Assembly: GCF_020745735.1 (NCBI RefSeq)
Contig: NC_083417.1
Span: 63,612,001 to 63,676,000, forward strand
Direction: 5' to 3'
Length of the DNA: 64,000 nucleotides
Origin: Hemiscyllium ocellatum
Lineage: Eukaryota
The position numbers were made by a program, and so were the translations under genes. Within the stretch, counting starts at the first letter, position 1. The number at the start of each line of letters is the position of its first letter. Below, one piece after another: positions 1 through 64,000 of this stretch. The notes under the pieces are model-generated. The model ran no database searches, was not told the origin of the DNA, and saw only the letters and a list, made by a program, of their open reading frames with translations.

Positions 1-268
1 TTGCTTGGAAATGATGCAACCACAATATAGAGAAATGTTAGCAAAATATTTTCTATGTTCTATATATAGCAACATTTATGTAATTGGGAAGATAACTGAC
101 AAATGATATTTAATACTGAAAATGTGCAATCAGTGAAAATATTTAAAGTAACAAAACATTGGATTAAATACAAGTTTTGCGGTATGCTCGGAATAACGAC
201 TTGGAATTGACATAAGAGCAACCTCTTCCCAACAAGAGGGAATTATTGATAAACCAAGTATACATACA

Positions 269-458
269 CGGCAAAAGTGAGGACTGCAGATGCTGGGAAC
301 CAGAGATTAGATCAGAGTGGTGCTGGAAAAGCACAACTGGTCAGGTAGCACCCGAGGAGCAGGAAGATCAACGTTTCAGGCAAAAGCACTTCATCAGGAA
401 TCCTGATTAAGGGCTTTTGCCTGAAATATTGATTTCCCTGCTCCACGGATGCTGCCTG
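269..458. mobile_element. Penelope-type short non-autonomous element with inverted arms carrying degenerate hammerhead cores, flanked by a 16-bp target-site duplication
   Basis: ACCAAGTATACATACA occurs at 253-268 and 459-474. Arms ~338-399 and 401-462 are reverse complements. The minus arm reads CTGATGA...GAAACGTT and the plus arm CTGATTA...GAAATATT. Confidence 0.8.
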
Positions 459-3029
459 ACCAAGTATACATACAGCCAGGTCATTATTTCTATATAAGGA
501 CAGAGATTTTCTAACATTTTGTAATTATCTGATAAAACTATAATGTGCAACTATGGTCTTCATTTCTCAAAAGATAAAGACACTTGTGTTGGACTGGGTG
601 AACCCAAGTATTAAGGACACATTAGAACATTCAGATTAGGCTGTAAATTTGAAGAGAAGGGTAATTATGTGATATTGGTAAGACGCATTCAGCATTGATT
701 CCAACCAGTGGACTATTGGCTTAAATTGGTAAAATTTAAATTAAAAATTAGCTAACAATGATAAAGCTTTAGAGAGTTTGCAGGTTTAAATGCGAGTGAA
801 CAAAAGCTTAGATCAGTTGGAATCATGAAAGAGTGGATTCACTTTTCTCACTCTTGTCTAGTTTGGAATATTTTTGACACTACTTCTGTCCATATTCACC
901 CATTAATTTTAATGATATGATTAGAACTATATGTTTTATTTGGAGAACCTGCATCCTTTACAAAGAAACTCAAAACTCTATTTGGTAGAGGCTGCATACA
1001 GTTAGATTAGATGGTTTTTCCTTTCTTTGACATTTGTTTCATTCTTGCATACTATTTTGTTTCACATTCATGCATTCTTTATATCCGATGAACACTGAAA
1101 CTTTTTGTATGTCCAAACCATGTTGGTGGACAACACAGTTATATTTTTATGGATCATAAGATGCTTGTATTATTTTCTCAGCTTTGTGATGTTATTTGCT
1201 ACTTAATCACACAATTACTTAATGTGATTCAGACCCTGCAATCATATTGGGATTTGAAGTGTTTTCATGAAAATTGTAGCTGATTTTTACCTGTACAAAA
1301 GTAATGGTACATATTGAAAATAGCTTTTTAAAATGTACATGTCAAGTGGTTAAAAACCAATGCAGAAAAATCCCATTAATTTATTTGGAGAACATGGGCT
1401 TCCACTCTATAGGAAACCTGCTAATGCTTCCATATTGCCACATTTTCTAAAGTTGTATCCATTTAAATGGGCATACAACCATGAAGAAGAAAATGGAAAA
1501 TGGTCCAGTTTTTCATTTCACTGTAACCAAATCACAGAGTAGCAGGGCACAAATGTTTAACATTATGAAATGGTGGGACAGAGTATTTAGAACCAAAGTA
1601 TTTCCCTCAGTAATAATACAACTTCAAATGAGACAGAATGTAAGTTTCGATAATAAATGCAAGTGGTTTAGAACAAAGTCAAGATAGATATCTTTTCAGA
1701 GAGAGTTGAGATGCTGTGGGGTTCTTTTCAGGGTAATTTGCTAAAGCAACAAGCTATGGTGAAATGCAGGGTTAGACTGGTGATTATGTGAATGAAACAA
1801 GAAAAAGAGGTGAGATGAAGTACAAGGATAGCATGGATAGGTTGTCTCACATGGAAGGTGACTGTCAGTAGTGAATGAGTAACCATGGCCTTTACATTAC
1901 AGATACTGTACTGTGCTTATATGCTAGCTTGATTGCAAATTGTTCACTTGCTTCACTGAATTCCACATACAAAAAAGTTTTATCTAATCCCGAGTTTATC
2001 ATAGATGTGTTTAATCAGATTGTAACCATCTCTGTATGCTATAACCAGTAATGTTTTCTCTATTTGTACCGCTCCTTCATACATTTGATTGCAAATATTC
2101 TTCACTCTGATTCTACCTCAACATGTCACATTTGATTTCTAAATATCCATTCAGCAGTACCCCAATTTTTATTCATCAAAAGCCTGTTTACACCCCTAAC
2201 TATTCAATTCACTAGGACACTGATCCGATCTGGTTGAAGTACAGCCCTTCAAACTGATGAGCTCCCTTACTCCTCAGCACTGATTCCAGTTCCCCAGAAT
2301 GGAAGCCTTTCGTTGCTCCGACATTCTTTGAGGCGTACATTTAATTTTCTAACCTTTTTTTTGATTCAATGTCTATTGGCACATAGCTTAGGGCCTAGTA
2401 ATTATTAGCTTTCATTTTCTGCATTTTAATTTGTAAGCCAAATATATAAAAACTATCACAGCAAAACACCAATTTCAGTTCTACAAATGCATTTGGTATC
2501 TCAGTTGACCAACAGAATATTGGTGGAGCCTATTTAATTAGCCCTGAGCAAATTCCTTTTAAATTGTTTATCACACATATTTCAAAGGAAATCTAGAAGC
2601 TAAACAGCGAAAGCTTTATTTAGATAATATTTAATGCAATCAATTGCACGAAAACAATATTCTCAGATTCTCAGTGGTCAATACATAAAGGGAGAAAATT
2701 GTAACACATTGCTTTGACATGTATGGATCATTTTTGTTTTATGTCTTTACACTTCAGTGACAACATTGAGCTCTCAAGAATGTCTATTGCTTTTGTTTCA
2801 AAAAAGGAGTTGACTTGCTACTTTAATGTTTTTAAAGGAACCTAGATATGCTGCAAAACTTCAGATAAACCTGACATGAAACACAAAGATTAATTTCTAC
2901 AGGGTGAAGGAGGAACGTATACAGATATGATTCCTTGTTTATATAGTCTCTCAATTAAATTTAATGATCAGGAGTTTATTTCATCAGAACCTCACACGTT
3001 CAAAAAGATGTCTTCAAAAAAGAAGTAAT

Positions 3030-4330
3030 ATTAACAGTAGTCATAGAATCATAGAGATTTTACGGCATGGAAAAGGCCATCTCCTCAACACATCCACATG
3101 TGTTATCAAGCATGTATTCAAATCACATTCATCGTCACTCAGTCCATAGCCTAGAATGATATGGCATTCTCATCTCAGACTTTCTTACACTACAAACAGC
3201 AAAACACCAGGACTGCCTATATATTACACTGCTGGACACGTTGGCAGTCACAAAAACATAATTGAACCATCCCTTTCTGCCCCCTGCCACAAAGTCAAAT
3301 TTGGATCTCATTTGCCTCGGATCACCTGACTATTAGCTTCATAGTCAATCTGCCACATTAGATCTTGTCCAAAGCTGTACTTAAATTCATATCGTGCGCA
3401 TCTATTGTGTTATCCCTACATACACATTTAGACTTCATTGCAAAAGCTTCAGTCAAATGCTTTAGATATGACCTCCCACTGACAAAGCTGTGACTATATG
3501 TGATTAATTAATGTTACTCTTTGTGGAAATTAATTCTGAACATTAGAATCTTTTGTAATGGTTTCTCTAACATTGTGTTATACTCACTGGCCTGTAATCT
3601 CTTCCTGGCACCCTTCTTGAATAATGAAACCTCATTAGCTGTTCTTCAGTTTTCTGGCACTCCTCCTGTGTGAGAGAACATTTGAAAGTTATTGCCAGAA
3701 CCCTTGCCTGCCATAGTAGCCTGGATGTGTCTCAAATGGCCCTGTGGATTTCTCCACTTACAAGCCTGCTACAATTGTTACTACCTACTCTGTCTCAATG
3801 CTACTTTTTATTTGGTCTGTGATTTCTATACTCATGTTGTCTATCTTTTATCATGAATACAGATGCAAAGAAGACATTTTAAATCACAGCTATGTCCTTA
3901 TTGCTACTGGCACTCTTAATGAGGCCTGCTCTTTCCCTGGATATTTCCATGCAAACGATTTACTCACAAACATCTATAGATGTTCCACAATGTTACCTGC
4001 CAATGATTTTGTTTCATGTCACTCTCCTATCTCCGAAATTATTTCAGTAATCCCCTGCACTTCATACACTCCTCTCAGGCATCTATTGCTTTACAGCCTC
4101 TGTATAGCTACAATTCCTTCTGTCATCCTTGTCCTTATTCTGACATCCCACAACATCCAGGGTTCTCTGGAATGGTTCATCCCACCCTTCACTTTTCCAA
4201 GAACATATTTGACATGTACTCTCACTAGTGTCGTTTTAAATGACCTCTACTCCTCCGATGTGGATTTTCCTGCAAGTAATTGATCCCAGCCAACTTTGGC
4301 CAAAATCATGTATTGTCATGTTGAAATTGG
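3030..4330 (-). mobile_element. Decayed CR1-clade LINE ORF2 fragments
   Basis: Starts with a TAGAATCATAGA-type reversed LINE tail near 3042 and resembles the better-preserved CR1 copies in this window. The + strand ORF 3744-4283 is its antisense reading. Confidence 0.6.
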
Positions 4331-4624
4331 CATCCCTCCAATTCAGCGCCTTCCCTTTTCAGTCTATCGTTGTACTTATCTATAATTATGTTTAATCCGA
4401 CTGAATTATGGTCGCCATCACCGAAACGCGCCTCAGTTGACACGTGCTACTTCTCCTGCTTCTTCCTCTGAAGTTTGCTCCAGCATCGGGCCGTACACCG
4501 CTCCACCTTACCTCCCGGCATTCCAAACTTCCTTCATTAGACTTTCGAATGTTGCCTTCAATGCTCTCTCGAATATATTTTAGGATATGGAGATGCTGTT
4601 GTTGGCTCGGGTTGGACAAAGTCC

Positions 4625-4791
4625 GATGTCACGCAACATCAAGTTATAGTCCAACAGGTTTATTTGAAATCATAAGCTTTTGGAGCCCTCCTCCTTCCTC
4701 AGGTGAAGTGACGAAGGATGAGCGCTCCGAAAGCTTGTAATTTCAAATAACTTCAAATTTCTTGGTCTATAACCTGGTGTCGTGTGACATC
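4625..4791. mobile_element. Penelope-type short element, inverted-repeat form, degenerate hammerhead cores
   Basis: GATGTCACGCAACATCAAGTTATAG at the left end is complementary to CTATAACCTGGTGTCGTGTGACATC at the right end. The centre contains GTGACGAAGG...CTCCGAAAGCTT. Confidence 0.7.
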
Positions 4792-5288
4792 TGAATATAT
4801 TTTAAGAATTGCCCCTCTAAGATTTTCACACGTCGTTTATCCTCCAGACGGGGAAGCAAAGGGGTGCAAAAACAAATAAGAAATTGGAAAGTGAAGCAAA
4901 AGCAGAGTCAGAGACAAATAGCAACATGAAATATAGCAAAAGCAAATTTGACAATCATCATAATTTGTGACTCGAGCAAAGTCACGGGAGTTAGACGCAT
5001 TTTATTTTATAGTCTTTTTCCGCTTTGCTAAGACGACAAAACTGACAGTTTATTGAAATCAATGAGTAGTGTTACAGAAGTAATGATAATCCTTAAACTT
5101 TGGGCAGGAGTAATGTTCCTAAGTCTGAGCCAAGAGGCCCGTGTTCAAGTGTACCTGCTCCGGAGATTTGAATTAATATCGCTGAACAGATTAGAAAATA
5201 TCACGTGCGTCTTTACCTTTCTCCACTAGATGGCACTGCATTCTCGTCAAGATTGGAAGTGGTCTACGACTTCTCAGTTACATCAACC

Positions 5289-5368
5289 ACCTGGTGAAGG
5301 AGCGGCGCTCCGAAAGCTAGTGCTTCCACTTAAACCTGTTGGGCTATAACCTGGTGTCGTGTGATTTT
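5289..5368 (+). mobile_element. Single-arm copy of the same Penelope-type short element
   Basis: CTGGTGAAGGAGCGGCGCTCCGAAAGCTAG followed by CTATAACCTGGTGTCGTGTGATTTTT, matching the right arm of 4625-4791. Confidence 0.65.
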
Positions 5369-6222
5369 TTTTAACCAATTACATCAATGCAGCAAAAATA
5401 TTCTTTTTCTTCCTAGCAGGAGTGTACCCGGATTGGGAAACATGCTGCTACATTTAATGAGTCTACTTTTGTCAGCTGTGTTGAATTCGCCGTGAAATTG
5501 TTAACTAAGTATGAAGTGATGTATGACAATTAAAGACAATCTGATGTAGAAATAATTATTTATTTTTTCATGTTTCCATTTGGAAAACTGCAAAATATTT
5601 CAGCAATGAAATATAGCCACGTGATTCATACAAGCACACCAGATGTTGCTCTGGTATTGCCTTTGTCACATTTTCTCAGATCTATTTTGTAATTTGGTTT
5701 AAATGTAATGACATGGTCACAAAGTAACGAAAGAGACAAAAGCATTCAAACCAATATGATAAGCAAAGATATTCGACGGAGCCATACTGGAAAGCCATGT
5801 TTCCAATGTGAAATGACGATATATGTATTTCAGCTGAAATCATTTACACTCATTCAAATACAAACTGAATTCATTTCAGGAAACGACTTTTTGAGATACA
5901 GTACATGGGCAATTTGAAACATGGCGTGATAAGTGCCACATGATTGAGAGCAGTAGATTAGTTTCGACTGGGTCAGGAACTGATGGACTGAGTTTAAAAA
6001 AAAACACTGTCATAACTAATCAACATCAGAATCACTGTATCATCCAACAACCGTTGGTTAGATAGATCTTACAATTTTTATCTTTTTTTGTCCAATAGTT
6101 CCTACGTTTCCTAAGTAGATCAATTCATTTTTATTACTGACATCTATTACAGTAAAATTGAGATCGTCTGAATGATGCTCATTCTAGTATTGGAGTTTTA
6201 TTGTGTTTCATCTACGTTGCAG

Positions 6223-6336
6223 GTACAGGCATTGCCTCCTGCAGTTACGGAATCTTTGATATTGTCGTGGGTTCTCTGGCAATCATAATATTGTTGCTTA
6301 TCCTGGCTGACGATTTCATATTGTGGAGAGATACAG
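6223..6336 (+). CDS. Gene A: transmembrane exon of the VJ-C1 receptor family (no matching 5' exons found in the window)
   Basis: TTGCAG acceptor, GTAAGA donor, 114 nt, phase 1-1, same length as the gene B TM exon. Encodes GTGIASCSYGIFDIVVGSLAIIILLLILADDFILWRDT; VVGSLAII aligns with MVGRLAFL (B) and VMGGLAIL (C). Confidence 0.75.
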
Positions 6337-6384
6337 GTAAGAGTCGCTGGTTTAACTAGATAGTTCAAATTAAACAGTTCAGAA

Positions 6385-6535
6385 AATGGAAAGATATGCA
6401 AAATACTGCGAATGCTGGAAATCTGACTTAATATAAGATTTGTTGAGAGAAACCGTTAACGTTTCGAATCTACTACAACTCTTCTTCAGATGTTGCCACA
6501 AATATATGGAGTTTCTCCAGAAATTTTCTGTTTTA
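6385..6535 (-). mobile_element. Penelope-type short element with a hammerhead core (6456-6489, minus strand)
   Basis: Minus strand reads CTGAAGA-A-GAGT-TGTAGTAG-ATTC-GAAA-CGTT. Flanked by the AAATACTGCGAATGCTGGAAATCTG end typical of these repeats. Confidence 0.6.
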
Positions 6536-7351
6536 AATTTGCAAAAACAAAGTTACTTTTTTCCTTTAAGTTTTAACGTTTTTATTTAGAAGATATAGTT
6601 GTACACGTCCCATTAAAATTTTGGAAATCAGCTGAATATTTTTAAACATTTGAGGATATCAGTCATGCGGAACTTAAGAGTTATTCTTTTAGATACATAT
6701 CAAGCTCAAGAGGGCAAAGGGTGTCTTAACTGAATGTCAGAATTCTGTTTCCTGTCCAGCTACAAATAGTTAGCTCAATTACTTCACTTGTACAATTACG
6801 AAATTAGAAAGTTAAATATGAAGTCCGAGTGTCCTGTAGGTTGAGTTTATTCTAATTGGATTTGAACAGCATGAAGCCAAAACTCCTTAAGTTTTACCCA
6901 GCACCAGCATTGTTGTCAGGAATGTGACTTCATGTATATACAGTATCAGATACAAATCAAATACTATTTGTTTTTTTTGTTGGTCTTCACCCAAACTCGT
7001 TTAATCTTTGGTAATATTTCACCTTTGAAACTGTCCTATGCATTACCATAGAATACCATTCTTTGTTTCTCTAAGTTGTTATTAAGTTAAAAAAAACCTA
7101 TGGTTTGAAAGAACAATATTGGGAAGTAGCCACGTCTTTTTTTTTACTTAGGTGGTTGCATTTCCCGTTATTTATCTGGAAAGACTTTATTACCTATTGA
7201 TGCAAGTGTTTTTTTTAAATCAAACATCTTAAAGTATAGAACATAGAACAAAACAGGATATAGGATAGCCACGACTGGGGCTTAAATATCGAGGGGAATT
7301 AGAGTACTTGGAAGGACAGAGAGGAAGATAAGGGAGGTGGTGTAGCTCTGA

Positions 7352-10300
7352 TAGAACATAGGACAATATAGCACAGAACAGGCCCTTCAGCCCTTGAGGT
7401 TGCACCAACTAGTGAACTTTCCTAAGCCATTCCCCTATACTAATCCATCATCATCTATGTGTTTATCCAAGGATTGTTTAAATCTCCCTAATGTGGCTGA
7501 GTTAACTACATTGGAAGGCATGACTTTCCACACCCTTACCAATCCCTGAGGAAAGGAGTGCCTCTGACATCTGTCTTAAATCTATCAACCCTCAATTTAT
7601 AGCTATGCCTCCTCATACAAGCTGACGTCATCATCCTACGAAAGAGACCTCCACTGTCTGCCCGATCTTATCCTCTGGTCATCTTGTATGTCTTTATCAA
7701 ATCCCCTCTTAGCCTTCTTCATTCCAATGAGAACGGACCGAAGTCTCTCAGCCTTTCCTCATAAGACCTTCCCTCCAGACCAGGGAATATCCTCGTAAGT
7801 ATTCTCCTCACCTTTTCCAATGTTTCCACATCCTTCCGGTAATGGGGTGTCCAGAACTGTACATAATATTCCAAGTGTGGCATTTTGTATAGAGGCAGCA
7901 TGACTTTACATATCCAGGACTCAATCCCTCTACCAATAAAACCTAACACACCATATGCCTTCTTAACAGCACTCTCAACCTGGGTGTTTCAGTGATCTAT
8001 GTACATGGATTCCAAGACCACTCAGCAAATCCACACTACCAAGAATGTTTCTATTGGCCCAGTACTCTGCCTTCCTGTCATTTTTCCCAAAGCGAATTAC
8101 CTCACATTTAGCTGTGTTGAACTCCATTTGCCAGCTCTCAGTCCAACTTTGCAGTTAATCCAAGGCCCTTGCAACCTGCAACATTCTTCCACCGACTTTA
8201 GTGTCATCTGCAAACTTATGAACCCATCCACCTATGACTGTGTCTAAGTCATTTGTAAAAATGACAAACAACAGTGATCCCAAAGCAGATCCTTGTGGCA
8301 CACCACTAGTAACCAGACTCCAGGATAAATATTTTCCATTAACCATCACTCACTACCTTTGTACAAAAAGCAAGTTTCTAATCCAAGCTGCTAAATCACC
8401 CTTAATCCCATGCTTCTGCATTTTCTCCAACAGCCTATCATGTGGAATTTTATCAAAGGCCTTACTGAAGTCCACGTGCACCACGTTAACTGCTCTACCC
8501 TCATTCACATATTTGGTCTCCTTCTCAAAAAACCCAGAGGTTTGTGTGACATGACCTGCCATTGACGAAACCATGTTGACTATCTGCAATCAAATTTTGC
8601 TTCCTCAATGATTATAAATCCCATCTCTTATAATCCTTTCCAAAAATTTTCCTACAACAGATGTAAGGCTCACTGGTCTATAATTACCTGGGTCATTTCC
8701 ACTGACCTTCTTGAACAAGGGCACAGCATTTTTAATCCTCCAGTCGTCTGGTACTAAACCTGTAGACAATGATGACTCAAAGATCAAAGCCAAAGGCTCC
8801 AACATCTCCCTATTTTCCCAGAGACTCCTTGGATAAATCCCATCTGGTCCAGGGAACTTTCACTCCTTCCAGAATTAACAACACCTCCTTACTAACCTTG
8901 ATCCTTTCTAGTCTAATATGTCATGTCTCATTCGTCTCCTCTACAATATTCTCATATTCCTGAGTGAAAACCAATGAGAAATATTCGTTTAGCACCTCTC
9001 TGATCTCCACAGGATCCAACACAACTTCCCCCTTCTGTCTTTGACTGGCCCTTTTCCTACCCTCGTCATCCCTTTATTCCTCACAAACCTATAGAACGCC
9101 TTTTGGTTCTCCTTTACTCTACCTGCTAAAGGCAGCTCATGTCCTCTCTCTGGTCTTCTTAACTCTCTCTTTAAATCCTTCGTCGCTAATCTGTAGTTCT
9201 CCATCGCCTCATCTGAACCATCTCATCTCATTGTCACATAAGCCTCCTTCTTCCCCTTAACAAGAGATGTAATTTCTGTAGTAAATCACGTTTCCCTTAA
9301 TTTATCACTTCCTCTCTGTTTGACAGGGACATACCAATGAAGGACATGCAATATCTATTCCTTAAACCAGCTCCACATTTCGATTGTCCCCTTCTCCTGC
9401 ATTTTGCTACCCCATTCTAAGCATCCTATATCTTGCCTAATCGCATTATAATTGCCCTTCCCCTACTGATAACTCTTGCCCTGTGACAAGTACCTATCCC
9501 TTTCCATTGCTAAACCAAATGTAACCAAATTATGCTCACTTTCTCCAAAGTGCTCACCTACAACTAAATCAACACATGACCTAGTTCATTACCAAGCATG
9601 AGATCCAGTGTGGCCTCCCTCTTGTTGGCCCTTTGACAAACTGTCAGGAAACCTCCTGCACACATTAGACAAAAACTGATGTATCCAACGTACAAGAGTT
9701 ATAGCATTTCCAGTCAATTTGGGGAAGTTAAAGACCCCATAATGACAACCCTGTTCCTTTCACTCCAACCCAGAATCGTTATGCTGATCCTCTCCTCCAC
9801 ATCTCTGGAACTCTGTGGAGGCCTACAACAAAACTCCCAGCAGTGTGACCTCTCCTCCCCTGTTTCTAACCTCAGACCATACTACCACAGTAGACGAGTC
9901 CTCATCAAAAGTTATTTCAGCAAACGTTATTCTGTTCTTGATCAACAAGGCCACAGCTCCCCCTTTTATCCAGTCTTTTGTGTTCTGAATGAAAGATCTA
10001 AACCCTGGGACCTGCAACATGCATTTCTTACCCTGCTCTATCCATGTCTCCAAAATGGCCACAACATCGAAGTATCAGGTACCTATCCATGCCGGAAGCT
10101 CACCTACCTTATTTTGGAAACCTCTGGCGTTGAAGTAGAAACACTTCGAACCAGCTTGCTGTCTGCCAGCACATTCCTGTGGCTGCGAAATCCTGCCCAT
10201 GTCCTCCCTACTCTCATGCTCCTGTGCACTGGAATTGCACCTCAGTTTCCCAACCCCTTGCTGAGCTAGTTTAAACCAACCCAAATAGCAGCAACACATT

Positions 10301-11070
10301 TCCAACCAAGGATATTAGTATCCCTCTGGTTCAAGTGAAGACTGTCCTGTTTAGAGGTCCTACCTTCTCCAGAATATCAATGTATCAATTATCACTGTAC
10401 CTGAAACCCCTCCTCCTGCACTACCCCTGCAGCCACGTGTTCAGGAGATATCTCTCCCTGTTCCTTACCTGGATATCACGTGGCCTGGGTAACAAACCAA
10501 AGATAATAACTCTGTTTGTTCTAGCTTTTAGTTTCCACCCTAACTCCCCAAAATCCTGCCTTACATCCCTATCTCTCTTTCTACCTATGTCGTTGGTGCC
10601 TACATGGACTACGACTCGGGGCTGGTGACCCTCTCCCTTCAGGACCTCAAAGACAAACCTGAGACATTACAGGCCCTGGCACCTGGGGGGCAACACACCA
10701 ACCGTGAGTTTCATTCATTCCCAAAAAACCTTCTATCTGACTTTCTAATTGAGTGCCCAATAACTAGCACTCTCCTCCTTTCCCTCATTCCCTTCTGTGC
10801 AACAGGGACAGATTCTGTGCCAGAGATCTGCACCCACTGCATGCCCCTGGTAAGTCATCTGCTCCGAAAGTATCCAAAATGGTATGCTTATGTTTCAGGG
10901 GAATGACCACAGCGGATCCCTCCACTGACTATTTTTTCCCCTTTCAAATGGTTACCCAGCTTTCTTCATGCCTAGGAGTAACTCATTCCCTGTAACTCTT
11001 ATCCATCACAGCCTCTGCCTCCTGAAAAATCTGAAGTTCATCCAGCTCCCGCTCCAGTTCCCTAACACAG
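7352..11070 (-). mobile_element. Long CR1-clade (HER1-type) LINE: endonuclease + reverse transcriptase, frameshifted, with upstream ORF1-side sequence
   Basis: Minus-strand ORF pieces: GGAVALLIK (APE endonuclease), PLFKK..DPGNYRPVSLTS, VDFSKAFDKIPH, VTSGVPQGSALG..KFADDTK, YYVQFWTPHYRKDVETLEKV. ATAGAACATAG tail at 7352. Confidence 0.92.
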
Positions 11071-12174
11071 TCGTGTTTCTTTGTCATTCTCAGATATAGC
11101 TCATATGATCAGAAATAATTAGAAACAGGTCAGTGATGCATCAAAATTTATGCAACAGTTTGCTGATTTTAGATGGGGCCAAAATTTATATTTGTCTACG
11201 TTTAAAGTACTTGAAAAAATGAAGGGCTTAGCCTTTTTCACAAAGCATTATATTAGAACTACAAAACACTAGTTAATACAAATTGTACCATGTAATGCTG
11301 ACATGAAATCTCTTATTCAGTGATTTGCTGGCACAAATGCTACTGGTAATTAGATATTAAGCACACAAAGTACGTCAGATACTTACAAGATGCAGCTACA
11401 ATCATATGGAATACACTAAATGTAAATAAACTTTACCTGAAATTTGTTCTGTTTGAAAATACCAGAACCCTGAGGAGTAAGAATAATTAACTGGGCACAA
11501 CAAATTCAATAGGCATGAGAATACATGTGACACAGGCAAATTGGAATCAGAGGTTGGCAGACAGAACTGTAACCGAACACTGAGATGTCCTAGAAGAGAA
11601 ACAAATTCAAGCATATTCATGGTACATTATGAGACTAATGGGAAAGTAGGAAAAGCAATTCCAGAGCTCCTTGAGTGACAAAATATGTAGAGATCAAATG
11701 AAGAAAATTCGTATTTATGAAAGAAGTGGCGTGGATGAATTAGCTTAGATCCCCCAGACAGAGCATAGACAGCCTACAGGAGAATTGGAAATAAAAATCA
11801 AATACCAGATGTAAAAGGATGGGTGTGAGAAGAAAATGGTAGCTAAATAAATGAGATAGTGAAATACTGCTAAAAAGAGGAGTGAGGCTGATTAAGGGTG
11901 AAAAAGTGAATTTATACATGGAGAAAGGGGGCATGCCTGAGTAATTGCATGGATACTTTCTTTCCTCCTGTACCAAGGAAGAAGGTACTGTGCAGTCCAT
12001 TGCGAGAAAGCAAGTGTTTTCGACTCGTGAATGGTTTAACATCGAAAAGAAGAAGATATTGGATAGGATGCCAATACCTGCGGTTTATCAGCACCAGTAA
12101 TGGAAGCGATGCATCCAATGATACTAAAAAAAAGTGAGTGTAGGTGTGGGGCGTTGTGTGGTGTCTTGTGCAGA

Positions 12175-12350
12175 GCTTCAAGATAATGAGGACTCCAGAT
12201 GCTGTCGCATCGAAGTTAATAAAGTGTTACGCTGAAAAGATCAAAACAGGCTAGACAGCAGAACTCTGAGAGGTCCTGCTCGAAAAGTCGATTCTCTTGC
12301 TCCTCGCATGGTACCTGACCTGTTGTACTTTTTCCAGTGCCACTATTCTG
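12175..12350. mobile_element. Degenerate Penelope-type short element (same family as 269-458)
   Basis: GAGGACTCCAGATGCTG...CTCGAAAAGTCGATTCTCTTGCTCCTCGCATGGTACCTGACCTG matches 269-458 and 53608-53732. Confidence 0.55.
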
Positions 12351-14559
12351 ATGGATAGTCCATACACAAAATTATATGTCACCCTTCTGGTCATCTGCAA
12401 AAAGTTATAGCAATTATTGCTATGGCAGAGTGTGGGATCCAGGTTGATTGACAGGCAGGGATATGGAGCTAAGGACAAAAACAGATCAACCACGCTCTTT
12501 TTGAATGATAGAGCATTTTGGAGTAGAGAAACGAGATAACCTTGCTCCAAAATCCTGTATCCTTATGCTTCATGATAGTGTTCATTGCTCTGCTTAACCT
12601 GGCACAAATCTGGCTCAGTAAAGAGGATTTGAACTGGTACTAGATGATTATTTTGAGTTGTGTAATCAGAAGAATGCATAGAAGCAGCGATGAGTGGTCC
12701 ATAAAATTATGACTCCCACAAATAGAACATCCATATTTATCATCAATCAATCAATCAATAATATCACCATGCCATTACGTGGTCTCGATCTTCATGTTGC
12801 TACACCTGATCAGCATGTTGAGGGAGTAAACATCACTCAAAGCATTCATGATGGCAAAAAGAGAGCATGTTGAGGTGAACAAATAGAAACATGCAATGCC
12901 ACAGTTGAAATAGAGGCAAACTGTGAGAGACATATTGTCCACTGGCTGTGTTGAGCTCTTCACTTCTGGTTGCTCCTACGTTGCACTTCATTGAAACTGG
13001 AGTGATGTGGATACACGTCCCTGGCCTTGCTCTAGAGCATTATGTTCCCATAGCGGATTAACCTTGTTATACAACACGTGAGGAAAATGGCATAGGCTGT
13101 ATCATCTGCATCTGTTCATGAGACTGTCTTCATAATAATTGCAGGAATCATTGAGTGTTTGGCATTAAGAAGGTTGAGGGTTGCCACCAAACCTGGATAT
13201 GCCACGCGCAGAGCCCCAGTGCCTTCAGACATTGAATTCTTGGCTGCTTCGTGGCTAACTGTGCACCCAGTTGAAATGGAATAAATTGCTACCTTGCATC
13301 AGGTTATTCATCTTTGAGCAATTATGCCAAATTAGCATTCAATGGTGCGCAAGGTTCGTGTCATGTGATGACCTGTAATGTGGACATTCTGCACGTAAAC
13401 AGTGAGCTGCTACATGTACAAGATCACTACGGTAGCAATACAGGAGGTTATACATTCATGAGCTGGAGACGTGGTGACAATCCTGTCATGGTTAGGTACA
13501 TCAATGGCGACTTCATTGGAGTGAATTACCTTCAGAAAATTCAAAAGATGTTGACATACTTTATGGTGTTTCTCCGTAAACACATAACCACTGATGGCTG
13601 CTGAAGCTCAACTTCTGTGGGGAGCTAAACGTTTGAAGCAGAGGTGAAGAGCGATCTGTTCCAAGCCAATAAAGTAAACAACCTGTGAGGTCTTTTTTTT
13701 AAGTTGAAATAATAGAAGCAGCATGAAGGTGTGGCGTCAAGCTCAAACAGAACCAGGATTTTACTTTAAATTTGAGTAGCTGTTGGCATTTAGAAACTAC
13801 CAACATCTCTCCCTGCTAAAGCAAAACACTTGAGTTCTTTCTGTCTTTCAGGGGTTTCTCTTGTTCTTTCCTCCTGGACTTCAGAATTGCATGTGATACA
13901 ATCTGTTTTACTGAATTTGCCTTTACCAAGGGCATATTTATGAGATGTTACTTTATTGGCAACATTGCTGTTTGGTAATTAAATAATCTATTATTCTGCG
14001 TAGTTTTCAATTATCATTCAGTTTTTCTAATTCTTCTTTATTTTGTTTTCGTTTTAACCAGAACAGAAGAATAAAATATGTTTTGCTTCCAGCTGGATTT
14101 TTTGACCAATCAAATTGCATCCAATGCACAACACCTTATATTTGTTTTTAAAAATAAGAAAAAATGGGATCTAAACTATCTTCTTAATTTTTTTTGAGGG
14201 AATTTGTGCTGATACCTAACAAATTGGGGAGTTTTGTACGGGATCAAAATCTTTAATTCCAGTTTGGGTTTAGTATTATTGGACTCAATGACAGTGACTG
14301 GTGAGTGTTGGTGTTCTCTAATTGGGTGTTGCATTCAGTTGGTTTAAGCAGGGCAAGACTTGTGCATAATTTGCTCTTTCAGTCACCGTGAGTGTCGTGG
14401 GGGTGGAAGTAGTCACTTTGGGAGGTTTACAGAAAGTGAGCAAGGTAAAAGCTTTTGGAATTGGCAGACAAGCTGGAGTTGAGGTTGCATTTGTGCAATA
14501 AGTGAAGGCAATTGCAGCAATAGCTCGACATTTATGATTTCTGAAAATGCTGTGAGAAT

Positions 14560-15480
14560 CTTTGGAAATGGCTAAAATTCAATTGGAAATGAAGCAATTT
14601 CAATTCGAGGTAAAAGAAAAGGAAAGCGAAAGGGATATGAAAAAAATGAACCATGATGTAAGGTAGAAGCAATTCGGGAGGACAAAATAGCTCTAGCAGA
14701 AGGAGCAGAAAATGCAAGGAAAACTCTATTATAACAAATGGAGAAAGAGAGTTTTTGTACTTTGGAGGTTGGAACTGAAAACTCAAAGTCCGCTTAAAAT
14801 GGTGAAGGTATGGTGAAATTGAGGACTAATTATGCTGACAGTAATGGACAGCAATCCCACTGTTGGCAAAGGTCTGTTTAAATATGTTCAAACATGGCCA
14901 AACATTGCTGAAGTGTATCAAGAGGATATAGAAGTCTTTTCCATTTCATTTGAGAAAGTGGCTAAACAAATAAAATAGCTGGTGATTAGAGGGGTGTTGT
15001 TGATCCAAGCAAGGTTGGTAGGCAAAGCCAGTGAGGTGTTTGCAACAATATCAGAGGACATATCTGGGAGTATGACGAGGTGAAAAAAAAGCCATTTTAA
15101 GTGCATATGAGCTAGCGCCAGAAACCTACACACAACGTTTTAGGAATCTGAGGAAGGAACCTCGTCAGATGTGTATAGAGTTTGAAAGGTTCAACATAGC
15201 TTTGACAGATGGATAAAAACATTGAAAATAGATTAATCTCATGATGCTTTCAGGGAAAAAAATTATTACTCCTTTGGAGGAGTTCAAAAATTTACTTCCT
15301 GAAGTAGTGAGGTCTTATTTTGAAAAGCAGAGAGTTAAAACCACAAGATTAGCAGCGGAAATGATGGATCAGTATGAGTTGGTTCATAAATGAAAGTTTG
15401 GATTTTGACTTCAATTATAATCTGTCTGGGATAAATTGGGAAAAAAAGGAGAAATTCTTTATTGATTAGCAGAAAGGAGA
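14560..15480 (+). mobile_element. Gmr1-like Gypsy LTR retrotransposon, gag with SCAN-type capsid domain (disrupted)
   Basis: Hand translation across stops and frameshifts: LEMAKIQLEMKQ, FEKVAKQ..LLIQARLVGKASEVFATISED, YDEVKKAILSAYELAPETYTQRFRNLRK, LLEEFKNLLPEVVR. Confidence 0.8.
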
Positions 15481-15489
15481 TTGCTGGGG

Positions 15490-17585
15490 GAAAGACAATT
15501 ATGATGCGATTAGGTAAGAGTTTGGTGCATGGGATGGGGAAGGAAACTGCAGGGGGTGGACACAATTGAAATACGGATCTTATTCAAAGAACAGCGACTG
15601 CGTGTTATTGATAAGTATGTACCTGTCAGGCATGGAGGAAGTGGTCGAGCGGGGGAGCCGTGGTTTACTAAAGAAATTGAAACTCTCATCAAAAGGAAGA
15701 AGAAAACTTATGCCAGGATGAGACGCGAAGGCTCAGTTAGGGCACTTGAGAGTTATACATTAGCCAGGAAAGTCTAAAGAAGAGCCAGGAGGGGACAAGA
15801 GAAGTCGTTGCCAGATAGGATCAAGGAAAACCCTAAAGTCTTCTGTAGGAATATCAGGAATAAAAAAAAATCTAGAGAAAAGTTAGGGCCAGTCAAGGAT
15901 AAAAGCGATAAGTTGTGCGTGGAGTTTGAGGAGATGGGGAAGCGCTAAATGAATGTTTTTTCTCAGTAGTCACACTAAAAAAAGACTGTTTTTGAGGAGA
16001 ATACTGAGATGCAGTAGATGGGATCAAGGTTCACAAGGAGGAATTCTGGAGAGTGTGAAAAAAGAGAAGTCCCCTGGGCTGGATGGGATTTGTCCTAGGC
16101 TTCTCTGGGCGGCCAGGGAGAAGATTGCAGAGCTTTTGACTTTGACATTGATGTCATCGTTGTCTACAGGAATAGCGCCAGAAGATTGGAGAATAGTAAA
16201 TGTTGCCCTTTTGTTCAAAAAAGAAAGTAGAGACAAACCTGGTAATTATAGATTAGTGAGTTTTACTTTGGTTGTGGATAAAGTGTTGGAAAAGGTTATA
16301 AGAGATAGAATTTATAATTATCTGGAGAGGAATAGGTTGATTATGTATAGCCAACATGTTGTTGTGAAAGGTAGCTCATGCCTCACAAACCTTATTGAGT
16401 TCTTTGAGATGGGGACCAAACAGATGGATGAGAGTAAAGTGGTTGACGTGGTGTATAGGGATTTCAGTAAGGCATTTGCTAATGTTCCCCACAGTAGGTA
16501 ATCGCACAAAATGTGGAGACACAGGATTGAGGGAGATTTAATGGTTTGGATTAGAAATTGGCTCGCTGAAAGAAGACAGAGGGTGGTGGTTGGTGGGAAA
16601 CGTTCATCTAGAGTTCAGTTACTAGTGGTGTACTGTAAGGATCTTGGGTCCACTGCTGTTTGTCATTTTTATATATGAACTGGATGTGGCCATAGAAGGA
16701 AAGTTTGGTAAATTTGCGGATAACACTAAGATTGGTGGAGTTGTGCATAGTGCTGAAGGATGTTGTAGGTTAGATAGGTACATAAATAAGCTGCAGAGCT
16801 GGGTTGAGAGGTGGCAAATAGAGTTTAATGAAGAAAAGTGTGAGGAGATTCACTTTGGAAATAGCAACATGAATGGGCTAATGGAAAGATTCTTAGTAGT
16901 GTTGAAGAACAGACAGATCTTGGTGTCCATGTGAATAGATCCTTGTAAGTTGCCACCCATGTTGATAGGGTTGTTGGGAAGGCAGATGGTGTGCTCGCTT
17001 TTATAGGTAGAGGGACTGCATTTCAGAGCCACGCGGTCATGCTGTATGAAACTCTGGTGTGGCCACACTTGAGTTTTGCATACATTTCTGGTCACCATGT
17101 TAGGAAGGATGTGGAAGCTTTGGAAAAGGTTCAGAGACGATATAATAGGATGTTGCCTTGTATGGAGGGAAGGTCTTATGAGGAAAGGCTGAGGAACTTG
17201 AGGCTGTTTTCTTTCGCGAGATGAAGGGTGAGAGGTGACATAATTGAGACATATACAATCATCAGAAGTTTAGATAGGTGGACAGTGAGAGCCGTTATCC
17301 TTGGATGTCGGTGGCTAGCATGAGGGGACACAGCTATAAATTGAGAGGTGGACAGATATAGGACAGATGTCAGAGGTAGTTTCTTTATTCAGAGAATAGT
17401 GGGGGCAAGAAACGCACTGTCTGCAAGAGTAGTGGACTCGCTGACTTTAAGGGCATTTAAAAGGTCATTGGATAAACATATGGATGAAAATGGAATAGTG
17501 TAGGATAGTAAGCTTCAGATTGGTTACATAGGTCTGCACAACATCGAGGGCAGAAGGGCCTGTACTGCACAATAATGCTCTGTGT
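15490..17585 (+). mobile_element. 5'-truncated CR1-clade LINE (RT region) nested inside the Gmr1-like gag
   Basis: KSPGLDGICPRLL, LFKKESRDKPGNYRLVSFT, RDFSKAFANVPH, KFADNTKIGG, and a 3' end GGGCAGAAGGGCCTGTACTG...ATGCTCTGTGTTC. Confidence 0.92.
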
Positions 17586-17589
17586 TCGA

Positions 17590-18810
17590 TATTGGACGTG
17601 GATTACATTGAAAATAGTTTATCATAGGGTTAAAAAGGAAGCCCATGAAAGGAAAAAGGAAGTAAAAAAGCGAAGGTCACTTTTAAAAAAGGTATGCCAC
17701 ATGAGGTTGCAGTGCTGGTGTTTAGAAAAAGTGTTGGGAAGACAGATGTTGGAAAACCAGGTAAGCCAATTAGTTTTGTTGAAGTGGTAAATGAAAGTAT
17801 AGTGGAAGCTAAAATGCTGCAAAAAAGAAGTACAAGCGGATCAGGAATTGGTTGAGACGATAGCTGCAGGTCTCTTTAACAAAGTTACGAACGTGGGTAA
17901 GGTTTATTCATTTGCGCCAGGAAGAGCAGGCAAAGAAATTAAGATTTTAAGAGATACACTGTGATGTAATCTTTGATAGTCAGAGAGAAGAGATATGTAA
18001 TTTAGAAGAAGTTTTGCCAGAAAAAGTGGTAATATATGGAATTCATGGTGAGCAGAACGGTTTTCCATTATGTAAAATCAAGTTGCAGAGTCCGCTGAAA
18101 AGTGGTGAATTGGTAGTAAGAAATTCTCTGTTCTGCAAATACAGCTTATATCATAATATAACTGCGTTACAATTGGAGAAGTTGCCTACTGTGGTTGAAA
18201 ATCACGAAAACTAAGATATTACAGGAAGGAAATCTCAGGAGTTTTCCTGACTATATAGTAACAAGGTCACAAAGCTATAGATGTAAACAGGAGGTGAAAA
18301 GAAGAATAAAGATAAGGAAGTTGAAGTTTAATTATCTGAAACCTTGTTGATCAAATGGTTGAGTAATAAACATAGATGGGGAGACTACAAAGTGGATATT
18401 TTTAATTCAGATAAATTAGCTGAATAACAACAGAAAAAAAGGAAACTAAAGTCGCTGTATCAAAAAACATTCACCGAGGAAGAATCTGATTGTATTCCAT
18501 AATGTTACTATTTTTTAAAAAAAATGAAGTCTTAATGAGGAAATGGAAACCATCATATATTAATTGAGATGAAAAATGGGCAGATGTTCTTCAAGTTGTG
18601 TTACTGGTTGGTGATAGAAAGGAGGTGTTGCAGGTCTCAGATGAGTTACTGGCAGGAGGTCATTTAGAGGTCAAAAAAACTTAAACCAAAATATAAAAAC
18701 ATTTATATTAGCCTGAAGTGCACAAGGATGTGGCTGACTTTTGCTGAGCATGTCATACGTATCGAGCAATTGGCAAACCTCAGGGAGTGATAAATTCAAT
18801 ATCAGTCTTA
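17590..18810 (+). mobile_element. Gmr1-like element continued: degenerate zinc knuckle, protease, then N-terminal HHCC region of integrase
   Basis: HMRLQCW (knuckle remnant), KEIKILRDT (protease site), PLCKIKLQSPLKSGELVV, VTRSQ, then LMRKWKP...KEVL...GHL..KKT...KDV..FC..CHT. Integrase directly follows protease. Confidence 0.78.
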
Positions 18811-18901
18811 ATTAATTGCATAGGGCCCCTGGATAAAACAGATGGAAATCAGCATTTGTTGACCAAAATGCCACACATCTCTCCATGCAAAATTATTGGA
18901 T

Positions 18902-18918
18902 TCTCTCTCTCTCACTCT

Positions 18919-18949
<31 letters not shown>

Positions 18950-18998
18950 AGTCTTTCTCTCTCTCTCTCTCTTTTTCTGTCTGACTGTCTCTCTCTCT
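18902..18998. repeat. (CT)n microsatellite, imperfect
   Basis: Directly visible. Confidence 0.95.
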
Positions 18999-21900
18999 TT
19001 GCAAAAGGTGTGATTATGAAATGTTACTATGAAATGTTAATATGATGAACAGTTGTGGTTTAGTAATTAAATGATCCATTATTGTGTTAAGCTTTTCAAT
19101 GGAGTTAAGTGATTCTAATTCTTTTTATTTCGTTTATATTTTAAATCTAGTGTATGAATAAATGTGCTTTCCTTCAAATCGGGCAGTTTGATCAAATAAA
19201 ATGCGTCCAGAACACAATACCTTACATTTGCCTTCAAAAAATAGCAAAAGGTTGGGATCAAGGCTATCATCTTAATATCTTTTAAGGAGGCTTGTTCTGG
19301 TCCATAACAGTGTGCTGGACAGATGTTATGCAGCATTCACACCCTCCTCCTCTGTATGGTTGCACTGGTGTCGATCCCCTCTGGTTTTCCGCCATAGGCG
19401 GAAGTCCTTTACTGGCATCCCGAGATCACCCGTATTCCTGCCATTACGTGTTTCATGTGGGCATCATGCATCACTGAAAAGACAAATGAGAAAGGTATAT
19501 GTCCACAATTATTGCAGCTGTTTACATGTTGGGCGATCCACACCTGGTTCATCCTTTGTAGTAACCTGAAGTACTGATACTAGCCAACCTCCGTCGCCCA
19601 ATTTTGCATGTGTTATCATTGTCAAAATAGGCACAACATATTCTATTCATCTCCACTCATTTTCTTTTTGAGCTCTATTCTACAGCAACCCAGAATGTGG
19701 CATGCAGAGCACATAATCCTGCATCACGTGTAATGCCCGTAAGTTGCAATTAAATAAAGATATCAAGCAGAGAACTTGATCATTGGCACATTAGTTCTAC
19801 ATGCAAATGTTGTTTTATTAAGGTTTACAAAGAAGAAGAGTAAAGAAAATTTACAGCCCAGGAACAGACCCTTCGGCCCTCCAAGCCTGAGCCGATTCAA
19901 ATCCACTGTCCAAGCCTAGCACCCAATTCTAAAGCATCTGCATCCCTTTGCTCTGTTAAGCTGACACTTGATTTTTCAATTTCTTGCCTACATCCACACA
20001 GTCTTCTCTGGTGTAGTAATGTTAGCTGGCACAACAGCATTCAATGAAAAGGACTGTATTGAATCACGTTTTTGGAACTATTAATGAAATCTTCAAATTG
20101 ATAAATTGTTGAAAATGAAAGCAAATGCTTGCATGAACAGCATAAGCAAGGATTTTGTCAAACGGCATTACTGTCCAGAAACCTGACGTAAAATTCAATG
20201 TTTATTCATTGAACTAGTTTTAAGATATCGAGACTGAGAGCTAACCCTTGTTTTCATTTCGTTTTGGATTTCATGTTAATATTTTCAAATTCAGTGTGTT
20301 CCTGTTAAATTGAACTTTGCACCTAGTGGTAAAAAAACCTACTTTAATAAAATGAGCAAAGGGTGTCAATAACAAGCAAGATTATATACACGATAATTCT
20401 TTGCCACAGCAGAATAATGTTTGACTAACATTTTTGGCCAACTTTTTTTTAAAGTGGATATTCTTAAATGAACTACCGATTTTGCACACTAGAATGTTAA
20501 ATTTGTCTTGAATTATTGCAATGACATGACCAATGTTTCGCAATGTGAATAAAATGACTGCGTGCTGGCGATGTGATATTTCACGGTCCTTTCAGACAGA
20601 TGCGGAAGTTATTTTTGTTCAGGAAGCTTCAATTGCATTAGTGCAGATGCTAATATTAAAACCCTCAGCAAAACACAAAAAAAATTGCTGCTTATAATCA
20701 CATCTTTCTATACTGAAAATATATGAATTGTGTTTGATGTGCAATGTTGCACTCACTAAGAGAACATGTGCTCAGAGCCTGAGAGAAGCAGACCACGAAC
20801 CTATTGTTTTTTGAAGAGAAGTGACAAATGATAGGATGATGCAATGATTTATATTCTAATCCAATCTAGACACAATCAAATTGCAGCATAGCACCATATC
20901 AATTTGCATTCAAACTAAAAGTAACCTCATCCCACCCCACGTCCACCACCCCGGTACAGTACAGGACATGTACCTGTTATGCTGTGGGGAAAAATATTCG
21001 GAGAGTCTTGTAATGTTGTTGAAAGTGTACAAATTTGTTTTCAGTAATGTAATTATAAATTAATAAGGAATATAAAATCAAATCATGCAATATTCTATAG
21101 ATAGCTAAAAAGGACAAATATATGATTCGCAAAGAAAACTGGGTGCGCTTGCAGACAGAAATCAGACAACCTGTGATAGCAAATTAGGAATAGATGGAGA
21201 AACCTTGTGACTATCTTTATGGAGGAAAATACAAGAAATGTCCCAAATATAATACAAATAGAAGAGACTGGTGACTATGTGTTACTGAAATAAATTAATA
21301 TTGGTAAGGACGTGGTGTTGGAAAAAAGAATGAGACTGAAATTTGATAATTCCCAGAGAACCAATTATGAACTTCTAGAGTGTTTAAATAGGTCCCTTTA
21401 TTGATGGAGGATGCATTTCTTGTGTTATACATCAGACCAGATCTCCTCAAAATACTTTCAGAAGTTAACCTAGACCCTGACTTTCCCTTCTTTTGAAGGT
21501 AGATGTGAAGTGAATGCTCCAGATGTGATGCAACTGGTCAAACCACGCTGCTTTAAGCAAAACAGATTTAAAAAAAAACATTATAGTTGAAACATGAACA
21601 AAAGAAAGTGGAATTTAAAACAACTTACCTATTGGAAAACTTAACCTACCTGATGAAGCAACTTTACTAATGATCTGTTCTAATATTCTAACACCCTATA
21701 AACAAGCTTCTTGGCAAAAGGTAAATTTAGATCCAGATTCTTACAGACTGGAGGGAATAACATCAGCGAGATTTTAGAGAAAGTCAGTTAAGAATCCTTT
21801 GCTGAAGCTTTGAGTACCCCTTTGGTAGTCAAAACATCTTGTGACTGCCACAGCTAAAAGAAATAGAAAGCACTGAACTGGGAAAACTGGACAACCCTTT

Positions 21901-22623
21901 CCATTGTTAAACACTTCTGAATTCCTAGCTCAAGAGACTTGTTGGCATCTCTGCCTTTACAACCTCTCTTCAAAAAAGCCCAGGACAAAACAACCTTTTT
22001 AAAGTGACAGCATCGTCACACTTGTAATGTTTAAGGTCACATTGATTCTGGAATAACTCTTCCAGATTAGATGGTTACAAATAAAACTCTACTGTACAAG
22101 AAAGGAGGAAAGAAGAAGTGGGAAACTGCAACTCTGTTAGCCTGATGTCAATAGTATGGAAAAATCGAGAACCTAACATGGAAGATACGAAATTTGGCAC
22201 TTAGAGTGTAATGATACGAGTGATTACATGGTTTGATAAACCTATTGGACAATATCACAGAGTGGGCAAAGGGGATGAGGTGTATAAAGATTTTCAAAAA
22301 GCCTTCGATAAGCTCCCATACAAGAGGCTGGGTAACAAAATTACGCCAGATTAGAAAAGTGCCAAATGCTCATAAAAATAGCCATCTGCTTAACCATAAG
22401 ACAATAGATATAAACAGGCCATTGCCGGATTGGCAAACTGTGCCCCTCCTCAATATCTGCTATATTCAGAATGTCGCTAACACTGTTGACCAACGAGATT
22501 CTCACTCTATCCCTCCAAATTTGCTCACAAAGCTAATAATCACTTACCACAACTATTTCAGGACTAGTTTAAGAATGAAAAAAATGCATGAGATCAATGT
22601 GGCATTTACTGGCAGGCTTGTAG

Positions 22624-22925
22624 GTGGCACGGTGGCTCAGTGGTCAGCACGGCTGCCTCACAGTCTCAGGGACTTGGGTCCGATTCTAGCCTTGGGCGAC
22701 TGTTTAGTATTTGCAGATATTCGTGTGAGTTTCCAGTAGGTGCTCCAGTTACCTCTCACAGTCGGAAGATGTGCAGGTTAGGTAGATTGACCTTGTTAAA
22801 TTGCCCACATTGTTCAGGAATGAGAGGGTTGCATGGGGTGAGTCTGGGTGGAATGCGTTTTGGAGGATGGATGTGGATTTGATGGGTCAAATGGCATGCT
22901 TCTACACCGTAAGGATTCCAACCCA
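22624..22925 (+). mobile_element. tRNA-derived SINE (HE1-type) with CR1-like 3' tail
   Basis: Head GGCACGGTGGCTCAGTGGTCAGCAC (A box) ...GGGTCCGATTC (B box); body GATGTGCAGGTTAGG...AAATTGCCC. Confidence 0.8.
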
Positions 22926-25900
22926 GAATGTTTTCGTTTCTGTGCGAATATAGTAAACGGAGCCATAATTTATGGATAAACTGCATATTGCATCAGAATT
23001 ATGTAACCTGCAAAGTCATTTACAGATTTGGGCATTCACAGATTGCAGATTAGAGAATAAAGTTTAAGTAAACATCTCGGTAGGAGCTCCACAGTAAAAA
23101 CAATTTTTAGGCGAAGATAACCAAGTGGAAGTTGAAGTTGAGCTTTTGAGGGAAAGTCCTTCGCAATTTTAACCTAGAGTGATCCAAGGAAGTTACAAGC
23201 CTAGTCAGCTTCAATCTCATGTGAGAATTTGTATTGTGTACTCGCAAGCTAACATCAAACTGTGGAACAGATATATGAAATAAATTTATTATTAGTCAAT
23301 ATATTTCCAAGATGGCTGTTTAAAACTACACGGAGTCTGATATTATTATTGTGACAGAAAACCTGCTACCATGCATTTTAAAAAGAAAATGACATTCTAG
23401 AACGTGTACGAATTCGGCAGACCAGTATCCAGCAGCTTGGTGATTTCTTGAAGTTTGTGGTCAGAATGGCTTTGCGAAGCGTCAGTTTCAGAATAGTTTG
23501 TTTATATTATATCGAAATGCATATGGGAAAGAATCGGAGACCAGCAAAGTTCCTTCAACCTTGCACATTTCGTTTTTATCACATTATTTCAATTGGTTTT
23601 CTTATTCCTTTTATTGCATCTTGACCGCTTTCTTCTCCATGTTTTAGATCAAACAATTTAACAAACTTGAAATGCACTTTATGACAGCAACTTATTATAA
23701 AACCATTTGAATGAACAATTAATTCGGAGAGGCTGACATGGTCTTCCACTTGTATATTTTCTGCAATACTCGTCAAGTTGGAATGAAGAAAGTGCCCTAA
23801 CAATTAAAGGTCAAATTTGCTCAGTGACCAAGAATTTTTCTGTCTGAAAGATTGTTTACAATGGGATTCCACAGAATTCAAAACCGAGCATCTTATTTTT
23901 GGTATAGATCAATTAATTAAATTTTCATGTAAAAAATGGCAAATGCTTATAAAAAATCATGTGTTTCATCAAGTTACTTTAAACTTCCGTTAGTGACAAA
24001 ATTAATGTTTATTAATTCAACAAATTCCATTTGCAATATCTATTTACTTACCAATTTCGTCCCTTCTTTGAGTGCTGATGTTTCCTGAAGGACTCCAAAA
24101 CTGCCTTATAGGAAATTAGTCGTGTTTAAAAAAACACAACGACGTTGAGCTGTCATTACCAAAACAATGATGAGTGGAAATTTTGAATGAAAATCCTGTA
24201 AAAACAATTCAGTCAATTCTTAGTTTACTTATTGCAGGATGCCATAAATCAAACTGTGTCAGTATTTTCTGGTCAACTGAAGCTCCCTGACTTTGCTCCC
24301 GTCCTTTTCCTGATTTGTTTCCGAAACTAAAATGCCCCAAAAATCTTGACTTAACAGCATTCTGGGAGTCATTTAATCAGTTCAACTGCAGAGTTTATAA
24401 CGAAATTTTCCGTTCACCTTTTCAAGATCAACTCGGAATAAATGATTACATGATGATCTACACCACCATCAACAACCTAATGGCAAATTAAATAGTACAT
24501 AATTGATCCTACTTCAATTACCTTCTACCCTTGCCTGCACAAACACTTACGCTTCAATGCTCAATGTTTCACTAAACCTTGTGAGATACCTGTCTTCAAA
24601 CAGGACGAAAGAAGTATTGCTGCAAATGCATAGAACATTTGTCAGACCGAACATTTAGTATTGCGTACAGTTTTGGCCTCCCTACTGAAGAAGGATATAG
24701 TTGTCACAGAAAGAGTACAATGAAAGTTCACCTGACTGTACCCGAGGTGGTAACTTTGCCCTGTGAGACAGAGATTGAGGAGACTCGTAATATATTCTCA
24801 AGATCTTTGAATAATTGTGAGTGATATAATTGAAGTATACAAAATTCTTTCAGAGCGCGAAAGGGTACTTGTTGCAAGGATGTGGCTGGAACCAGGAACA
24901 CCACCTCAGAATAAGAGACATGTTGTTTAGGAGTGACATAAAAAGGAATTTCTTCGTACAGAGGATGTCAAAAATCTAGAGTTCCTTTCACTGGAAACAG
25001 AACACCTTTCGTCTTCTTTTCTAGTCAAATACGTACTTAACTGTTGATATTTTATCTTTTGCATGCTGATGCCAGTGATATTCTGTTGTCCCCTCTGTTG
25101 GGCATGGATACCTTTTCGAGGTTAACGCTCCCTTCTCGTTTGGGATGTTATCAAAAGTTTTCTAATTGATTCATAACAATCACTCTATGAGCTGCCCCCA
25201 CATTTACACAAGTAAATGTTTGTCACCAACATTGCCCTCACCCACCCACCCACCCCCCTCCCCACCACCCCAGTTCCCAGAACCTGCTTCATTTTGCAAG
25301 GTTTGTGAAGGTTCATATTCTTTGCTGAAGTTCTACGTTTTTTGTAACGCGAGCTGAATCAAGTCGACCAGTGAGGACTAATGATGGGAAACGTTGAATC
25401 AAAGAGTGACGGAGCAGCAGAGGAGAGAAGTCAACTACACGAGAGAATAAAACACACAAACCGGAATTGCGGTACAAGGAGTATTGACCACAGCAAGTCT
25501 ATAGGTAATTACGTAATTTCATTTTAGCATAATTAACTTAAACCAGAACAAGTAAATAAATTAATTAAAAAAATGTTGAGGTTAGGGTAATTTAATTAGA
25601 GTCATGGAATCATGGAGCACAAAACAGGGTCCTCCAGTCGAACTCGCTCATGACAGTTACCTTTCTCAAACTAAACTAATCCCGTTTACCCGCGTTTGGT
25701 TCTTATCTCGTTAAACCCTTACTGTCCGTGCAGCTGCAGATGTACTACGTAATGCAAATGTAATCCATGTATTCGTTGAGATTTCCCCTGCTAATTGACA
25801 ACAGTTACTTAAATTTCAGATTTTCATTGAATCCAAATTCCACCAGTTGCTATGGTGGGATTCAAGCCTGGGTGTCCAGAACAGTACCTGGGTCTCTGTG

Positions 25901-26127
25901 TTACCAATCCAGCCATAATACCGCTAGGCCATCGCTTCCCCTTATGCCGAACATTCTAAGATTGACCTTCCAAGAATCAGGTTGAATAATATGCATGTGT
26001 TTAAAATATTAGTAGCATCATGTGTTACCTTCTAGAGAATTATTAAAATATTTTTGACAGCTCTTACAAAATAACAAATCATTTTTTGGGACTAAGTCAG
26101 GAAAAAAAAATTGTCTGTTCACTATAT

Positions 26128-26770
26128 TAATGTAGGAGTTGTGCTACCTATCAAGCAACACTATCACAGACTCAATCCAGAGAGATTAAGTCAAGTGAGG
26201 GAAGAGATTAAATTCATGATAGATAATGATACTACGGAGTTCACCTGACCTGACTGTGCTGAGATGAATGGATCACAATCATTCTGTACTAGCACAAAGT
26301 TAACACATTACTGAAAGTAGACTCATACCTTATTCAAAGATTGGAACTGTGCAATGAACATTTTGGACACACTTATTAATTGACTTTCTAGAGGCAAAGG
26401 TGCCATGCTTCATTGAGAGATAAAGAAATGCAATACTGGGTTTTGTAACACTGGCTAGATTCTAACAATGCAAAAACACCCCAGTCAGAATGAAAAATCT
26501 ACCAGCAACCTTCCAATGATTAGCCAATGAGATCGTTAAAGTAATATGTAACTGCATTATGTAGACAGATGTTTTCATTTTCACCCATCAAAACCGCTGG
26601 AAGGATATTTACAGCACTTAATTGAACTGCTTGAAAGTTACAATAAAAACTTATAAATATGGCTATTAATGAATTTTCCAGAGCAAACGTTACATATTTG
26701 GTCGACGCAGCGGGACAAGGCCATGTAGCATCGAGAGAAGAATAAAGAATGGCTGTTTTGAATTTTCACT
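26128..26770 (+). mobile_element. Gmr1-like Gypsy reverse transcriptase fragment (decayed)
   Basis: NVGVVLPIKQHYHRLNPERLSQVREEIKFMIDND, KVNTLLKVDSYLIQR, RMKNLPATFQ, EFSRANVTYL..GQGHV. Confidence 0.75.
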
Positions 26771-27379
26771 GGCCTCAGAAAAAAAACATAAAACCAGATT
26801 ATGTTAATTAAGTAGATTTAATAACATTTTTCCTGAACTTGTTCAGCCACCAGAAAAGAACTACCTGCCAAGTCACAAACAGCCACAAGTGAAGAACAGA
26901 GAGCAATAGCATAGTAATGACAAGGAAACATATAATTCGATCGGATACTCTCAGACACTCTTCAGATATTTGGAGATACTGAGATCAGCATGCGCTGTGT
27001 TGCTGGTCAGAAGAACGCAATCAATTTCCTCAACATCAACCATCCCAAATGCAAAATACAACCCAAGTTTCTCAAAGTTAAACAACGTAAGTGATCTCAA
27101 CGGCAATATTATATATTTAAGAGATCGCTCTGCTATATGGGCCCAATGACAATAAAAAAAATTAACTTTTTTTTGTATTGTTTACTGATGTGAAGAAACA
27201 CGTGAAGGAATGTAACCAACTGCAGAATTTTCAAGCTATGCAGCCAGCATATAAATTATGTGCTTTATAATTATGGAAACATTTTTATACTGATCAAAAA
27301 CAATTGTTATATCGCTGTAAGAGCAGATTTCACTAAGAGCATTTGGCAATGTTCAATATCTGAGGTTACTCCGAAAAAG

Positions 27380-29130
27380 ACAACTTTATGGAGATTTGAC
27401 AGGCAGAATTTTGAGGGACTACATAGCGTAGAATAAGGAGAGGCTATTCCTGTTCGTATATTAAAAATAACGAGGGAGTATTGTTATGAATTGATACCTG
27501 AAGGTCAAGGGTTTTGAGGGGAAAAAAGAGTTTGCAAAGTAAGCAATTCGGCTACGGAATAAATCGCCTTGAATGTAGGTGTTGGCGGTTCAGTTGAGGC
27601 ATTCATGAGGCAATTGGATGGTTGCTTAGAAAGAAATGGTGTGCAAGATATAAGGAAAAGGCTCTTGATAATGATGCTTGTTTGAAGAGCCGGTGCTGGG
27701 TATGAATACTACAATTCTGAATGGGTACTTGCATCAAAGAATTTAGCCCAAACTCGCGTCAAAAGCAGGAAGCAATAGTTAGTTGTCAGCGTGTGTGATC
27801 TGATACTGGAAGATTGTTTCCAATCCGATTCCACAGTGTCTAGTTCTGGCTCCATTGTTTCTCCATGATACATAACAGATTTCAATTTAGTGGGCATGAT
27901 TAAGAAGTTTGCAGATGATGCAAACATGATAATGTATTGACAATGGGGAAAGAAGCTGTAGACTTCAGGAAGGTAACAATAGATTAGTGACATGTCCAGA
28001 ATGTTAGTAGATGAAATATGATGTTTGTGAATGGTAAATAAGGCAAAATAATACATACCAAATAGCATGATGCTGTTGAACACAGAGGAACAGAGCGGCC
28101 ATTCAAAATATGTCCACAAATCCGTATACACAGCAAAATAGGTAGATATCTTTGTTTCGTCTTTAGCCGCAGGTAAGACCCCAGAAGACTGAATAATGTT
28201 GTTCCTTTGTACATGAAGGGCAACGGTGATAATGCAGGACATTATAGCCTGGTGAGACTAGCATCTGCAGTGGGGAAACTGCCGAGAATGTTTTTAAGTA
28301 CAGGATTTATTCGCATTTGGAGAAGAATGGACTTATTAGGCTAAGTCAGCATAGCTTTATGCGGAGGAGGCCTTGTATCTTAAATTTGATTCAATTATGT
28401 TGAGGAAGTGACAAAGATTATGAGTTAGGGCAGTGAATGTTGTCTACAGGGACTTCACTAAAGTGTTTGAGAATAGAAATGGGAACATCAGGTTGAGATT
28501 GCAGATGATATTAATGAACCCTCTTTTGGAGTTTTGCGTGCAGTTCTGCTCGCCCCATTATAGGAAGGATCTTACTGAAGAAGGTTCAGAAAAAAAAACA
28601 TTTTTCAGGATGTTGCTGGAATTGGCAAATACAAAAATATACCAAAATGCGCTGAATAGACTGGGACTTTTCCATTGGAGTGTGGGAGATTGAGGCGTGA
28701 CCTTATAAAAGTTTATGTAAGCATGAGGTGGATAAAAATATTAATAGCAAGGATCTTTTCCCTAGGGTAGGGGAGTTCAAAACTAGGGACCATATTTTTA
28801 AGATAAGAGGAGAAAAATTAAACAAGGACATCAGTGGCAACCTTTTTACAAAAAGGTGTTTCATGTGTGGAATGAACTGCCAGAGAAAATGGTGGATGAA
28901 GGTACATTTAAAATATTTAAAAGACATTTGGATTAATACATGAAAAGGAAAATTTGGAGGGATAAGGGCCAAACGCAGGCAAGTGGGACTCTTTTAGTTT
29001 TTGAGTATGGTCAGTGTGGGCTAGTTGGAACAGAGGGTCTATATCCATGCTGTAATTCATATCAATGACAAACTTGTAATGATCATAGAAAGGATACAGA
29101 AGAGGTTGACGAGTACGGTGTTAGAGATTT
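27380..29130 (+). mobile_element. Stack of decayed CR1-clade LINE fragments
   Basis: KKFADDAN, NVVYRDFTK, LEFCVQFCSPHYRKD, DLFPRVGEFKTRDHIFKIRG. The minus ORF 27709-28242 is its antisense reading. Confidence 0.7.
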
Positions 29131-29401
29131 TGAATATTAGCTCTCAAGCAAACGAGGAAAAGCTAAAATGCGGCTTTTACTCGCGTTTTCCCTGTTGTCT
29201 AACTTACAGTACCTTGACGAAATATTACCGACTTCTCGAGCGTGAAGTAGCTTCTGTTTATGAAAATTAAACTTGTTCTCTTCCATCTGCTTCAGTGACT
29301 TTCTAGATTCATCAGACGAATAACGGGAAACACTATATAATCCCATTTAACAAACGACGCCTATTTCTGAACCCTCAATTAGACGATGCCAAATGTCAAT
29401 G

Positions 29402-29475
29402 CGACGTAACTCCAAAAAAGAACCGCAAACTCATCTCAATTGCGAAGTCGTCATAACTGCAGACAATCAGCATCT
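29402..29475 (+). promoter_or_regulatory. Gene B proximal promoter candidate: CRE/ATF-like + RUNX-like sites
   Basis: CGACGTAA (29402-29409), AACCGCA (29421-29427) and CTGCAGACA..CATC about 30-100 nt upstream of the ATG. Similar motifs lie upstream of genes C and D. Confidence 0.35.
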
Positions 29476-29503
29476 GAATCTGTCACTTCAGCCGTTGCTC
29501 AGA

Positions 29504-29558
29504 ATGACAGCCAACACCATTTTTCTCTGCGTGATTCTCCAATGGATTATTCATATAG
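29504..29558 (+). CDS. Gene B exon 1: signal peptide MTANTIFLCVILQWIIHI
   Basis: 55 nt, phase-1 donor AG|GTATCA, same size as the gene D leader, hydrophobic core, frame-compatible with the V exon. Confidence 0.8.
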
Positions 29559-30033
29559 GTATCACTAATTTATGAAATGCTTCCGAAACATTTTTACACG
29601 GTTTAGAGCAAGCTACGTCCTCTACCCGACTATCCCTTAACGAGGACGTGATGTAGTAGTGATAGCTAATATTCAAATAACGCGAAAGGTTTGAAATTCA
29701 ATTTGACTTCACGTAGTGTGTTTGGAATATGAATCTCGAGTCAGTAAAGATGACAATGAAAAGATAGTCGATTATCATTAAGAACTAACTAGCTGATTGA
29801 TTTCCATTCTTAACGTTAAGGAAGGAAATCTGCTATCCTTTCTTGCTCCTGACGACGTGATCTGGAGCAATGTGACTGACGCTTAGCTTTCTTCTGAAAT
29901 AGTTCAGAAGCCTCTCAGAACCGGAGTAGTTAGGAAAGGGCAATGATGCCTTTGCTAGCTATACTCATGTACCATGATTTTTTAGAATGGTTGTTTATTT
30001 TACAATTAATATGAACTTGCATATTTCTGCCAG

Positions 30034-30354
30034 CTGCGGATCGTACTTCATTCACTGTGTCCCAGGCACCTGAAGAAGCGAAAGTTCTCAGAGGAGAGAG
30101 TACTACCTTCTACTGCATATTTCCTCTCTCGAACGACCAAACTTGGGTACGGGTGTTATGGTGGAAACACGCCGAGAATGAATACTTGCGTACAAGCACA
30201 GACAAGAGAAAGAGGTTTGGGATGGAAAGTAGAGCAAGCGGTTTCCTTCAGCTACTGGGTGTGACAATCCAAGACGCTGGGATCTATCACTGCACCGTGA
30301 TCCGCCAGGGAGAGGTTAGAGGCAATGGCACTGGATCGCGTTTAACTGTGTATG
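30034..30354 (+). CDS. Gene B exon 2: germline-joined VJ-type Ig V domain
   Basis: TTTCTGCCAG acceptor, G|GTAAAT donor, 321 nt, phase 1-1. VSQAP..G.STTFYC..VLWWK..LQLLGVTIQDAGIYHC..GNGTGSRLTV. Confidence 0.93.
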
Positions 30355-30480
30355 GTAAATGAATATGTTGAGCAGGGATCTTTTGAAACAGTTTTATTAT
30401 ATCCTCTTTGTCAGTATAAAGGTGGCTATTAATACAATTCGCGATCATGCTCCTTGTTTAAATCTACTAATTAGACAGAT

Positions 30481-30655
30481 AAAAATCACACACCACCAGG
30501 TTATAGTTCAACAGGTTTATTTGGCAGCACTAGCGTTCCGAGCGCAGCTCCGAAAGCTAGTGATTCCAAGCAAACCTGTAGGACTATAATCTGATATTGT
30601 GTGAGTTTTAACTTTGTACACCCCGATCCAACACCGGCACCTCGAAATCATGGCT
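30481..30655. mobile_element. Penelope-type inverted-repeat element in the gene B V-C1 intron
   Basis: AAAATCACACACCACCAGGTTATAG is complementary to CTATAATCTGATATTGTGTGAGTTTT. Centre GCTCCGAAAGCTAG; same family as 4625-4791. Confidence 0.7.
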
Positions 30656-30861
30656 AATTAGACATGTAGCGTCACACGCAAATTGCGACCAAATGATCTA
30701 ATATTAATCAGTTAGACTGGAACTGCAAAGGCAACATATGCATCAACTTAATTATCGCGAAAACTCGGAACAGTGTTCAAGTTTCTAACAGATTGAAAGC
30801 TTTTGTGTTATTGTGTTCCTCTCCCATCACCTTTCCCAGCTACATGTATACCGCCCTGTTC

Positions 30862-30975
30862 CTCGGTACTCTCAAGTGAAGAAGGGTCACTAGACCCGAA
30901 ACTTTAACTCTTTATTTTCTCTATAGATGCTACCAGATCTGCTGACTTTGCTAGCAATTTTTGTATTGTTTCTGA
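30862..30975 (+). mobile_element. Penelope-type short element with degenerate hammerhead core
   Basis: GTGAAGAAGGGTCACTAGACCCGAAACTTTAAC...ATAGATGCTACCAGATCTGCTGA. Confidence 0.55.
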
Positions 30976-31792
30976 GTCCCTGTGTAATACGCATCTCCGA
31001 ACCAAACACCTTGCTTAGGTTTTTTTTAGTGCACGTTTCCGCCTAACGTTGCCTTGGTTAATCGGCATGCCTGAAATTTAATCTCACATATTGTCAGAAT
31101 TGAGGAATTCAACGTCACTGAGCTGCTAATTGTCGAATAAATGATTTACCCACGATCTGGAGCTTCAAACACATGGATTGCATCACTAGCGCCCAATAAA
31201 TAAAATAAACAGAGGTTCGGTTTTCCTGAAATCTCTTGGTCTTCAGCTGAATGCATTGTATTCCAATAATTGTTATACTCCAGCTACGAGTTATTCCAAA
31301 GCTGGTAAAGCCCCCATTTATCACAAAGATTGTGCATATTGTTGACCACATACCTCTTAGTATGTATCAAACATGTAAAGATTCATTGTTTCAACCGACT
31401 CCCTTAAATTTCGATTTTGGATTATGGAAGCTAAACACAACGTAATAAGACTTTTCGATTGCTCTGCCGAGTAATTTAAATTTTGAAGAACTCGAAACGT
31501 CACATTTGTTTTCTCTCTACAGATGCTGACAGACCTCCTGTAATTCCGTTTTGATTTATGTTAATTCAAAGTCTTGGTGTTAATAACATAGGTAAAATTG
31601 ACTCAGTCGTCGATTTCTATCTGAGGCATTGAGAGGACGCGCATAAAATATGTTTAAGATTAAAAAGAAAAGAGTCTGCGCCTTCGAATGCCGTCGTAGT
31701 AAAAATAAGCGGTCTGAACTTAGATAAGAACAATACTTAGTTTCTCCTAAACTCATACAGTAACTTAATTTTGTTCATTCTGTGCTTTGCAG

Positions 31793-32104
31793 CGGCCCCA
31801 ACACCACTAACTATTGTCTCCGGGCTATCAGAAGGGAATTCCTCTGCATCACTGGCTTTAAACTGTGAAACAGCTGCGTTTTATCCGGAAAATCTCACAC
31901 TCACTTGGTATAAGAATGGTGTTGAATCTGCATTCGGAATAAAGACAAGTAAAATAAAAAACACGGAAGGACTATATAAAGTTTCCAGTACTTTAGTTGA
32001 GACGCAATCTGTCCTGAGTGGCACTAATTATACCTGTTCGGTAAAACACGTCTCTCTCCAGGCGCCAGCTGTTGTCAACTATACCGTTTGGAAATCTAAT
32101 CGAG
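31793..32104 (+). CDS. Gene B exon 3: C1-set Ig constant domain
   Basis: TTTGCAG acceptor, G|GTAGGA donor, 312 nt, phase 1-1. LNCETAAFYPENLTLTWYKNG...GLYKVSSTL...YTCSVKHVSL contains the C1-set hallmarks. Confidence 0.93.
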
Positions 32105-32830
32105 GTAGGACACGGACTTCCAAAGAAAATCCGTAACTGTTGAATTCGTAAAGACCAATTCGGTACTTAGCGCATATTATTAAAAATAGGGACGGAGCAT
32201 TGAAGTCTGAAAGAAAAAGATAAACGAACAACAATGTTTACCAAATGTATGGCGCATTTCAGCCTGATGTTCTCAAAACCGGGTCATATCATTCGCCACA
32301 CAAATATTCTCAGTTCAATTTATTTAATTGCAAATTCATCCACTGCATTTACAAAATGGCAAGAATGGAAATTAAGAGCAGAAGTCGGCCTAAAAGCTTG
32401 CATAATCTGCTTATTACCGATTTTTAAAATCAACTCCAGTCTCCAGCACGATCCCCATATTCATCGGTTGCGTTAGTGCCACAAATGCTATAGATTGCGT
32501 CTCTGATGGTCAGAAAGTCGTTCTCTCTGGAGTTGAGATTGCTGAAGATTCAGAGCCTTTGAAAAAATAAAATGTCCTAATAGTAGTGCTAAATAGCCGA
32601 ACTCTCAGCTTGTGAAAATAACCTGAAAGTCTAGATTCATGCCAAGGGGTAACAGAAAACTCTTCTTCTTTATGTAAACTAGACCCTATATCGCTTTTTA
32701 TTAAATGATATTGAATTATTACAGACACAGGAATTTATCTCATAAACAGTTTTAGTCCTTTTTGCAAAATATAAAACAGAAATTTAGCCACTTGAGCAAG
32801 TTAATATCTACATTCATGTTAATCTTGCAG

Positions 32831-32944
32831 ATATTGCCCATATGCCATTTTACTACTCGTGCCTCAGATACATGGTGGGTAGACTGGCGTTTCTATTACT
32901 CCTGATTATCACCGGGTCGCACTGTGCAATAGAGTTTGAGAAAA
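32831..32944 (+). CDS. Gene B exon 4: stalk + transmembrane helix containing Arg
   Basis: ATCTTGCAG acceptor, A|GTAAGT donor, 114 nt, phase 1-1. DIAHMPFYYSCLRYMVGRLAFLLLLIITGSHCAIEFEK; Arg codon AGA at 32881-32883. Confidence 0.85.
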
Positions 32945-34521
32945 GTAAGTTTAATGTGATATTTTGATTTTAATACAGATATCAGTTGGTGATAGATTGA
33001 ACGTTAATGAGTATTCCAGGGAACGATCATTATTTTTGAACCAACAGTCTCTTTTCCCGACGAGTCACTGTGCTTTTTTCCCGGAAAGTAATAAATTCTC
33101 CAGTTCAAAACACAAAATTATGTGAAAAATGGATCTGATCAGCCAGATATCAGCAATTACAATGTTCACCGGCAGCAAGGACTGAATCAAATTTGACTTT
33201 ACACGCTCCGTTTGCAAACATCTATCCTGACACCGCAATTAGTTTTTGCGAGGTTTTGAGGGTGTTAGCCTTGAAATGGTTACAGACCATTGTTAGTCTC
33301 TACAGAGGATAGAGTTTCACTGTTGCAGAAATCAGCATTAGAAAAACAGGTTCAATTTTTGCACAATCTATAGAAATGTCTTTTTAAAAATCGCATTCAA
33401 ACCTTTTTAAAAAAAAATCATTATTTTTTAAAACAAGTAGGAATTGATGTGAAAGCTGTTCATAGCTATTTTATTGCTTCAACATAAGTCGAAGTCTAAA
33501 GCGAGCTTAACGCCGCGATCAACCGATCTGTTCATCCATGTATTTCCCACAGATGAAAATAACCAATCTTTGTAGTTTTGGACGTATTCTTGCAATGACA
33601 AATGCCTAACAGCAGGCGCTAAGGAATTAAGCTGGTTTTTCGAGAGTAAAAGGTCGCTGTTACGGAGTGCCATTTTCTTTCCCACGACCAGTGTGTTCCT
33701 GATATAACCAAATAAACAGACCGGAAAAAACCCGGAAAATGCCGTTGAAATCCAAATACATAGTAAAACAGCATAGTTCTACTTGCATATTATAAATCGG
33801 TTGTAAACTTTAGCACATTTATACCTGCGCTGTACTGAGTCCATTGACATATTTAGATATTTGTTACACAATGAGCGAACTAATTACGTACTTTCGCAGT
33901 CGCGATTATTGAACAGCATTCATCATGGTTTCTGCGCGTTATGTTTCACCATTGTTCAGTGTTTCACTAATAAAACAATGAAAAGCAATGAAGTCGGCAA
34001 TGAAGTATTTCCTTGTGGAGTGTACAGAAAGCATAGGTCTAAAGTGCTAACACTTTGCATTGGCGCAATCTTAACGATTAAAACCTCTAGAGTCATTCTC
34101 GAACAGGACCTCCTGTGAACATGCAAGTTGTGCTGAGAAGTGAATCAACCATCCAAAGATCACCACAGGTACTCATATTGCTGTGAGAAATGGTACTATA
34201 AAGTTGGTTGCCTGCAGTCATGTATTGTAGTTCAGGCTTTTTGCGCTTTTTTACAACCCTTTGCTTAATCCTTCGAGCACCAGCCTAAAAAAATCACGAA
34301 TTAACAATTTCCCAAAACATCAATTTTCAGACCAAACAAGAGAAGCACGGGACTGCAGAATAATCAAGCAGCCAAAGAAAACGGAAGAATATTTAAAAAT
34401 ACTGTCAGCCAAGAAGAAGCGTAACGTATCAAATGATTGCATCATTGAATGGAGACTGTAATCGTCTGCGGGTTTTGAGAGGACTTGTAGCTCAGGTTGA
34501 GGTTCTGGATGTAGGTTTGCT

Positions 34522-34738
34522 GCTGAGCTGGAAGTTCCGTTTTCAGACGTTTTGTCATCATATTAAGTAACATTTTCAGTCAGTCTTCAAATGAAGCACT
34601 GGTGGTGTAGCCCGCTTTCTCAAACTCAAACATATAAATAGAAAGCGGGCTACAGCACTAGTGTTTCATTTGGAGGCTCACTAAAGATGTTACTTAGTAT
34701 AATGACAAAATGTCTGAAAATGAAACTTCCAGCACAGC
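34522..34738. mobile_element. ~99-bp-arm inverted repeat from a Penelope-type family (decayed hammerhead-like cores)
   Basis: 34522-34620 is the approximate reverse complement of 34640-34738, with a 19-nt spacer. The right arm reads CACTAAAGATGTTACTTAGTATAATGACAAAATGTCTG. Confidence 0.75.
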
Positions 34739-34942
34739 ATACATCCAGAACAATAATTGTCTGTTATTTCATAGATACTTCTGGAAATTTCTGTAATAAA
34801 ACAACAATGTGCTTTTTTGAGAAATTAGTAGTTTTTAATGCAAGGTATGCCACACTATTTAGTCATCATGATGTGCATAGTCAATAAAACAAAATCCTGT
34901 TGGATCATTTTCTTCTCCATCAAACATTTGTGTGTTTTTCAG

Positions 34943-34968
34943 GTACTACTATAAAGCCTGATCTTTGA
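34943..34968 (+). CDS. Gene B probable last coding exon: STTIKPDL-stop
   Basis: TGTGTTTTTCAG acceptor; phase 1 continues the frame to TGA at 34966-34968. I found no ITIM-bearing exon downstream. Confidence 0.55.
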
Positions 34969-37900
34969 TTTGCATTCTGACCCCTAGAACAGACAATTCT
35001 TTTGATTTGTTTGATCTGTGAACTGGTGGAATCCTTTCCTGAACACAAACAACTCGATTCAAAGTAGGAGATGTGTTTTCCGATAATGTGTACGATTGTT
35101 CATTTTATTTCTAAGGGACCCATTTAGACAATTATTAGACAGGAGCAGAAGAACGACTAGCAGCTGAAAAATTGCAATGGATTTGTTTTAATTGAGATTA
35201 TCCCTGCTTCACAGTGGCTGGCTGATCACCTGAAGGACGGTCAATAATTATTTGAGTTGTTTTAGGATTATCTCACACCAATTCTACAACTGTGCCATGG
35301 TCAAAAGTTTATGACGAATTTTAAGGATAACTTTATAAAGAAGCTATCTCACAATTGTTCTGGTATGACGAATTTGTAATTTAACATGCTTTTTGGGATC
35401 TATAAAGTTACAATAGAAATTAAGAACAGACGTTTCCAAAATACTGTACTCCACTCGCAAAATGAACAATCTCTTGTCATAACTTTTCATGATGAATGAC
35501 ATTAACCTTTTTCCAAGCAAATACCATTTTGCTGCTGAGGACATTCAAATCCTATATTCTGTATAGTCTCTGTGGTAAAAAAAAATCTTGCTCGACTATT
35601 CTCCTTCATTCTTTCTGATTACATGAAAGTTGTCCCACGATCAGTCAGCTGCTAGGCGGTGGAATCATTTCATCACGACTTGCGCATCATACTATAGGAT
35701 CGATTTGAAAACGTTTGTCAATATTTTAACCATCACAGACAACGCAAGGTAAACTCAGCAGGTCGACCAGCAGCTGTGGAGAGAGAAACGGAATTAAAGT
35801 TTTCAACTTCTTTATGATTGTTCTTCAGAGCTGTCAGTCTTTTTAAATCCTTGGAGACAGGGGGAAAGGGAAACAAACAAATTCCCACTCTTTGACATTT
35901 AGCTGGCTCCTTTGATCTGATGTTGCAGTCTTCCTTTACTATTTATGTTGATCAATACTTCCTGTTATGACGCGTGATCTCACCAAATATGAAACCAAGG
36001 CCTGTCCTTCGCACTTTCACTACATGATGGACTTTTGTAGACACCATTCATCTGTGCCTCTTCGTTCCTCATCACAACTAAAAGTCTTATTATTCACGCT
36101 ACACATTTTTCTCAGATTTCAGCGCGTGAAATTCAATATTTTCTACGTTTGTGTCTTGCATCAGACTTGCGAAGTAGAAACATTGCCAGCAGCACGTCGC
36201 GTTCAGAACTGTCACTATTTGTTTGACTCCCCAAAATACGTTTACTGCAAATTGGATTGCGTCTCAATTAAAGTACTGGAAATGTTATATGGTCCCTCGG
36301 TGTTATTTACTTTACTTGTCTTTATTCCGAGTGCAGATTCAATACCATACCCCCACACAATGCGCCCTTCCCCGCAAATCACTACCTTTGAAGATAACCG
36401 GACTCCACAGGAAACAAACGAACAAAATGCAGAACCCGTGAGACATCTCTGGGCACGTCCTTCTTTTTCAGTTGGGTTCCTCTAACTTAACTTTTCTTTT
36501 GTCTCCTCTTGCCCATCGGCCTACACTATTCGTACTTCGTTTTGCCTATATGGTGTGCAATGCCAGCTGAAATACTTCTGGAAATTCAGGTAAAATGCAC
36601 CTGCTGCACTTAACTGTTTCCTCTGTTAATTCTTCAAAAACTTCTGTAAGACAAATACGATCTGCCTTTTTTATACATTCATGCTGACTATACTTGATTC
36701 CTTTCGAAAGATATTTAGTTTAGTGCTGAAAGACAGAGGACAGGGTGTGACGTACTTAAATCCTGAACTATTTACCCCCTATGAAGTTGCAATCAAGGTC
36801 ACGCTATATTTGTCATCTCAGAGTCATGCAGTAATGAAGGTCCACAGCACAGAAAAAAAACCTTACTGTTTTAAGCCGATATAATATATTGCCAAAAAGT
36901 TGATCTTAAGTGAACACACTCCAGATTATTTTGATAACTATGCATTCAAAAATAACAGAGCAGTTAAGAAAAACATGAACATTTCGGCGTTCTATCATTG
37001 CTCGATTCTGATAAGAGGAAAGATGTTTACCAAGGGTTAATTCAGATGCTCGAATTGGTTTGCTAAATGTTAACACAAGCAATAAAGCTGAGAAGGTTAA
37101 TTTTTTAAGTATTTGGTTAGCGCGATTCATGGTAACGTCACTTCTGTTGCATGACGGCATTAACGAAACATCACGTTTCATCGTAACTGCAACAAAAACA
37201 TCTAGCCTTAGCAGCTCTAGTAGGACTGCAAAAATGTTTAAAGGCCGCACTGGGCCTTCGAATTTCATGACAGACATCAGTCAGACAGATATATGAGAAT
37301 GTAATGCAAGTTCCATTTATTTTTAACACTTTAGTTATTTGTAAGCACACAACCAACACTATCTAATTGGCTAAGTGGAATCTAGATACAATCCACGCAT
37401 GTTCACTCTGACGAGTTATACTATTCTCGCCGAACTCAGGGTCTTCTCTTAATGTAGGTTGGTTAGCTTAATGATCCAGGTTATGTTTGGAATATAGCAA
37501 ATTGTCCAACTAATATTTCACATCATTGCCTACATTGGGTCACCAACACGTCCACTTTATTGGTTCAGTGGTTGTTCCCATCCCTTGGTGCCATGGCATC
37601 GTCCATCCACAAGGGCACGTCAATCCTTGAGTTTTATCTTATTATCTACTTATCGTCAGATGCAGGGTAAATCCCCTCTCTGGTCAGTTTTAAGTCATTA
37701 TCATTGCTTTGTATTTAGTCTTCAACCCTAGTCTGATTAACGGTAATGGTAGCTTATTTGCCTATTGGGCGTTGCTGATTTTCTCTCTCGTGCACCCTTG
37801 TTTTGCCAACTCACTCTCTCGTATGCTCCCAGCAGGGGCTGATTTGTGGTTTGTTATTACCTTGGTACTCCTCGGTTTTTGTCCGTTAGTGGTATGAAGA

Positions 37901-37977
37901 ATATGTTTATGAGGGACAGATTGGGTGATGGGGGTTAGGGGTGGGGGGTAGCTGTCTCCTGTCCGCTGTCACAAATC

Positions 37978-38910
37978 CATAATACAACAAGATCATAATA
38001 CATTGGAGGAAAAATTAGGCCATTCAGCCCATCGAGTCTGCTCCACCATTCAATCATGGCTAAAAACGTTTTCAACTGCATTTCCCGTTTTTTCCAGGTA
38101 ACCTTCGATCTCCTTGGCAATCAAGAAGTTATCTTGTTCTGTTTAATATGCACTCATTGACCTGGCCTCCACAGTCTTCTGTGAAAATGAATTGCACAGA
38201 TTCACAACTCTCTAGAGAAATAAGTTTCTTCTTATCTCCGTTCTAAAGGGTCTTCCCTTTACTCTTAGGCTGTGCTCCCGGGTCTTCGTCCCTCTTGAGT
38301 TGAGAGTGTGTTGCCAGAAAATCTTCATCCCTCTTGCCAGTGGAAATATTTTCCCAGCTTCCATTCCGTCCAGGCCATTCAGTATTCTGTAATGTTCAAT
38401 CATATCAAGCCTCATCCTTCTAAACTCCATCGAGTATCGCCCCAGAGGCCTCAAAAGATGCCCATATGTTAAATTTTTCATTTCAGGGATAATTCTCGTG
38501 AACCTCCTGTGGACCCACTCCAGGGACAATACATCCTTCCAGAGTTATGGGGTCCAACATTGCTCACAATTCTCTCAATGTGGTCTATCCAGCGCTTCAG
38601 AAGTACATATCTGCTTTGATAATCTTTCACACTTAAGGTGAATGTCAACACTGTATTTGCCTTCCTAAGTACTGATTCAAACTGCAGGTTTTCCTTAAGA
38701 GAAACCTGGACTAGGATTCCTAAGTCCCGTTGCACTTCAGACTTCTGATATTCTTCCTCATTTAGAACAGAGTCCACATCTATATTCTTCCCCAGAAAGT
38801 GCATCACCTCACATTTTCCCACAATGTATTTCATCTGCCACTTCTTAGCCCACTCTGTTAACCTTTCTAAATCTTTCTGCAGCCTCCCTCTCACCTCAAT
38901 AGTACCTGCC
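37978..38910 (-). mobile_element. 5'-truncated CR1-clade LINE
   Basis: Minus ORFs LQKDLERLTEWAKKWQMKYIVGKCEVMH and LEWVHRRFTRIIPEMK; reversed tail near 37980. Confidence 0.85.
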
Positions 38911-40174
38911 TCTTCGGTGCCTTTGGAGAGAAAAAATCCTTTTTCCAATGACAGGAAGTTAGAGAAAATACGACGTATGTGCATATTACGTAAATTGACG
39001 TGTACTGGTGGGAGACTTTGTTGGGATGTCCAATTCCCTGCGACACTGGTGCTGACTGGGCAGCCTTGGTATACATTGATAGTTGTCAAAGCAGTTCCAC
39101 ACCGAGTTTGCCTTTAAAGCTGTCTGTGTAGATATGACATTCTGTTTTCCTATTTCAATCCTGCAGCGTGGAGGATCCATCAACAAAAAGTTTAAAGAGT
39201 TTTGCTGTTGCATGTATTTCATGCTTTCATACCTTTGCCTACATTTGTTCCCTCCCCGTCACCCCTGGCCTGTTATTTGGGACAAATGGTCCTTTGCCAT
39301 TATTTGATGCCACAATCTGAGATTCATGTGGGTCACCACTTGGACTACGTTTACCAGTGAGAAAAGTGGACACTCTAGTCTGTTTAATTTCAATTTTTCA
39401 ACCTTGTAATGAATTCACCTTCTTCCCATGTTCCTGATCTGACATGTTTGCACAGTTTCATTATTTGCTATTATGCGTCTTATAATTTCTTCTTTAACTT
39501 TGGAGTTCTTTTTTCTCTCCCTCTCACTTATATAATTCCTTGAAGCAACTGGCTATTGCCATAGCCTTACTGATTTTCCGGGTGTGGTTCCCTGCTCTCT
39601 ACCTCCCAAGATTGTTTTTCACACAGGTTCTGAGCCTGTGGTGATCTCCCACAATATTTCATCATAGTCTGATCACTCACAACTCACACACTTTCGAAGC
39701 ACAGTCTCCTACTTGAGGCAATTGTCCACCATTTTCTAAATAACTAATAATCTAATCCTAATCAAAAGGAAAAGTGAGAGGACAGGACTGAAGTTCAGTG
39801 ACTCTGCTCTGCTACATCGGGCTTGTGTCTGAAGGCATTTTTTCTTTACTGAATTGCCATCTGATTCCTCGAGTCAATGCATCGGACATATGTTCAACAT
39901 GCCCTCAAGGATGACTTCGAGACTTAACTCCTGTGTATTAACTAAAGCAATTCCTCAACTGCGGTCATTTATCCATCAAACCAGAAAAAACTACTGGTGT
40001 ATTGACCCATAAACTAGTCGATTACTTCTATTTCCTTCACCCACTTAATGCATGGACATCACATGAGGACTTAACCTATAATTTCAGGATCAGGCTGGGT
40101 CATTGTGATGTATCAGGATTTGATGACGTGAATCCCAGAGTGACTTCAGTCACATTATGTTAGGGCGCACCTAG

Positions 40175-40363
40175 NNNNNNNNNNNNNNNNNNNNNNNNNN
40201 NNNNNNNNNNNNNNNNNNNNNNNNNNNNNNNNNNNNNNNNNNNNNNNNNNNNNNNNNNNNNNNNNNNNNNNNNNNNNNNNNNNNNNNNNNNNNNNNNNNN
40301 NNNNNNNNNNNNNNNNNNNNNNNNNNNNNNNNNNNNNNNNNNNNNNNNNNNNNNNNNNNNNNN
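40175..40363. other. Assembly gap (189 N)
   Basis: Run of N. Confidence 0.99.
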
Positions 40364-40385
40364 GACGGGAGGAAGTAGTCATCAA

Positions 40386-40515
40386 AGAAGAAGAAGGAGA
40401 AGGAGGAGGAGATGAAGATGAGGAAGACGATGATGAAGAAAAAGATGAAAGGAAGAAGAAGAAGAAGGAGAAGGAGAAGGAAGAGTAGAAGGAAGGAGGA
40501 AGAGGAGGAGGGAAG
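40386..40515 (+). repeat. Purine-rich (GAA/GAG/GAT)n low-complexity tract
   Basis: Directly visible next to the gap; explains the poly-R/E/S ORFs at 40382-40669. Confidence 0.9.
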
Positions 40516-40659
40516 AGAAAACTATCCCTTGCAGTATCAACATTGGACTATTAATGTTATCAAACAATGTCAGATGGTAGAATATGACTTCAAACATATC
40601 ACGAATTTAGCATTTACTGAAGGCCATGAATTCATTGCCAATTGTTTGAAACACCATCT

Positions 40660-41560
40660 GGCCGATTAGTGTCCTTCAGGGAAGGAAATCTGCCATCTTC
40701 ACCTGATCTGGCTGGTACGTGACTCCAGGTTCAGGCCAACATGGTTGACTTTCAACTGCCTCTGAAATGACCTATCATAACACTCAGTCGTATCAATTTT
40801 TATGAATTCTCAACAAAGAAATGAAACCACATGAGTAACCTGGCATCAACCTCAGCACAAGAAAAGACAAAGCAGTAAAATTAAACCCTGTTGAGCTTGC
40901 AACAAATTTTATCATAACATCTGGGTCTAGTGCCAAAATTTCGAACACTGACTCACAAATTATTCAAGCTATCACAATTTCTGGATATGTCCTTTTACAG
41001 AGGCAGAACCAACCAGCAGAGATAGTGACAGAGTGATATACAGATGGGAGGGATTTGCACTCTGAGTCCTTAATATTGATGCTGGATCCTATGAAGTGCA
41101 TGGCTTCGGGTCAGACATGGGTCAGGAAACCCCCTCTTCATTAGCACATACCATTCTGCCTCGGTTCATGAATGAGATCTCCGCCTTATTGAACTGAGGA
41201 AGCACTGAGGAACACAATGGCACAAAAGTTACACAAAGTCGGGAATTCCAATATCCACCCCTAATTGTGGCTTGGCAGCTGCATTACACGTCCAGCTGTT
41301 GGCTCTTAAGTGGCATAGCTGCCAGACTGGACCTGAGGCAAGTGGTAAGGGAACCAACAAAAGGAAAGAAAAAGCATACTTGATCAGATCCTTGCCCATC
41401 GCCAACTGCGGATGCATCATCCCACAACGGTATCCATCTGATTGACTACCACACATTCCTTGTGGAGACGAAGCCCACCTGCATATTGTGAATAGGCTCC
41501 ATCATGTTGTGTGGCATTATCAATGTGCAAAATGGAATAAACATCATATAGATCTAGCAA
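40660..41560 (+). mobile_element. Decayed non-LTR retrotransposon fragment (L2/CR1-like, 5'/endonuclease region)
   Basis: AACATCTGGGTCTAGTGCCAAAATT and endonuclease-like segments; related pieces at 47700-48260 and 55200-55830. Family assignment is tentative. Confidence 0.45.
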
Positions 41561-42561
41561 CTCAGGACTGACTTTCTCACAAGGCTCCTTCTAATTGAAC
41601 GTTTGCAAGCCAATGTTGTCTTTGAGATTCCGTCCTAGCAATCTGAGAATGCAGAACTTTTTTTTCTACATGCAGGAGTACAGAACCTACCCCGCAGACG
41701 TCCTGCCGATTTTTGTGCTGCTTTTGCAATGCCAGACTGCAGCCTGACTGCGAGCCCAAAGTGAAAGTGCAATGTGAGTATCTGGGGTACCGAAGCCAAT
41801 GCTTTCAGTCTGTCTCAAGACTGATTTCCATTGTCGACAACACAACCTGATATTCAGCAAAACTGTCTACGTTTAACTTTGTAACATAGCTGTCTAGCGT
41901 TTACTGTTCGAATGCCCTTGCGGCGAATTTTTTATTCTGTGCCTTCTGTTAATCTGAGGGTAGGTGACGGTCTGTTGATGACTTCCTTTCCTCTCCACGA
42001 GTCATCTCACCCATCAACCGGGTGTCTTCTGACTTACATGTGTTCCCTGTTCAGCAACGTCTTGAAATTAAACTCTTCATTAATTTTTCCGCGTTTTGAC
42101 TTATACTATTGCAGTCTCTTTGATCTCTTCCATCTTCAGAATTGTCGAAGTTTTCTGATCTCCTCACATCTTGGCTTCTTGAACATCCTAACCGGTGACG
42201 CTGCCATTTGCGCCCGTGCCTTCAATTGACAAAAGTCTCAGTTGGCTAATTTCCTCCCTAAATCTCAACATGTCTTTATTTCATTTTCTCCCTTTAAGAT
42301 ACTCCTTGAAAGTGACTGATTTTGGTGAACTTGGATCACCCATGATGCTTCCTTTATGTTTAGGTGTCAAAAATTGCTGTATAACGTCCTGAAGAAGCGG
42401 CATAAAGAAAAACAGGTGTTATGAAAGATTTGCTTGGAATACAGGGATTACGTTTGACGTCCTGTTGGTTTTTTGCTGGTATTGCAGTATATTTTCAAGG
42501 GCTATCCAAAAGCAAAACTTTGCAATCCAAAGCTACTTCTTAAATAACAGGCGCAGGATGT

Positions 42562-42650
42562 TAACGTCATTGCGGCGAGTTTTATGTTAAATAATCAGCA
42601 AGCCCCTTTGACAAAGACAAACACGGTCACTGCAGACAGACATCCGTTGA
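42562..42650 (+). promoter_or_regulatory. Gene C proximal promoter candidate: CRE/ATF-like site with adjacent RUNX-like site
   Basis: TAACGTCA (TGACGTTA on minus) at 42562-42569, TGCGGC at 42571-42576, CTGCAGACAGACATCC near 42630, within ~100 nt of the ATG. Confidence 0.35.
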
Positions 42651-42664
42651 AACTTTAGGCCGGA

Positions 42665-42725
42665 ATGATGTCGAATGCCAAGTTTCTTTTAATTCTCCTG
42701 GCGCTCCTGGACCTCACTACCGCAG
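42665..42725 (+). CDS. Gene C exon 1: signal peptide MMSNAKFLLILLALLDLTTA
   Basis: 61 nt, CAG|GTATCT donor, phase 1, classic hydrophobic leader. Confidence 0.88.
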
Positions 42726-42899
42726 GTATCTGTTCCATTAAACACAAAATGGTTTTCCATTACTGCATCAGTTGAATCAATTGTCACTCTTCGATTTGTT
42801 CTCTTATTTCTTTCATAATTACATGTTGAATTATGGTGTTAGGTGTCTGGTTTTGCCTAGTTTGCAATTAACTAAAATGTGCTCTTATGTTACTTCCAG

Positions 42900-43220
42900 A
42901 TGCATCAGATTCCTCTGTGAGCATACGTCAATTTCCCCCAAAGGCAGTTATATCAAAGGGTTCCGACATCACTCTCTACTGCATTTTGCCCCTTTCTCAT
43001 GATAATTCAGGGTTCGAGGTACGTTGGTGGAAACGGGGTGAGAATAAATTTCTCCAACCAGGAGTAGATAAAAGGAAACATATTGGTGTCAAGTCTAAAG
43101 GATCTGCTAAACTGGATCTGCGAAACGCGATGCTCCAGGACTCAGGAATCTACCACTGCACAGTAATCCGACAGGGAGCATTTTATGGGAATGGAACAGG
43201 AACTAATCTAACTGTCTGCA
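42900..43220 (+). CDS. Gene C exon 2: germline-joined VJ-type Ig V domain
   Basis: TACTTCCAG acceptor, A|GTAAGT donor, 321 nt (same as gene B). ITLYC..VRWWK..LDLRNAMLQDSGIYHCTVIRQG..GNGTGTNLTV. Confidence 0.93.
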
Positions 43221-43947
43221 GTAAGTGATGGGGTAATGGGAATATCCCAAACGCCTTGTTGCCATAGATTTATTGTGCGGCCTTTCACTCTACAAATTAG
43301 GTTTCATTGTTTACTTACAATGTTTACTTCAGATTTCTTATTTCGAGACCACCCCGCTTACATTAAAACATTGTACAAAACTGGATAATTAAATGGCAAA
43401 GTTTGATGTTTCATTTACTTTGCTATATAAATCGCCATGATATTAACGCAAGTGAGATACGGGTTCTAAATGCAGACTCTGGAAAACAGAATTGGAATCC
43501 GAAATTCAGAAAATTAGAGGGCATTTGAACAGACTTCGTTTCAGATGCATGACCTTGTGAAGCCGAATGCTAACGGATAGGTCTAAACGTTAGCGTTCGC
43601 TTCAGATTTCTTATCTCAAGACCACCCTAAGCCCGCGGTGATTCAAGGAGACAAAAGTTTTGCTTGTCTGTCCTGGCGACAGCTTCAGATTTTTCGATGA
43701 CCTAATTGAGTCATCTTCTTTTCTTCTTAGTATCTAATGTATTGATTCTCCAACTGTGCTGGCTTCATGATATCGACTACGATTCTCCTGTCTTTGTAAT
43801 TATTAGGCTGATTGATTATTCTCTCCTTAGGACCGCAGTAAAACAGTAATGTATTATCAATCAGGCATCAAGTGAGAATGCCATTCTTGTCTTTTTAATC
43901 TCAACATTTATCCAGCGACCTGATTTTTCCATTTTTTTTATTTGCAG

Positions 43948-44253
43948 TTTCTCCAGCTCCAATAAAGATTTACACAAAGCCACGCAAGGACAATTCATCG
44001 AAGTCTCTGACTCTTGTGTGTCAGACGAGTGCGTTCCATCCAGGCGATTTTACCCTCGTTTGGTATAAAAATGGCATCGCAATTGCACCGGAGATAATTA
44101 AAAAACAGAACGCTGAAGGACTATATGAAGCTTTCAGTTCTTTGGAAGAGGCGCAGCCTGAGCGGACTGAAGTTGTCTACATCTGTTTGGTAATACACAT
44201 CTCTCTCCGGACTCCCACCATTGCTATCCACACTGTGACAAATACCTACTCAG
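43948..44253 (+). CDS. Gene C exon 3: C1-set domain
   Basis: TTTGCAG acceptor, CAG|GTATGA donor, 306 nt, phase 1-1. LVCQTSAFHPGDFTLVWYKNG...GLYEAFSSL...YICLVIHISL. Confidence 0.92.
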
Positions 44254-46499
44254 GTATGAGGCCAACAGACCTAAAAGTCAGCTCAACAATTTGTAAAATT
44301 TAGGAAAGAGTTGCAATTACAGTTTGTTGACATTAATAGTGATTTTAAAAAATGTTTCGAAATTGAACTATTGGAAATCCTAAAATCAACGTTTAGTTGT
44401 AATGTTTCCATGTAAAATTTTATTGCCCAATCTCATTGTCAAAACAAATTGATATCAGAATCATTCAACAGTCCATGAGCGCTCAGGTCCAGGCAATTTC
44501 TATTTTACTTCCAATTACTGGTCTAATTCATATTTAACATTTACATCACAAATTTCTTAACTGACCATATACATGCTATTTTAATGCTTCTAAGAGAAGC
44601 TACCAAATATATTATTTGTTGTCTGCACTCTCATTATGTCAGAAGGTAGTCTTGTGGGCAAGATGTAATGCAATTTTTTCTTGGGAGGGATAAAGAAACA
44701 CATGAGAGGGAATATTAAACGGATAAGGGCTGATCCGTGATTCACTACAATCATGAATGATCATCCAAACAAGTGCTTTTGCCCACACGTTTGTTATATC
44801 CCTTCATATCTTTGCCGTTTAGAAACTTTTCAACCTTTATTTACACATGCTCATATATATGCTCCCACAGTCTGGGGTAGGCAATGCCACAGACGCAAAT
44901 CATTCTAAAAAAAGAATTTCTTATCTCGGTACTAGATGACTTTACCCGTGCCCCTTGGTTCTCCAATCCCCAACTATGGGAAAATCTTTTTGTTATTCAC
45001 CATTTTCTTTTCCTTAAGTGATTGGTAGTTTTCAATGAGATCGCCATTATTTTGTGAAACGTTGGAGAGTACAGGCTCATTTTTCTCAATCTCTCTCCAC
45101 AGAACAATTCTGCCAACCCAGGAACAAGTCCTTTGTTGCACTCACTCCATTGCAGTAATATCCTTCGTACGATCAGGGGATCAAAGACACGCACATCACT
45201 CCAGGCGTGATCTAACCATGGTTCTGTAATATTGAAGCAAACCTTTGCTACTCCTGTACTCCAGTCCTCTTGTGGTATTGACTAACATTCATTTTTCTGG
45301 CTAAGTGTTTATTGTTCACCCGTACTAGCATTAAGTAATTTATTGTTGAAGTCAGACAGATCAGATTGAAATCTTCAGTGTACTACATAATATAGCATGA
45401 TCTCTTGTCATTTAAGAAGTACTCTGTACAACTGTTCCTCTTACTAAGTGAACACATGTTTCCATATCATCTTCTATCTCTACTCACCACCTCTGTCCAC
45501 TATGCTTGAAATTGCTTTGCATGGTCCTCACAGCACACATTCAAGTTTCGCTGGCATTTTAATTTATTTTTGTACTTTCGGTAGGTGTATCAGAATATAT
45601 CTGAAATTTCTGAATACTTCTTCAATGGATGCCATCATTCCAAACCTTCTTTGCCAATGCTTCAACCCACCAAATTTCAGTAGTTTGAATTTAATACCTC
45701 GTCTCAAATACATCACTTTCAAACATTATATAGACACACATATATAGAAAACTACAGTCACTCATCTCTCAAGATAATTTTACAGCAGGGTTATGCATCA
45801 GGCCTTTTCTACATAACACGAGATGCAAAATATCGGGGTCCCCAGATGTTTCTCAATACTGCTCTCCAGAAGACCATGCAAACCACATTCACAACCTTAG
45901 TGATGATTAAGTTTTCCAGTCTGTCCATAGATTGAAGTCACCAATGTGCAGACCTTTGGGGCTGGAAGGCATTTTGTGCCACTAATTTCACTTGCAACCC
46001 AGACCTGTGACACACGTAGCCGCAATCCATTCGTTCATTCTGAACCATTGTTTTTTCTGGGATTAACAAACAATAGTGTGGTAAGGTCCAAGTCTCTGAG
46101 AAGTATGTCTTGATTAGCTCATTGTACTTCACAATATTGAGATTTCATGTCAGTCGAATGAATACAATCCATATTTTTCTTAGCAAGAGCGAAACTAATA
46201 TCAATTCATTATCATTACTTCTTCTCACCATTATCTCTCAAGCCATTGATTAGACCACTGGAAAAGGGAAATTTCCCTTGCATATTGTTCTGGTCTCATG
46301 TCATTCTTTGCAGGATGTAGTTAGTTCGGACACTAGATCTATAAAGTTATTTTTTTAAAATAAAAATGTTAATCTGAGGATATTGGCATAGCTGCATACA
46401 TACGAGCAGTAGTTGAACCAGCAAATTATCTCGAGATTTCTTTTTAGGCAACGACAGATATAAATAACAAATTAAACTCTAATCCTGTTGATCTTGCAG

Positions 46500-46608
46500 A
46501 AAAATGATAAATACCAGTTTATCTGGATGTCTGGCTATGTGATGGGTGGACTGGCAATTCTGTTATTCATCATCATTGTTGGGTTCAAACTCTGTTCAAA
46601 AAATAACG
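46500..46608 (+). CDS. Gene C exon 4: transmembrane exon, neutral TM, out of frame by 1 nt with the canonical C1 donor
   Basis: ATCTTGCAG acceptor (same as gene B TM), G|GTAGGC donor, 109 nt. TM frame KNDKYQFIWMSGYVMGGLAILLFIIIVGFKLCSKNN starts in phase 0; A5 run at 46500-46504. Confidence 0.8.
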
Positions 46609-47699
46609 GTAGGCATGACCTTAATCCTTTGATAATTATATAAATCATCAGAGAGGTCGGAAGAGTGTCTTAAGGGTTTTAATTGGGAATGGCGATTGGA
46701 TGATATGCAAAGGAAACCGTTTACTGGAGCTTGGGACTAAATTTAGAATTCATAATGGACGGATCGTCACAAAATTAATATGTAAAATATGGTTATTGTA
46801 AAATCTGGAAATTTCCACATTCTAAGTATGGGAATCTCAATTTGATATGTTCTTTCAGTTTGAGGCCTTGTGTCTAGTTCGTCACCTTCTGTTATGTTCT
46901 TCCAACGAATCGTGGATTCAGATTTCCGATGGAATTCCGAATCTGTAAGCTCCCTAACGAACTGCACTTGAGATTGCCATATGCTCATCCGGAATTGCGA
47001 AATGTGGTCTTAAATACAAAATCCAAATGTTTATTTGAAGATCTGAGGAAGCTGCGAGTCAGGAAGACATTGTTATCCTTGTGAGAACGATTTGCCTGAC
47101 GTCATTAGCGTCATTTTGGCATCCTTTTAATCTATTGGTTCTTTACAGTTATAGACTTGGAACCAGGAGGTTACAGTATTGCAGTGCTCATGCTACTGGA
47201 CGAATAATCCAAAGTTCTAGACAAATGATTCATTGTAGATTGGGAAGACTGTTATTCCACTGAAAACATAGATAAACTTCTGGCCTCAGTAAGAGATTAT
47301 TAATTTTAGGGGTTGTCACAAAACTCAAAGTAACAGATCAGCTCAACTGTTTAGCAGATACTGAACTATATGTAACGCCAGTCACAAGTAACCTTTGTTA
47401 ATGGGCCTTCAAAATGGTGATGCAGGCCGTGTGGCTGTGTTCAGAAAAGTGTAACTAAAGATCGACAGTAAGTATCTTTGCCAGTGCTCTCCCTGTCTTG
47501 AGAATGAATTATGCAATAATTTTACCTACCATTCTTTCCATGTGCTTACTATTTTTATCAAGTCCACAAAACATGGCATAGTCCTCTCCTTTGCATACGA
47601 AAGATCTTATATACAGTGTGTGCCCACGTAGCTCATTGCCTTAGCAATTGAAAACCAGTTTTATTTGGTTATTCATTAATTGTGTGCGATGTAGGCATC

Positions 47700-48260
47700 T
47701 CTGGCTGACCAACATTTATTGCGTGTCCCTAGATGGCCTTGCTGTGGGCTGACCCATAATGCCATTAGGGAGGGGATTCATTAGGGAGGACCCAGCAACA
47801 GTGAATGAATGCCGATATATTTCCAAGTCAAGGTGGTGAGTGGCTTGGAGAGGATCTTGCAGGAGTTGGTGTTCCCACGTATCAGTTACCCTTATCCTTC
47901 CAGATGGATGTGGGCATGGGTTTGGAAGGTGCTGTCTAAAGATGTTTGGTGAATTTCTGCAGTGTATATTGTAGATGGTACGCACTGCTGCTATGAGCAT
48001 AGGAGGTGCAGGCAGTGGATGCTTGTGGATACAATGCCAATCAAGCGGGCCACTTTCTTCTGGGTTTTGTCAAGCTTCTCGAGTGTTGTTGGGGCTGCAT
48101 TCATCTGACTAGTGGGGAGAATATCATCGCATTCCTGATTTATGCCTTGTCGATGAGGCTGACGTCGGGAGTCAGTAGGTGAGTTAGTAATCGCTGTATT
48201 CCTAGCCTCTGACCTGCTCTTTTAGCCACTGTATTTATGTGATGAGTTCAGTTGAGCGTT
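47700..48260 (-). mobile_element. 3' fragment of an L2/CR1-like LINE inside a gene C intron
   Basis: GACCCAGCAACAGTGAATGAATGCCGATATATTTCCAAGTCAAGGTGGTGAGTGGC also occurs near 54560 and 55390. Confidence 0.55.
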
Positions 48261-48663
48261 CGTTAGACCAAAGTTTGCACTTCATTAGTGACCAAAATTG
48301 GTCAGAGCATTCAATGGTCTGAACTGAACGACGAGCATTTTCTATATTTTGTTTGCTTCCTCATATCTTATATGATATTGCACTACATCTGAGTTTTACA
48401 TCTTGTAGTTTACCCATTGCTGGCCTGCATTAAATAACCATATTTCTAGCATGGTCTACTAAATGCTAGATAACTTACAAATTCTAAATTTTCAATCTGT
48501 TTCAATGGAGTGCATGGAATCAGTTTTACTCATATTAAATGGAGCTCCCAGCTCGCTATATATTTCATGTATATAATCATGTAAAAGTCTACCTTCGCAG
48601 GAAATACGTCTGAATGCATAAACTGTAATCAGTGAACCTAATTCAATTGCACTATTTTGCCAG

Positions 48664-48707
48664 GTAAAGAAGAAAATGTAACAACTGTGAATTCTTATGA
48701 TGAGCAG
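48664..48707 (+). CDS. Gene C exon 5: cytoplasmic exon GKEENVTTVNSYDEQ
   Basis: ATTTTGCCAG acceptor, CAG|GTAAGC donor, 44 nt, phase 1-0; same size and phase as gene D exon 5. Confidence 0.8.
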
Positions 48708-49218
48708 GTAAGCTCATGTTATATGTCCCAAGAAATGTATTCCAATTTATATATACCTTGTTAAAATGGAAATGTTTCATCACAAGCTCTTTCACAACAA
48801 GTACTTGCTTATCGTTGATATGATGTTCAAAGAATTTGAAATTTGATTAAGATAGCTGAGTGATGAGGAAATGATTGGAAACTTTAACATTGTGAAGCTC
48901 TGCAATAAGGAGACTAACCCTGGCCAAGGGTTAATTTTGCAGCATTTGGTAAATGACTAAAACACTGAAACTGTCTCTCGTTTAAAAATATCTATGACAC
49001 TATTGTGGTGAAAATCTACAAATGAAATATCAGTTACAATAGGCACCGTATTACTGTTCGCATCATCAACAGACGTTTAGATATACAGTATTAACCGTTG
49101 CTTCTGCATCAGTTGATAGCCCAGGAACTTTTATGTTGACTGTCTAAGCATCAGTCTCTAACTGTTAAAATCAATAAACTAACCAGCTGACAAACCGCCT
49201 CCTTCTTGTCTCATGCAG

Positions 49219-49341
49219 CCAGTTGCGACCCAAAACGTGATTTGTACTGCAGTAGAATTGAAAAACACCAATAAAACTTCAAGAGGTCGAGATGACCAAG
49301 AGGCGACAGCGTACGCACAAGTGAGGCTCAGAAGGTCATAA
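49219..49341 (+). CDS. Gene C exon 6: terminal cytoplasmic exon with degenerate ITIM (VICTAV) and ITSM (TAYAQV)
   Basis: CCTTCTTGTCTCATGCAG acceptor, phase 0. PVATQNVICTAVELKNTNKTSRGRDDQEATAYAQVRLRRS-TAA. Confidence 0.82.
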   Translation, partial: PVATQNVICTAVELKNTNKTSRGRDDQEATAYAQVRLRRS

Positions 49342-52300
49342 AGGAAATGTTGATGCCCCGTGAAAATCAATGAATCAACAATATTTTCAAACGTCGGTTG
49401 TTCATGTAAAGCAGGGGACTGGCCGAATAAGGTAACAAGTTTGACTCCAGAATTCTCTGGATTTGAGAAATCCGAACAAACTACAGAGAGAAAAAAAACT
49501 AAGGAAGCATAGAATTTATCGAGAAAATCCAAAGCAATCAAGACAGTTTACAGAGAATCACCAGCTGAAGGGCGCTGCAATTTTGAGCGCACTAAACCGT
49601 TATTCTTGTTTCACAAACAGTGACGTGTTTCATATTGTTCCATTTGCGATGGAAATTCCATTTGACGTGCTATGAGAGAGCCCGGGATCCGCACTGACAG
49701 TTTAGCTCTTTTAAAATGAAGGCATAAATTGTCCCCCTGCGTGTATCCAATTATTGAGATGTAGGATATTTGACCGCTGTAGAAGGTAAAACAGCCATTG
49801 TGGTTTTTAATTATTTTGTAATTATTAGTCAGCTATACACATACAATAAAAATTGCTTTCAAGATAAATCTGCATTGAAATATATTTACAAGGTCGTACC
49901 ATTATATACTTACTGTCATGCGTCTACATTTTATCATGCACACGAATAGATTCCTTCCTTCTAGTTCCAAATCGACCTTAATGCAATGTGCATTTTCTTT
50001 CAGAGAAAAGAACAGAAAATTGTATTTGAACTTCACAAGTTATGTCAGAACGTCCGATTTTCATTCAGGGCGATCGTCCTGGTTTAGAAATAAAGCATTT
50101 CCCTCCATAATCTGAGTGAAGCTCACTTCTCAATGACACGTACACAGCTGAGCTCTGGGTTGGCTTTCCATTTCATTTGGAAACTTATTGCTACTCTTTG
50201 CGTATTCGAGTATAATCTTGTAGCTTCCATAATACACAACAGGCCGTTAACTTCAACTAAGAGAAGGGTTCTGAAAGAAATAATGAGAAGTTATTCGGGG
50301 TATTATAAATTAATGAATGAAAAAACATGCTAAACTAATTACATCCTCGTTGTAGAAAATAAAACACATCAAATTGTTACTTTAATGTTTCAGGGTTTGT
50401 CAATTAATGCATGTAGGTTTTTGCTGTGAATCATTTCTTCTATTACTGAGTCTGGTGCCAGAAATGCTATAAATCAGAGTTCAAAATATTGAGTTGAGTC
50501 TAAGTTGGGAGTAACTTGACTAATTTATTTGACCAGGCATTACTGCAGATAGTGAGGGGAGGAAATTAGCCAACCAGGCCAGAAGATTAAATATATTTAG
50601 GGCCTGATTTTTAACTTTCTGTGGATGGACTCGAATTTGGGGAGAATATTTTTTGCGTTTTACAGTGAATACTATTACAGAATAATGCATGCACGCAGAA
50701 AGGTAATTTCAACAGTCAGCAATTGAAACTGAACACTTAAGTTTTTCACTTTTACCTTTTATACACCTTTGATTGACCGTTAATCCCGCAATGAATGTGT
50801 TCATCTGCAGGATTTCACATTCGTCATATTCCACTTTTCAGTAGATGATAGATTCACACTTATGGAAATTCCTGAATCCTCGTATACCAATGACTTATAT
50901 AGCTTGTGCGTAAAAGCACTAGAGAATCAGGCAGCTGTGACATCAATTATTTCCATGTCAAAACTCCTACATTTATCATTGTGCTTTGTTTCTATGCCTC
51001 AGCCTTATTATTTTGTGATCCATTGTAGCGAATATATCCGTTCGAAATTCCATGCAATTACATCTGGGAATTCTTGCTTTGTCGCTTCCCTCTGCTACTG
51101 TTTCAAGTAATATCTAGTTTCAGTGAAGAGAAATCAAGGGCACTGTACTTAAAAAAATAAGTCTGCTGGTTGCTCTTGATAAACTTGTGCTTGTAGAAGT
51201 GTTTGGAAATTTTTATCGAACTTGTGGGCGGGCCCATCAAATATAAATAAACAATTTTGTCACTACATATTTAAAAATAACTGTTGCCACATTCGTTCAA
51301 CATTCTTTTGAAAACTAGGTGGCAGGTTCTTGAGAAGTGGAAAAAATAATGAGTAAACAGCTAATTAAAGTTTCCGTCTTCTTTTGTTCCATAATAAGCA
51401 TTGCAAAATGTGAAGGCACGTTTGTGGGTTGTCGAGGCTAAGTCAAGAATATGACTTGATAACTCATTTCAGGTGAGCCAGTGCCAACTTTAACTTACAT
51501 GCTAATTGCAACACTCTGAAAATATAATGTTTGCAAAGCGATGGCTATTCCAACTCACAGTTCAATGCAAACGTAGACGCAGATGTTTATTTTAAACAGC
51601 AATTACGCTCGATATTTTCCATTATAAATGTCCCAAAACACATTATCAGATTGCAGTTGTAACCTGGTCACTTTAAAACGGGCTTAAATGATTCCAATCT
51701 TTTCACCGTTCAATGTCACATGACATGTAGATTTTTCTTTTGCTAACTGCGTGACGAGGTCGAGAATAAACTGGACTCTTAAGTCCATTATTTTTAGACG
51801 TGAAATGCAGGGCGGTAGATCCAGGGAAGTGTATCGAACTGAAAATATTATCTGAATTGATAGATGAAAGTTTCAGGAACTCTATTAGCGTATATCGATG
51901 ACTGCACATTTTCAGAATGCTCACCTTACACAATGGAAGTATGGAGGCACTAAGACTGCATCCTGGGGAACTGTAAGACAATTGGACATACAACTGCGTT
52001 TCAGAGGTGTGCTAGCAACAGAAAATTCTCTCTTGTTTAATTAAGCAGAAACAAAGCTGCATATTTATTTGTATTGAAACTGTAGGCAATTAGGCACGAG
52101 ACTATGTATGTGATATTAATGGATTTTCAAGCAAATAAGCAGTCGTTACTAATTTTGCAAGGTTAATTTATTAGTTTCCCAAACAATTGATACATGTCCT
52201 GATGACCATCTGAATAATCTATTTCTCCATGACCTATTTATCCTCAGAGATTTTAGTTAAAGAACATTAATGAACCTGATGATTTTTCCCAACAATTAAC

Positions 52301-53602
52301 AAAAAATTTATGGTAATCATCAGACTTTTAATTCAAGATTGTTTAACATTGAATTGATATATCACAATCGGCCATAACAGGATTCAAAGCCGGGTTCACA
52401 GAACATTACCTGTGACTCTGAATTAACTGTCCAGCGATAAGAAGATTATGCCATTGCCTCTCCAGATATTTGCGCAGATGATCTTTAAGTGTCAAACGTA
52501 TTGTATCTGTCAGGTGTCATATGCAGACCAGAGCAGGTAAGTACAGCAGATTCCCTTTCTGAAAGGATACTCGTGAACCAGATGATGCTTAAAACAACTA
52601 AAAATGTCTACGTGGAAGCTGTTGGCTAGCTTTTTATTGAATTCAAGTTTCACCATTTCCATGGTGGGATTCAAATGCCTGCCTCCAGAACATTAATGTG
52701 GGGTTCTGGTGACTAGCTCAATGACATTATGACGACACCACTACATCCCCATACACTACAGCATTACAAAATTATTTGTTGGTGTTATGATCATGCGCTC
52801 CAGAGCAGTCTCTCGGCCTCAGGGAACAAGTCTTTCAACTGTTTATATAATGTATTGATGGCTAAATAAACAAATTGGGTCTGGAAATGCAGTTAAACCA
52901 TGAAGCATGGGGAAACCATTTTTTGTCTGAGCCATTTCAAATCGTAGTTTTCCACTTAATGTCAGATGCCATGGACTTATCTTGCAGTTCGTGCATGGAG
53001 CAGATCAGATGGTTATGCGGGAGAACATACAATCTTACAACCCATTAAGTCATTAGAGAGAATAATATGTGAACGACGTATAGGTAACTTCAGTTTTCAC
53101 TGACTTAGTATTATATCCAAGATGAAAAACGTTCATGGGTAATGTAGCTGTCAAACCTGCAAGGAAGTTAAGTGGATTGTTAGATTTTAGGCCATTTGAC
53201 TCCATTGAATTTTATTTATGTTCAACTCACTTTTTGCCAATGTTTAACTGTGGCTAGGTAGTTGAGCCTTGGGTCACGCTCTGTATCTAGTTGTGTCGGC
53301 AGATGGATTTAGCTGGAAGGCGTTATTGTTTATGAGTCATCTTCAGGGTTCTAACAAATGAAACAGTATTGCTTCATAAGAAGAATAACGGCATGTGACG
53401 TCGCAATCTTGCTATGTGGTATTGAGATGCTGTTGATGTAAATTCGTGGTATAATCTTCCTGATTGCACATAAATGTTTAAACTGTGTCAAACTTCTTGA
53501 AAATTCGAATAATTTATTTCATACCAGAATTAGGAGCAAGACTATTTTACTTAGAATCTCAAATTTGACCCATTATTCTATAATGTCATGGCTGTTCTGA
53601 TT

Positions 53603-53641
53603 ACAATCCTGAAGAAGGGCTTATGCCCGAAACGTCGAATC
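53603..53641 (+). ncRNA. Minimal type I hammerhead ribozyme motif (dimer-type)
   Basis: CTGAAGA (53609-53615), extra A, stem II GGGC-TTAT-GCCC, GAAA (53629-53632), palindromic ACGT at stem III, GUC cleavage triplet, partial stem I. Confidence 0.65.
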
Positions 53642-53732
53642 TCCTGTTCCTTGGATGCTGCCTGACCTGCTGCACTTTTCCAGCAACACATTTTCAGCTC
53701 TGATCTCCAGCATCTGCAGACTTCACTTTCTC
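53608..53732 (+). mobile_element. Well-preserved Penelope-type short element (125 bp) with 16-bp target-site duplication
   Basis: CTGTTCTGATTACAAT at 53592-53607 and 53733-53748. Body matches the 269-458 family. Confidence 0.88.
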
Positions 53733-53889
53733 CTGTTCTGATTACAATGTCAACTGTATATTCTCGACTACAGTTCACAAGCCTTCTTTCCATTGTTTAT
53801 TAAGAATCAACCTATGCCTTAAAAATATACAAATAGTCTGCATCTACCACATTTTGAGGAAGGGCTGGAAAGACCTACGACAATATGTG

Positions 53890-55830
53890 GTATAATGAAT
53901 TCCTTATCTCTGTTCTGAAAGGCAACTCCTGTTAAAAACGTGTGGCCTCCAGTTCGAGAGTTTCCACGAGAGGAAGGATAATGTTCATGACCACCGTGTA
54001 AAGACTCATCAGGATCCTATATGTCTCAATTAAGTCACTTTTTCTCTTCCAAATTCTAGAGGATATAGTCTTAACAGTGACAATGTAACCCACACATTCC
54101 TGGTATCTTTCAGCGCTACCCTCATCCCTTTTTTATTATTGATGAAAAACTTACACATCTGTCTGACCAGCTGTGCTTTTCCAGGGCCACACTTTTCAAC
54201 ACGCATTCTTGATATCATCTCTGGTAAAGCTTCTCCAACTGCATCTAAAACAACTACATGCTTCCTTAATATAAAATGAGACCAATGCTGAATATAGTAC
54301 CCCAAACATGTTTTCACCAATGACCTGCATAATTTTACGAGGTTCTCACTACTTTTGCGTTCAATACCACCTCATTATAAATGCTGAAATTCTATTAGAT
54401 TTCATAATTGCTTATTGTACCTCCATACTAACCTTCACTTTTTGCTGACTTGGAAGATGTGACATCGATTGCAGGCCAGCATTTATTGCTGCTCCCCAGT
54501 TGCCCTTGCTGTGGTTTAACTCATAATGTAATTAGGGAGGCAATTCCAAGATTTGGATCCAACAGCAGTGAAGGAATGGCCTATATATTTCCACGGTCAG
54601 AATGGTGAATTCATTGGCAGGACTCTTGACAATGTTGGTGCTCCCACGTATATTCTTGTTCTTCTAAATGGAACCGTTCATACATTTGGAAGATGCTATC
54701 TGAAGATCGTTGGTGAATTTCTGCATTGCATCTCATAGATAGTACATAATGCCACAATTGAACATCAATGGAGCCATTGGAATGGATTCCTTATCTCTGC
54801 CCAAACTTACAACTCCTGCTTATAAATTGCAGCCTCCATTTGGAGAGTCACCTGTGAAAGGAGACATAATGTCCACATTCACTCTGTGAAGACTCCTCAG
54901 GATCCTGTATATCTCAATCAAGTTACTTTTTGCTCTTACAAATTCTAGATGATATAAACTTAATCAATTATGCAAAGTGCACATTCCTGGTATTATCACT
55001 AGTAAAGCTTCTCCAACTGTTTCCAATGCAATTTATGTTTCCTTAAAACATAAAAAAAGACCAGTACTGAAAATTTTAATTCAGATATGTTCTCAACAAT
55101 GACCTGAACAATCGAAACTTAATCTCGCGACTTTTGTAAACAATTTGCCTCATTGTAAATGGTGAAATTCCGTTAGATTTCACATGTAATTACTGCGCCT
55201 TCCTACCAATCTTTTCTTTTTATTATTTTGGAATGTGGGTATCGCTGGCTGGCTAGAATTGATTGCTGCTCCCTTCTTGCCCTTGAACAGTAAATGGTGA
55301 GTTGCCTTCTTGAATTTCTATAGTGCACCTCCTGCAGATTGACCCACAATGCCATGAGGGTGGAGGGGGGGGGGGGTGAATTCCAGGATTTTGATCCAGC
55401 GACAGTGAAGGAATTGCGATATATTTGCAAGTCAGGAAGGTGAGTGGCTTAGAGAGATCTTTAACGTGGTGGTGTTCCCATGTACCTGCTGCCCTTGTCC
55501 TTGGACGTGTCCTTGGTTTTGTGTTTGGAAGGTGCTATCTGAAGAACTTTTGTGAATTTTGCAGTGCTTAGTGTAGATAGCATGCAGTGCTGCTCTGAGC
55601 GTCGGTGGTGAAGGGAGTGGATGCTCTGTCCTGGATGGTTTTAACCATCTTGAATATTGTTGTAGCTGCACCCATCGAGCCAAATGGGGACTACTCCAAC
55701 ACATTCCTGATTTATGCCTTTTAGATGATGTAGAGAGTAACTAAATGATTTACTGGCCATAGTAATCCTAGCCTCGGACCTGCTCTTGTAGCCACTATAT
55801 TTATGTGGTGGGTCCTGTTGAGTTTTTGCA
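53890..55830 (-). mobile_element. Two similar composite units, each a decayed CR1 3' fragment followed by an L2-like fragment
   Basis: CAGGATCCT.TAT.TCTCAAT.AAGT.ACTTTTT..TCTT.CAAATTCTAGA at ~54008 and ~54898; CACATTCCTGGTAT and GTAAAGCTTCTCCAACTG occur in both. Confidence 0.6.
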
Positions 55831-57440
55831 ATGAATGCATTAAGGCACACAGTTATTCAGTGTCTCAGAACTTTGTAACCTCTCACCATTTCGAAAATAT
55901 ACTTTTTTTTTCATTCCTTAGGACGAAATTTTGCATTTTCCACGTTATATTCAATTCTCAAATTATTTCACAATCATTAAAACATTTGTTAACAGAAGGA
56001 TGTTTTGCCCAATAGAACATTGCCTCTAAACCAGCTTACCTTTAGATCTGGTTATTTCAGAGAGAGGGCCAATCACTGTAAATGGGGGTTAGTCTGGGTG
56101 ACCTGAAAATAAGCTACTGATTTAAGACCTTTAATTGCAGCATTTAAAGTTTTGTTAAAGCTTTGCCAAAACACAGTCAAACTTCTACTGGATTTATTTC
56201 AGTAAGTTTAGTTGCATGGCAAGGGTTGAAGTTAGGATGCAGGTTAAGCTAAAACATTTGAACATGATACTTAATTATAAAAGTCACTTCCTACAACTCA
56301 GTTCTGCCAACTCTAAATCCATGATTCTCTGTACAGAAATCTAATTGTTTCTTGCTTCAATCAGGTCCTTTAAAGAACTACATTTCATTTTATTTGAAAT
56401 AAGCGTAAGAAAGTGCATAAATTGTAAACTATAAGGTGCATTGTGCATACTAAGTTGCTTTTATATAATACCGCAATTAATTCCACAGCAGTCGCCATTT
56501 CTAACAGCAATGAATTACGTCAAGACAAAACACTTTCCAGAATTGTCAGGAGGCCCTTTTTAAAGATTAGCTCATTAACATGTTTATGTTTCAACTATAG
56601 GAAGCGACTTTTTTAATGGAATGATTGCAGAAGATTGCGCTATTGGCAAAGGTTTTCATGGGTGAAATCGATAAATGTACTTAACAGTTTTACTCATCTC
56701 CAAACTAAATCATGTGCTGAAATATTATTTTCGCTTCACCTGGTCTGAATTATCTGGCAAGCTCAACAGAAATATTGGCTGTAACTCCCAAGAGCAATTA
56801 CTGCATATCTTGAATGATTCCAACTTGGAAGACAAAAGCAAACATGACAATAGAAATGAGTTCTCGATTGACAATGACTTTTTTCCTCATTTCATTCCCT
56901 GGTATTTTCCTATGTGATGCCATTACTGTCAGCGCTGTTTCGAATTATTTTCCTCCTTTTGCCCTAAATATATCAATCAGGGTACTCAACCTAATTTCTG
57001 CAGGTAGTTAAGTTTAAGATTGCTCCGTCTAACGATTTCCAAAGCTTATTCGTTTTCTGCTTCCCCTCGTATTGGTCTTGGATTTTTTTTCTTAAATATT
57101 CTATTCTGAACAAGAATTGTCTCCTGGTTTATATTGTTTCCACTATTCACCTTTTCACTGCAAGGACAAACATATTCTACGGTTCCAGAATGTGAATTAA
57201 CTTAAGTACTGAGCATTGCAGCTGCGCCTGTCACAACTAGCTGTCAACTAATCACGTTAAGATTATAACGGTTAACTGATTCAATCAATCACTTTATCAA
57301 GTACAACTTGGTATAAAATCTAACAAAATTTTTAAACGGATCCATAAGTCTGATGTTGCACTGAATTAACATTGCATTATGTGATGCGGCCCTGATGTAC
57401 AAAGAAAGCATGCCTCCATTTCCCGCTTAAACTCGAACAA

Positions 57441-57470
57441 TGACGTTACAACCACAGACATGAACATCCA
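57441..57470 (+). promoter_or_regulatory. Gene D proximal promoter candidate: CRE/ATF-like + RUNX site
   Basis: TGACGTTA (57441-57448) followed by ACCACA (57451-57456) and CAGACATGAACATCC, ~100-130 nt upstream of the ATG. Confidence 0.4.
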
Positions 57471-57571
57471 ACGGCATTGCCTCACACTACTTATTAGGTT
57501 ACACACTGGCATTTTTCGCCAAATACTGTGTCTTTCGTGTTATCTTCTAACTTCAAGAACCATTTGTTGAT

Positions 57572-57626
57572 ATGGCTGTGAAAGCTGTGCTTCAGAGTAT
57601 ACAGCTCATAAAGATCATTTTCATTG
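57572..57626 (+). CDS. Gene D exon 1: leader MAVKAVLQSIQLIKIIFI
   Basis: 55 nt, G|GTATTT donor, phase 1, followed by a 93-nt intron ending CTCTTACAG. Confidence 0.72.
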
Positions 57627-57719
57627 GTATTTTCCAGAATTCGCTCTTTGTCTTTATGTTTGTCTCATGTTTTCTCTCTAAATCTTCCTCAGTGTTTTAC
57701 AAACACTTTTCTCTTACAG

Positions 57720-58034
57720 TTGCTGCTGATGTTCCTGTTGAAGTGTCCCAGAACCCCGAACATATCTATGCCACAACTGATACAAACATCACATTCTATT
57801 GCACGTTTTCTGTTTTTCAAGACAAACAGGTGATCATTTATTGGTCGAAACTTGGTGAAAATGAATTCATTCAGACTGGATCAGACGACAGGAAACGACT
57901 TTCCATCGAGAAAGGAAGAGCCTCATTACAACTCCTGAATGTCAGTGTCCAAGACTCTGGAGTCTATTATTGCAGACTGACACGCCCGGGAAACAGAGCC
58001 GCAAATGGAAGTGGATCAACACTTGTCATTCGTG
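57720..58034 (+). CDS. Gene D exon 2: germline-joined VJ-type Ig V domain
   Basis: 315 nt, phase 1-1, G|GTAAGA donor. VSQNP..ITFYC..IYWSK..LQLLNVSVQDSGVYYC..ANGSGSTLVI. Confidence 0.93.
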
Positions 58035-58261
58035 GTAAGAGATGTTCAATGGAGTAGACTGAAAATTCTCACACTTATTACAATTAGAAAAATGTAATTG
58101 GCATCACGTTTTTCTCTTCCTTGGGCGTTCCATTAATGCTTAAATTAGAAAATAAATGTCTCAAAAGAAATATTTAATTAAGAATCAGATGATATCCCTC
58201 TACGTCGAGGTTCCACGATCTTGATTTCCTAACATTGTTTCGATTATTTCATGCACGAAAA

Positions 58262-58565
58262 CTCGCACAGACCAACTAATCTGCACGTCTTTGGACTATT
58301 GGAGGAAACTAAAACACCCAGAGTAAACCAATAGAGACACGAGCGAACGTGCAAACTCCACACAGTCAACTAACCGTGGTTAATGCTTTGGTTTCTTCCC
58401 ATAGCCTAAAATGTGCAGGATATGTGATTTGACAATGCTAAATTATCCAGTAAAGACCAGGGATATGCAGGCTAGTAGGATAGGGTAGAGGACTGGGTCC
58501 GGGTAGTGTGCTCTTTGGATGTACGGTGCACTCTTGATGGATCGAATGGCCTCTGTATACACGGT
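58262..58565. mobile_element. HE1-type SINE pieces in opposite orientations (gene D V-C1 intron)
   Basis: ACTAATCTGCACGTCTTTGGAC...GTGCAAACTCCACACAGTC (minus) followed by AATGTGCAGG...ATGCTAAATT...GAATGGCCTCTG (plus). Confidence 0.65.
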
Positions 58566-60190
58566 AGACATGATTCTAAGCGTTTCCATGTCATTCAAGT
58601 ATGGATATTGAGTGGAAAATTACTTGAACATTGTTTAGTATAGGAAACATTTGAAAGTATTAAACTTGTTTTTGATGACTGTCAAAACAAAAACAGTCAA
58701 GCTAAAAGTCGTTTAAATGTATTTGAAATATAATTTCAATCAAAACAGGATGTGTAAATTTGCTGCATGTGATCAGCTTTGAATGTTGTGTGCCAGTTTT
58801 TCTGCGGTAAAAAAAGGAAGTCTTTGATGTTGCAAATTCTTTTTCCACATTATTACGTATTTTAAAGTGTTAGTTAACTATAGCTGACATAATGGCAAAA
58901 TGCTTTAAAAGCAGAAATCTGAACCTACCAGATAATTAGTGATAATGCTTGGTGGATACATGTTGACCAAAAAATTGGGACAATCACAATTAACTTGTCT
59001 GATCTATACTAGAGCATATTTTACTTTCATTGAAGAGGTCAGAATGGGCTTTGGTGTATTCTCCTGGATATACTGGCTGCTTTCCATTGCAGCGCTCTCT
59101 CCGTACGATTCTAAAGGATTGGCCTTGATTGTTTCTCCAAATCTATTGTGTAGAGCTTGGAGCTGACACCCGTCTTGGAGTGAAGCGTGTTTCCACGTGC
59201 TATGAGAACATGGTGTTTTCCAGCTCGAAGAATCAAACACTCGACTGTTTGGTCGCATTTGTAGTTTTCAGTTGATTTGGTCAGTTTTTGGTGGGCTAAC
59301 GCAAGACGGTGAATCACCTCAAATCCCTTCAGAAGCAGGAAAAAACTTAATAACGAATGTAATTACTTGTTTCTTGAATTTTGTAAACTCTATTTGCCTC
59401 AGTTTAAATCTCCGATATATCTCCCACTCTGAAGTAACTCGCGAAACGTAAGAGCATCTTTATCTAATTCCCTGACTGAGGCTATAGAGTTCTCAATCAT
59501 GTTATGCCTCCCATGTTTATTTCAGCAACAAGATGGATTGTGGCTTTGAGGCGACAATTCCTCTGCTCACTGCAAGTAGCCACACAGACTGAATATATTC
59601 TGGAAGTTTCCTCTGGTCACATATTGATGGCGTATTGAAGTTTGCCAAAAGGAAAGTTATCTCATCTTCACTACCGTGGCATCCTGAAATTCATTGAACA
59701 TTCTTTAATTTGTTTTCTTCCTCATCAGGTGATGCAGGAAAGATAAATTTGGAGATCCAGGGAAAATTGTAATAAATTTCGAAATCCAACCCCACTTGCA
59801 GGTTGCTATGATCCGAATACGCTATCTGGAAGGCCATTAGAATCAGGTTCAGTAGGAACTTCAAAAGGCCGTGGATCAATGCTTGAACCTGATCATTTTC
59901 ACACCGAAGGGAAAGAACAGATACGAGAAAATTATTGCATAATTCTTCCAAGAAAGCAGCGTGGGCAGGATAGACCAAAATAGCAGGTTTGCTGTACCAT
60001 CCTATGATTATATAAAAGACCATAATTGATAGACAAAGCATTCACTTCACCTTTACCACTCATGCTATTTGCTGTTATTTGCTGTTATAGTCTATCCAGA
60101 ATAATTGAAAAGGGTCCTCCATAAAATGGACGCCATTCTAATTTGCAGAGCAGACGAGATTGTTAACTTCCTTGTTCGTTGTTTCACCAG

Positions 60191-60505
60191 CTTCTCCAAC
60201 TCCATTGAGGATTGTTTCCCGTCCCTATGAAAGTAATGCACACAGTTCTTTGTCTTTGGCATGTGAAATGGATTTGGTTTTCCTGAACGGTCTGACTGTC
60301 ACTTGGTGCAAAAATAATCGAAGCACTGAGAATGGGATAAATACGACCACGAAACTACTCAGTGGCGCAGGGCTGTATAAAATTTCAAGCTATTTGGAAG
60401 AAGCACGGCCTATCCAAGGAAGAACTGTTTTTGTCTGTCTGATGTCTCAAGCGACCCTACAGATTCCAGCCATGGCCATTTACTTGGTCCCTATTTCTCG
60501 TCTAG
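60191..60505 (+). CDS. Gene D exon 3: C1-set domain, divergent
   Basis: GTTTCACCAG acceptor, TAG|GTATGA donor, 315 nt, phase 1-1. LACEMDLVFLNGLTVTWCKNN...GLYKISSYL...FVCLMSQATL. Confidence 0.88.
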
Positions 60506-60659
60506 GTATGATGCTACGCTCAGCAAACACAAAAACAAAAAAACTCAGATATAGTCTGACACAAAAGCTCAGAACATACTCGCACAATCCAAATTATAAG
60601 AAACCTGCAAGTGCAATATTTCTCTGCGCAAAATCTCACAACCTATGATTTGTAACGAG

Positions 60660-61880
60660 GAGGTCATGCCTGATCAACCAAATTTAAATTTGCAAAGAGG
60701 TGAACATGTATGCAGATAGCAACAATGCATTTTATACACTCTATGCCGATTTCAGCTATGTTTTTGATGCAATTCTGCACGGGAAAGTGGAAGAAAATAT
60801 AGCAGATCATGGGATCCAAGGAAATTTGTCAAATTGGGTCCATAATTGGCTGAGAAGCAAGGAGCAGATAGTTATGGTTGACAGGCGTTTTTTCAATTGA
60901 AAACCTGAGTTCAGTGGGGACCCACATGGATCGGTGTTAAGCCACTGCAGTTTATGTTTATGTGAATGCTTTAAACTTTTATGTATGAGGGTTGATCAAT
61001 AAGTTCACAGTTAATATAAAAAAGACGGTGGATGGTAAATATTAAGTAGGATTACTTTAGATTACACGAGGATATGGACGAACTGGTCAGATGAGCTGAT
61101 CAGTGAGAAGTGGAATTCAATCCAGAAAAATGCATGCTGATGTAACTGGACAGGAAAGACAAGGCAGGGAATACATGGTAAAAGCTGGGACCCTAGGAAG
61201 CATCGAGGATCAGATGGTATGCTTGTTACACTTATACACTAGCCACTTAAGTTTCAGGGCAGCGAATGATGAATTGATTAAGAAGGCATTTGGTGTATTT
61301 GCTGTTGATAGCCAAGGCGTAAATTTAAAAACAGGGAAGTTATTCTGGAACTATAAAATTGTTCATTCGCCACAGCTAGTGTATGATATGCAGTTCTGGA
61401 TTCCACTTTATGGGAGGGATGTGATCGCACAGGAGGTGATGCAGAGAAGATATACCAGGATATTACTTGGACTGCAGAGTTTCAGTTATGAAGACAGACT
61501 GGACAGACTGGGATGTTTTCTTAGAGCAAGTGAAATTGAGAAGGGACTTGACTGAGATTTATAAAATTTGAAGGGGACAGATAGGGTAAAAGGAGAAAGA
61601 AACTGGTCCAATCAATGGAGCAATCACTGAGTGGGGTTAGGGAGAGTGAGTGGAGCAAATAGATTTACGCTAAGAAGCAGAAGGTTTAGACCAGACGTAA
61701 GTGGGAAAAGGCGTTTTCGACAGAAGGTGGAGGAAATTTGGAATTCAATGACTGTAAATGTGGTAGAGATAGAAATCCTCATAAAATTTAAGAAGTATGT
61801 GGATGTATATTGTACTTGCAAAGGCACATGAGACTTTGGGTCAAGTGCTGGAAACTGTGATTTTAATAGTTAAGTAGTTA
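60660..61880 (+). mobile_element. Decayed CR1-clade LINE RT/3' fragment in the gene D C1-TM intron
   Basis: YADFSYVFDAILHGK, VHNWLRSKEQIVMV, MQFWIPLYGRDVIA..VMQRRYTRIL. Confidence 0.8.
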
Positions 61881-62298
61881 CCCTTACTGGCATGAACACA
61901 TAAAGCCTTCTTCTATTTTGTAGATCTCAATAACTGTATGGCAACACCACATTTCAATGTTTGCTGCTGAATGAGTCGGTGCTGGGAATTATACTGCAGT
62001 AATAACCATGGAAACTAAGCATTACCTGAGTTTTAAAAATCTGTTCAGTATAACAAGTGCTTCACCCTAGTCATAATTTCCAGAACAATCAGGTTCGCAA
62101 TTTTTGGCAGACCATATCCTTTGAATTAGTTACATCAAGACATACCTAACGTAATACAACTCCACAAAGGCATGCTTGAATAGAATTCCACATGATGACA
62201 GAGGAGTACAACTTGAAGCAATTAACTCGTTAAACATTGAAAAAAAGCTCAATTGTCATATATAGCACCATTTCTGAAAGTGAGTATTAATTTTCCAG

Positions 62299-62415
62299 AA
62301 GATGACAACATGTTTCCCACTTATTTACGGATCTTTGGATGCACAGGATTTGTACTGATGTTTTTGGCACTGCTGGCTATCATTAGAATGTGGCACATAT
62401 TCGGTAACCACAAAG
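62299..62415 (+). CDS. Gene D exon 4: stalk + neutral transmembrane helix
   Basis: TTTTCCAG acceptor, AAG|GTAAGA donor, 117 nt, phase 1-1. EDDNMFPTYLRIFGCTGFVLMFLALLAIIRMWHIFGNHK. Confidence 0.87.
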
Positions 62416-62544
62416 GTAAGATATCATACTATCATTTAACGGAAACCATTCAAAAATCAACAGAAGTAGTGAAATACAATATTGCTTTAATATTGGTATG
62501 AGTGTAAACGTACTTTGTTCTCAGTTTTTGCTTCTTTTTACACC

Positions 62545-62780
62545 CAAGTGTACAATTCACGCCTCAGGCGACTGACTGTGTGGAGCTTGCACATTCTTTC
62601 CGTGTCTGCGTGGGTTTCTTCCGGCTGCTCCGGCTTCCTCCCACAATCCAAAAATGTGCAGGTTAGATGAATTGGCCATGCTAAATTGCCCATAGTGTTA
62701 GGTGAAGGGGTAAGTGTAGGGGAATGAGTCTGGGTGGGTTGCACTTCGGCGGGGCGGTGTGGACTTGTTGGCCGAAGGGC
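62545..62780 (+). mobile_element. HE1-type SINE (5'-truncated)
   Basis: GACTGTGTGGAGCTTGCACATTCT...ATGTGCAGGTTAG...GGCCGAAGGGCCTGTTTCCACACT. Confidence 0.82.
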
Positions 62781-63033
62781 CTGTTTCCACACTATAAGTT
62801 TTATAATCTAAAAAGTCGGAAGTCTGCTTTTGGGGATCTGTGTGATTAAATACACTAAGAGAAACATTTATCCAATATTTTGCTCCATGTTATAGACAGA
62901 AATTGAGTCAGTAATTTTGCTCCCATTTGCCAACCAATGGAAGAGTAGATATGACTTACTTTGCCCTGACTGTAAATTGATATTTACTTGCGGAATCATT
63001 TCTTGCAATGACATGTGAAATTTTGTGTTTTAG

Positions 63034-63077
63034 CAAACAGACAGAGAAACGATGAAGCAAGCCATTGCGGCAACTCT
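63034..63077 (+). CDS. Gene D exon 5: cytoplasmic exon ANRQRNDEASHCGNS; terminal exon not found in the window
   Basis: TTTTGTGTTTTAG acceptor, |GTAAGT donor, 44 nt, phase 1-0, matching gene C exon 5. Confidence 0.78.
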
Positions 63078-64000
63078 GTAAGTTTATACCTATCCTGCCA
63101 ATGACATTTTAAGTACAACCAATTATTTTGCGTTGATCGGATAAGCTTAAAATCCACTTCAGAACTCATTTAAGTAATTCCTTTGTATGCTCAGTATTTA
63201 TATGGTGCTTTATATATCTCTTGGTGATGTGTAGCAAATTGAAGCATCGGCGCTTGCAAGTAATGAATATTTTCACGTTAGTTTAGATAAATAAATCGCA
63301 CAAAAACCCTTTAATGAGCAAACAAACGCGCCAAGTTCATCCAGATCTAGAAGGAGAGGTTTGCATGTGGAATAAACTTCCTGGGGAAGTGGTGAATGTG
63401 GGTACCATTACAACGTTTAAAAAACGTTTGGATAAGTACATGTATAGGAACACATTGAAGGTCTGTGGGACAGGAATAGCAGATGGGATTAGTTTAGTTT
63501 GTCATTATGTTCGGCATGGAGTATTTGTACTGAAGAGGCTGCTTCTGTGCTGTATGACTGTAGAAGAATTTGGATCTCTTGATCGTTTCAATCCAGTTTG
63601 AGATGCACCAAATTATAGATTTTAATTAATGCTTCTCCAAGTACAAACGGAGAAGATGATTTAGATATAGTTATTGGAACATGGCATTCTATACCTGAAA
63701 AGTGGGGTGCTTTATTCAAACGTAGGAGATCATTTCCATATGGCTATTGGAAGGTGAAACCCCATACCTGAAAATCTGGACGTTTTACTCATATACAATG
63801 TGAAAGAAGGCAACAACGTTTTCAAAAAAGTAAATGAAGGTTTTAGAAAAGACGGGTGAATAGGGCTAAATAGATGCCTGATACTAAGAACATGGACAGA
63901 ACATCAAGGCAATGTTCCATGATTCTCGCACAATATCAACCACGTGACTCGTGAAACAGTGATGAACATTAAATATCGTGCATTCAGAACAATGTTCTAA

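Follow-up and report, generated by a model that had tools for sequence, protein, structure and literature searches.

Three neighbouring V-C1 membrane receptor genes in Hemiscyllium ocellatum and their relatives in cartilaginous fishes

What kind of receptors are encoded by a row of antibody-like exons in the shark Hemiscyllium ocellatum, and do these receptors form a paired activating and inhibitory system? In the window analysed here (the whole stretch of 64,000 nucleotides, to which all positions refer) there are three real neighbouring genes for cell-surface immune receptors, called B, C and D. With a probability of about 0.7, they are part of a tandem array that belongs to a large multigene family of type I membrane receptors evolving by birth and death, and this family, as far as searches show, is found in cartilaginous fishes only. 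The exon features observed in a first-pass annotation were partly confirmed, and its interpretation was partly supported.

Exon organization of the cluster

Genes B, C and D start at 29504, 42665 and 57572 on the forward strand, with a spacing of 13.2 and 14.9 kb, which agrees with the three co-oriented genes about 13-15 kb apart described at first. In each of them the exons follow the order leader, V, C1 and TM with AG/GT borders and phase-1 introns (Table 1), and the ectodomain consists of a single antibody-like V domain plus a single C1 domain. All six V and C1 exons exceed the curated Pfam cut-offs for V-set or C1-set, and borders and Pfam together agree with the plan proposed earlier (V exons of 315-321 nt, C1 exons of 306-315 nt). 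With predicted splicing, leader, V and C1 give open frames in all three genes, while the frames of B and D stay open through four exons with canonical splice sites and keep the Cys-Trp-Cys cores in both Ig domains. In gene D, the candidate leader is followed by a 93-nt in-frame intron, which the D-type relative P0079 reads through, and the C1 domain is more divergent (FYP is absent and WC replaces WY).

Every V exon contains in the germline, as had been noticed, a J-like G strand of the form G-x-G-[ST]-x-L-x-[VI], directly followed by a GT donor. Heptamer/spacer/nonamer recombination signals were searched on both strands of the whole window and none was found, in line with the earlier reading. 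It had also been suggested that the G region is NKp30-like, which did not hold: the strand is only of a generic GNGTGS type, and NKp30 is missing among the matches listed. The V domains of B and C share 48.6% identity over 105 residues (49/101 in a previous hand count), those of B and D 43%, and those of C and D 37%; the V exon of gene B shares 67% identity with a Scyliorhinus canicula protein.

Besides the three genes, several other elements lie in the window. The inverted C1 fragment between B and C matches residues 42-79 of the gene B C1 domain (tblastn E 6e-11, 66% identity). The assembly gap is located about 5.2 kb past the last candidate exon of gene B and 2.3 kb ahead of the gene C leader, and it is adjoined on the right side by a purine-rich simple repeat. 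There are no family exons near this gap, and in the orthologous locus (L001) of Chiloscyllium punctatum the sequences on either side of it keep their order and orientation. A fourth TM exon upstream, also reported before, is indeed present, outside the range first assigned to the cluster, and it is matched weakly by 37 family TM segments (best E 0.015); probably it is part of a fourth gene, with the V and C1 exons situated ahead of the window. Fragments of LINE reverse transcriptase were found upstream of the cluster, and no MHC-like genes were found in the window.

Table 1. Positions of exons and other elements in the window
Feature	Position	Strand	Length (nt)	Remarks
Upstream TM-like exon	6223..6336	+	114	AG/GT, phase 1-1; GIFDIVVGSLAIIILLLILADDF
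Gene B leader exon	29504..29558	+	55	ATG; donor GTATCA, phase 1; in-frame splice to V exon
Gene B V exon	30034..30354	+	321	Germline J-like strand GTGSRLTV; Pfam V-set E 2e-8
Gene B C1 exon	31793..32104	+	312	Pfam C1-set E 1e-12
Gene B TM exon	32831..32944	+	114	Phase 1-1; TM segment LRYMVGRLAFLLLLIITG, two Arg
Gene B candidate last exon	34943..34968	+		STTIKPDL-stop; predicted only from splice signals
C1 pseudo-exon fragment	36233..36346	-		Inverted, in-frame stop; between B and C
Assembly gap	40175..40363	.		Intergenic, between B and C
Gene C leader exon	42665..42725	+	61	Phase 1
Gene C V exon	42900..43220	+	321	J-like strand GTGTNLTV; Pfam V-set E 4e-11
Gene C C1 exon	43948..44253	+	306	Canonical donor GTATGA, phase 1
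Gene C TM exon	46500..46608	+	109	Neutral TM
Gene C alternative cytoplasmic exon	48664..48707	+	44	Used in C. punctatum model P0036
Gene C last exon	49253..49341	+		ITSM-like TAYAQV (49306-49323) and stop; phase fits TM exon donor
Gene C alternative last exon	49964..50087	+		Tail without tyrosine motif; matches P0036 end, borders approximate
Gene D candidate leader exon	57572..57626	+	55	Predicted from splice signals
Gene D V exon	57720..58034	+	315	J-like strand GSGSTLVI
Gene D C1 exon	60191..60505	+	315	Pfam C1-set E 3e-7
Gene D TM exon	62299..62415	+	117	Phase 1-1; 52% identity to P0079 TM
Gene D candidate cytoplasmic exon	63034..63077	+		ANRQRNDEASHCGNS, phase 1-1; predicted from splice signals

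Membrane and cytoplasmic ends

The TM Arg and short tail attributed to gene B were found again, as two Arg in the TM exon and a predicted tail of 17 residues with no Tyr; without splicing to the candidate last exon, read-through would give SKFNVIF-stop. The first of the two falls at the same alignment position as an Arg in the short-tailed relatives P0001 and P0156; this position is Gly in ITIM-bearing relatives. The second one stands where the family keeps a conserved Gly, and might just as well be disabling. Judged by these sequence features, gene B does look like an activating type. An AlphaFold model of a B-type ectodomain (pLDDT 87) has two Ig domains.

For gene C, a neutral TM with an ITSM had been described. 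The exon with TAYAQV is in phase with the TM exon, and this part stands, but the junction from C1 to TM is out of frame: gene C is frame-broken in this assembly. Compared with the 111 nt of the C. punctatum orthologue, its TM exon lacks 2 nt right after the acceptor, so that the canonical phase-1 junction reads Glu-Lys-stop, two codons into the exon. The membrane form with TAYAQV would be rescued only by a weak alternative donor in the C1 exon (GTGACA after base 44234, phase 0). In C. punctatum the orthologue is intact with canonical splicing and TAYAQV kept, and the last exon of gene C is conserved there. The pN/pS between the two orthologues is 0.31-0.41 for C1 and V. Two alternative exons are also present; the 44-nt one shifts the phase, so the ITSM exon cannot come after it, and the alternative last exon has 85% identity to residues 241-281 of P0036. 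At position 49964 the acceptor check was negative, and the borders of this exon were taken from the P0036 match and from reading the sequence.

In gene D, Arg flanks the hydrophobic core of the TM on both sides. The multi-exon tail claimed for this gene came down to one candidate exon, which has no recognisable motif and runs open toward the window end; with an alternative acceptor at 62896 the protein would end three residues later.

Relatives and phylogeny

When 1.84 billion representatives were scanned with HMMER, 79 clusters passed E<=1e-10, typically 220-400 aa in length, and every named sequence relative found is from a shark, ray or chimaera. None of the sequence searches, among them one with the ITIM tail alone, returned a protein from a bony vertebrate. 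The family had been thought possibly uncharacterised; in fact, dozens of predicted relatives are already annotated in NCBI, where the automatic naming is inconsistent (SIRP-alpha-like, SIRP-beta-like, tapasin-related-like, CD276 homolog, Ig lambda-like). Nor, within the reach of the sequence searches, are the genes simple orthologues of true SIRP or tapasin.

In the tree, B groups with proteins of Heterodontus, Stegostoma, Mustelus, Scyliorhinus, Heptranchias, Hypanus and Mobula (SH-aLRT 96-97), C with those of Chiloscyllium, Scyliorhinus, Mustelus, Heterodontus, Pristis, Mobula and Hemitrygon (SH-aLRT 99), and D with a Scyliorhinus torazame protein and P0079 (SH-aLRT 96). The three genes are separate old lineages by sequence, with orthologues in other shark orders and, for B and C, in rays too, which agrees with the old duplication assumed before.

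The signalling type switches within clades. For instance, the B clade mixes the ITIM-tailed P0002, P0152, P0153 and P0154 with the Arg/short-tailed P0001 and B, and the C clade mixes four-ITIM ray proteins with the Arg/short-tailed P0156 and P0183. Across the family, an intramembrane Arg accompanies tails of <=41 residues, mostly without ITIMs (Fisher p 0.02, with relatedness ignored and a crude TM call), while members of the inhibitory type have a neutral TM and one to four ITIM/ITSM motifs. Both types being found, a non-rearranging VJ-C1-TM family with activating and inhibitory members, as proposed at first, is borne out. The claim that B, C and D themselves are such a paired system in the strict sense is not supported: they belong to separate ancient clades with V identity below 50%, so different ligands are probable. 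Gene C, moreover, is frame-broken here.

It might be asked whether the cluster is largely non-functional, that is, made of decaying birth-and-death duplicates rather than working receptors. The frame break of gene C, the inverted C1 pseudo-exon, the LINE fragments, the unusual Gly-to-Arg change in the TM of gene B and the loss of conserved FYP and WY from the gene D C1 domain all point in this direction, but B and D have intact four-exon frames and Ig cores, the ectodomain of gene C is under purifying selection relative to its orthologue, and orthologues of all three genes were each retained over very long times. We regard decay of most of the cluster as improbable; the frame break, the inverted fragment and the transposon load indicate that parts of it are decaying.

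Proposed function of the family

As members of a tandem receptor family, the genes would each encode a leader, one germline-joined V(J) domain, one C1 domain of antigen-receptor type, a TM and a variable signalling end. If mammalian paired receptors are taken as the model for both adaptor pairing and phosphatase recruitment, the intramembrane Arg of gene B may pair with an acidic TM residue in an ITAM adaptor similar to FcR-gamma, CD3-zeta or DAP12, and the short tail of gene B would carry no signal of its own. In this shark group, receptors of the gene C lineage would have a neutral TM and, at the C-terminus, a single ITSM-like TAYAQV; when phosphorylated, this motif might recruit SH2 phosphatases or adaptors. 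Here, the canonical transcript of gene C would end at the start of the TM exon, and the result would be either a V-C1 protein in soluble form or a null allele. This would not apply if the weak alternative donor is used or if the 2-nt loss is an assembly error. Gene D represents the third lineage, which is more divergent; its relatives have short, motif-free tails. Since the V domains of the three genes share less than 50% identity, a common ligand is unlikely.

Comparison with known receptor families

Fold comparison placed the ectodomain, at about 20% identity, equally far from Ig light chains, SIRPs, B7-H6 and tapasin. SIRPs, which are paired receptors of myeloid and lymphoid cells, are similar in having a joined-VJ V domain, C1-set domains and a TM, followed by an ITIM tail or, where the TM has a basic residue, by a short tail. 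The family could be the cartilaginous-fish co-orthologue of SIRP, with the ancestor gene of SIRP-alpha, beta and gamma as its own ancestor and a second C1 that was lost or never gained, and the genes shark SIRPs, which we consider rather unlikely. SIRP-alpha-like or SIRP-beta-1-like are the commonest NCBI pipeline names for relatives, language-model features put SIRP-alpha clusters closest among the named ones (score 0.97, 215/256 features), a Foldseek search of Swiss-Prot has both SIRP-alpha and SIRP-beta among its top matches (E 5e-13, TM 0.74), and SIRP is a recognised joined-VJ protein (PMC11599192). Besides, ray, chimaera and some shark relatives have alternating xTYAxLDL and TxYAQ/TEYAEL tail motifs. 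Such an arrangement is reminiscent of the four-tyrosine tail of SIRP-alpha. However, the 19-22% identity to SIRPs is not above that to Ig kappa/lambda, B7-H6, CD276, TCR beta and tapasin in the same Foldseek search, antibody light chains dominate the solved-structure matches (Foldseek against PDB, E 1e-15), and bony-vertebrate proteins are absent from all sequence searches, the ITIM-tail one included. Where SIRPs have two C1 domains, the shark family has a single one, and its basic TM residue is an Arg near the outer leaflet, while that of SIRP-beta is a central Lys.

Ig light and TCR chains share the V then C1 ectodomain and the J-like G strand, and a lambda-type constant domain is the best single-domain match to the family C1 profile (39.5 bits). 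In contrast to these chains, V and J form one germline exon here with no recombination signals, the shark genes carry their own TM and signalling ends, and the modelled V-C1 elbow differs from that of light chains (TM-score ~0.45). B7-H6 (NCR3LG1), CD276 and tapasin-related protein also combine V and C-type Ig domains with a TM (Foldseek E 2e-12 to 1e-11, identity 16-22%), and some distant family members carry these names in NCBI. These ligands and chaperones are not known to have a J-like G strand or paired signalling forms, and tapasin differs by a large extra N-terminal domain.

Kinlein et al. (2021) reportedly described a shark family of NCR3 (NKp30), MHC-linked VJ receptors, and membership of our genes in it is highly improbable. 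The V domain is of the germline VJ type in both, NKp30 combines a TM Arg with a short tail as gene B does, and the chimaera relative P0011 is a V-TM-ITIM protein with no C1. We also take the GNGTGSxLTV G strand of the family to resemble that of NKp30. On the other side, NKp30 is a single-V receptor, whereas B, C and D all have a C1 exon, and it is linked to MHC class III, in contrast to the window, which is free of MHC-like genes. NKp30 is absent from the best 60 solved V matches listed, for both the gene B V and the family V profile, and from the nearest named Atlas clusters listed. Two published classifications argue against membership as well: Flajnik et al. 2025 (PMC12227049) use the term 'VJ domain gene' for NCR3, and in Verissimo et al. 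2023 (PMC10751288) it is UrIg that is introduced as the novel non-rearranging VJ-C1 gene.

UrIg and UrIg2, specific to cartilaginous fishes, resemble our genes in that a C1-set domain comes after a VJ exon that does not rearrange (PMC12227049). Among solved structures, UrIg2 (9dmx) ranks second as a match to the family C1 profile, with a per-domain score of 35.5 bits, below the lambda constant domain. UrIg2, with its ten Ig domains, assembles into antibody-like homodimers (PMC12227049), whereas the genes described here pass from a single C1 directly to the TM exon.

Exon anatomy and germline-joined V(J) domains

The window holds an unremarkable part of a large chondrichthyan receptor family that is publicly predicted and unnamed, and the first-pass annotation was largely right in what it observed and right in kind, if overstated, in how it interpreted it. 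The DNA is AT-rich vertebrate sequence (GC 0.35-0.42), with Ig hallmarks in six stop-free stretches of the forward strand. All V and C1 exons of genes B, C and D (6 of 6) have AG/GT borders with phase 1 at entry and exit, and curated Pfam cut-offs were exceeded for V-set in the three V exons and for C1-set in the three C1 exons. Since exon borders, Pfam scores, and leader and TM exons agree and the leader-V-C1 frames are open, the gene anatomy, exon sizes and 13-15 kb spacing described earlier are correct. The rule that the introns are in phase 1 holds for the V and C1 exons of all genes and breaks down at the C1-TM junction of gene C. One C1 exon precedes each TM exon at a distance of 0.7-2.2 kb with no other Ig exon in between, and tblastn found no second C1 exon inside the three genes.

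Each V exon ends with a J-like strand of the form G-x-G-[ST]-x-L-x-[VI], namely GTGSRLTV in B, GTGTNLTV in C and GSGSTLVI in D, and a GT donor follows directly in all three. To look for recombination signals, both strands of the whole window were scanned for CAC[AT]GTG, a spacer of 11-13 or 22-24 bases and a nonamer with at most two mismatches in it, and it turned out that no such heptamer-spacer-nonamer arrangement was found. In B, C and D alike, V and its J-like part are thus joined in the germline; the exon ends and the two-strand scan both uphold the earlier claim of a J-like G strand free of recombination signals.

Coordinates of the receptor exons and other features in the window
Feature	Gene	Position	Strand	Length (nt)	Remark
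TM-like exon		6223-6336	+		AG/GT, phase 1-1
LINE-type reverse transcriptase fragments		15953-16931	+		Pfam RVT_1
Leader exon (start)	B	29504	+		in-frame join to V and C1
V exon	B	30034-30354	+	321	
C1 exon	B	31793-32104	+	312	
TM exon	B	32831-32944	+		
Candidate exon	B	34943-34968			after GTAAGT donor
Inverted C1 exon fragment		36233-36346	-		C' to E strands; in-frame stop
Open reading frame		38478-39089	-		no Pfam match
N run		40175-40363			sole N run of the window
Simple repeat		40364-40500			purine-rich, GA/GAA-type
Leader exon (start)	C	42665	+		in-frame join to V and C1
V exon	C	42900-43220	+	321	
C1 exon	C	43948-44253	+	306	
TM exon	C	46500-46608	+	109	
Alternative cytoplasmic exon	C	48664-48707	+		
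ITSM-like exon	C	49253-49341	+		TAYAQV, single motif
Alternative cytoplasmic exon	C	about 49964-50087	+		
Leader exon (start)	D	57572	+		in-frame join to V and C1
V exon	D	57720-58034	+	315	
C1 exon	D	60191-60505	+	315	
Open reading frame		61103-61555	+		no Pfam match; within the C1-TM intron of D
TM exon	D	62299-62415	+		
Candidate exon	D	63034-63077			3' of TM donor

Membrane and cytoplasmic ends of the three genes

Gene B ends as had been proposed, with arginine in the TM segment (in the spliced model, LRYMVGRLAFLLLLIITG) and a short tail of 16-17 residues that lacks tyrosine both with use of the GTAAGT donor and with read-through. The first Arg is shared at the same position by short-tailed relatives (P0001, FRYTVGG; P0156, IRCTVGG; P0183, SRCVMGG), while ITIM-tailed relatives have Gly there; the second stands in place of a Gly otherwise conserved across the family. 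Scans for motifs and hydrophobicity gave no credible ITIM exon for gene B or D. The TM Arg and short tail make up the classic anatomy of an adaptor-dependent activating receptor, and gene B would presumably pair with an adaptor.

In gene C, the canonical C1 donor leads into the TM exon as G|AA AAA TGA, that is Glu-Lys-stop. The orthologous locus of Chiloscyllium punctatum (L001) aligns collinearly over 7.8 kb at 92.5% identity, and its TM exon has two extra bases directly past the shared acceptor. There canonical splicing of five exons keeps the frame open all the way from ATG to stop, and the product has a neutral TM segment and the C-terminal ATAYAQV. In the window an equivalent protein is regained only through a weak phase-0 donor, GTGACA after 44234. 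The ITSM-like exon described earlier for gene C stands, in phase with the TM exon; the canonical C1-TM join of the gene, which gives the premature stop, does not. The public model of the C. plagiosum relative (P0010), whose ectodomain is 95% identical to that of C, ends by read-through after C1 with no TM, which suggests that the predictor met the same frame problem. Comparison with C. punctatum gives a pN/pS of 0.41 in V and 0.31 in C1 (pS 0.08). The ectodomain has thus been under constraint, and the break is recent, compensated, or an assembly error. The C. punctatum model of this locus (P0036) uses two alternative cytoplasmic exons, which are mutually exclusive with the TAYAQV exon by phase and give a tail without tyrosine motifs.

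Gene D has leader, V, C1 and TM exons, all intact. Its C1 is the most divergent of the three, with no FYP and with WC where WY is expected, and its hydrophobic TM core has an Arg on each flank. The multi-exon tail formerly assigned to it was not borne out: one candidate exon lies 3' of the TM donor and is open towards the end of the window, and with a rival acceptor at 62896 the protein would end three residues later. Short tails lacking ITIMs are also what its closest relatives have, namely P0079 and the D-type portion of P0151. In P0151, a public model from Scyliorhinus torazame, a B-type V exon is joined to an entire V-C1-TM gene of D type. This suggests that the two types lie side by side in catsharks as well, so their local order may be conserved.

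Surroundings of the genes

From the sole N run it is about 5.2 kb back to the last candidate exon of B and 2.3 kb forward to the gene C leader, and no family exon was detectable near the run. Its flanks (2.9 kb on the left; from 40588 on the right) align to L001, where they are about 640 bases apart. Because this alignment keeps order and orientation, the two sides are continuous in order, with no reading frame interrupted. A B or C exon hidden in the gap was also considered and rejected, the gap being intergenic, beside a simple repeat and between collinear flanks. The purine-rich repeat directly to its right is a likely cause of the gap. Besides, about 4.2 kb of L001 (4680-8919), upstream of the gene C leader, is missing in the window (at about 41575), so the two species differ here by an insertion or a deletion.

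Between B and C lies an inverted C1 exon fragment, 66% identical to residues 42-79 of the gene B C1, which is what remains of a family member that was lost or rearranged. The TM-like exon near the window start has acidic residues (FDIVV...LADDF) and a weak likeness to the second TM type of the family; it is probably part of a fourth gene, with V and C1 exons located ahead of the window start. LINE-type reverse transcriptase fragments were also recognized, and two similar-looking ORFs had no Pfam match.

Extent, age and pairing of the family

A HMMER search of 1.84 billion cluster representatives with the V domain of B gave 184 matches, 79 of them at E<=1e-10, mostly of 220-400 aa. All relatives with a visible source are chondrichthyan, from sharks (Scyliorhinus, Mustelus, Heterodontus, Heptranchias, Stegostoma, Chiloscyllium, Cetorhinus, Pristiophorus), rays (Mobula, Hemitrygon, Hypanus, Pristis, Leucoraja, Narcine) and a chimaera (Callorhinchus), and several species have many members on one chromosome-sized contig. 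Their automatic NCBI names range over SIRP-alpha-like, SIRP-beta-1-like, tapasin-related-like, CD276 homolog, Ig lambda-1-like, MHC class II beta-like and NCR3 ligand 1-like, an inconsistency expected for a family without a curated reference.

In a maximum-likelihood tree of 94 V-C1 ectodomains (proteins over 520 aa excluded), B groups with horn shark, zebra shark, houndshark, catshark, sevengill shark and stingray/devil ray sequences (SH-aLRT 96, then 97). C belongs to a different clade (99), whose other members come from bamboo shark, catshark, houndshark, horn shark, sawfish, devil ray and stingray, and D to a third (96) within another major branch. Given this clade membership, the duplications are older than the split of the shark orders and, for B and C, than the shark-ray split. 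The old duplication argued for earlier is thereby upheld, and its 49/101 identity between the B and C V domains is comparable to the 48.6% computed here (42% for C1; 37-49% for V among all three).

Paired receptors in the strict sense are activating and inhibitory partners with near-identical ectodomains. Since B, C and D share 37-49% in V and belong to separate old clades, they are ruled out as such partners. Within the B clade and within the C clade, ITIM-tailed forms occur in some species and Arg/short-tailed forms in others. Family-wide, in crude counts uncorrected for relatedness, an intramembrane Arg comes with tails of at most 41 residues, mostly without motifs, and 29 of 40 members with a neutral TM have at least one motif. 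Of the paired activating/inhibitory system proposed for the cluster, then, pairing is real at the level of the family and does not apply to B, C and D.

The window contributes three members of three old lineages, one clean activating-type gene (B), one ITSM-type gene with an apparently recent break (C) and a third gene (D), and alone shows no new kind of system. What deserves attention is the family, with dozens of VJ-C1-TM genes in sharks, rays and chimaeras, repeated switches between activating and inhibitory ends, and no agreed name. It merits curation and a properly built phylogeny that includes SIRP, NCR3, B7H6, Ig and TCR.

Comparison with known receptor families

Joined-VJ proteins have been counted to include CD79, NITR, SIRP, CD8, NKp30 and PRARP (PMC11599192); UrIg and UrIg2 are described as elasmobranch non-rearranging VJ-C1 genes and NCR3 as a VJ-domain gene (PMC12227049, PMC10751288). 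A full-text search of open papers found no published description of a shark SIRP-like or V-C1-TM family.

We modelled a B-type ectodomain (P0001, residues 43-245) with AlphaFold from a 15-sequence alignment (pLDDT 87). Against Swiss-Prot models, Foldseek returned a narrow band (E 5e-13 to 3e-11, 14-22% identity) holding Ig kappa, SIRP-alpha of four mammals, SIRP-beta-1, Ig lambda, B7-H6, CD276, TCR beta, CADMs, PD-L1, tapasin and TAPBPR. Identity to SIRPs in this search (18-22%) equals that for IgL and B7-H6. In the PDB the listing was filled by antibody light chains. Searches of solved structures with the V and C1 profiles gave no discriminating nearest family, as multi-domain proteins and antibodies swamp the lists. 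With the C1 profile, the highest-scoring single domain is a lambda-type constant domain (39.5 bits), ahead of UrIg2 C3 (35.5 bits); the V domain and V profile match V domains of TCR alpha, light chains, PD-L1 and VNAR. By language-model features the V domain alone is nearest to 'antigen receptor' and PD-1-type clusters, and full-length inhibitory relatives are nearest to SIRP-alpha clusters (0.97).

Three known systems fail as a home for the family on architecture. NKp30 (NCR3) has a single V(J) ectodomain without a C domain, whereas B, C and D all have a C1 exon spliced in frame. As to map position, NKp30 lies in MHC class III next to AIF1/LST1; the 64-kb window contains no gene of that kind. 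The NKp30 likeness noted earlier is not specific: NKp30 and SIRP are absent from the best 60 solved matches listed for the B V domain and the family V profile, and NKp30 is absent among the nearest named Atlas clusters shown. Rearranging Ig and TCR genes keep V and J in separate segments flanked by recombination signal sequences, whereas here both lie in one exon with no signals in the window. UrIg and UrIg2 continue from VJ-C1 into additional C domains, C2, C3 and onwards, whereas B, C and D pass from a single C1 to the TM exon.

Sharks are a source of VJ-C1 relics such as UrIg and UrIg2, and non-rearranging genes of this kind bear on the origin of antibodies and T-cell receptors. The family could be a surviving membrane-bound pre-RAG VJ-C1 lineage, not an offshoot of SIRP and closer to Ig light and TCR chains than to innate receptors. 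We regard this origin as improbable; if true, cartilaginous fishes would have, besides UrIg/UrIg2, an expanded group of antigen-receptor relatives that do not rearrange and are able to signal.

SIRPs have conserved SIRP-locus synteny and bind CD47; the window contains no flanking marker genes with which to compare such synteny. Sequence searches, of which the word-based ones have limited reach, gave no bony-vertebrate SIRP orthologues, all matches being chondrichthyan. As the ITIM tail of one inhibitory relative retrieved only that species' own paralogues and no SIRP, tail homology to SIRP-alpha is unsupported. The SIRP ectodomain is V-C1-C1, whereas B, C and D have one C1 each. The inhibitory SIRP form has a four-tyrosine ITIM tail and the activating form a basic TM residue with a short tail; here B has a TM Arg with a short tail, C has a single TAYAQV, and four-motif tails occur only in relatives from other species. 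B, C and D resemble SIRPs in having an N-terminal joined-VJ V domain and, after it, a C1-set domain. Our reading is that the family consists of V(J)-C1 receptors working like SIRPs; as SIRP orthologues they are no more than candidates.

Follow-up and report, generated by a model that had tools for sequence, protein, structure and literature searches.

An apparently intact V(J)-C1 receptor gene with two transmembrane arginines and no recognizable ITIM tail in Hemiscyllium ocellatum: a candidate activating-type receptor

Gene B and its 3′ region

The window, that is, the whole stretch of 64,000 nucleotides analysed here (Hemiscyllium ocellatum, contig NC_083417.1, positions 63,612,001 to 63,676,000 of the forward strand), is vertebrate DNA of ∼38% GC and contains three tandem genes of one kind on the plus strand, with V exons beginning near 30034 (gene B), 42899, and 57720. 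In each of the three, a V-set exon is followed by a C1-set exon (Pfam). Gene B, the subject of this study, comprises four exons (leader, V(J), C1, and transmembrane [TM]); all junctions are AG/GT and in phase 1, with an open frame throughout:

29504-29558, plus strand: leader exon, MTANTIFLCVILQWIIHI, phase 1, GT donor
30034-30354, plus strand: germline-joined V(J) exon, Pfam V-set E 2.9e-08, bounded by AG and GT, phase 1
31793-32104, plus strand: C1-set exon, Pfam C1-set E 2.2e-12, AG/GT splice sites, phase 1
32831-32944, plus strand: TM exon, AG acceptor upstream, consensus GTAAGT donor at its end

The leader resembles those of two members of the receptor family described below (P0152 and P0157), and the V exon terminates in a J-like strand of the form G-x-G-T-x-L-x-V (...GNGTGSRLTVY). 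Only one C1 exon lies between the V and the TM exon. Read in phase 1, the TM exon corresponds to D-IAHMPFYYSCLRYMVGRLAFLLLLIITGSHCAIEFEK and includes the stretch ...CLRYMVGRLAFLLLLIITG...; this reading frame is supported because its translation is 63% identical to the TM end of the Scyliorhinus protein XP_038661932 (P0001; tblastn E 5e-05). Gene B is apparently an intact receptor gene, predicted to lack the ITIM tail of its family.

Downstream of the TM exon, the following features were recognized:

32945-33095, plus strand: alternative 3′ end by unspliced read-through (predicted), SKFNVIF, TGA at 32964-66, AATAAA at 33090-95
34502-34751, unstranded: high-copy repeat, palindromic, within the putative last intron, reverse-orientation self-match of 78%
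34943-34968, plus strand: candidate terminal exon (S)TTIKPDL plus stop, acceptor AG at 34941-42, TGA at 34966-68, phase-1 compatible
36255-36348, minus strand: inverted C1-exon fragment of 94 bp, 89% identical to positions 31916-32009 of the gene B C1 exon

An initial reading of this DNA from its letters alone (referred to here as the sequence-only reading) had taken the exon ending after STTIKPDL as the best continuation of gene B. Such an exon can indeed be read, open and compatible in phase, but its pyrimidine tract is moderate (12/18), the next poly(A) signal (ATTAAA at 35793) lies ∼0.8 kb further on, and unspliced read-through appears equally plausible as the 3′ end. Searches of public runs, conducted with the whole of gene B and with the segment from C1 to TM, found no RNA run containing any gene B exon that would favour one of the two, but DNA-like runs only. 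Nor was a predicted gene B protein found in the protein collection searched.

Irrespective of which 3′ end is used, the earlier prediction of a short tail devoid of tyrosine motifs gained support. No family-type ITIM exon was found in 32945-42700, the 9.7 kb separating genes B and C, by any of four approaches (tblastn with all family proteins and with 41 ITIM tails, a tail HMM applied to all open fragments of the window, and a survey of 47 plausible acceptors), the motifs sought being the ITIM/ITSM forms x-x-Y-A-x-L and T-V-Y-A-Q. The tail HMM is capable of detecting such exons because the tail exon of gene C, which served as positive control, scored 19.3 bits. Every candidate 3′ end of gene B contributes 7–8 residues without Tyr. 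Since none of the searches for an ITIM exon was positive, the tail of gene B is predicted to be short and tyrosine-free in all scenarios constructed. Several apparent ITIM remnants were discarded: SVAYLALKTTNFSKKH on the minus strand (34809-34856; 4.3 bits, tail HMM/tblastn) and KNNDRSLEYS (33008-33037) were matches at noise level, and the reading VVYPAL at 38524 was rejected because it is antisense in a LINE reverse-transcriptase fragment. The contig word depth of the palindromic repeat is thousands of times that of its flanks, and with this repeat and the inverted C1 fragment the 3′ flank of gene B is rearranged.

The receptor family and the two transmembrane arginines

A full-library search with the gene B V exon returned 184 proteins at E ≤ 0.001, the top matches being 67% and 65% identical to gene B within V. 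The near matches whose records were consulted come from sharks, rays, and chimaeras and are predictions from RefSeq or draft genomes. Automatic names are inconsistent across the family (SIRP-alpha-like, SIRP-beta-1-like, [quoted passage not shown], tapasin-related-like, MHC class II beta-like), and the SIRP name it carries in the databases is a label of similarity, not of orthology. In our literature search, no publication dealt with this cartilaginous-fish V(J)-C1-TM family, which was encountered under automatic names only. UrIg/UrIg2 (Flajnik and colleagues) were considered as its identity and ruled out by their three or more C domains. The S. canicula protein XP_038661932 and the Heterodontus proteins XP_067905013 and XP_067905931 share exon plan, domains, and clade with gene B, which, judged by its gene model, is an intact member of the family. 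In a first tree, gene B fell into a well-supported (starred) clade of 11 rows, in an enlarged tree into no starred clade. The leading PDB matches to its V exon are the V domains of Ig light chains, TCR-α, and PD-L1.

The common form of the family combines an uncharged TM segment (e.g., ...FYFWALGCAMGGLAFLVLLIVIGKRCR...) with a long tail containing two to five ITIMs; a third TM type, R...(D/E)H, has very short tails (P0158, P0164, P0040, P0043, P0061, and P0089). The association between TM charge and tail was assessed for 67 proteins with a recognizable TM segment, whose ITIM and TM states were coded by hand, three membrane-proximal or read-through regex matches being scored as no ITIM. Family-type ITIMs were absent in 18 of the 20 basic-TM proteins, compared with 12 of the 47 without a basic TM residue. 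The TM-charge state changed at least 15 times on the V+C1 tree, and of 8 phylogenetically independent pairs on well-supported branches, ITIM loss went along with the basic TM residue in 6.7 on average and ran opposite to it in 0.1 (sign test, median p 0.016, range 0.008 to 0.22; p ∼0.125 in a smaller first set). These comparisons support a repeated coupling of basic TM residues with ITIM loss within the family. Individual pairs illustrate the point. Heterodontus P0110 and P0105, encoded on one contig, are 87% identical through ectodomain and TM, P0110 having CARGAL and a short tail, P0105 having CAGGAL and ITIMs; the exchange is thus Gly to Arg, in the GG motif that also contains the codon of Arg247 in gene B, combined with truncation of the tail. 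Among rays, Hypanus P0042 (WVPRSAMGG) compares with the ITIM-bearing Hemitrygon P0184 (WVPGCAVGG), and Hypanus P0006 (Arg) with the ITIM-bearing Mobula P0176 (Gly at column 12 of the TM alignment). P0001 of S. canicula, the protein closest to gene B, ends 5 residues past the TM segment and contains the arginine corresponding to Arg242 of gene B. As far as can be judged from sequence, gene B is of this recurrent subtype, in which the ITIM tail is traded for a basic residue in the outer membrane helix.

The TM exon of gene B encodes two arginines:

32866-32868, plus strand: AGA codon of Arg242, alignment column 12, the basic residue common to ITIM-less relatives
32881-32883, plus strand: AGA codon of Arg247, alignment column 17, present among the aligned relatives only in gene B

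The sequence-only reading had pointed to the AGA at 32881, which, read directly, is Arg247 of the gene model. Arg242, which it did not mention, lies five residues upstream, in-frame and in the same hydrophobic stretch. Both arginines are predicted to fall within the hydrophobic run, whether the TM segment is set by homology to ITIM-type TMs or by its own hydropathy optimum, in agreement with the earlier placement of Arg247 inside the bilayer. In the MAFFT alignment of TM segments, column 12 is Arg in P0001 and P0156 (S. canicula), P0006 and P0042 (Hypanus), P0050 (Mobula), and P0034 (Mustelus), and Mustelus P0178 contains a matching ...SRCVMGG... (judged by eye). Nearly all forms with Arg at column 12 are without ITIMs; in ITIM-bearing forms, this column is Gly, Val, Ala, or Ile. 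Column 17 is Gly in P0001, P0156, P0042, P0152, P0153, P0154, P0157, P0002, and gene C, and its replacement by a second Arg sets gene B apart from the family. Regarding a TM arginine as the mark of an activating receptor was in keeping with the coupling of basic TM residues to ITIM loss, but the arginine that gene B has in common with its ITIM-less relatives is the one at 32866, not the one originally flagged.

The homologous codon of gene C is GGA (46548-46550), one base different from that of gene B, as had been noted. For gene A, TCT (Ser) had been given, which could not be reproduced: the residue of its TM exon (62308-62417) aligned to Arg247 is Val according to MAFFT, and Thr when counted from the shared Leu-Arg. 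Since Gly is the family consensus at this codon, Arg247 likely originated by a single G-to-A change; it is likely a derived, gene B-specific residue explicable by one base substitution. As it is conserved in no relative, Arg247 may have arisen recently as a neutral or deleterious mutation.

Arg242 is located three residues below the aromatic belt, Arg247 deeper. An arginine in the upper part of a TM segment pairs with the Asp pair of zeta/gamma (PMC13107469), and by analogy the position of Arg242 is of the zeta/gamma type. Rough insertion sums (Hessa scale, Hessa 2005) amounted to +2.4 kcal/mol for the TM segment of gene B, +0.55 with Gly at position 247, and −2.3 for an ITIM-type TM; with its two arginines, the gene B segment is the least hydrophobic in the comparison. 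Such low hydrophobicity fits decay of the gene and dependence on an adaptor alike.

Inhibitory look-alike, neighbouring genes, and constraint

From the single-base difference between genes B and C, it had been proposed that a point change plus loss of the tail could convert an inhibitory into an activating receptor. The Gly consensus at the codon and the Heterodontus pair (87% identity) are consistent with a conversion of this kind, but gene C is not the inhibitory partner of gene B. Its ectodomain belongs to a different clade, and the gene itself is broken in this genome: compared with its Chiloscyllium punctatum ortholog, it has lost 2 bp within the initial codons of its TM exon, so that the canonical phase-1 splice is followed by Glu-Lys-stop, and its first ITIM reads VICTAV instead of VIYTAV (Tyr to Cys). 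The V exon of gene A has a pN/pS of ∼0.77, indicating relaxed constraint.

A better inhibitory counterpart of gene B than gene C would be a locus of the sister genus, L002 of C. punctatum (gene chiPu_0004839). Its V exon matches that of gene B at 99/106 residues (92.9% nucleotide identity; pS 0.208, pN 0.028, pN/pS 0.14), its C1 exon at 77% nucleotide identity only, and its leader and introns do not align to gene B at all. The TM segment of L002 is uncharged (...HYHWILICVVASSAFLIFVIGVCCKLKN) and is followed by ITIM exons (MHYAVL, RTVY, VTYAIV). The baseline pS between orthologs of the two species is 0.073 (genes C and A vs C. punctatum), and the L002 value is about three times as high, indicating that L002 and gene B are paralogues; with only the V exon aligning at 93%, orthology of the two was ruled out. 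The locus orthologous to gene C in C. punctatum (L001) starts at window position 37243, short of gene B. Opposite tails on near-identical V domains, as predicted for gene B and L002, are a signature of paired receptors.

The low pN/pS of this comparison shows, at the level of sequence, that the V exon of gene B is under purifying selection. Polymorphism was assessed from four DNA runs. Among the 40 of 164 variants listed in contigs from other individuals of the species, three fell in the V exon, all of them synonymous, one in the C1 exon changed Arg to Gln in the stalk (32102), and none affected the TM exon. The reference TM exon was contained in two samples, X3 (share 1.00) and one X2 contig (32537-33384) with a single difference, at 33340.

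Gene B as a candidate paired receptor

We consider the chance about even (∼0.5) that gene B is an activating-type counterpart of an ITIM-bearing paralogue, needing an acidic-TM adaptor to elicit an activating signal. Its V domain would bind the same ligand as that paralogue, its short tail would be incapable of signalling alone, and the buried Arg242, perhaps together with Arg247, would make both surface stability and signalling dependent on an acidic-TM dimer of the CD3-zeta, FcR-gamma, or DAP12 kind. That gene B is transcribed, which tail it has, that its helix inserts into the membrane, that it pairs with an adaptor, and that its output is activating is what we infer. In known receptors, the TM basic residue binds the acidic pair of the signalling dimer, and as long as the chain is unassembled, this residue targets it for degradation; NKp30, NKp46, and CD89, whose Arg lies in the upper half of the TM segment, associate with zeta or gamma (PMC13107469). 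A survey from 2014 did not find FcR-gamma in shark data (PMC4016189), which was also the only report, and a negative one, retrieved by our literature search for shark zeta, gamma, or DAP12 adaptors; it weighs against a gamma-type adaptor for gene B.

Gene B could instead be a recently disabled duplicate turning into a pseudogene, its ITIM exons removed by rearrangement and Arg247 a harmful residue in a TM segment that has become irrelevant. We regard this as possible, although unlikely. The inverted 94-bp C1 copy (36255-36348) and the high-copy palindromic repeat testify to a rearranged 3′ region, the neighbours are decaying (frameshift and ITIM Tyr-to-Cys exchange in gene C, V pN/pS of ∼0.77 in gene A), TM hydrophobicity is marginal, Arg247 is unique to gene B, and neither RNA of gene B in the runs searched nor an annotated gene B protein was found. 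These features would have to be reconciled with four open exons with canonical splice sites, with a V-exon pN/pS of 0.14 at a synonymous distance of 0.21, and with the three synonymous and zero non-synonymous V-exon variants among the 40 of 164 listed. Furthermore, the tail-less state and Arg242 are common to the nearest catshark protein, so the state of gene B appears to be no private accident.

Conservation of the V domain with the inhibitory paralogue, together with a tail that is short in all 3′ scenarios, would also be expected if gene B were expressed but did not signal: it could compete for the ligand of that paralogue without an adaptor, either as a decoy with no tail or as a V-C1 protein that is shed or poorly anchored. 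Soluble or TM-less models do exist among the relatives (C. plagiosum XP_043563364, P0010; Stegostoma P0026 and P0182), and FcR-gamma missing from the shark data of 2014 (PMC4016189) would suit such a protein. A decoy does not need a buried arginine, however, yet in both sharks and rays the column-12 Arg recurs in forms without ITIMs, whereas it is almost never present in forms with them, and an arginine at the extracellular side of a TM segment is otherwise disfavoured. We think a non-signalling role improbable.

[quoted passage not shown] The locus and its relatives suggest that inhibitory V-C1 receptors were repeatedly converted to tail-less forms with a charged TM segment in the oldest jawed vertebrates, the binding domain staying alike across such conversions. 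They also provide a concrete gene pair with which to ask whether the rule of basic-acidic TM assembly holds in sharks, and which adaptor serves.

Tail truncation together with a basic TM residue likewise distinguishes the activating form in the LILRA/LILRB, KIR2DS/KIR2DL, and PIR-A/PIR-B pairs, in which activating forms arose repeatedly from inhibitory ones. Homogenization keeps the binding domains of paired receptors alike (PMC3210942). The LILR, KIR, and PIR families differ from gene B in being C2/I-set families of the leukocyte receptor complex, and sharks were reported in the 2014 survey to lack direct homologs of these families (PMC4016189). In domain type, SIRP-α and SIRP-β1 come closer, with a V-type tip and C1-set domains, and with an ITIM-tailed form opposed to one that has a short tail and a basic residue in the TM segment. 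SIRP-β has a central TM Lys, which is used with DAP12. The SIRPs are, however, V-C1-C1 proteins, and gene B, with one C1 domain and two TM arginines but no Lys, would not belong to the SIRP family proper. With NKp30 (NCR3) and NKp46, gene B shares an Arg in the upper half of the TM segment and, as predicted, a short tail, and with NKp30 also a VJ-type V domain; for both receptors, an Arg/Asp-pair motif is assumed to mediate assembly with zeta-zeta or zeta-gamma (PMC13107469). NKp30 consists of a single V domain, stalk, and TM segment without C1, whereas gene B contains a C1-set exon, and the 60 top-ranking PDB sequence matches to the gene B V exon include no NKp30 chain.

Two basic residues within one TM segment are also found in TCR-α, where they are spaced by five, as are the two arginines of gene B. 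The upper Arg of TCR-α binds zeta-zeta and the central basic residue (Lys) binds CD3 delta-epsilon (PMC13107469). By analogy, the two-Arg helix of gene B might recruit two different acidic-TM signalling dimers, which we consider very improbable; if true, a germline-encoded, non-rearranging VJ-C1 receptor related to antigen-receptor chains would already have TCR-style multi-module assembly. Unlike in TCR-α, the central residue of gene B is Arg instead of Lys, and this second Arg is not conserved.

Minus-strand features downstream of gene B

Three minus-strand features lie 3′ of gene B, the ITIM-less receptor gene, within its surroundings in the window:

36255-36348, minus: inverted copy of the B C1 exon (94 bp, 89% identical)
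34809-34856, minus: ITIM-like reading SVAYLALKTTNFSKKH, at noise level
33008-33037, minus: ITIM-like reading KNNDRSLEYS, at noise level

The order of the inverted C1 copy and the two noise-level readings is that expected for a decayed gene copy standing tail-to-tail with B. These features may record the rearrangement which took away the tail of B.

Condition of the neighboring genes and the C. punctatum locus

In gene C, a 2-bp deletion relative to Chiloscyllium punctatum is found at the start of the TM exon (window 46498-46510), resulting in Glu-Lys-stop after the C1 exon, and the first ITIM (window 49228-49326) reads VICTAV, compared with VIYTAV in C. punctatum. Gene C looks either like an inhibitory gene in decay or like a soluble V-C1 form. 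Gene A (window 57720-62417) bears a basic residue at the outer edge of its TM region (YLRIFGCTG...), as does P0079, its relative from Mobula (YLKVFGCIG). The usual FYP and WYKNG motifs are gone from the gene A C1 exon, and pN/pS of its V exon is ∼0.77 versus C. punctatum; gene A may be degenerating.

At L002, the C. punctatum locus of the ITIM-bearing B paralogue, chiPu_0004839 (L002:10001-14900; BEZZ01000124.1:74101-94637) is annotated as a 126-aa V-only protein. C1, TM, and two ITIM exons, absent from the deposited model, are located 0.7 to 4.4 kb downstream; chiPu_0004839 is in fact the opening portion of a complete V-C1-TM gene with ITIMs.

Other charged TM forms in the family

Six proteins (P0158, P0164, P0040, P0043, P0061, and P0089), all with very short tails, share a distinct TM class, exemplified by SRFTLSMLLILFLAIIIVDH: Arg lies close to the outer end, and the inner end carries Asp/Glu-His. 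This class bears a strong resemblance to the FcR-gamma–coupled TMs of NKp46, CD89, and LILRA. P0194, a 150-aa C1-TM reading without introns on a 955-bp Logan contig, also carries Arg in its TM (FHIRHALGF), and the family-type ITIM is absent from this reading. This reading hints at transcription of Arg-TM forms in some elasmobranch.

Repeats and other sequence features of the window

The receptor genes are interspersed with LINE-type reverse-transcriptase ORF fragments. These, two repeats recognized by contig word depth, and an assembly gap are located as follows:

7700-10700, minus: LINE-type fragments
15500-17300, plus: LINE-type fragments
28400-28950, plus: LINE-type fragments
38200-39100, minus: LINE-type fragments
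60700-61550, plus: LINE-type fragments
30410-30985: very high-copy repeat
34442-34825: very high-copy repeat
40175-40363: assembly gap

Word depth in these repeats reached up to 10^5 to 10^6, compared with ∼10-50 in the flanks. Positions 34502-34751 form a palindrome (reverse self-match at 78%), which looks like a MITE.
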